NCBI GenBank assembly: GCA_009914755.4 | Contig: CP068257.2 | Location: 18,272,001-18,336,000, forward strand | Reading direction: 5' to 3' | Length of the DNA stretch: 64,000 nucleotides | DNA from: the human T2T-CHM13v2.0 reference genome, Homo sapiens | Shown: positions 1 to 64,000 of the stretch, one piece after another | Layout of the letters: each line of letters opens with the position of its first letter | Numbering within the stretch: position 1 is the first letter of the stretch | The notes under the pieces: generated by a model | What the model was told of the DNA's origin: nothing | The model's database searches: none | What the model saw: only the letters and a program-made list of their open reading frames with translations | Program-made: the position numbers and the translations under genes

Positions 1-737
1 ATGATTTTATATACACCAACATATACATTCTCTATGAAGTATTTCCATGGCTCTGTGTTGTTTGATGACACACAGAAATCCATTCTGCTTTGCACTCACA
101 TAGAGCACAGGTTTGACAGAAACAGTGCTGGTGATTGGATAGCAGTGCCATTGCCTAAGTGTCTTCTTATTTTGCCAAGCACATAATTATTTTCAAACCA
201 GTCAGTAAGTTGAGTGGCTTCTTCAGGCAAATGAAGCTTTGAAAGTTCCTAGAATGTCTTCAGCTGGAAGGAATTCCAATGCAGGCAAATGACACAGTTT
301 TAAGCTAAGGTTTTCATTGTTGTGATATTTGTGTGGCTCATCCACCCATCTACATTTTCTGCCAAATGTATTGGGCTGAATGGAGGAAAACTAACGTTAT
401 TGGTAACACTTTGAAATCCACTTTTAAAATCCTTGACCACGCCCAATTCCAAATCTGTCATGATGGTGTGGGATTCAAATGAAATGCATTTTCTTCTGTA
501 AAGTCCACCAGATCTTCAAATAAGCATTTATAAAGTGCTTCATTTGTTCCAGTCATTAATACATAAACAAGCAAATAAGTTATAGAATTTGTGGATCCAA
601 CAGGGGCATGACTTGTATATAGTTGATTAAAAAAACAGTGGGGACAGTTTAGAAAGTGCCATCCCTTAGCCTGAGTGAAGCATTTGCCAGTTTTTCTATG
701 TTAGATTTAATATTAAGTACAAAAACTCTATATTCGA

Positions 738-1045
<308 letters not shown>

Positions 1046-1089
1046 TCTTTCTTTTTCAACAGTCAATTCTGTAATCAAGAATAGTTCAC

Positions 1090-1435
1090 TGTTCCTGTGT
1101 TAGTATGCTAAGGATACTGGTCTCCAGCTCCATCCATGTGCCTGCAAAGGACATGATCTCATTCTTTTATGGATACATAGCGTTCCATGGTGCATATGTA
1201 CCACATTTTCTTTTGATGAGAACACATGGACACATAGATGAGAACAACACACACCAGGGCCTTTCAGAAGCTGGAGGGTGGGAGGAAGGACAGGATTAGG
1301 AAAAATAACTAGGGGTACTAGGTTTACTATCTGGATGATGAAATAATCTGTACAACAGGCCCTCATGACACACCTTTACCTATGTAACAAACGTGGACTT
1401 GTACCCCTGAACTTAAAAGTTAAAAAAAAAAAAAA
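1090..1435 (+). mobile_element. L1 3'-end fragment (older L1PA/L1PB-like) with 5' inversion: 1090-1213 antisense of ORF2 C-terminus, 1214-1435 sense 3'UTR plus poly-A
   Basis: 1214-1421 matches the L1 3'UTR sense strand (gagaacacatggacaca...tacctatgtaacaaacgtggacttgtacccctgaacttaaaag), followed by a14 tail. 1090-1213 (ctgttcctgtgttagtatgctaagg...ccatccatgtgcctgcaaaggacatgatctcattcttttatgg...ccacattttcttt) is the reverse complement of the L1 region immediately upstream. Flanked by aagaatagttca at 1077-1089 and 1434-1446 (TSD). Confidence 0.85.
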
Positions 1436-1446
1436 GAATAGTTCAT

Positions 1447-1730
1447 GGCTATGCAAAGTGGCTCAAGCCTTTTATCCCACCACTGGGAGGCTGAGATGGG
1501 AGAATCCCTTGATCCCAGGAGTCTCAGACCACACTGGGCAACATGGCAAAACCCCAACTCCACAAAATATGAAAATATTAGCCGTGCATGGTGGCTCGCG
1601 CCTGTAGTCTCAGCTAATTGGGAGTCTGAGGTGGGAGGATCACTTGATTCCCAGATGTCAAAGCTGCTGTGAGATGTGATCATGCCACTGTGCTATAGCC
1701 TGTTCAACAGAGCGAGACTCTGCCTCAAAG
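1447..1730 (+). mobile_element. Alu (AluJ-like, diverged) SINE
   Basis: ggctatgcaaagtggctcaagcc...gggaggctgagatgggagaatcccttgatcccaggagtctcagaccacactgggcaacatggcaaaaccccaactccacaaaatatgaaaatattagccgtgcatggtggctcgcgcctgtagtctcagc...gagcgagactctgcctcaaag. Many CpG to TpG changes. Flanked by aagaatagttcat (1434-1446) and aaggaatagttgttcat (1731-1747). Confidence 0.9.
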
Positions 1731-2254
1731 AAGGAATAGTTGTTCATTTAATGTGTTTTGTCACTGAAGGAACCTCAATATCTGAAAGTGTCTTCAGTTC
1801 ACAACGTCACTGAGCTTGTTAAATTCTTTTTATTCTCTGACAAAGAGAGTTTTGGAAGGCAAGCATGGTTCTATGTTAAGAGGCAGAAGGTGTACACGAT
1901 TGAATAATTTGGCAGGGGAGATTTCTTGTATTTTTCTCCGGTGTTTTTACTTTTATGATCTTCAAAGCACTCTGCACTTGTATTGAAGGGTGGCTGTGGT
2001 CTACACAGTTTGTAAGTAATTTATTGTCCATCTGAAAGTCTGGTTATTACTTGGCCATTGCATTAAGCAATTTTCTGCTTTTTCAGTACCAATAATAATC
2101 AGCTTTTAGACTTTATCTTTCATCATTAAGTAGCCTCGTATACTTACTTATCACAGCCTTTTGGTGAGGGAACAATTTCACTGTTCTCTCCTATTGTGTG
2201 GTAAGGAACACAGTAAGAAGAAATGATAGTTAATTTCCTCCAATGCCAAATATG

Positions 2255-2700
2255 TATTAATCAGGGTGTACCAGAGACACAGAACGAATAGGATATGTAT
2301 ATAGATATATGAAAGAAGACTCCACAAGTTGGACACCCTTGGATGCTGGTAGTGTGGCTCTGCATAAAATCCTTGAGACCCGAGGGGCCACTGGCATAAG
2401 TCCTAGAGTCCAAAGACCAGTGAGCCTGGAGTTCTGATGTGCAGGCAGAAAAAGGAAAGTCTGTCCCAGCTCTCAGACAGAGACGTGTTCACCTTCTATA
2501 TTTGTTCTCCCGGGGCCCCCCGCTGACTGGATTTTCCCCACCCAGTTCACTCAGACTCACCCACTAATCTCCTCTGGAAACATCCTAGCAGACACTCAAA
2601 ATAATACTTTATCAGGTTTCCTGATAAAAGCCTCAAGCCAGTCACGTTGACTCCTAAAATCAAATCCACCCCTTGTCAATTTGGCAGCTATATGCATCTC
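2255..2700 (+). repeat. Ancient interspersed repeat (family whose consensus begins tattagtcagggttctccagagaaacagaaccaatagg...); probably LTR/MER-class; name not certain
   Basis: tattaatcagggtgtaccagagacacagaacgaataggatatgtatatagatatatg...ccagtcacgttgactcctaaaatcaaatccacc parallels a very common mammalian repeat consensus recalled from memory. Confidence 0.45.
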
Positions 2701-2792
2701 TTTAAAACATACTTAATTCCCAAATAAAGACAATAACAAAGGAATCGTCTGTCTAACATGATGCAATTATCCTGCGATTGTGATTTTCAGAA

Positions 2793-2875
2793 TTTCAGAC
2801 CTTAGGAATTTTAGACCTTAGGAATTTTAAACTTTAGAGCTTTAAACTTTAGGGATTTTAATCTTAAAATATTTC
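2793..2875. repeat. Short tandem repeat, ~17-bp unit x ~4.5 (agaccttaggaatttta / aactttagagctttaa / actttagggatttta)
   Basis: Direct reading: cagaccttaggaattttagaccttaggaattttaaactttagagctttaaactttagggattttaatcttaaaat. Confidence 0.8.
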
Positions 2876-5800
2876 AGCATTCAAGTTTGTGACATTTGGA
2901 ATTGTGTCCGTTAGAATTATGACTCAAACCTAGATTTTATAGACTTTTTATAGGTCAGAATTTTATTTTTGTCAAAAATAATGAAAAGGCATATCACAAT
3001 ATTGCTTTAATTTACATTACTTTTAGAAAAACAGCATCCTTGGAATTTTAGACAATTTTTTAAAACTGTGAAATGCCTATTTATATATTTTGCCTATATT
3101 TCCTTTGGTTGTTTGTTATTATAGATAATAGGAGGGAGACATTGTATTTTAATAATATTAACACATTTGTTTTATTAATCACAAGAGGACTTCATTAGTA
3201 ATTTATTTGGTTTTTAACTTTTTTAAGTGAAAAAAATCGTTATTTTGTAGTCTACTGTACTATCTTCTGCATCTTCAAAAATTAAAATTTAACAAACGAT
3301 TTTATCTTAAAGTTAGATCTAGTTTATTCACTTTCTACAAAAAATATATATTGACAGAATGTCAACCTAGCAATGAAAAGGTTTTGAAGAAACAAAGAAA
3401 CTGTATGTGAATTTGATGTTTTAAAAGCCCATACTTTTTAGCTTAACAATTTTTGTGGCAGTTTCATAATAAGCCATACTTTTTTGGCTGATAAGTTAGA
3501 AAATCACACAGATGATAGCATATTTCAATAGCACATAAGATACACTCACCCTACTTTACTGAAGTGACGCAAGCTGTCATTCTATGTATTTTTCCTGATA
3601 ACTTCTTAAAGAATCTTATGTTTTTTCCCCCACGGTACATACCAGGATTTATTTTGCACAGAATACTGAAAAAAATGTTTTCAGCTCTGTTCAATGTTTA
3701 TTTTTTGTGTAGGCAGTTCTTGGCATTTACAGTCTGATTTTTAAGGTGGGATTGAGTTTTAAAAGTACGTGGAAAGGCTTGAAAGACTAAAAACAGATAT
3801 CTGTGAATTCTAAATCCTAAAATATGAGTCATTAATTCAAAGTCATGAAAATGCTATACATGGAAATTTCTGATAAAAACTTTAGTGTGAAACAGATACA
3901 CAATCAGGTAAAATGATCCAATGTTTGGTGGTAAAACATCTCCTACATGTAATAGCATTACACAGTAAGTATGATAATGTTTATATATGTGCATTAAGGG
4001 GTATATTGAGTTGAGACATAAATCAGAAACCAATTCTCCCAGACAAAATATATCTCAATCTAATACCTGACCTTATATTGGTGACTAGGCATTTCTGTCT
4101 CACCAAGAAATGTGGATGTTGCAGATTCAGTCACTAGCTCAAAGGTGGTCTTTCTTGGAACCTTTGTTACTTGGCTCTTTGAGTGTCCTCAAGCTGTCTC
4201 TAAATATAAGCTTAAGTTTCAGGCTGAAGTCCCACACAGACCACAACACTATATCTTATTTTTTTAGTTTGTTGAAATATAGATTTTGCTGATTTTTAAA
4301 AAGTCTGCGTGCAGAAAGAAAACATGGCAACAATTCCAAGCTTGAGTTCTGAACACATCTAGTGCTCTATTTATACATGTATACAGTTCAAGATATCCTA
4401 CCAATCCAGTAATTGTTCTTATATTAAAACAAACTTCAGAAAAGCAATAATATATGTTTAGAAAACAAATCCACTACATACTTTAAAACCAGAAGAGTTA
4501 GTAACAAAATAAGGTGTATGTATGAAAGGAGAAGCACATAAACATTTTAAATAAAGGAGAGGCACAATATTCATTTTGAAGAACAAATGAGACTATGACA
4601 TTGAGGCAGTAAATTAAATTTTTTTGCTCGTTAATTATTTAAATTTTAGAATGTATTATGTGAAGTTATGTGGATTATGCTAGCTGCTTTCATCATAGCA
4701 CTCTTTCTGTGGCTGTACAAATCTAAACTTTCATACCTATATATTTATGAGGCTGAACGTATACCTTTCCAAATATTCCCTTTTAAAAAACTTTTTTTGC
4801 CATCATTGTTAAGAGACACTTGAAAGAAATGAACGTGATGAGAGCCAGGTAAGGAGCAGTAAACTACAAATAAAAACAAAATAAAACTTTATGGATCCTA
4901 TTGCCAATGTTAGGTCAGTAGTTTTCTAACTCATGCCAGATGACCTTCAGTTGTGTCTTGGGTACTCTCATTATTTTTTATGACTTCACTGTGGTGTTTA
5001 CTCAACCAGGAATAGTCACTACAAGCTAAACCATTTTGAAATTTCTAAGTAAAAGTTATAGAGTGATGAAAATTTGGGGGTTTTCTTCCCAACTTTTGAT
5101 TATAAGTGGTATGTATGATTTGTGGACAATTCAGACCCATCTTATTTTGATGTGGTTATCGTTTTTCTATGGATGTCTGATGGATTGTACAACAATTTGT
5201 AGTAAGATGCATGTATGTGCATGAAGGTTGTTCAGAAATTTCCACAAGGCACTAGGTAATAAGCAATGCTTTCTCTATAATCCCTTTCCATAGATCCAGT
5301 CTTCCAAATAGATAGAGCCTAGGGGATATCAAGTTCAGTATGGACCCAGAAGCCACTGTTAAGCTAACAAGGAAACTTAGAATAGAGGTGAATATTTGAT
5401 AGTGTTGGCAAAATATTCTCCAGGTGTTGAAATCTTCATCAGCCCTCTCATGCTAATTTCCTGTAACCTGTACACCACAGTCCTATAAATTGCAGACTGC
5501 AAAATCAGAAGAATTGGAAGGGTCTCAGGTCACCTATTTTTGTGGCAATTTGATGTCAAAGTGTTTGTCAGTTCAAGGAGGAATTACTTAGCCAAATTTT
5601 CTCATTTTGAGTTACATACTTCACCTGACTCTTCTGTGGAGGACTAGAAGTCTGCAATTACCATTTAAGTTGATAAGTTCTAAAATATGTAATGTATTTT
5701 CCACATCTTTGTGTTTGAGGATGTCCTAAGACATGCAGTTTTCAAAACATTGCAACCAAAAGAATTGCGCATTTATTGATGTTCAAAGTTACATAAAATT

Positions 5801-7584
5801 ATGTGTAATTAAATTTGGATATTTTATATGTCTTTGAGAAGAGAAAATTCCTACTAAATGGTATGTTTAATTTATTGTTTTCAAAGTTGATAAAATAAAT
5901 GGGTAAATAATATCAAGAAGATTGAATAACAAAACTCAACAGAAACATTCTGTTGTATTCACAATGACTATATGTTAACTTTTCCTTTTTATATCATTAT
6001 AGACTCATGACTTTTTAGAATTACTGTATATCATTGATCTCAGCCAATACTCCCCTTTTCATGCTCATGTCTCTCAGCTTATCCAGTGACAGCCCACTTT
6101 AGATTGGCTTCTTTGTCCTTTTGATGCAGTTCCATTAAGTCTTGGAAGCTGCTTTCTTTCTGATACAACAAAATGTTCAAAAATCAATTTGTCTCAACCC
6201 CAGACATAAAATCAGCCATTTTTTCAAGGAGAACCAGTTTCTTTTAATAGAACTTGTATTAGAGATATAAATCTGAGATCTAAGGTAGCTTGTGATAAAA
6301 ATATTAGTATACTTTCCATTTCAGTGACACATATACAGAAAGTATATCTTTATACTTTCTAAAATTTTATTTAAATGTGAATTTATAGATGAATTCATAT
6401 TACTTTTTGTGATTTTCACTGTGATTGTAGTAGGAAAGTTGTTTTATTGAATTTTTTTCTTACACTGAAATTCTGAATTCTTAAAATATAATTACTTTTT
6501 TGCACTAGCAGATTTTACAAGTAAATTGTTGCAAAATAACAATACATTATTAATAATACTATACAATTACTGAATTTCAAAATATTCTAGTGGTTTATTT
6601 AGTTTACAGAGTTTATGCTATTAAATATGTGAAGTCAAATTTCTTCTAGAATCGCTTATACTTTCTCAGTCTTTGTGGCTATTTAAATATTTATTGATGA
6701 ATCTTGTTAGTTATTCCAGATTAGGTCAATTGTTTCAATTTGATTTTCATATGAGAGTTCTGGCATTCTACATCTCACATTTCTAAATTTCTAGAGGGTT
6801 GAGGTTTTTCTTGTGGCAATTTTTATTTACTAGAAGGCAGAAAAGTTGGTTCAAACCTGAGAAAGGAGAAAAGAACATTTTAAATAGGCCATTCTCTAAC
6901 ATTTTAAGATTCCATTTGATTTATCTTAACACTAAATACGATGACTTACTACTGTAAGTACCCCTTTGTAATCATGCTTTCTGGAAGAATAAACAAATTT
7001 TGCCTACTACTGTTCAATTTCATGTAATATCAGAATCCATACACTTAATTATTGACAATTATTGTTCTGATTTTCTAACATATGAGTAAAACATATTTTT
7101 AAAAATTATGATACACTGATCATGTTTTAAAAATCTCATTATATATTTCTAAATATAGTATTTGAATTTTAAAAGGCATTTAATTAAAAAATTGGAATAA
7201 GTAGTTTTTCTAGGTTGAAAAAAGCACTGGCATTCTAAATTTAGTCAAACAAAGAAAATACAGATTTATCCTTTGCTCTACCTTCTTCATAATTCCCCTG
7301 CAAACTGTCTAGAAACTGGAATTTAACATTCAAAGAAATTCTAAACCCATAAATTTAGAGCCAAACTTCATGTAAATTCCTTATTAGGTATCACATTCTT
7401 ATTATCCGGTTTGTTTTTTGAGCTTAAAACTACAAAAAAGGAATTATTGGTTGGAAATATGTTTAATCATATGTATCTTATATTTTCATATCCAGATATA
7501 AACATTTATTCTGTATTTCTGATTAAAGTAAACTGCAATGCATAATTGAAATTTAGATTTAAAAACACAACTTTTACTACAATA

Positions 7585-9052
7585 CCACCACAAAACATGA
7601 AATGCTTAGATATAAATCTAACAACATATGTACATGATTTATGTGAGAAAAACTGCAAAACTCTGATGAAGGAAATTAAAGAAGAACTAAATCAATAGTC
7701 TGTGTTAATGGATAGAAAGACTCAATATTGTCAAGATGTCAGTTCTTCCCAACTTGATCTAGAGATTCAATGCAATCTTAAACAAGATCTCAGAAAGTAA
7801 TTTTGTGGATACAAGCAAATTCATTCTAAAGTTTATATAAAAAGGCAAAAACCCAAAATTGACAATGCAATGTTGAATTAGAACAAAGTGGGAAGATTGA
7901 CGCTACCCAAATTCAAGGTTAATTATGGAACTACAGAAATTAATACTGTGTGGTATTGGTGAAGGGATAGTCAGAGCAATGAACTATTTAGACAGTCCTC
8001 AGAATAAACATATAAATCTAGTCAACTTATCTTTGGCAAAGGGGCAAATGCAGCCTAATAGACCAATGATAATCTTGAAACAAATAGTGCTGGAACAATT
8101 GAACATCAGCATGTAAAACATGAATGTAGACGCAGATTTAATACTTTTCACAAAATTTAACGCAAAATGCAGCCATTTTGAAGACAGCTTGGTGGTTTCT
8201 AATGACTAAAATCCACAACACTGGCAAGACAAAATGTTAGTGAGGATGTGGAACATCGATTTTTATTTATTGCTTCTGGAAATGAACAATGGTACAGACA
8301 CTTTAGAAGATAGTTTGGTGGTGTCTTACAAAGCTAAGCATACTCTTTCCATATGATCCAGCAATCTCACTCTTTAGTATTTGCAAAATAAGTTGAAAGT
8401 TTATGTCTACACACAAATCTACATGCTGGATATTTATAGCAACTTTATTTATAATTGCCAAAACTTGAATATAACCAAGATGTCCTTTTGTAAGTGAATG
8501 AATAAATAAACTGTGGCACATCCAGACAATGAAATATTATTTGGCACTAAAATGAAATAAGCTATCAAGTCATAAGAAGACATGGTGGAAACTCAAATGC
8601 ATATTCCTAGGTGAAAGAAGCCAATCTAAAAATGCTATATACTGTATGATTCCAACTACATGACATGCCGGATAAGGCAAAGCTCTGAAGACAGTCAAAA
8701 AAGATCAATGGTTGCCAGGGGTTCAGGGGATGGAATGAAGAAGTGAAGCACAATGAGAATATTTTGTAAAATACCCTAATGATAGACACACATAATTATA
8801 CACTTGCCCCAAACCGTATAAAATGTGCAATACGGAGAGTGAACCTAATGTATCCATGAACTTTAGGTGGTTATAATGCGTTACTGTAGGTTCATCAGTT
8901 GTAACAGATGTACCACTCTGATAGAGCATGTTCGTAATGGGGGAAGCTGTCCATGAGTGAGGGCGGGAGTATATGGAAATCTTTGTTCCTTTCTCTGAAT
9001 TTTGCTGTGAACCTAAAACTGCTCTAAAAAAAAATAAACTCTTAAAAACATT
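7585..9052 (+). mobile_element. L1M (old mammalian-wide L1, L1MB-like) 5'-truncated 3' portion: ORF2 C-terminal region plus 3'UTR, sense orientation, with internal deletion
   Basis: Frame translation around 7600-8100 gives an ORF2-like run (…KDSILSRCQFFPT.., YGTTEINTVWYW.., …IFGKGANAA…) comparable to L1 ORF2 [30 protein letters not shown] / [25 protein letters not shown]. The 3'UTR matches the L1M 3' consensus (gatcaatggttgccaggggttcagggg...ccactctgatagagcatgttcgtaatgggggaagctgtccatgagtgagggcgggagtatatggaaatctttgttcctttctctgaattttgctgtgaacctaaaactgctctaaaaaaaaataaa). Confidence 0.8.
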
Positions 9053-10505
9053 AGCCCATACTCAATATATATATTTTGTATATATATTTACTGTATCATA
9101 TATTATATGCGTTTGTATTTTTAAGGATACATTTATGCAACATCCATCACAAAGTGATAGATTCATCAAAAAATCTTCATTTCTCTATTTGAAGCCTGGT
9201 TTAATCATGAATATTATCAATGAGTACTTGTCACTTAAAAACAATTTTTTAAGATCAATATGTGTTCCTCAATTAGTCTTGGCATTCAGATCATTCTTCA
9301 CTTGAAGGATTAAAAAACTGGATAAATTTTAATTGTGGCTTTGAAAAAACTTTACTTATAAATTTACTGCAGCTTGATGAATTTTATTGTCATTTGTTGC
9401 ATCATTTCTTCGTGAATCTTGACTATATCAGCCACTAGATTTCCGATATTTGTATTGCAGTAGTGAAAGCTTAAAGCATTATGATGTTTTTCTTATAAAA
9501 TACAGTGTACTATTTAAATCTTAAATATTCCTTCTGTATTTCTGATGTATTTCCTTAGAATTTAAAAAAAATTCTGTCAATTTCTGTTTTTTTAAATTCA
9601 TATTTCCTCATATTTGTACATATTCTTTTATCATTTATTATATTTTATCTACTAAACCTTATCCAGCTTGATTCACCCAGCATTTGTGGTTCAGATCTGG
9701 TCAAACAGAAGTGCTTTGAATCCAATATGACTGTAATTTACTGGAATTGTACACCCTGAGTCAGGATTTAGAGCTCAGTATTCTTATCTTGACTGTTTTT
9801 GAATCCAGTGAAAACATCAAGGGTTCTCTCCTGGTGTTTTTAGTGAAAGGTTCACTTTTATAACTCCCTATTATTGTAGAAGATTGTTAAAGCTCATACT
9901 GAATTGGAAATGTTCTAATATCCTATTGCAGTTTTAGTTGTTTTAATTAATAATAATGCATGCTGCAATATCAAACAACAGTATTTCAGTGACTTAATAG
10001 GTGGAGAGGCCAAAGGAAAACTTCCCCTTTGCCCTCTGGGCAGTCCCTAAAAATCAAGTTTCAAAAGGTGAAAAGGAAATAAGGAAGTACTTTAGAGGAG
10101 TAATAAAAGATTTTTAGGGGAATTCAGTCGGCTTGGAGAGCACACAGTGCCCTGGGACAAAGTCTGCTGGGCCCACAGAACAGACGATGGTTTGTGAAAA
10201 ATATCTCTCCGGGTGTGTGGAAAGACTTCAGTCTTTCTTCCTGTGATATGAGTTTTAATCTTCTCTGGTTAATAAATTTCAAAGACCATTGTATTCCTCC
10301 TCAGCAGGACTGGTCCCTTCATAAATCTTCATTCTGTGCTTTGGGAAAGACAGATAATTTAGTTAGGAGGAGAGAAAGGTCAGAGAGACCTTGACTTTGC
10401 TTCTTTAGTTCAGTTCTATTTTGGAGTTAAATAGTCTGGTTTAGTCCATAGGCAAACATTTAATACCTGTTCATACTCTCTGTCTTTGGTAGGTCAAGAG
10501 GCTGT

Positions 10506-10860
10506 CTTAGCTTGTTTGACCTGCTTTGACAAAAATACCATATACTAAGTAGCTGATAAAAAACTGAAATTTACTTCTGAGTTGTAGATACTGGGAAGTC
10601 TAAGATCAAGGAAGATTAGGTTTCTGGTGAGGGTCTGCCGTCTGGCTCATAGAGGGCGCCTTTTCTGTCTCCTCACATGGTGAAAGGATTAAATGAGCTC
10701 CCTCAAGTTTCTTTTATAAAGGCTCAAACATATTCATGATGGCCCTGCCCATATGATCTGCTTACCTGCTGAAGATCCCACCTCCTAATACTATCATCTA
10801 GCGGGTGAGGATTTCATCATACTAGTTTTTGGGGAGGATGTAAACATGCAGACCATAGCA
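10506..10860 (+). repeat. Ancient LTR/MER-type repeat, family A (consensus-like tgccataacaaaatacc..ctgggtggcttaaacaacagaaat..ctggaagtccaagatcaagg..cctcacatgg..)
   Basis: cttagcttgtttgacctgctttgacaaaaataccatatactaagtagctgataaaaaactgaaatttacttctgagttgtagatactgggaagtctaagatcaaggaagattaggtttctggtgagggtc...tcctcacatggtgaaagg...cttttataaaggctcaaacatattcatgatggccctgcccatatgatc. Same family as 35251-35691 and 62250-62800. Confidence 0.6.
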
Positions 10861-11454
10861 AAGACTTTTCAAGTAACGGCTCAAATACCAGAACCCATTT
10901 CATCATCTAGCTTCACCATATCAAAGGAAAGGAAGGGAAGCAGAGAGATGTCAGGCTATTCAAGAGCATTTCATATTTAATTATATGTAAAAGTTACTTT
11001 TATATTTTAACTTGACTGGGTCATGTACTGCCCAGACATTTTGCCAGACATTGTCATAGTGTTTCTGTAAACATGTTTTTGGATGAGAAAAACATTTAAA
11101 TCTGTAGGCTGAGTAAAGCAAGTTACTCTCTGCAATATAGGTAGGCTTCATTCACTCAGTTGAAGGCCTGAGTAGAATAAAATGGCTGACTCTTCAAACT
11201 GAGACATCAGCTAGTTTCCTGCTTTTAAACAGAACAGAAATGGTGGCTTTTCCTGTGTGTAAAGTCTGCTGGTTTTTGAGCTGGCTTTTGAACCATCAGT
11301 TCTCCTAAGTCTCTAACTTGTTGAATCACCCAGAAAATCGTGGGATGTGTCAGCCTCCATAATCTTATGAGCAGTTTCCTTCTTTATAATCAATTTCTCC
11401 CTATGTATATAGATATTATAAGGGACTAGCTTATAATAAATATTAATATTTAAA

Positions 11455-11600
11455 TAGTAAAATACTATATATGTGTATATGTGTGTGTGAGTATATATAT
11501 ATACCACTGCCATATATATATTTTATATGTAATTATATATTAATGATATTAATATATATATATATATGGCAGTGAGTGTGTGTATTTGTGTGTGTGTTTT
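11455..11600. repeat. Compound (TA)n/(TG)n/(CA)n microsatellite containing a short inverted repeat (cactgccatatatata / tatatatatggcagtg)
   Basis: Direct reading of tatatatgtgtatatgtgtgtgtgagtatatatatataccactgccatatatata...atatatatatatatggcagtgagtgtgtgtatttgtgtgtgtg. Confidence 0.85.
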
Positions 11601-37282: not shown

Positions 37283-40200
37283 TTGTAGGTGTGAGTTTAT
37301 TGTGTTTGAAAGATAAAGCAGCTTTATATTTAATTAAATTGGTTTTTTGAATCACACTTAAGCAAATACTTAACACTTGCACAAAATCATGTCTGACTTT
37401 CTAAATTCTTTCTAATACTTTTTGTTTTGTAAATTTTTCTACACATGAATTATATTACAAATTATGTTGTAATTCAAATTTGTTATACTTTGGTGGTCAT
37501 TTTTTCTAAACAACTTCAGAATTGTATTTTTAGAGATTTACATATTTCAATGTTGTCATGCACATTTCAAAGAAAATTATATGGACCAGTTTTGTTTCAT
37601 GTAACTGTACTATTTTAATATGATAGATGACTTCTTCTTTAGTACTTGAGTAAATGTCTCTTATTACCTGAAATTTCTCTGCTTTATTCATTCATTTTTT
37701 CCAACTTTATGGTGATAACTTGTTTAAAAAGCACACTTTGTTTCTAACTTGGTAAATACAATGTTTTCTTCATTGTCTTATGAAAAATAGTGTTTATGTA
37801 CAATCAAATATTATACTTTTTCACTGAAAAATTATGGCTGCTTCATATTTATGCTGTAATGATATTTACAGCATTATCCAAGGTTATGGTTTTATAGTGT
37901 GTGGATTTTGAGTGCCTCCATAATATCTCAAAAACGTCTCTTTGCAGCGTTTATTTATTTCCCTTAAATGAAATAAACTTGATCTTTGAGACGTAGGTCT
38001 ATGATTTTTAAATATGCCCCAAATGTTATTATGTGACATTTTATAATGTTTACCTTTTTTTCCTCTGGGAAATAAAATTCAATTGAAAATAATTAGTGAA
38101 CAAATAAATAAATAAAAACAGACAAACACCAAAAAACACTAGAATTCTGAATTTTATTATCTAATGTTAGGATAATTAAGGACATATGTGACCATGTTAG
38201 AAATAAAGTTGAAAATATGCTTTTAATAATTTGAAATGCATTAAGGATTTTGTACAGTATATACTATTTTCTTAAAACATGAAGATGTTGCTGATTTATT
38301 TTAATTTTTTCACTATCAAAACTGTATAAATTATATTTTGAATAGTCAAGATAATGGTATTATATAACATCATTTAGAATTTTTCAAATAATTACATTTT
38401 TATAAACTATGTTAAATATTAATTTTCATAGACGAAGTTAGCTTTTTACTTGCACACAATGTGGAATTTTGGTGAAGCAGAAAATCACCTCATTATGAAA
38501 AATATATTGATGGTTTCAATATCAATGAGAAGGAATATCAACGAAAAATCGTGTATATCAATGGAAAAAATCAAACATTTAGTTCATGTTTCACAACAAT
38601 TTTAACAATGTAGTGATTCTAATTGCCCTATTTCAAGTTTAAATAAATTTGTAATATATAATTTGCATTTAAATGTTTCCCCTAAATTTTGATTTATAAA
38701 CAACATTTCAATGGCTTTGTTGAGTCAACCATAGAACTCAAAAATTCTTATTCAGATCTTTCCCTGTTCCCACTTATGTTGCCTATGCTAGAATTGTCAG
38801 TGTTGTGGGACAGAGACAAGTAGGTGAGTCCCAGTAAAAGTTTTCACTTCCTCTATTGTAAGAACCCTTTACCTGTGAACATAACCACCAAAGTCTAAAA
38901 ATACAGTATTTAGGCTGTCTTGCATACAGTCTGGCCTGTGACTAAGTTCTGGCATAGAAGTGTTACAAGGAATCTTCTAAGGATCCTTTGTCAAAGACAA
39001 TTCGAACACTTTATTCTTCTCTCTTATATCGCCTGGAATAAGGATGGGGTACCTGGAGCTCTGGATCATGTATTTCATAAGGGATAAATTGTTTAGCACA
39101 AGGGAGTATCAATCTCTAAAAACTTCATGGGCTAAGAAGTTTTATCATCATTAGACCACCTGGCTCTTGACTATTATGAGGGAAAAATAACTAACTTATT
39201 GAAGTCACTGATATATGGGTTATGTGCAACTCAGAAGGAACTTAACATTTGCTGCTACAAATTTGTGCTAACAGCTTCTGTTTATGGTTTGCTATAATAC
39301 ATCTTACAAATATAAGGTTAAACTTCGTTTCTATTTTATACAAATAAACACAGCGATTAAAAAGATAATGCTTCTTACATGAAACAATTGTGGTAGATAC
39401 TAGCTAGTGCATCTTGGATATTTGTGGATAACAGTTCTGCTCTACCACTAGCCCCAGGGTACCTCACCATCCCTGCCTATACCCTTATAAATGTGTTGCT
39501 TTATTAAGGCATTTGAAATGACTCCCTCTGAGTGTGTTACCTGTGCAAATTGAACACTGAAAATGGCATAATTAATACTAAGTTTTCCACTAATTGGCAT
39601 AGGATGAAATGTGGGTGTAGAGGCAAGCAGGTGACAGATTAAGTCGTTTGGCAAGTATAAATACTACACATAATTTAGCTTCATTTAACTGCTCTAGAGG
39701 GAAACTAGTCAGGCCAAATGTGTTGATATGGATAAACTAACTCAGAATTAGGAAATACTTTAAGTACCTGGGAACTGTCAGCTAGCTTAGTTAATTAAAT
39801 TCTCAACTCAGATGGGACTTTAGTCAGTGAGATACAAATTTCGGAATATCCCTGGAATATAGAAGGGGAAGAAACCCAGTGACTCAGGGAGAATAGCAAT
39901 TTTTCAGCGGCCTTTGATGAGTAGCCTATGGGTATCTAGGTGTCCTATTCCCCAGGCACCCTAAGTATTACTTTGTGTCTCCATGGTTATTCAGTTCAAC
40001 ACAAGCAACTTGTTTCCAGGTGGCTGGAATTACCTCTGAAAAGTGGTATTTTATATGGGCTGTATGTTGGTAGGTTAGGCACTTAGCAATGAGGGTAAAC
40101 AGATTATCCATGGTGAGCAAGGGTCTATTTTTAGTGTCCATGGAGAGCCTCAATATTTATCACATGGTCACTTTGTATATGGACCAACAATTCATGCTTG

Positions 40201-40528
40201 GTTGTTAGAATTATTCACCTCGGCCAGTTAGAAAACTGACCTCTTTTTCTGCCTATTGGTTCAGTGGCATAAATCTCAAAACTGTTGGCAGGTGGGTAAG
40301 AAAAGTCAGCCTCAACTTCCAAACCACTGAAGATGTGAATACTTTTCTAGGGAGAAATATTTATCCATTGAGTACCAAAACTTCCAGATGTCCTAATCTG
40401 ATTCAAGATTTGGAAGAAACAGTATCTTACATATATCTTACAATATCTTCTATATCTTTAGTTGTAATTGGGAGAGAGCTCCTGCCCCTGTCTTCCACCC
40501 AATTCTCAGACCAAGATATTCTCACTAA

Positions 40529-40869
<341 letters not shown>

Positions 40870-41062
40870 CACATCCGATTTCTTAAAATCTCTGGCATAT
40901 CATCCCATCATTCTACTTGAGCCTGCTCTTCCTAATCATGTGTTCAAACCAATAAATCCTGTGCATGTAATCATATTGTTATATTTCCTTTACCGTAAGT
41001 TAAGGAAAGTGGTCCTATGAGATTACAAGTTGATACATAGGCATTCTGTAAGACCATGAGAG

Positions 41063-42803
41063 GTAATAAGGTATAAGGAAGGGGTCCAGTTTCCATTTTC
41101 TGCATATGGCTGGTCAATTCTGCCAGCATCATTTATTAAATATGGAATCATTTCCTTATTGCTTGTTTTTGTCAGGCTTGTCAAAAATCAGATGGTTGAT
41201 GTGTGGTTTTATTTCTGAGTTCTCTATTCTGTTCCATTGATCTGTGTACAAGTACCATGTTGTTTTGGTTACTGTAGCCTTGTAGCATAGTTTGAAGTCA
41301 GGTAGCGTGATGCCTCCAGCTTTGTTCTTTTTGCTTAGGATTGTCTTGGCTATATGGGCCCTTTTTTGGTTCCATATGAAATTTAAAGTAGTTTTTTTCT
41401 AATTCTATGAAGAAAATCAATGGTAGTTGGGGATATAGCACTGAATCTATAAATTACTTTAGCAGTATGGCCATTTTCATGATATTGATTCTTCCTATCC
41501 ATGAGCATGGAACGTTTTTCTGTCTGTTTGTGTTGTCTCTGATTTCCTTGAGCAGTGGTTTGTAGTTCTCCTTGAAGAGGTCCTTGACCTCAATTGTTAG
41601 CCGTATTCCTAGGTATTTTATTCTCTTGTGGCAAAAATTAACTCAAGGTGGATTAGACACTTAAATGTAAAACCCAAAACTATAAAAACCCTAAAAGAAA
41701 ACCTAAGCCATACTATTCAGGACCTAGGCATGGGCAAAGATTTTATGATGAGATCATCAAAAGCAATTGCTACAAAAGCAACAATTGACAAATGGGATCT
41801 AATTGCATTAAAGAGCTTCTGCACAGCAAAATAAACTATCATCAGAGTGAACAGGCAACCTACAGAATGGGAGAACATTTCTGCAATCTGTCTTTCTGAC
41901 AAAGGTCTAATATCCTGTATCTACAAGGAACTTAAGCAAATTTACAAGGATAAAAATGAACAATCCCATTAAAAAGTGGGCAAAGGATAGGAATACACAC
42001 CTCTCAAGAGAAGGCATACATGCAGACAACAAACATATGAAAAAAAGCTCAACATCACTGATGATCAGAGAAATGCAAATCAAAACCACACAGTGAAATA
42101 TCATCTTGTGCCAATCAGAAAGGCAATTATTAAAAAGTCAATAAACAGATGCTGCAAGGTTGAGGAGAAATAGGAACATTTTTATGGTGTTGGTGGGAAT
42201 GGAAATTAGTTTAACCATTGTGGAAGATAGTGTAGTGATTCCTCGAGAATCTAGAACCAGAAATACCATTTGACACAGCAATCCCTTTACTGGGTATACA
42301 CACCCAAAGGAATATAAAGCATTCTATTATAAAGATACATGCACACATATGTTCATTGCATCACCATTTACAATAGCAAAGATGTGGAATTAACCTAAAT
42401 CCCCATCAATGATAAACTGGGTAAAGAAAATATAGTACATATACACCATGGAATACTATGCCACCATAAAAGGAAGATCATGTCCTTTGCAGGGACATGG
42501 ATGAAGCTGGAAGCTATTATTCTCAGTAAACTAATGCAGGAATAAAATAACCAAACACTGCATGTTTTCACTTACAGTGGGAGCTGAACACATGGACACA
42601 GGGAGCGGAACAATAAACTCTGGGGCCTCTTGGGGAGGTGAGGGAGCATCAGGAAAAATAGCTAATGCATGCCAGGCTTAATACCTAGGTGATGGGTTAA
42701 TAGGTGCAGCAAACCATCATGGCACACATTTACCTACGTAACAAACCTGCACATGCTGCGCATGCACTCTGAAACTTAAAATGAAATAAAATTTAAAAAA
42801 AGA
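41063..42803 (+). mobile_element. 5'-truncated L1 (older L1PA/L1PB-like) with 5' inversion: 41063-41633 antisense (ORF2 aa ~765-953), 41634-42803 sense (ORF2 aa ~956-end, 3'UTR, A-tail)
   Basis: Antisense part: ataaggaaggggtccagtttccattttctgcatatggctggtcaattctgccagcatcatttattaaatatgg...gtaccatgttgttttggttactgtagccttgtagcatagtttgaagtcaggtagcgtgatgcctccagc. Sense part: ORF 41628-41834 (+) [40 protein letters not shown] compared with L1 ORF2 [39 protein letters not shown]. 3'UTR ..gggttaataggtgcagcaaaccatcatggcacacatttacctacgtaacaaacctgcacatgctg..gaaacttaaaatgaaataaaatttaaaaaaag. Confidence 0.88.
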
Positions 42804-43375
42804 AAGGGAATAATGCCAGAAGCATTGCAATAAAGAAAGGACATTTAATACTCAGAATATATCGATACTTATGAGAATAAACTCCTGACTCCGCATTCAC
42901 CCACGGACATTTTTAAAATCTCATGTCAAAGAACCAACAAACTGAAAAGGGTGACCAAAGTGAATAAATCTAATTATCAAGCATGAACTAGGATACTGCT
43001 ACAAAACAGGAGTAAATAAGACCCAAGGCAACTCACTGGTGTTCCTAATACTACTTTGCTCAAAAGGTTTAGCCAATAAAAAATTACATCTATTAAGACA
43101 GTACTGATGTAGATACAGATAATTCAGGAAAAAAATAGCTTCAGATTACCTTCACCTCAGGAAATAACCCATTTTATCAGATTTCCAGCAAAAGATAAGA
43201 AGAATATGGAATACCTGAAAGAAGAAAGCAATGTTTATAAAGTTAAATCTTGTGATAAGCTGCAAAAGAGTGGCTCTGGGAGTGAGAAGAATTAAGAATA
43301 CCAGCTATGCTTTAAGTCAATTTTGGTTTTCTTCCCTTTACCCAACACCATGCCCAAAGGATTTAAGTCTTTGAG

Positions 43376-43908
<533 letters not shown>

Positions 43909-43924
43909 TAGCTTATTATACTTT

Positions 43925-44170
43925 GTATATCTATTTTGGGAAGGTGCATTTTCATCTTAAGAAAAGACATATATATATGTATTTATGTATACATATATAT
44001 ATTTATGTATACATACATATGTATTTATGTGTATATATATGTATTTATGTACACATGTATATAAACAAATATACACTCACACATGTATATATACACTTAT
44101 ATTTATATATAAAATATACATATAGCACAAATACATATTTGCATGTCTGTATACATATATATTAATATTT
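43925..44170. repeat. Compound simple repeat ((CATA)n / (TATG)n / TA-rich, ~245 bp)
   Basis: atatatatatgtatttatgtatacatatatatatttatgtatacatacatatgtatttatgtgtatatatatgtatttatgtacacatgtatataaacaaatatacactcacacatgtatatatacac... The 80-aa ORF 43923-44165 is a low-complexity artefact. Confidence 0.9.
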
Positions 44171-47100
44171 TTGTATATTATAATTTTAATTCTATTTGTA
44201 ACCTAATCTGGAATAGAACAATAAATTGGGAAACTCTGGGTACATAATTTTTTTCTTCATTATGAAATATTTTATTACATTCATTTTTATATAACAAAAG
44301 ATTTAAACTACAAAAACAAAAGCATGTGTATATATAATATTATATTTTACTAATCTAATTGAAATGAAACTTTTAAAAGATTGACTGTTCAGTAATTTTC
44401 TCTTGTTTGTTTTTATTCTATTTTTAATTGACATAATTGGACATATTTATTTGGTACAGTGTAATGTTTTGATACATGTATAAATTAGGTAACAATGAAA
44501 TCAGGCTATTTAGCATATCCATCACCTCATACATTTATCATTTCTGTGTGGTAAGAGCATTCAATATTCCCTGTTCTAACTATTTTGAAATATATAGAGT
44601 TAACCATAGTCACTCCACTGTGTAATAAAACACCAGAACTTACTCCTATATAACTGAAATTTAATATACTTTGACCTACATCTCCTGAATGCCCAACACC
44701 CATAGCTCTGGTTACCTCAATTTAGCTCTCTACTTCAAAGAGAATTAGAGTTCAACTATTTTAGATTTCACATATTAGTGAAATCATGTAGTATTTGTCT
44801 TTCTGCGCCTGTATTATTTCAATTAACATAATGCCTTTCAGATTCTCTCATGTTCCTGCAAATGACAGGATTTTATTCTTTTTCATGGATTAATAGTATT
44901 CCATTGGGTATATATACCACAAGTTCTTTATTAATTTATCCGTTGATGAACAATTAAGTTGATTCTCTGTGATGGTTTTTGTTAATAGTATTGCAGTCAA
45001 CATGACTGACTTTATTTATTTTGGCTATGTGCCCTGTAGTGGGATTACTGGATCATATGGGACTTCTCTTTTTGATTTTTTGAGGAGCCTGCATACTGCT
45101 TTCCATAATAGTACTAATTTTCATTCTCACTAACAATGTATGAATTTCTCTGATTTCACATCCACACGAGTATTTATTTATTTTGATAATTGCTACTCTA
45201 ATTGGGGTGAGGTGATATCTCATGGTTTTGATTTGCATTTTTCTAATGATTAGTGATGTTGAGCATTTTAAGATATATCTATTGACCATTTGCTTGTCTT
45301 CTTTTAAGCAATGTCTACTCAGATCTTTTGATTGTTTTAAAAATATTGCTATTGAATTATTTATGAATTTCTTATATATTCTGGATATTAAAACCTTATC
45401 AGCTGAATAGCTTGCCATTTTTTCTGCATTCTGTAGGTTGTCTCTTCATTTTCTTAATTGTTTACTTTGCTGTGGCAGTAGCTTTTTGGCTTGATGTAAT
45501 CTCATTTGTCTATGTTTTCTTTTGTTGCCTGTGCTTTTGGGGTCTTATCCAAAAAATTCTTGTGCAGATCAGTGTCATAAAGTGTTTCTTTTATGTTTTC
45601 TTATAGTAATATTACCATTTAGGATCTCACATTTAATACTTTAATAATTTTTAGTTGATTTTTGTTTATGGTGAGACCTAGGGGTTTATCTTCATTCTTC
45701 ACTGCATGTGGACCTCCAGTTTTCCCTGAACCATTTACTGATTAGAGTACCTTTCTCCACTTTGCATTTTTAGCACCATTGTCCATAGTAAGTTCACTGT
45801 AAGTGTATGGAATTCTTCTGTGTTCTCTATTCTGTTCCTTTGGTCTATGTGTCTATTTTGATGCCAGCACCATGCTGTTTTAGTTACTCTATCTTGATAA
45901 TATATTTTGAAGACAGAAAATGTCATGACTTCAACTTTGATCTTTTTGGTAAAGGTTACCTTGGCTATTGAGAGTCCTTTGTGGCTCCATATGAATTTTA
46001 GGAGTATCTTTCTCTGTGTCTGTGGAGAATGTCATTGATATTTTGATAAAGATCCCATTGAATGTATATCATTTTGGGTACTGTGGATATTGTAACAATA
46101 TCATTTCTTTCAATCAATGAGCATGGAATATCTATTTATTTGTATCTTCTTTATTTTCTTTTATCACTTTTTTTGCTTTTATTTTACACATCTTTTACCT
46201 CTGTGGCTAATTTTATTCCTAAGTATTTTATTTTATTTGTAGCTGTTGTAAATGGAATTATTTTCTTGAGTTCTTTTTCATATAGTTTTCTACTACTGTA
46301 CAGAAACACTACTGATTTTTGTATGTTGATTTTGTATCCTGCATCTATATTGAATTTGTGAATTAGTTCTAACAGTTTTTTGGTGGAATCTTTAGGGTTT
46401 TCTATATATATAAGAACATGCCACCTATGCAGACAATTCAACCTCTTCCTTTCCAATTTGGATTCCCTTTATTTCTTTCTCTTGTCTGATTACTCTGGCT
46501 AAGTCTTCCAATACCATGTTGACTACAAGTGGCAAGAGTGGCCATCCTTGTCTTGTTCCAGATTTTAGAGGGCAAGCTTTCAACTATTATATTACCCCTG
46601 AGTTCATCATATATGGCCTTTGATAGATTGAGGTACTTTTCTTCTATACTTAACTTTTTGAGAATTTTATTATAAAGGGATGTTGAATTTTGTCAAATCC
46701 TTTTTCTGAATCTATTGAAATTGTAATATGATTCTTGTCCTTCATTTGTTGATATGATGTATCATGTTTATTGATCTTCATATTTTATGTTCAACCATTC
46801 TTGCATTCCTAGGATGAGGCCCACTTGATCATGTTGAATGATCTTTTTAATATTAATAGGCTGTTGAATTTGTTTTGCTAGTATTTCCTTGAGGATTTTT
46901 GCATGCATGTTCATTTGGAATATTGATTGGCTTGTAGGCGGTTGTTTTGGTTTAGTTTGGTGTGAGTGCATGTGCATGTGTGTGTATGTTTGTGTGTTTG
47001 TGTCCTTGACTGATTTTGGTGTCAGGGTAATGGTGGCTCAGTAGATGAGTTTAAGAGTATTTCTTCTCCTTTTATATGTTGAAATAGCTTCATAAGAATT

Positions 47101-47330
47101 GGTATTATGTTTTCATTAAATGTTTTATAGAATCCAGCAGTGAGGTAATTTTTTTTAAAGGAAACTTTTTATTACTTATTCACATCTTAGTGCTCATTAT
47201 TAGCTGTGTTCAGATTTTCTATTGTTTCAAGATACAATATTGATAGGTTGCATGTGTCCAGATATTTATCTGTTTCTGCTAGCATTATCCTATATATTGG
47301 TAATTTTTTGTATTTTTATAATATCAATTC

Positions 47331-50389
<3,059 letters not shown>

Positions 50390-51093
50390 TATCAATTCTA
50401 ATGTCTTACTTTTTATCTCTGATTTTATTTATTTAAGTTGTCTTTCACTTTTCCTCAGAGTCACCAAAGTTTTTGAATATTGTTTATCTTTTAAAAAAGC
50501 AACTGTTTATTTTATCTATATTTTGTGTTTAGTTTTTTGTCTCAATTTGTTTCCTCTTGAATATCATTTATTTTCTTCTAATAATTTGGGGTTTAGTGTG
50601 TTTTTATTTAGTTCTTTGAGGTGCTATGTTAGGTAGTTTATTTGTGATCTGTTTTCCTTCTGATGTAAGTTTTTATTGCAAGAAACTTCCCTCTTAGAAA
50701 TGTGTTTAACTGTGTTCTATAGGTTTTGATATGTTTCATTTCCACTTTCATTTGTCTTAAACATTTTTAAATTTTCCTTTTAATGTCTTTACCCATTGGT
50801 TGTTTGGGAACATTTTGTTTAATTTCTACATATTTGTAAAGTTTCTGTATTTCCTCTGTTATTGATTTTTAGTTTTATACCATTGTGCTCAGTAGAGATA
50901 CTTGATGTAATTTTAATCTTCTTAAATTTCATTTTGTCTCATGGTCAAATATATGGTCAAATATATGATCAAATATATTGTCTCGTGGTCAAATATATAT
51001 CTATATTTGATCTATGTTCTATGTGCAACAGAGAAGGATGTATATTTTGTACCTTTTAGTTGGAATGTTCTGCAAATGTCTGTTAGGCCCATT

Positions 51094-51399
51094 TCATCTA
51101 GAGTGTAGTTTAAATCTGATGTTATTTTTATAATTTATTTTACTGGATAATCTGTCCATTGTTGTAAGTGAGATGTTGAAATTCCCTACTATTTTAGTAT
51201 CATAGTCAATTTCTCTCTTTAGCTCTATGAATATTTTCTTTATATATTTAGGTGCTCCAATGATAGGTGCATATATATTTACAATTGTTATACTCTCTTG
51301 CTGATTTGACCTCTTTATCATTATGTCATGAACTTCATTTCTGCTTCTTTTGTAAAATCCAAAGTCTATTTTACCTGATATAAGTACAGCTACTCTCAC
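51094..51399 (-). pseudogene. Remnant of L1M ORF2 endonuclease domain (101-aa ORF), part of the ancient full-length L1
   Basis: MRVAVLISGKIDFGFYKRSRNEVHDIMIKRSNQQESITIVNIYAPIIGAPKYIKKIFIELKREIDYDTKIVGNFNISLTTMDRLSSKINYKNNIRFKLHSR compared with L1 EN GVAILISDKIDFK..RDKEGHYIMIKGSIQQEDITIVNIYAPNIGAPKYIKQILTDLKGEIDSNTIIVGDFNTPLSSMDRSSRQKINKET. Confidence 0.8.
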
Positions 51400-54300
51400 T
51401 GTGTTGTGGCTTCCATTTGTATGAAATATTTCTTTCTATCCCTTCACTTTTAGTCTATTTGTGTCTTGTAGGCAGCATATCATTGGGTCTTTTAAAAATC
51501 CATTGATCCACTCTTTTTATTTTTATTTTTTCATGATCTTCATTGGTTTATCATTTTAGGGATGGGTTCCTTCTGTGTTAGGCTGGAGGGCAGTGGCTAT
51601 TCACAGGCACAATCACTTCACACTACAGCTTTGTACCCCTGGCCTCAAGCAATCCTCCCACTTCAGCTTCCTGAGTATTTGTGACTACAGGGACATGCAA
51701 AACACTGGGTTTTATTCCTCTTAATAGTACAGTTTAATCCATTAATATGCAAGATGATTATTGATAGGTACAGATGTATTACTGCCATTTTAAAAATTTT
51801 CAAATTGTTTTATAGATTCTTTCTTTTTACCTGTCCTCTTGTGTGGTTAAATAATTTTCTCTAGTAGTGTGTTTTGATTTTTTAATTTTTATTCTTAATG
51901 TACCTATTAAAGGTTTTTGCTTTGTGGATACCATGAAGCTAACAAATAACATCTCATAGATATAACAGCTTAAAATAACTTGTTATATATATGAGATGTT
52001 ATTAACTCTGACCTTAATGTTTTAAGAAAAGGACTCTACAATTTGACCTCACTGCCTCCAATATTTTGAATTTTTATGTCACAATTTGCATATTTTAATG
52101 TTGCATATTTCTTAAATTATTTTAATTTTTACTATTTCTAATATTTTTGTATTTTAATCTTTATATTAGAGATATAAATGATTCATACACAATCATTGCA
52201 GTATTAGAGTATTCTTTATTTGACTCTGCACCTATTTTTATCAGTGAATTTTATACTTTCAAAATATTTGTGTGTGTGTGTGTGTGTATGTGTGACTCAT
52301 TAGCATCCTTTTCTTTCAGCTTGAAGAACTTCCTTTACCATTGTTTATAAGACAGATTTGGAGTTAAAAAACAAATAAAACTCCCTCAGCTTTTGTTTGT
52401 CTGGAAAAATGTTTATATCTCCTTCACATCTGAAAGATGGATTTGCTGACTACAGTATTCTTGGCTGGCAGTTTGGTTGCTTTTTTCCTTTAGCACTTTG
52501 AATATATCAACCCACCAACCTCCTGGCTGGTAAGGTTTCTGCTAAGAAATCCACTGATAGTTATATTGGCACTCTTTTGTATATGATGTGTTTCTTACCT
52601 CTTGGCTGCTTTCAGAATTTTTTCTTTGTCTCTTTTTTTTTTGATAATTTGATTATTTTATGTTTTGTTGTATTTCTCTCAGGGTTTAATTTTCTTGGAG
52701 ACCTCTATGCATCCCATATATGTGTGTTGGTATCTATCACAGGTTAATGCAGTTTTCAGCCATTATTCCTTTAAATGTGCTTACTGGACCTTTTCCTTTG
52801 TCTTCTTCTGTTGATTCTATTATAAAAACATTCAATCTCTTACATGTGTCCTATAATTCCCATAGATTTTCTTCATTCTTATTTATTCTTTTGTCTTTTT
52901 ATCCTCTGACTGGATACTTTAAAATTTGCCTTTCTGCTTACTGATTCTTTCTTTCTACTTGATAAGTTCTTCTGTTAAAATTTTCTATTACATTTTTTAT
53001 TGCAGTCATTGTATTATTCATTTCTAGGATTTCTACTGATCTTCTCATTTTTTTCAAATACTGGTTTCCAAACTTCATTAAATTTTCCATCTGTATATTT
53101 TTAAATTTTACTGAACTTCCTTATGAATATTATTCTGTATTATTGATCAGTCTTTGCATAGATCTCTATTTATTTGGGATTCATTATTTGAGCTTTATTT
53201 ATTTCTTTTTGAGAAATTATACTTCCCTGATTTTCCATAATCTTTGTATTCTTATGTTGTGACCTTCATATGTGAGGTGACAAGTCCCTTTTTGGTCCTG
53301 CACAGATATATTAGCAGACATAGAGCTATTTAGTCTAGGCTGTGGTCCTGGAAGGTTCAGCTGGTGATGATCCTGGAGAGGCAGAGTATGTTATAAGTTA
53401 TCCAGTTGGCTGGGTCACTGCCTTTGCTTTGATATTGAATGGGGTTACTAACTGGGTTCTGCTGACCAGTGAGACCATTGGTTGGACTCTGCTGTTAGGT
53501 GGTATGCTGGCTCATACTTCAATGGCTTCTGGTTAGACCCGGCAACATATATATTCCCTGGATGGGCAGTTTTGCTATTTGAAATCTGCACTTGAGCAGG
53601 GCTGAAAGTTGGACTCTAAGATTAGGTGGAGTCACTACTCTGAACAGGCAGGAGCTTAGGCTGTGCTCCTTAGAAACACACAATTTGAGATTGCCTCCTT
53701 GTCTGGGTGGAGCTGTGGAGTGGGCTTTTGGCTTAGTTCAGTGGCTGTTTGACTTCCCAGATCAAGCAGGACTGGCCTCTAAGTTTCTTCAAAATGTACA
53801 GAAATGGGAGTCTCTCTGCCTGGTTGGGATTGTTTTGTGGGCTATTTGTCGTCCCTACTTGCCTTCCTGGCTCGAGCCAGTCTGGCTTCTTTGCTTCTCT
53901 AAAATCTGCAAAGATGGGAATCTGTCTGCCTGGGCGGGGTCATTGGCCAGGCTTTTTGGCCATGTGGCACCTCTGATTACCTTCCCACATCAAGCATGTG
54001 TAGCTCCTTCACATCTCTGAGATCTGTGAAGACATGAGTCTTCCTGATTGGACAGGTTTGTTGTTGGTTCTGGAGTTGGCTGGGGAGACTAGCTGTCTAA
54101 GGGCTCACTGTATGTGAGCTAGATTGTGTTTCCTACTGTGCTTTTAAAGGTGACAAGCTTAGCTCTGTGAGTGAGCTAAGAGGTTGATTGATGCCTCTGA
54201 CCAAGTGCTACAGCTTGCAGGATGCAGTGGTAACACCAAAATCCTTGTCATTTGCTTTGTTTTACTCCTGGGTGGTCAAGCCATGCCATTTCTCTTAGTA

Positions 54301-56227
54301 TTCCTCATTAAGTGAGACCACAGTGGACTTCCTGAGAAGTTTTTTAGAATGGTAGTGAAGTCAGATAACTGTTTCAAGTTCGTTTTTCCCCTCATAGAAA
54401 CTGTGAGTCCAGGAAAATCTTTATCTGGTGCTATGCTACTTTGGTAGAAGGGGAGGTGGGGGTGCAGTCAGAATGAGACCATTCCTCTTAGCCATCAAAT
54501 TTAGATTTTGTTTACTTCTGCACACCACACAGGTGTCTCAGGCTTGTTTCCAGATGCTGAGGTTTTCAAAAGGATGTTCTGTCTGTAGATAGTCGCTAGT
54601 TGAAAGTTCTGTTGGAGCAATGGGGGTCAAGGTTTTTTCTTTGCCACATTGCTGACATCCTTAAGTTTGAATTAATAATGATTTTATTTTAATGTCAACT
54701 GAATAACTGATATTTATTTTTTAAAATATTTTTTAAGAAAACATCTGAAATCACAAGCAGGTTCATCATGAAAATATAAAAAAAAATTATTGTTAGTCAT
54801 GATCTATGAAAGAAGCAAAATATCATTTTTTTCCAAGTATTTATGATTGCTGTCTTTAAGGTTTTTTTTTCTATTATTCATAGTGATGATAGTTTTGACC
54901 CAAATATGATTTCAAGTCTTATTTGTAAATATTTTAAGGCACAACCAGGCCTGAATGTATTTTCTACTGCCCAATATAGAAGCAAATTTTGATTAAATCT
55001 AAAAACTTTTAATAATGCTGGAAATGATTATATGCCTTGCATGTAGGAATTTATTATATGCTATGTAATCAGTATATTGGAACCCTCATTCAAATAATTA
55101 TGCAAAACTGAACTTTATTTAAATAAATAAATAAGTAAACTTTTAAGGTGAGGTTTCACTTAGTTCCAGAATTATACTTACTGAAATATTACTATATTTT
55201 AAAATTTGCTATATATTATAATATTACTTATACTGATGATACTGATGGTTATGAAAATAAATAAAATATATTTATGGATATGTCAGTGTGACTCCAGTGA
55301 TTTATAGTTGTGTTTGTGTTTTTTTTTTCTAAAGGATTTGAACAACTTGCAAATACACCATGCTGGACACACTAAGATAAGCAAAATCAAGTAAGACCAT
55401 ATGCAAAATTGTATAATTTTTAATTGCGAAGTTTATTGCATTTAAAGCACTGAAATAACTTTTTAAAAAACATTTTATTTCACATACTTTTTCATATTCT
55501 TATTAAAAACATGATCTATTCATTTCAAACAGACTTATCCTGAAACTGAATATATAGACGTACTTTATCTGGAGAGACTCTTGCAAGTGATATTGAGCAC
55601 TATGGTAAAATAACTTTCCAATATTTTATGTAATTTTAATTGAAGGAGGATATACATACAAAAACTTTAAAGAAGTTATTGCAAATGTACAAATTGATGG
55701 ATTTTCATTAAATGAATTATCCTTATAGCCATCAGCTATATCAAGAAATAAAGCATCACTAGCCCCCAGAAGCTACCCTCAGCTTCCCTCCAAGTCACTA
55801 AAATTCTCCAAGTTGATAATCTTTCTGATGTTCAACACTAAATACTTTGTATATTTGTGTATAGTGTGCAAGATGGAATTTTACTGTATAGATTATTTTG
55901 CATCTGGCATTTTTTATTTAGTGAGATATCCAGTCAATATTAATTTTCATCATTGTTATGAAATATTTTATTATATGAAAATACAAAAATAGTGTGGGTG
56001 TGTGTTTGTGATCTACTACAAATGTGTAGTTTTCAGGGTTTTTTGGCTATTGTCTAACAACATTGGCTATTGTCTTTTTTATTTTATTTATTCTAGTGTT
56101 TGTGTACTAAAATTTAATCGTGATTTTATCTTGAAGGTCTCTGTTGACTAATGAGGTAGAGCATGTTTTCCTGTGTTTTAGCTGATCCACTTTGTAGGCA
56201 CCTTTTCCAGTGTTTGCATTTTTGATC

Positions 56228-56710
56228 TCTTGAATTGTCTGACTGTTATGGGTTGAATTGTGTTCCTCAAAAATTCATGTGTTGAGTTCCTAGCACCCAG
56301 AACCTCAGAAAGTGACTTTCTTTGAAAGTAAGGTCATTGCAGATGTAGTTAGGTAAAATGAGGTCATACTGAAGTAGGGTGGGCTCTAATATAATATACT
56401 TGATGCTTTTATTGAAAGGGAAAATTTAATTTCTGATACACAGACACATAGCGAGAATACCATGTGAAGATTAAAGAAGACATTGAGATGCCTTAGCAGA
56501 AGTCAACAAATGCCAAACATTGCCAGCCCACCACCGGTAGCTAGGAAAAAGACATGAAACTGATTTTTTTCCTCATAGCCTTTAGAAGGAACAACCTTGT
56601 GACACATTGATCTTGGATTTCTAACCTCCAAAACTGTGAGACAATACATTTCTGTTGTTTAAGCCACTCTGTGGTTATTTGTTGCAGTTGTAGCAAACTG
56701 GTGGACTGTC
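56228..56710 (+). repeat. Ancient MER/LTR-type repeat, family B (consensus-like gggttgaattgtgtcccc..aaaa..atgttgaagtcctaaccc.. ..ctccagaactgtgagaaaataaatttctgttgtttaagccac)
   Basis: tgggttgaattgtgttcctcaaaaattcatgtgttgagttcctagcacccagaacctcagaaagtgactttctttgaaagtaaggtcattgcagatgtagttaggtaaaatgaggtcatactgaagtagggtgggctctaatataatatac...cttggatttctaacctccaaaactgtgagacaatacatttctgttgtttaagccactctgtggttatttgttgcag. Name recalled only generically. Confidence 0.6.
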
Positions 56711-58926
56711 GTTTATTGATTTGTAAGAATATTGTATATATTCTGGATATGAGTTATTTGTCAGTAATATAAACTGTAAATTAGTCTGTGATTTGTCTAT
56801 TCATTCTTTTAATGGTGCCTTTTGATGAATAAAAGTCATTAAGATTAATGTAGGTTAAACGTTCATATTTTACTACATGGCTTATATATTTTTGTCCTGC
56901 CTAAAAAATATTTGCTCACTCCTAGATCATAAAGATCGAAATATATTTTCTTCTAGAAAATAGTATTTGTCTTTTATATTTAAGTCTACAATGCACTGAG
57001 AATTGAGTTTTGTAAATACAATGATGTAAGAGTCACGATTTATATTTTTGGTATTTAATTGGCTCAGTATCAAAAATAAATTCTTCCCCATTTCAATATA
57101 TATCACATTTTTATGTGACTCCGTAAGTCACATAAAAGACTCCATAAGCCTTTTTCTGGCATTTTATCATATTCTTCTTGTCTAGGTGTCTATTTCTGAG
57201 TTAATTGTATATTATCATATTTATTATATATGTATATTTTATAATTATATCTGAAAATAAAAGTTCTTCAGCTTCTTTAATACTTCTGCAAGATTTCTCA
57301 AACTATTATTGGCTCTATTTTTCATATAAGTTTCAAAAACAACTTATCAAGTTTTGCCAAGAAACCTGCTGGGATTTTTGTTGGAGTTGCATCAAATCAA
57401 TATATTAATTAGGAGAGATTACATGTTCACAATACTGACTTTTCCCAACCTTGAACCTTGAATAGTGTACTTGTTTAGAGAGTCTTTAACTGACAGTTTT
57501 TACATTTTGTAGTTCGTATTGGAAGGTTATTGCTCGTCTTCTGTTAGATATGTTACTATGTATTTTATCTTTCTAATGCTATTGGAAACATTTCATTTTT
57601 ATCTTCTATTTTCTATGTTTTTCCTTATAGTGAGAATTACATTGAATTTTTGCCCTTGCTAAATTTCCTTACTAATTATTATGTATCTATAATTTTGAAA
57701 AATCCTATATATGCTATATGTAGAAGGAGCAGTTTTATTTATTGCCTTCCAATCCTAATGCCACTGTCTTTTTAAAAATGTCTTTTATTATCACACGATG
57801 ACTTCCAGTACCATGTTGATAGACCACAAAATAGTTTTCAAAATCCATAAAATTTTCTCAGATTAAAAATGCATGTAAAATTTTTTTAGTAAACATTCTG
57901 TCATTTGCTTTCATTCACAGTGCAGTCATTTAAAATAGTATACCTAGTAACCTTGGCTCTTCACTCCCCAATCATTCTGCAACTGAACACATACTGACTT
58001 CCTCTATCCTATTTCAGTGACACTATAAATGCTACCTGCCACTCTCTAATTTGCACTCTATTGTATAATTTTCATTTCAATTCTGTATTGTATCTGTAAT
58101 CCTTTTGGAAGTTTTTGTTTATTGCCTTGTATGAAGCCACTCATAGTGTTTTTTGACATTAGTTTTTATAACAGGAGTTTTGGAGTCAGGAAAGGCTTAT
58201 ATTTGTGTCTATAAGGAGTTTCTTATTTAACCCTTTCAAATTCTCTAATTCTTTAATACTTTTATCTTCTAATATATACTTACAAGACTTTTGTAGGAAA
58301 GAAATACATGTAAAGTGCCTAGTACATGGCCAGGCACATGACAAAGGGACAATAAATTATAGTTCTTTGGCATATCTATGTCTATCCTTGTGCTCCTCAA
58401 AATTAGGTTTTCCTGCAGGTTTTCTTTTAGAAATTTGTTCTTCTCATTCTAATCGCCTATCTTGAGTAATATCTTATTGTTGCCTTTTAAAATTCAGCTT
58501 AAGCTTTATCCCCTTTATTCTTCCTGAGCAAATCTAACATATTTTCTTCTGTCATGTTTTCATAGTATTCTCACTTATCACTTGCTATGCTTTACATTCT
58601 AATAACATATGCTTATTTCCTCAAACTTGAATGCGAGTTTTTTATTTGAAAGAAAAATTGTGTTTCATTTCTATAATGAAAATCTTGAGACTTGAGCTTT
58701 CATAAAGTCATTTAATCTTCCATTTGCAGATACATTTTTTTCAGAGTATCACTAATATATGTGGCTGCTTAAATTCATTGCAAGGATTTTATTATTATCA
58801 TTCAGGTAAATTATATGATGAAAGTATATTGGGGGTAAGATAATTATCCAGAAAAGTATAAAGGCAGAATAATATACACACATTAATATAGGCTTACCAT
58901 TTATGTCCTATTTCCTACTCCATTCT

Positions 58927-58980
58927 CCCTTCCTTCCTTCCTTCCTTCCTTCCTTCCTTTCTTTCTCTTTCCTTCTTTTC
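58927..58980. repeat. (TTCC)n microsatellite, located between the TSD and the body of the adjacent minus-strand Alu (i.e. derived from its A-tail; (GGAA)n on the Alu strand)
   Basis: ccttccttccttccttccttccttccttcctttctttctctttccttcttttc followed by t20. Confidence 0.9.
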
Positions 58981-59282
58981 TTTTTTTTTTTTTTTTTCTG
59001 AGACAGAGCCTTGCTCTGTTGCCCAGGCTGGAGTACGGTGGTCCAATCTAGGCTCACTGCAAGCTCTGCCTCCCAGATTCAAGCAATTCTCCCTTCCTCA
59101 GCCTCCTCAGTAGCTGGAATTACAGGCTCCCGCCACCACACCTGGCTAATTTTTCTATTTTTAGTAGAGAAGGGGTTTCGCCACATTGGCCGGGCTGGTC
59201 TCAAACTCCTGACCTCAGGTGATCCATCCACCTTGGCTTCCCAAAGTGCTGGTATTACAGGCATGATCCACTGCACCCGGCC
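58978..59282 (-). mobile_element. AluS-like SINE, minus strand
   Basis: t20 ctgagacagagccttgctctgttgcccaggctggagtacggtggtccaatctaggctcactgcaagctctgcctcccagattcaagcaattctcccttcctcagcctcctcagtagctggaattacaggctcccgccaccacacctggctaatttttctatttttagtagagaaggggtttcgccacattggccgggctggtctcaaactcctgacctcaggtgatccatccaccttggcttcccaaagtgctggtattacaggcatgatccactgcacccggcc. TSD ctccattctcc at 58919-58929 and 59283-59293. Confidence 0.92.
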
Positions 59283-59431
59283 TCCATTCTCCATTTCTAA
59301 CCAGATTCTTTCCAAATTTGATTTTTCAAACAATGCCACATTGAATTTGTGCCTCCTTATAGAATACTTGATAGGGGTAGGAAATGAGCACTTCAAATTT
59401 TACCAATTTTACCATTTTATCAAGCGATTCT

Positions 59432-59627
59432 CCTGCCTCAGCCTCCCGAGTAGCTGGGATTACAGGTGTGCACCAGCACACCGGGCTAATTTTGTATTTT
59501 TAATAGAGACGGGGTTTCTCCATGTCGGTCAGGGTGATCTCCAACTCCCGACTTCAGGTGATCCACCCGCCTTGGCCTCCCAAAGTGCTGGGATTACAGG
59601 CATGAGCCACCGCCCCCAGCCGTCATT
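59432..59627 (-). mobile_element. Partial Alu (about 195 bp, corresponding to the Alu 5' two-thirds), minus strand
   Basis: gattctcctgcctcagcctcccgagtagctgggattacaggtgtgcaccagcacaccgggctaattttgtatttttaatagagacggggtttctccatgtcggtcagggtgatctccaactcccgacttcaggtgatccacccgccttggcctcccaaagtgctgggattacaggcatgagccaccgcccccagcc. ORF 59011-59661 (216 aa) is stitched from this and the preceding Alu and is not a gene. Confidence 0.88.
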
Positions 59628-59689
59628 TGTTATATGTAAATATCTGTTTCCAGTTTTTTAAAATTTTTTTAACATTAATTATTATTCTG

Positions 59690-61390
59690 GTTCATTTTTA
59701 ATTGTTGTGGGTACATAGTAGGTGCATATATTTATGTAGTGCATGCCATATTTTGATACCGGTATAAAATAGATAATAATCACCGCAGGGTAAATGGGGT
59801 ATCCATTGCCTCGAGCATTTATTTTTTCTTTGTGTTACAAAAAACTCTAATTATACTCTTTTATTTTAGAATGCACAATAAATTATTGTTGACTGTAGTT
59901 ACCTTGTTATGCTATCAAATCTAGATCTCATTCATTCTATCTAACTATATTTTTGTACCCATTTACTGTTCCCACTCTCGTGCAGCTCTCCTCTACCCTT
60001 CGCTACTCTTCCCCAGCCTCTGGTAACCATCATTCTACTCTCTGACTCCACGAGTTCAATTGTTTTAAATTTTAGCTCCTACAAATAGGTAAGAACATGT
60101 GAAGTTTGTCTTTCTGTGACTGGCTTATTCCACTTAACATAATTTGCAGTTCCATCCGTGTTGTTGCACATGACAGGATCTCATCTTTTTATTATTATGG
60201 CTGAATAGTACTCCATTGTGTGTACGATCACATTTTCTTTATCTATTCATCTGTTGATGGACACTTAGCTTGCCTCCAAATCTTAGCTATTGTGAATGGT
60301 GCTGCGGTAAACATGGAAATGAAGATATCTGTTTGATATACTGATTTTCTTCCCTTGGGACATATACTTAGCAGTGGGATTCTACATCATATGGTAGTTA
60401 TATTTTTATTTTTTTGATGAACCACCACATTCTTCTTCACAGTGGTTGTACTAACTTACATTCTCATCAACAGTGTATGAGGGTTTCTTTTTCTCCATAT
60501 CCTCACCAGCATTTGTAAATGCCTGTCTTTCGAGTAAAAGCCATTTTAACTGGAATAAGATGATATCTCATTGGAGTTTTGGTTTTTGTTTATTTCTTTG
60601 TTTTGAGACAGGGTTTCACTCTGTAGGGCAGGTTGGAGCATAGTGGAACAATCATGGGCTCCCTTGCAGCCTTGATTTCCTGGGTTCAGATGATTCTCCC
60701 ACTTCAGCCCCACAAGTATCTGGGACTACAGGTGCACACCATCATGCCCCACTAATTATTGTTTTTTTTTTTTTTTTTTTTGTAGAGACAGGGTTTCACC
60801 ATGTTGCTCAGACTGGTCTTGAACTGTTGAGCTCAAGCAATCCACCTGCTTCAGTCTCCCAAAGTGCTGGGATTACAAGTGTGGGCCAGCACATCCAGCC
60901 TCATCGTAGTTTTGATTTGCGTTTCTCTGATGATCAGTGATGTTGAGCACCTTTTCATACACTGTTTGCCATTTGCATGTCTTCTTTTGAGAAATGTATA
61001 TTGATGAAACTAGACCCCTTTCTCTCGCCATATACAAAAACCAAATAAAAATGGAATAAGACTTAAATCTAAAACCTCAAACTATAAAATTACTAAAAGA
61101 AAACTTTAGGGAAACTCTCCAAGGTATTAGAGTGGGCAAATATTTTTCAAATAATATTCCACAAGCACAGGAAATACAAAAATGGACAAATGAGATCACA
61201 TCAAGTTAAAAAGCTACACAGCAAAGGAAATAATCAACAAAGTTAACAGACAACAAACAGAATGGGAGAAAATATTTGCAGACTATTCATCTGACAAGGG
61301 ATTAATACCCAGAATACAAAGGAAGCTAAAATTACTCAATATTAAAAAAATCTAATAATTTGATTAATAAATGGTCAAAAGATTATTGAG
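59690..61390 (-). mobile_element. L1M (L1MB/L1MC-like) 5'-truncated element on minus strand with twin-priming 5' inversion: 59690-60995 direct (antisense on +; 3'UTR and ORF2 aa ~1125-end), 61003-61390 inverted (sense on +; ORF2 aa ~940-1122); carries an AluJ insertion
   Basis: 3'UTR antisense taattattattctggttcatttttaattgttgtgggtacatagtaggtgcatatatttatgtagtgcatgccatattttgataccggtataaaatagataataatcaccgcagggtaaatggggtatccattgcctcgagcatttattttttctttgtgttacaaaaaactctaattatactcttttattttagaatgcacaataaattattgttgactgtagttaccttgttatgctatcaaatctagatctcattcattctatctaactatatttttgtaccc...ctccattgtgtgtacgatcacattttctttatctattcatctgttgatggacacttagcttgcctccaaatcttagctattgtgaatggtgctgcggtaaacatgg. Sense piece translates to ..[47 protein letters not shown] compared with L1 ORF2 [48 protein letters not shown]. 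Confidence 0.8.
60586..60900 (-). mobile_element. AluJ-like SINE (old, CpG-decayed), minus strand, inserted into the L1M above
   Basis: ttgtttatttctttgttttgagacagggtttcactctgtagggcaggttggagcatagtggaacaatcatgggctcccttgcagccttgatttcctgggttcagatgattctcccacttcagccccacaagtatctgggactacaggtgcacaccatcatgccccactaattattgttttttttttttttttttgtagagacagggtttcaccatgttgctcagactggtcttgaactgttgagctcaagcaatccacctgcttcagtctcccaaagtgctgggattacaagtgtgggccagcacatccagcc. Flanking L1M sequence ..ctcattggagttttggttt / catcgtagttttgatttgcgtttctctgatgatcagtgatgttgagcacc is continuous (decayed TSD ~agttttgRttt). Confidence 0.88.
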
Positions 61391-62249
61391 CTTTTGACAT
61401 CACAGGTTTTAAAATTTTAAGAGTCAAATCTAATATTCAAAAACATTTAACAAATTTATCCATTAAGTTTTGAAAACTTTTTGTAGCTTCATATATGAAT
61501 ATATTCATCGAATTAAATGTTTCCTTTCATATTTTAAAACATACTAATTATTTGTTATTGTTGATTCATTGAAATGCTACTACTTTTATATTTTGATACA
61601 ATTACTCTGCTAAATACATCTTAGTTTAAAGATTGATTTTCTTTTAGTTTCTGCATCATTATGAGATTTATATTAAAACTTTACCATTTTCTTTTCATTT
61701 TCTACTTTCTGTTACTCAATTGTTTTGTCGTATTTCTTCAGGTAAGACTTCCAGTATCCTGTAGATTATTAGTTACATTAGTGGGCAAGCTAGCACTTTG
61801 CGTATAGTAGGAAAATGACTGCATTTCCCTTCTTTAAGGATGATTTTGCTTGGATTTTTGAGAAGTTTATCAAGCTGCTATAATCTATCACATTTGGTAC
61901 GTTTTTCTTAGATGCGTTTTCTGGATCTACTGAGAGTTTTTCTTTTTTTTTTCCTATAATCAATTAATGTGGAGATTTTAAATGATAACTTAAAAATATT
62001 AACCTATTTTGCATTCCTAGGGTAAATTGTACTAGTGTAAGCTTTAAATTTTTATTTTGTAAATAATACATAGTTTTCTATATAACAAATAAGACTATCT
62101 CTATCCCGTCTATTTCCCTAAAATTAGATTTTAATAATATGTGGAACATGTACATTGTCAGGGGAAAAGTTTAGACTATAGATTTGGTTTTTGAAAGGCT
62201 ATTTTTTTGTTGGAATTTTTTTTTATTATTCATAAATCACTCTTATACT

Positions 62250-62800
62250 CTTAATAATTGTATTAGTTTGCTGCAGCTGCATAACAAATTACCAGAAACT
62301 TACTAGGTTAAAACATCACACATTTTCTTATCTTACAGCTTCCATCAACCAGGAGTCTGTATATGCTTTACCTGGTTCCTCTGCTCAGGGTGTCCAAAGG
62401 CTGTGGTCAAGGTATGTGCGGAGGCATATTGTCAAAAGAGGTCTAACTGGGGGAAGTTAAGCTTTCAGGTTTCTTGGGTTGGTGGCAAAATTCACTTTCT
62501 TATTGGTGAATAACTTACGGCAGCTTGCTTTTTCAATGCAACTGTAGGATAGAGGATCTTTCACCTTAGGAGGGCTGCAATCCCTCTTTTAAGAACTTTA
62601 ACCTGTTTGAATTGGACCCATCCAATATAATCTCCTCTTGATTAACTCAGAATCCACTGATTTGGGACTTTGGTTACATTTGCAACATTCTCTTGCCTTT
62701 GCCCTATTCTGCTAGCTAGAAGTGACTGCTTCTACTTGACATCAGGGGAGAAGACTTTTCAAAGGTGTGGCTCATTAGGGTATATCCACCACAAAATGTG
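62250..62800 (+). repeat. Ancient LTR/MER-type repeat, family A variant (gtattagtttgctgcagctgcataacaaattaccagaaacttactaggttaaaacatcac...)
   Basis: Starts gtattagtttgctgcagctgcataacaaattaccagaaacttactaggttaaaacatcacacattttcttatcttacagcttccatcaaccaggagtctgtatatgctttacctggttcctctgctcagggtgtccaaaggctgtggtcaaggt.. and ends ..ttttcaaaggtgtggctcattagggtatatccaccacaaaatgtgcc. Collinear with the consensus recalled for this widespread family (gtattagtttgctagggctgccataacaaagtaccacaaactgggtggcttaaaacaacagaaat...ttataaggacac..tcattggatttagggcccaccc). Confidence 0.6.
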
Positions 62801-63092
62801 CCTTTATAAAAATGATTTGTGTAGGATATGTGCATAAGTGTCTCATTTTAATATTTCTAATACAATATATTTAAATATTTTTTCTTTGTTTCTCATCCAT
62901 CTTGCTGCGGTTGATCCATTTTATTAAAAGTTGAAAGACATAGATTATTGCTTTCATTGATATTTGACAGTTTTTACAAGAAAATCATTATATAATTATG
63001 AGAGTGCATCATTTTCCTACTCATATAAAAACAACAGTTTCCTTTGGGACTTAGAAATTACAGATGAGAGATCGGATCTTTTTTAAAAAATA

Positions 63093-64000
63093 GAATTTAT
63101 TTTTTTAGAACACTTTAAGTTTCACAGCAAAACTGGGTGGAAAATACAGATAATTCCTATATAAGACTTGCTCCTTCACATTCACAAACTTCATCATCTA
63201 CATTCAGCACAACAGGAGTGAATTTGTTACTGTTGATCAACCTACATTAACACATCATTATCATACATAGTCCATCATTTACACTAGTGTTTACTCTTGG
63301 TGTTGCATAGTCAATGTTTTTTTTTCATCAAATGTATAATGATGAGTATGCACCGCTGTAGAACCATACAGAGTAGTTGCACTGTCCTAAAATCCTCTCT
63401 GCTCTGCCTGTTCACGGCTCCTCTTTTCCCCTGAAACCACTGAGTTTCTTACTGTCTCCACAGTTTTTCCTTTTCTAGATTGTCATATCATTTGAATCAT
63501 ACAGCATGTAGCCTTTTCTGATTGCGTTATTTCACTTAGTAATTTGCATTAAAGATTCCTCCATATCTCTGCATGGCTTGTTAGCTCGTTTCTTTTTAGT
63601 GCTGAAAAATAATCCATTGTCTGGGTGTGCCAGTTTATTTGTAGCAGTTTGTTCAGCTACCAAAGGAATCTTAGTTGCCTCCAAGTTTCAACAATTATGA
63701 AAAAGTGTTCATAAATGTCCCTATGGAGGTTTATGTGTGAGCATAGTTTTTAACTCATTTGAGTAAATACTAAGTAGAGCTATTGCTAGATTGTATTGGT
63801 AAGATTGTGTCTAATTTTGTAAACTGCCAAATTATACAAATTATTCTCCAAACTTTCTATAGCATTTTTCATTTCCACCAGCAATGAATGAGAGTTCCTA
63901 TTACTCTGCATCCTCATCAGCATTTGGTATTGTGTTCTGGATTTTGGCCATTCTAATAGGCATAAAATGATATCTGATGGTTGTTTTACTTTGCCATACT
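63093..64000 (-). mobile_element. L1M 3' end (3'UTR and ORF2 C-terminus), antisense on + strand, continues past the window end
   Basis: ttttttagaacactttaagtttcacagcaaaactgggtggaaaatacagataattcctatataagacttgctccttcacattcacaaacttcatcatctacattcagcacaacaggagtgaatttgttactgttgatcaacctacattaacacatcattatcatacatagtccatcatttacactagtgtttactcttggtgttgcatagtc... ccattgtctgggtgtgccagtttatttgtagcagtttgttcagctaccaaaggaatcttagttgcctccaagtttcaacaattatgaaaaagtg... ccaccagcaatgaatgagagttcctattactctgcatcctcatcagcatttggtattgtgttctggattttggccattctaataggcataaaatgatatctgatggttgttttactttgc matches the L1M 3' antisense consensus (tttagaacactttaagtttcacagcaaaattgagcagaaagtacagagatttcc..). Confidence 0.8.

What the first reader, a model, noticed from the sequence alone, without database searches (positions are those of the whole stretch)
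1077..1747. One retrotransposon target site used twice: triplicated TSD aagaatagttca flanking an L1 fragment and an adjacent Alu
The motif aagaatagttcac (1077-1089), aagaatagttcat (1434-1446) and a degraded copy aaggaatagttgttcat (1731-1747) bracket first an inverted L1 3' fragment (1090-1435) and then an AluJ-like element (1447-1730). The simplest reading is that the Alu inserted first (its right TSD is the most diverged copy). Later an L1 endonuclease nicked at exactly the same position at the left Alu TSD, duplicating the same 12-13 nt again. This would be a directly visible case of re-use of an L1-endonuclease hot spot. It also gives the relative order of the two insertions.
Basis: seen in the sequence. 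Interest (0 to 1): 0.55.

Follow-up and report, generated by a model that had tools for sequence, protein, structure and literature searches.

The report
Retrotransposon target site triplicated (L1 + Alu)
Two jumping genes, an old Alu and a fragment of an old L1, landed one after the other in the very same 12-13 bp spot of primate DNA, leaving three copies of that spot; this is real but is an already described phenomenon ("target site triplication").

Summary
AAGAATAGTTCA occurs exactly twice (1077-1088, 1434-1445), flanking an L1 3' end. A degraded third copy, GAATAGTT[GTT]CAT (1734-1747), closes a full-length AluJb-like element (1447-1726). Both repeat pairs exceed chance (p<=5e-5; p~0.001-0.006).

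The L1 is not simply inverted. It is a + strand, 5'-truncated, 5'-inverted (twin-primed) insertion: antisense ORF2 end 1089-1213, sense 3'UTR 1214-1421, then A14.

A MULE transposase homologue aligned across the reconstructed empty site fits best with one ancestral copy of the motif.

A middle target copy between the L1 tail and the Alu 5' end excludes a template-switch chimera and 3' transduction. That leaves two TPRT events at one site.

The order Alu then L1 is favoured but not shown:
- Non-CpG divergence is 15.8% for the Alu and about 11-12% for the L1. After stratifying by base class, z is about 0.85.
- The L1 TSD pair is perfect and the Alu's right copy is damaged.
- Only the left copy keeps the original nick context.

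L1-first remains possible, and no orthologous loci were reachable.

The phenomenon is published: "target site triplication" (Weber 2006; Lee 2015) and exact site re-use in NF1 (Wimmer 2011). This is an ordinary new instance of low interest.

The parts
1058..1076 (-). Left flank of the original target (…AACAGTCAATTCTGTAATC). It is part of a decayed MULE/MuDR-type transposase ORF on the - strand.
   Evidence: The stitched translation aligns to MULE protein P0001 without a break across this flank and the TSD.
1077..1088 (+). Target-site copy 1, AAGAATAGTTCA: the left TSD of the L1.
   Evidence: Exact 12/12 match to 1434-1445. 1 of 20000 random pairs reach this score. It is preceded by TC, giving the bottom-strand site TCTT|GA.
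1089..1213 (-). L1 segment in antisense orientation. It corresponds to the ORF2 C-terminal coding end (KKMWYI…LTQEQ) and is the 5'-inverted arm of a twin-primed insertion.
   Evidence: It matches the + strand of a - strand L1 at 47599-47723 with 81.6% identity. See also the alignment. It shows 12/122 mismatches to the 79-copy consensus.
1214..1421 (+). L1 3'UTR in sense orientation, L1PB-like by recollection. About 43-46 nt of L1 are missing between this arm and the inverted arm.
   Evidence: The consensus was built from 79 metagenome-contaminant copies.
1422..1435 (+). Uninterrupted A14 run. It comprises the L1 poly(A) tail, and its last two A's overlap the start of the TSD.
   Evidence: Read directly from the sequence.
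1434..1446 (+). Target-site copy 2, AAGAATAGTTCAT. It is the right TSD of the L1 (1434-1445) and also the left TSD of the Alu (through T1446).
1447..1726 (+). Full-length dimeric Alu, closest to AluJb/AluJo. Mismatch is 20.4% overall and 15.8% at non-CpG sites.
   Evidence: Alignment to consensus sequences written from memory. Those consensus sequences were validated on 45 other Alus.
1727..1733 (+). AAAGAAG: the short, degenerate remnant of the Alu A-tail. It cannot be separated from the A-rich start of the TSD.
   Evidence: family D5.
1734..1747 (+). Target-site copy 3, GAATAGTT[GTT]CAT: the right TSD of the Alu, carrying a 3-nt GTT duplication.
   Evidence: family D5. Significance is p of about 0.001-0.006.
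1748..2100 (-). Right flank of the original target (TTAATGTG…). It is the upstream part of the same MULE-like fossil ORF.
   Evidence: tblastn of P0001 gives NALRARIKRVKRAE…VP aligned to NSLCQRIKRI*QAQ…VP.

Best explanation
This is a target-site triplication produced by two separate L1-endonuclease/TPRT insertions into one site.

Reconstructed original sequence: …CAGTCAATTCTGTAATC|AAGAATAGTTCA(T)|TTAATGTG…, lying inside an old MULE-type transposon fossil.

Most likely sequence of events:
1. An AluJb-type RNA was inserted first. The bottom strand was nicked at 5'-TCTT|GA-3' and the top strand about 13 nt downstream. This gave TSD-Alu-A(n)-TSD.
2. The left TSD copy still carried the complete original nick context: upstream flank plus TSD start.
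3. The site was later nicked again at the same place, with the top strand cut 12 nt downstream, 0-1 nt short of the Alu 5' end.
4. An L1 RNA (L1PB-like) was copied by twin priming. One cDNA started from the poly(A). A second started from the top-strand 3' end annealed inside the ORF2 3' region.
5. The result was a 5'-truncated, 5'-inverted 345-bp L1 flanked by a second, perfect duplication of the same 12 nt.

Shown: the anatomy, the TSDs, the twin-priming architecture, and a single-copy ancestral motif (by proxy).
Inferred: the order of the two events, and that the first nick was identical to the nucleotide.

The confidence given (0.68) is for the whole statement including the order Alu then L1. 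That two separate TPRT events used one site, in either order, I put at about 0.9.
For: Anatomy:
- Three copies at the exact element boundaries, with both elements in the + orientation.
- Significance: 1/20000 for the L1 pair and 28-113/20000 for the Alu pair.
- The L1 is split into an antisense ORF2 end and a sense 3'UTR, with about 43-46 nt missing at the inversion junction and an A14 tail. This is the textbook twin-priming layout, and about 30% of recent L1 insertions are 5'-inverted (PMC2912911).

Single ancestral copy:
- MULE homologue P0001 (42% identity, E=1e-36) aligns collinearly across the site only when one copy is kept. Scores are 47.4 bits for one copy, 42.0 for none, 44.7 for three, and a split HSP for two. 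The conserved F-L-I residues straddle the junction of TSD and left flank.

Order:
- Alu non-CpG divergence is 37/234 = 15.8%, at the top of the 7-17% range of 15 other AluJ copies.
- L1 divergence is about 11-12%, below the 13.6-14.2% median of its family sample.
- The L1 TSD pair is 12/12 identical, while the Alu's right copy has an indel plus A-to-G changes.
- The L1 tail is a pure A14, while the Alu tail is AAAGAAG.
- Only the left TSD copy keeps the original TC|AAGAAT nick context.

Precedent:
- Independent insertions at an identical site with the same TSD size are documented in NF1 (PMC3219598).
- Target site triplication is described as consecutive retroposition at a common site (PMC1687206).
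Against: - The order is not statistically secured. Stratified by base class, the Alu-L1 divergence gap is +4.4 points at G/C sites and +1.2 points at A/T sites, z of about 0.85.
- The L1 consensus is a pooled family consensus, and the Alu consensus was written from memory.
- The 5' junction of the inverted L1 arm shows no perfect microhomology with the target end. Only 4.6% of 5'-inverted L1s lack microhomology (PMC2912911).
- The A-rich TSD start merges with both A-tails, so identity of the first nicks is compatible with the data but unproven.
- The Alu A-tail is unusually short.
- No orthologous locus could be examined.
Confidence: 0.68

Rival explanations
1. Same two-event triplication, opposite order. 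The L1 inserted first into the empty site with a 12-nt TSD. Later an Alu was inserted with its first nick in or at the end of the T-run opposite the L1 A-tail. Its second nick fell 1 nt beyond the L1's second nick. The Alu TSD is then A(k)GAATAGTTCAT.
For: - A-rich tails are favoured entry points, and the A-rich 5' part of Alu TSDs is typical (PMC2836564).
- The ungapped match AAAAAAAGAATAGTT / AAAGAAGGAATAGTT (D5) fits a TSD that starts inside an A-run.
- In this order no coincidence of first nicks is needed.
- The right TSD copy keeps the full original second-nick context.
- An Alu abutting an L1PB-like tail occurs elsewhere (L081).
- The divergence difference is not significant after stratification.
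Against: - The Alu is the more diverged element in every comparison.
- The supposedly older L1 TSD pair is perfect while the supposedly younger Alu pair is damaged.
- From established knowledge of L1 EN (not tested here), a nick inside a homopolymer T-run, or at TCTT|TT, lacks the purines 3' of the cut that the enzyme prefers.
- Only 1 of 103 L1PB-like 3' ends in the sample has an abutting Alu.
Confidence: 0.22
2. Back-to-back double insertion. One L1 RNP, or the same open lesion, served two RNAs in quick succession at the same break. This is the 'very same break twice' idea raised by Weber 2006. Both elements would then be the same age.
For: - The possibility is discussed for target site triplications in PMC1687206.
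- The ages of the two elements are statistically indistinguishable after stratification.
- AluJ and this L1 family have overlapping divergence ranges.
Against: - The point estimates differ: 15.8% against about 11-12%.
- The three TSD copies are unequally decayed, and so are the tails.
- No mechanism is known that regenerates a staggered break after completed integration.
- Independent re-use of identical sites in unrelated patients shows that no such coupling is needed.
Confidence: 0.07
3. A single retrotransposition event. Either a chimeric cDNA arose by RT template switching from Alu RNA to L1 RNA, or an L1 3' transduction carried a downstream Alu.
For: The two elements are adjacent, in the same orientation, and both depend on L1 machinery.
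Against: - Either model predicts one TSD pair bracketing the whole insert and no target sequence inside it.
- Here 11-13 non-tail nucleotides identical to the outer TSD sit between the L1 poly(A) and the Alu 5' G.
- Weber 2006 uses this same criterion.
Confidence: 0.02

Closest known systems
Target site triplication (TST) of L1-mobilised retroposons. Sources: Weber 2006, PLoS Genet, PMC1687206. Lee et al. [quoted passage not shown]
   Same: Two retroposons lie side by side in the same orientation and share one target sequence, which is therefore present three times. [quoted passage not shown]
   Different: The published sets seen here concern snoRNA-retroposon + SINE pairs and Alu + Alu pairs. 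This case pairs an Alu with a twin-primed, 5'-inverted L1 fragment. I could not read Lee 2015 or El-Sawy 2005 to check whether L1 + Alu pairs are listed there.
Recurrent de novo insertions at identical L1-EN sites in NF1 (Wimmer et al. 2011, PMC3219598)
   Same: The same nick site was used twice by independent events. In one case the orientation and the TSD size (15 bp) were also the same.
   Different: Those events are on different chromosomes in unrelated patients, so no triplication results. Here both events are fixed on one haplotype and are tens of millions of years old.
Twin priming / 5'-inverted L1 insertion (Ostertag & Kazazian 2001, from own knowledge; Kojima 2010, PMC2912911)
   Same: An antisense 5' arm and a sense 3' arm with poly(A). 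The arms are adjacent in L1 coordinates with a small loss at the junction, and the TSD is of normal length.
   Different: There is no perfect microhomology at the 5' junction, a class that makes up only 4.6% of 5'-inverted L1s.
Insertion hot spots in nested transposable elements and A-tails (Levy, Schwartz & Ast 2010, PMC2836564)
   Same: L1-dependent elements repeatedly choose the same positions. The first nick is at TTTT|AA-like sites, and a second nick lies at a roughly fixed distance downstream.
   Different: That work is a statistical survey across paralogous copies, not two hits at one physical locus.

Membership tests
Target site triplication by consecutive TPRT events | Three direct copies of one target sequence, each located exactly at an element boundary | tested here: met
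   1077-1088 and 1434-1445 are identical. 1734-1747 matches with a GTT duplication. Significance is p<=5e-5 and about 0.001-0.006.
Target site triplication by consecutive TPRT events | Both inserts carry TPRT hallmarks: same orientation, with the A-rich 3' end abutting a TSD copy | tested here: met
   The L1 has an A14 tail at 1422-1435. The Alu retains only a short degenerate remnant, AAAGAAG.
Target site triplication by consecutive TPRT events | The TSD begins at an L1-endonuclease-type site (bottom strand TTTT|AA or a variant) | tested here: met
   The bottom strand reads 5'-TCTT|GA-3'. This is a pyrimidine run followed by purines and matches 4 of 6 consensus bases. Compare the variant sites in Table 2 of PMC3219598.
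Target site triplication by consecutive TPRT events | The empty site holds the target sequence once | tested here: inconclusive
   Only a proxy test was possible. Alignment of MULE homologue P0001 scores best with one copy: 47.4 bits against 42.0, a split HSP, and 44.7.
Target site triplication by consecutive TPRT events | The two insertions occurred at different times, with an intermediate state in some lineage | not testable with these tools
   No primate genome collection was available. Divergence estimates lean towards an older Alu but are not significant.
5'-inverted (twin-primed) L1 insertion | An antisense 5' arm joined to a sense 3' arm ending in poly(A), with the arms neighbouring in L1 coordinates | tested here: met
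   Query 1-123 matches 47599-47723 in plus/plus orientation. Query 127-335 matches 47552-47358 in plus/minus orientation. About 43-46 nt are missing between the arms.
5'-inverted (twin-primed) L1 insertion | Microhomology between the target 3' end and the L1 at the 5' junction | tested here: not met
   The target reads …GTTCA and the L1 antisense reads …GTTTTC|TGTTCC. There is no perfect overlap, only an interrupted match. This feature is typical rather than obligatory: 4.6% of cases lack it.
AluJ (AluJb/Jo) SINE | A full-length dimeric 7SL-derived element that lies closest to the AluJ consensus | tested here: met
   Non-CpG mismatch is 15.8% to AluJb and 16.2% to AluJo, against about 21% to AluSx and AluY. 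The consensus sequences were written from memory and validated by AluY and AluS copies at 0.9-3%.
L1PB subfamily | The 3'UTR matches the curated L1PB consensus better than L1PA or L1MA | not testable with these tools
   No Repbase or Dfam library was available. The family consensus built from 79 copies agrees with my recollection of the L1PB 3' end. The name is therefore a lead, not a test.
Template-switch chimera / L1 3' transduction | A single TSD pair brackets the composite, with no target sequence inside | tested here: not met
   A complete internal TSD copy lies at 1434-1446, between the L1 tail and the Alu 5' end.

The most novel reading that the evidence does not exclude
The Alu and the L1 were inserted back-to-back by one persisting L1 ribonucleoprotein or one persisting lesion. 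That would be a processive 'double TPRT' regenerating and re-cutting the same staggered break. This locus would then be a fossil of a mechanism not yet demonstrated.
Probability: 0.07. Interest if true: 0.5.

Novelty: new member of a known kind. Interest (0 to 1): 0.17.

Why it matters
It adds one clean, fully dissected example of nucleotide-level re-use of an L1-endonuclease site. The example shows that a twin-primed L1 can be the partner of an Alu in a target site triplication. Such loci matter in a modest way:
- As caveats for using retroposon presence or absence as homoplasy-free phylogenetic markers.
- For models of what defines an insertion hot spot.

Nothing here changes current understanding.

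Tried and rejected
1. Orthologous or intermediate-state loci. Exact-protein look-ups of the two ORFs spanning the L1 and the Alu/TSD/poly(A) found no record. None of the 120 metagenome contigs carrying the L1 motif is this locus. A scan of viral contigs for the left junction gave nothing. The window holds no recognisable gene that could anchor an orthologue search.

2. Pre-existing tandem repeat. Rejected: TRF finds only the (ACAA)n tail of the upstream Alu.

3. The 13th base, C1089 against T1446, as a mutated TSD base. Rejected in favour of an L1-derived C, because it continues the L1 antisense sequence.

4. Template-switch chimera and 3' transduction. Rejected because of the internal TSD copy.

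5. Sub-family refinement of the L1 consensus by clustering. One main group of 70 copies emerged and the target divergence was unchanged at about 11%.

6. A data-derived AluJb consensus from a genome-contig scan. Only 36 hits came back, too few to build one. They were used instead to validate the consensus sequences written from memory.

7. Paralogous copies of the flanking transposon among the held sequences. None found.

8. Lee et al. 2015 and El-Sawy & Deininger 2005 could not be read. Only their titles are cited.

Full report
**Observation**

The window is primate DNA. It contains an AluY copy 1.8% from consensus, L1PA-type L1s, and other primate repeats.

The sequence at 1057-1760 reads:
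…CAGTCAATTCTGTAATC | AAGAATAGTTCA | C TGTTCCTGTG…(L1)…AACTTAAAAGTT A14 (the last two A's belong to the next copy) | AAGAATAGTTCA T | GGCTATGCAAAGTGGCTCAAGCC…(Alu)…GAGACTCTGCCTC | AAAGAAG GAATAGTT GTT CAT | TTAATGTG….

- The 12-mer AAGAATAGTTCA occurs exactly twice in the 64 kb. Looser matches are not enriched: 13 observed against 17 expected.
- The repeat finder reports the exact 12-nt pair at spacing 357. It also reports an ungapped 15-nt pair, AAAAAAAGAATAGTT / AAAGAAGGAATAGTT, at spacing 298.
- Against random equally spaced pairs from the same window, the L1-flanking pair is reached by 1 of 20000 pairs. The Alu-flanking pair is reached by 28 of 20000, or by 113 of 20000 when only the non-A core is used.
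- TRF finds no tandem array apart from the (ACAA)n tail of the neighbouring Alu.

**What the two inserts are**

*The L1.*
- BLAST of 1090-1433 against the window shows that its first ~123 nt match the + strand of a - strand L1 (47599-47723, 81.6%). They are therefore antisense L1.
- The remainder matches the same L1 in the opposite sense (47552-47358).
- Alignments with three other L1 3' ends in the window show two arms. 1089-1213 is the reverse complement of the ORF2 C-terminal coding end (…KKMWYI…LTQEQ). 1214-1421 is the start of the 3'UTR through to the element's end, followed by A14.
- About 43-46 nt of L1 lying between the two arms are missing.
- This is the classical product of twin priming. 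The insertion is + oriented, 5'-truncated and 5'-inverted, not 'an inverted fragment'. Roughly 30% of lineage-specific L1 insertions have this form (PMC2912911).
- C1089 continues the L1 antisense sequence (CAGGAACAG), so the L1 TSD is exactly 12 nt with no mismatch.
- There is no perfect microhomology at this 5' junction. That is unusual but known: 4.6% of 5'-inverted L1s lack it.

*The Alu.*
- 1447-1726 is a full-length dimeric Alu, closest to AluJb/AluJo. Mismatch is 20.4% overall and 15.8% at non-CpG sites, against about 21% non-CpG to AluS/Y.
- I wrote the consensus sequences from memory. They are validated by other copies lying 0.9-3% (non-CpG) from the AluY and AluSx versions.

**The empty site**

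No orthologous locus could be obtained. The flanks, however, turned out to be a decayed MULE/MuDR-type transposase gene on the - strand.

- The stitched translation hits Pfam MULE at E=0.004.
- It also hits a 295-aa metagenomic MULE protein, P0001, at 42% identity and E=1e-36.
- The alignment runs without interruption from the TSD-encoded residues into the left flank: ELFLITELTV aligned to DTFLIRDSEV. The conserved F-L-I straddles the boundary of TSD and left flank.
- tblastn of P0001 was run against reconstructions holding 0, 1, 2 or 3 copies of the motif. One copy gives the best collinear N-terminal HSP at 47.4 bits. No copies gives 42.0 bits with an 8-residue gap. Two copies give a split, frame-broken HSP. 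Three copies give 44.7 bits with a 7-residue insertion.
- The best HSP used the 12-nt version. The 13-nt version introduces a +1 frameshift. I attribute that to one of the many frameshifts in this fossil, because the junction CATTTAATG at copy 3 was never broken by an insertion.

The motif was therefore most probably present once in the host sequence, as ordinary transposase coding DNA. This is a proxy test with only a margin of a few bits.

**Mechanism**

- A target copy sitting between the L1 poly(A) and the Alu 5' G rules out a chimeric cDNA made by template switching. It also rules out an L1 3' transduction. Both of those give one TSD pair around the composite. Weber 2006 uses the same argument (PMC1687206).
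- What remains is two TPRT events at one site.
- The site is a moderate L1-EN site: bottom strand 5'-TCTT|GA-3' against the consensus TTTT|AA.
- The two second-strand nicks lie 12 nt (L1) and 13 nt (Alu) downstream, so they are 0-1 nt apart.
- The A-rich start of the TSD merges with both tails. Identity of the first nicks is therefore compatible with the data but not provable.

**Order of the two events**

I built a family consensus for the L1 from 79 copies. These were recovered from human-contaminated metagenome contigs that share a 20-nt motif of the 3'UTR.

- The target L1 differs from that consensus at about 11-12% of sites. The individual counts are 37/315; 37/307 after removing CpG-like columns; and 36/330 against the main cluster of 70 copies.
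- This is below the family median of 13.6-14.2%.
- The Alu's 15.8% non-CpG divergence is at the top of the 7-17% range of 15 other AluJ copies.
- Part of the raw difference comes from base composition. At G/C sites the values are 19.4% (Alu) against 15.0% (L1). At A/T sites they are 11.0% against 9.8%. By my calculation from those counts, the combined z is about 0.85.

Further weak pointers to Alu-first:
- The L1 TSD pair is 12/12 identical, while the Alu's right copy carries a GTT duplication and neighbouring A-to-G changes.
- The L1 tail is a pure A14, while the Alu tail is the remnant AAAGAAG.
- Only the left TSD copy keeps the whole original nick context. The right copy has an A-run in place of the upstream flank.

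Pointers the other way:
- A-tails are favoured entry points (PMC2836564).
- An Alu entering the L1 tail needs no coincidence of first nicks.
- The right copy preserves the second-nick context.

A simple branch-length model gives a likelihood ratio of only about 2-6 from the TSD copies. I put Alu-then-L1 at about 0.7, L1-then-Alu at about 0.2, and a near-simultaneous double event at under 0.1.

**Comparison with what is known**

- The phenomenon has a name. [quoted passage not shown] That paper interprets them as consecutive retroposition at a common site and discusses both the independent-hit and the 'same break twice' models.
- Lee et al. [quoted passage not shown] I could not read them.
- Wimmer et al. 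2011 document three NF1 sites each hit twice by independent de novo insertions, once with the same orientation and the same 15-bp TSD.

This locus is therefore a further instance of a known kind. The only slightly unusual aspect is that one partner is a twin-primed L1.

**Verdict**

- The order is plausible but unproven.
- Novelty and interest are low.

Noticed in passing
window 1-735, 1058-1076, 1748-~2100 (- strand): The DNA that received the insertions is a decayed MULE/MuDR-type transposase gene. Pfam MULE scores E=0.004. It is 42% identical to a 295-aa metagenomic MULE protein, P0001, at E=1e-36. Human Repbase lists only Ricksha as MuDR-superfamily (PMC5753468), so this may be an autonomous Ricksha-like copy with much of its ORF still recognisable.
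   Followed up: partly
window 736-1044: An AluS (9.7% mismatch overall, 5.7% at non-CpG sites) with an (ACAA)n tail sits in the same orientation. It lies only about 32 bp of original sequence upstream of the triplicated site. Three TPRT insertions therefore hit about 50 bp of original DNA.
   Followed up: partly
window ~47350-50400: A young L1 has its ORF2 C-terminal two-thirds on the - strand (a 605-aa ORF at 47556-49373, plus 49345-49692). An ORF2 N-terminal piece lies on the + strand (49769-50389). This looks like a second 5'-inverted (twin-primed) L1 in the same window.
   Followed up: no
L121, L122, L133, L138, L139, L142 (GTDB 'Roseivirga sp.' MAG, contigs CBDIHZ0100000xx): Several contigs of a bacterial MAG used as a species representative are packed with Alu elements. 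They are human contamination. Many short low-coverage contigs of other 'bacterial' assemblies also carry Alus.
   Followed up: no
L081 1-560 (metagenome contig, oriented with the L1 in sense): An AluS is inserted directly after the tail of an L1PB-like 3' end (…AAAAGTTAAAAAATAAATGA|CTGGGCGTGG…). This was the only such case among 103 L1PB-like 3' ends that had downstream sequence.
   Followed up: partly
window 42423-42789 (+) and 32259-32622 (-): Two further old L1 3' ends with a normal, colinear layout. They were used as references for mapping the inverted and sense arms.
   Followed up: partly

What the first reader, a model, noticed from the sequence alone, without database searches (positions are those of the whole stretch)
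1090..61390. Four of the L1 insertions in this window carry twin-priming 5' inversions, each with L1-coordinate adjacency at the junction
There are four independent inverted L1s: 1090-1435, 41063-42803, 47331-50386 and 59690-61390. In every case the outer end of the inverted segment and the inner start of the direct segment map to nearly adjacent L1 positions. The first has a gap of about 45 nt. The second goes from ORF2 aa ~953 to aa ~956. The third goes from ..ASIILI to (PKPG)RDTTK, about 10 nt lost. The fourth goes from aa ~1122 to aa ~1125. That is the diagnostic footprint of twin priming during target-primed reverse transcription. Genome-wide roughly a quarter of L1 insertions are inverted. 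Here 4 of about 9 L1 copies are, and they span ages from L1M to young L1PA.
Basis: partly seen in the sequence, partly recalled or inferred. Interest (0 to 1): 0.5.

Follow-up and report, generated by a model that had tools for sequence, protein, structure and literature searches.

The report
Four ordinary twin-primed inverted L1 insertions
Four LINE-1 retrotransposon copies in this primate-type window each have their front part flipped, exactly as the known "twin priming" insertion mechanism predicts, and four such copies among about ten L1 insertions is no more than expected.

Summary
At all four sites an antisense L1 piece abuts a sense L1 piece that carries the 3' end and A-tail. In each case the outer end of the inverted arm and the start of the direct arm map to neighbouring L1 positions.

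- **E1:** 45-46 nt missing.
- **E2:** 1 nt missing.
- **E3:** 10 nt missing.
- **E4:** 0-9 nt missing, or a short overlap.

One pair of target-site duplications (TSDs) brackets each composite.

- **E1:** perfect 12 bp.
- **E3:** perfect 15 bp.
- **E4:** a 12-bp exact core within a 16-17 bp repeat, followed by AA (a TTTT/AA endonuclease site).
- **E2:** degenerate, 11 of 14, and not significant on its own.

No inverted arm has its own 3' end or A-tail. The two arms of E2 and of E4 are about equally diverged.

This is the textbook structure of twin priming during target-primed reverse transcription.

Three details need correcting. The window holds at least 10-11 L1 insertions, not about 9. Published inversion rates are 18-31%, which gives P(4 or more) = 0.07-0.46, so there is no local excess.

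The finding is real, correctly interpreted, already known and of low interest.

The parts
1077..1088 (+). E1 5' target-site duplication AAGAATAGTTCA
   Evidence: Perfect 12/12 match to 1434-1445. 0 of 300 shuffles and 1 of 3000 random window pairs reach this score.
1089..1213 (-). E1 inverted arm, ORF2 aa ~1216-1262. Its outer end at 1089 corresponds to ORF2 nt ~3786.
   Evidence: tblastn aa 1221-1262 on the minus strand. blastn reference 2097-2221, 81.6% identity. End alignment.
1216..1433 (+). E1 direct arm. It starts 4 nt after the ORF2 stop and runs through the 3'UTR to the A-tail at 1422-1433.
   Evidence: blastn reference 2268-2462 on the plus strand. Junction alignment. Sequence read.
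1434..1445 (+). E1 3' target-site duplication
41058..41071 (+). E2 putative 5' TSD GAGAGGTAATAAGG. Its last 6 nt (41066-41071) also match L1, as a CCTTAT microhomology.
   Evidence: 11 of 14 identical to 42802-42815, at exactly the expected positions. Not significant alone: 61 of 300 shuffles and 178 of 3000 random pairs. Sequence read.
41066..41631 (-). E2 inverted arm, ORF2 aa ~758-956
   Evidence: tblastn aa 760-956 on the minus strand. blastn reference 726-1304, 84% identity. End alignments.
41632..42801 (+). E2 direct arm, from the 2nd nt of ORF2 codon 957 to the 3' end, with an A7 tail at 42795-42801
   Evidence: blastn reference 1306-2492 on the plus strand. tblastn aa 938-1274..
42802..42815 (+). 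E2 putative 3' TSD GAAAGGGAATAATG
47317..47331 (+). E3 TSD copy next to the A-tail, TATAATATCAATTCT. In the reconstructed empty site the TSD is followed by AATG, giving a TTCT/AA endonuclease-type cleavage site.
   Evidence: Perfect 15/15 match to 50385-50399. 0 of 300 shuffles and 1 of 3000 random pairs.
47332..49819 (-). E3 direct arm. It has a short A-tail (47332-47337 as T), the 3'UTR, and ORF2 from the GC of codon 521 to aa 1275, including a 621-codon open stretch.
   Evidence: tblastn aa 522-1275, 93-94% identity. PDB alignment. Sequence.
49820..50386 (+). E3 inverted arm, ORF2 aa 329-517. There is a GC microhomology at the inversion junction (49819-49820) and a TA overlap with the TSD at 50385-50386.
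   Evidence: tblastn aa 329-517 on the plus strand, 95.8% identity. Sequence.
50385..50399 (+). E3 TSD copy next to the inverted arm
59651..59667 (+). E4 TSD copy next to the A-rich tail, CAGTTTTTTAAAATTTT
   Evidence: A 12/12 core, TTTTAAAATTTT, matches 61407-61418. 3 of 300 shuffles and 1 of 3000 random pairs reach this score. The sequence is low in complexity.
59668..61004 (-). E4 direct arm: degenerate A-rich tail, 3'UTR and ORF2 aa 1076/1079-1269. A later Alu interrupts it.
   Evidence: tblastn aa 1070-1269 on the minus strand. blastn reference 1662-2190. Alignments.
60582..60899 (-). Alu inserted later into the E4 direct arm, with its own TSD CTCATYGKAGTTTTG (60567-60581 and 60900-60914)
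   Evidence: Sequence read. The 19-nt overlap in reference coordinates between the two blastn pieces fits the Alu TSD.
61005..61383 (+). E4 inverted arm, ORF2 aa ~944/947-1075
   Evidence: tblastn aa 944-1058 on the plus strand. blastn reference 1265-1594. Codon reading ...[12 protein letters not shown] corresponds to aa 1064-1075.
61384..61402 (+). E4 unresolved 19 nt between the last clear L1 codon and the TSD. It is either degenerate L1 (aa 1076-1082, which would make a short overlap between the arms) or filler.
   Evidence: The alignment needs 4 indels and is not convincing.
61403..61418 (+). E4 TSD copy next to the inverted arm, CAGGTTTTAAAATTTT, followed by AAGAG. This makes a TTTT/AA cleavage site.

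Best explanation
Each of the four elements is a single L1 retrotransposition event that went through twin priming.

1. The L1 endonuclease nicked the target, and the T-rich 3' end primed reverse transcription on the poly(A) tail. This produced the direct arm.
2. Before that cDNA was finished, the second target strand was cut a few to about 15 nt away. That offset later becomes the TSD.
3. The 3' overhang of the second strand annealed by a few bases to an internal site of the same L1 RNA and primed a second cDNA. This produced the inverted arm.
4. The two cDNAs were joined at a short microhomology.

The product has the order TSD, antisense arm (L1 positions b down to a), sense arm (c to the 3' end, then the A-tail), TSD, with b and c adjacent on the RNA.

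**Shown here:** the architecture, the breakpoints, the TSDs and the comparable age of the arms.

**Inferred from established knowledge of target-primed reverse transcription:** the order of nicking and priming, and the enzymes involved.

The four events are independent and of different ages. Finding them together in one AT-rich, L1-rich 64-kb window is within expectation.
For: 1. **Opposite-strand L1 arms.** tblastn with a PDB-verified ORF2p shows them at all four sites.

2. **Adjacent L1 coordinates.** Between the outer end of the inverted arm and the start of the direct arm, E1 loses 45-46 nt, E2 1 nt, E3 10 nt and E4 0-9 nt. A long-read survey found that 46% of 5'-inverted L1s have these two ends within 20 bp (PMC12016303).

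3. **One TSD pair encloses both arms.** E1 has 12/12, E3 has 15/15, and E4 has a 12/12 core within a 16-17 bp repeat. Each reaches that score in 1 of 3000 random window pairs. E2 has 11/14 at the exact predicted positions.

4. **Only the direct arms carry the 3'UTR and A-tail.** The inverted arms end internally in ORF2.

5. **Endonuclease-type target sites.** E4 has TTTT/AA, E3 has TTCT/AA and E1 has TCTT/G.

6. **Junction microhomologies.** At the 5' junction, E3 has 2 nt (TA) and E2 has up to 6 nt (ATAAGG). At the inversion junction, E3 has GC and E2 has C. Published data show that 95% of 5'-inverted L1s have 5' microhomology, mostly 2-5 bp (PMC2912911).

7. **Arms of similar age.**
   - Identity to the E3 reference: E2 0.873 against 0.838; E4 0.74 against 0.76-0.82.
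   - Private substitutions: E4 21.8% against 19.0% (p=0.40); E2 6.8% against 8.7% (p=0.31), counted at sites where three reference copies agree.

Against: - **E2 TSD.** It is degenerate: 11 of 14, with an empirical P of about 0.06.
- **E2 arm ages.** With only two reference copies, the inverted arm shows fewer private changes than the direct arm (6.5% against 10.1%, Fisher p=0.037, uncorrected).
- **E4 TSD and gap.** The TSD is low in complexity, and 19 nt between the last clear L1 codon and the TSD remain unexplained.
- **E1 arms.** They differ in identity to other copies (about 0.82 against 0.73). The 3'UTR is generally more divergent between subfamilies here, and the arms are short.
- **Missing resources.** I had no subfamily consensus library and no orthologous empty sites. 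Assignment to the same subfamily is therefore indirect.
Confidence: 0.93

Rival explanations
1. Each pair is two independent L1 insertions of opposite orientation that happen to abut, or one nested at the edge of the other.
For: The window is L1-rich, and nesting does occur. E3 sits inside an older L1, and a 190-bp young L1 3' end is nested at 34230-34421. E2's TSD is weak, and its arms differ marginally in private substitutions (p=0.037).
Against: An independent L1 insertion almost always keeps its 3' end and A-tail. None of the four inverted arms has one.

Chance adjacency of L1 coordinates is unlikely. My estimate, assuming uniform breakpoints over about 6 kb, is roughly 0.001-0.02 per element for gaps of 46, 1, 10 and up to 9 nt. 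All four together are far less likely.

The TSDs enclose both arms in E1, E3 and E4.
Confidence: 0.02
2. An ordinary 5'-truncated L1 inserted first. Its 5' portion was later inverted in place by breakage and rejoining or by recombination.
For: An in-place inversion of the 5' segment would give the same arm order and the same coordinate adjacency. Sequence alone cannot strictly distinguish this for the old copies E2 and E4.
Against: One inversion breakpoint would have to coincide exactly with the boundary between the L1 5' end and the TSD, and this would have to happen four times.

The small internal losses of 46, 10 and 1 nt, together with the 5'-junction microhomology between TSD and L1, are the published signature of twin priming (PMC2912911, PMC12016303).

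For E4, I tested whether the inverted piece is internal to a longer L1. The flanking L1-like matches are much weaker, with E of 1e-4 or poorer against 4e-41 for the arm. They lie at least 500 nt away and do not fit the required spacing.
Confidence: 0.03
3. The window has a truly elevated rate of 5' inversion, for example because local target-sequence properties favour second-strand internal priming.
For: 4 of about 10-11 L1 insertions (36-40%) are inverted, against published rates of 18-31%.
Against: The binomial P(X>=4) is 0.07-0.46 for n=9-11 and p=0.184-0.309. The window was also singled out after the fact.

Old L1 fragments that I could not detect without a repeat library would raise the denominator further. 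The four events differ widely in age, so no single cause links them.
Confidence: 0.03

Closest known systems
Twin-primed (5'-inverted) L1 insertions (Ostertag & Kazazian 2001, cited from my own knowledge; described in PMC2837659, PMC2912911 and PMC12016303)
   Same: - The order is TSD, antisense 5' arm, sense 3' arm with A-tail, TSD.
- The arms come from adjacent parts of one L1 RNA, with a small deletion.
- The TSDs of 12-17 bp fall in the published 10-17 bp range.
- The junctions have microhomologies of 1-6 bp.
- The arm lengths (inverted 125-570 nt, direct 0.2-2.5 kb) fall in the published ranges.
   Different: Nothing substantive differs. E1 has an unusually short total length (about 345 nt) and a larger 46-nt gap. 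E4 has 19 unresolved nt at the 5' junction.
Twin-priming variants with a 5' poly(T), and 'dual priming' with two RNAs (Meyer et al. 2010, PMC2837659)
   Same: Both DNA strands at the target serve as primers for reverse transcription.
   Different: Those variants give an inverted A-tail (a 5' poly-T) or two 3' ends. Here neither is present at the outer end of any inverted arm, and the arms are contiguous parts of one L1.
Simple 5'-truncated L1 insertions
   Same: They share the 3' end, A-tail, TSD and endonuclease-type target site.
   Different: The four elements carry an additional antisense 5' arm. Other L1 copies in the window look simply truncated or fragmented: 7579-8721, 31776-35256, 34230-34421 and 56071-57574.

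Membership tests
Twin-primed 5'-inverted L1 insertion | Two fragments of L1 lie in opposite orientation, with the inverted one on the 5' side of the direct one. | tested here: met
   tblastn with PDB-verified ORF2p, and blastn against E3 as reference, at all four sites.
Twin-primed 5'-inverted L1 insertion | The direct fragment carries the L1 3' end and poly(A). The inverted fragment has no 3' end or A-tail of its own. | tested here: met
   The direct arms reach reference position 2462-2492 plus A-runs. The inverted arms end inside ORF2, at aa 1262, 956, 517 and 1075.
Twin-primed 5'-inverted L1 insertion | The outer (3'-most) end of the inverted fragment and the 5' end of the direct fragment map to adjacent or slightly overlapping positions of one L1 RNA. 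| tested here: met
   The gaps are 45-46, 1, 10 and 0-9 nt.
Twin-primed 5'-inverted L1 insertion | A single pair of target-site duplications flanks the whole composite. | tested here: met
   Met for three elements. E1 has 12/12, E3 has 15/15 and E4 has a 12/12 core, each reached by 1 of 3000 random pairs. E2 is inconclusive on its own, with 11/14 correctly placed and 178 of 3000 random pairs.
Twin-primed 5'-inverted L1 insertion | The target has an L1 endonuclease-type cleavage site (TTTT/A-like) at the A-tail side. | tested here: inconclusive
   E4 has TTTT/AA, E3 has TTCT/AA and E1 has TCTT/G. E2 is not determinable because its TSD is degenerate. The motif is loose, so this is weak evidence.
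Twin-primed 5'-inverted L1 insertion | There is microhomology between the target overhang and L1 at the 5' junction, and also at the inversion junction. | tested here: inconclusive
   E3 has a 2-nt TA at the 5' junction and GC at the inversion junction. E2 has up to 6 nt at the 5' junction and 1 nt at the inversion junction. E1 has 0-1 nt. E4 is unresolved. Exact lengths need each subfamily's consensus.
Twin-primed 5'-inverted L1 insertion | Both arms derive from the same L1 RNA, so they share subfamily and age. | tested here: inconclusive
   - **E4:** the arms are indistinguishable (p=0.30-0.40).
- **E2:** p=0.31 with three references but 0.037 with two.
- **E3:** both arms are 93-96% identical in amino acids to human ORF2p.
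- **E1:** too short to test.

No consensus library was available.
Twin-primed 5'-inverted L1 insertion | Orthologous or allelic empty sites lack both arms together, showing a single insertion event. | not testable with these tools
   No primate genome collection was available. The searchable collections hold phages, plasmids, E. coli, other prokaryotes and metagenomes.

The most novel reading that the evidence does not exclude
The clustering of four twin-primed L1s of very different ages in one 64-kb window might reflect a lasting local property that favours second-strand internal priming. For example, AT-rich and L1-rich target DNA could give overhangs that anneal readily to L1 RNA. Inversion frequency would then vary by region across the genome.
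Probability: 0.03. Interest if true: 0.35.

Novelty: already known. Interest (0 to 1): 0.08.

Why it matters
It matters little beyond correct annotation. These are four clean, textbook examples of a mechanism described in 2001 that affects about a fifth to a third of L1 insertions.

They have three practical uses:
- The eight opposite-strand L1 pieces should be merged into four insertion events when elements are counted or dated.
- E3, with its perfect 15-bp TSD, exact breakpoints and microhomologies, is a good worked example.
- The window gives no evidence that inversion frequency varies by region.

Tried and rejected
1. **A possible fifth inverted L1.** The plus-strand segment 35277-35689 abuts the 5' end of the minus-strand L1 at 31776-35256. 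It has no ORF2 or ORF1 similarity even at E=5. It is instead a copy of a roughly 415-bp non-L1 repeat that is also found at 56252-56667. Rejected.

2. **E4 as an internal inversion within a longer old L1.** The weak minus-strand L1-like hits to the right of E4 (61637-62970) are far more diverged than the E4 arms. Some are mutually inconsistent, and they do not fit the spacing this model needs. They more likely belong to a much older L1, possibly the same one as 56071-57574, into which E4 and Alus inserted. Rejected.

3. **Fold-back (hairpin) priming.** This would make the arms complementary copies of the same L1 segment. Instead the arms map to different, contiguous segments. Rejected.

4. **Extending the E4 inverted arm through 61384-61402.** Reading these bases as degenerate L1 codons 1076-1082 needs four indels. 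Left open.

5. **Literature.** Ostertag & Kazazian 2001 (PMC311219) is not held. A search for Szak et al. 2002 found nothing. I took rates and definitions from PMC12016303, PMC2912911 and PMC2837659 instead.

6. **Consensus libraries.** No Dfam or Repbase consensus was available. I used the young copy E3 and a PDB-verified ORF2p as coordinate references.

Full report
**Setting**

The window is primate-type DNA. It is AT-rich (GC 0.28-0.42) and full of Alu and L1 sequence.

No repeat library was available, so I built my own coordinate system. A 621-codon open stretch at 47559-49421 on the minus strand matches human LINE-1 ORF2p in the PDB (8uw3_A, 9k6g_A; E=0), covering residues 663-1275. An N-terminal sequence I supplied matched 8uw3_A over residues 1-710, with two mismatches that I corrected. 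Together these gave a verified 1275-aa ORF2p reference.

**Map of L1 sequence**

| Element | Inverted arm | Direct arm |
|---|---|---|
| E1 | 1089-1212 (-), aa 1221-1262 | sense 3'UTR that follows |
| E2 | 41066-41639 (-), aa 760-956 | 41550-42582 (+), aa 938-1274 |
| E3 | 49820-50386 (+), aa 329-517 | 47559-49818 (-), aa 522-1275 |
| E4 | 60995-61331 (+), aa 944-1058 | 60093-61023 (-), aa 1070-1269 |

E3 is young, with 93-96% amino-acid identity to human ORF2p, so I used it as a DNA reference for the 3' 3 kb of L1.

**Breakpoints**

The blastn hits and end-anchored alignments give the following.

- **E1.** The inverted arm, 1089/1090-1212, matches reference 2097-2221/2222. The direct arm, 1216-1424, matches reference 2268-2462. 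So 45-46 nt are missing, from the end of ORF2 codon 1262 to 4 nt past the stop codon.
- **E2.** The inverted arm, 41066-41627, matches reference 726-1304. The direct arm, 41632-42804, matches reference 1306-2492. This runs from codon 956 to the 2nd nt of codon 957, so one nucleotide is missing.
- **E3.** The inverted arm ends at ...GCCAGCATCATCCTGATA (I517). The direct arm begins at GC-AGA-GAC (codon 521/522). So 10 nt are missing. A GC dinucleotide is shared at the inversion junction (49819-49820).
- **E4.** The inverted arm reads ...[12 protein letters not shown], which corresponds to aa 1064-1075 and ends at 61383. The direct arm begins at ATCAATATACATTTCTCAAAAG, which corresponds to M1076/H1079 onwards. 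A 12-nt stretch (60994-61005) fits either arm about equally well, so 0-9 nt are missing.

Its residue numbers are 1-3 aa low for E2 and about 47 too high for E4.

**Target-site duplications**

- **E1.** AAGAATAGTTCA at 1077-1088 and 1434-1445, 12/12.
- **E3.** TATAATATCAATTCT at 47317-47331 and 50385-50399, 15/15.
- **E4.** CAGTTTTTTAAAATTTT at 59651-59667 against CAGGTTTTAAAATTTT at 61403-61418, with a 12/12 core. The right-hand copy is followed by AA, which gives a TTTT/AA cleavage site.
- **E2.** GAGAGGTAATAAGG at 41058-41071 against GAAAGGGAATAATG at 42802-42815, 11/14.

Against 3000 random pairs of window segments of the same size, the scores for E1, E3 and E4 were each reached once. The E2 score was reached 178 times. 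Three of the four composites are therefore bracketed by a significant TSD pair. The fourth has only a plausible, decayed one at the predicted position.

In every case the TSD lies outside both arms. The A-tail is attached only to the direct arm.

**Microhomology**

- In E3, the first two bases of the TSD copy next to the inverted arm (TA) also continue the L1 sequence.
- In E2, the last six bases of the left TSD copy (ATAAGG) are the complement of L1 CCTTAT, at codons 955-956.

This is what is expected if the top-strand overhang annealed to the L1 RNA to prime the second cDNA. Published data show that 95% of 5'-inverted L1s have such microhomology, mostly 2-5 bp (PMC2912911).

**Age of the arms**

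Identity to the E3 reference:

| Element | Inverted arm | Direct arm |
|---|---|---|
| E2 | 0.873 | 0.838 |
| E4 | 0.74 | 0.76-0.82 |
| E1 | 0.83 | 0.73 (3'UTR) |

I also counted private substitutions, meaning sites where the other L1 copies agree and the arm differs.

- **E4:** 21.8% against 19.0% (p=0.40), and 11.0% against 14.4% (p=0.30).
- **E2:** 6.8% against 8.7% (p=0.31) with three references, but 6.5% against 10.1% (p=0.037, uncorrected) with two.

For E1, the lower identity of the 3'UTR arm follows the general pattern here. 3'UTRs are 2-8 points more divergent than the ORF2 end between the other copies. The arms are also short.

Nothing here points to arms of different origin. Without subfamily consensus sequences, though, this test is only moderately powerful.

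**Alternatives**

- **Independent abutting insertions.** These are excluded by the missing 3' ends and A-tails of the inverted arms, by the enclosing TSDs, and by the improbability of such tight coordinate adjacency four times over.
- **Post-insertion inversion.** This would need a breakpoint exactly at the L1/TSD boundary each time, and it does not explain the small deletions and the TSD-L1 microhomology.
- **E4 as an internal inversion of a longer L1.** L1-like matches to its right (61637-62970) are much weaker than the arms, partly inconsistent with each other, and wrongly spaced. They probably belong to a much older L1 that E4 inserted into.
- **A possible fifth case.** The segment at 35277-35689 turned out to be a non-L1 repeat.

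**Comparison with the literature**

Reported frequencies of 5' inversion are as follows.

- 30.9% of human- and chimpanzee-specific L1 insertions (PMC2912911).
- 18.4% of germline and 21.9% of somatic insertions in long-read data (PMC12016303).

In the long-read data, 46% of inverted insertions have the two cDNA ends within 20 bp, and overlaps are common in germline events. The four gaps here are typical.

**Frequency in this window**

I count at least 10-11 L1 insertion events. This is a lower bound, because old fragments cannot be detected without a library.

- E1 to E4.
- 7579-8721.
- 31776-35256.
- A nested young 3' end at 34230-34421.
- 43353-43894.
- The old L1 at 44300-47316 and 50400-~53000, which E3 splits.
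- 56071-57574.
- 63092 to beyond 64000.

P(X>=4) is 0.07-0.46 for n=9-11 and p=0.184-0.309. There is no evidence of local enrichment.

**Verdict**

The phenomenon is well known and the local frequency is unremarkable.

Noticed in passing
window 34230-34421 (-): A roughly 190-bp young L1PA-type 3' end, 91% identical to the E3 3'UTR. It is nested in the same orientation inside the older L1 at 31776-35256.
   Followed up: partly
window 35277-35689 (+) and 56252-56667 (-): Two copies of a roughly 415-bp interspersed repeat, 66-67% identical, with no ORF1 or ORF2 similarity. The second copy interrupts an old L1 between ORF2 aa 1070 and 1090. The first abuts the 5' end of the L1 at 31776-35256 and could be mistaken for an inverted arm. 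I did not identify the repeat family.
   Followed up: partly
window 43412-43521 and 43842-43894 (-), compared with 44913-45056: A small L1 ORF2 C-terminal fragment, split by an Alu with TSD GACTGACTTTATTTT. It is 87-88% identical to the matching part of the neighbouring old L1. Old L1 copies elsewhere in the window are only about 65% identical to each other, so this suggests a local duplication rather than an independent insertion.
   Followed up: partly
window 44300-47316 and 50400-~53000 (-): A long, old, near full-length L1, with ORF1 remnants at 52312-52898 and ORF2 aa 30-1272. The E3 insertion splits it, in the same orientation.
   Followed up: partly
window 60582-60899 (-): An Alu inserted into the direct arm of E4, with its own 15-bp TSD CTCATYGKAGTTTTG at 60567-60581 and 60900-60914.
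   Followed up: yes
window 61637-62970 (-) and 56071-57574 (-): Very weak, roughly collinear L1-like matches (ORF2 aa ~356-681) to the right of E4, and a clearer old L1 piece (aa 764-1125) to its left. They may be one ancient L1 broken up by E4, Alus and other insertions.
   Followed up: partly
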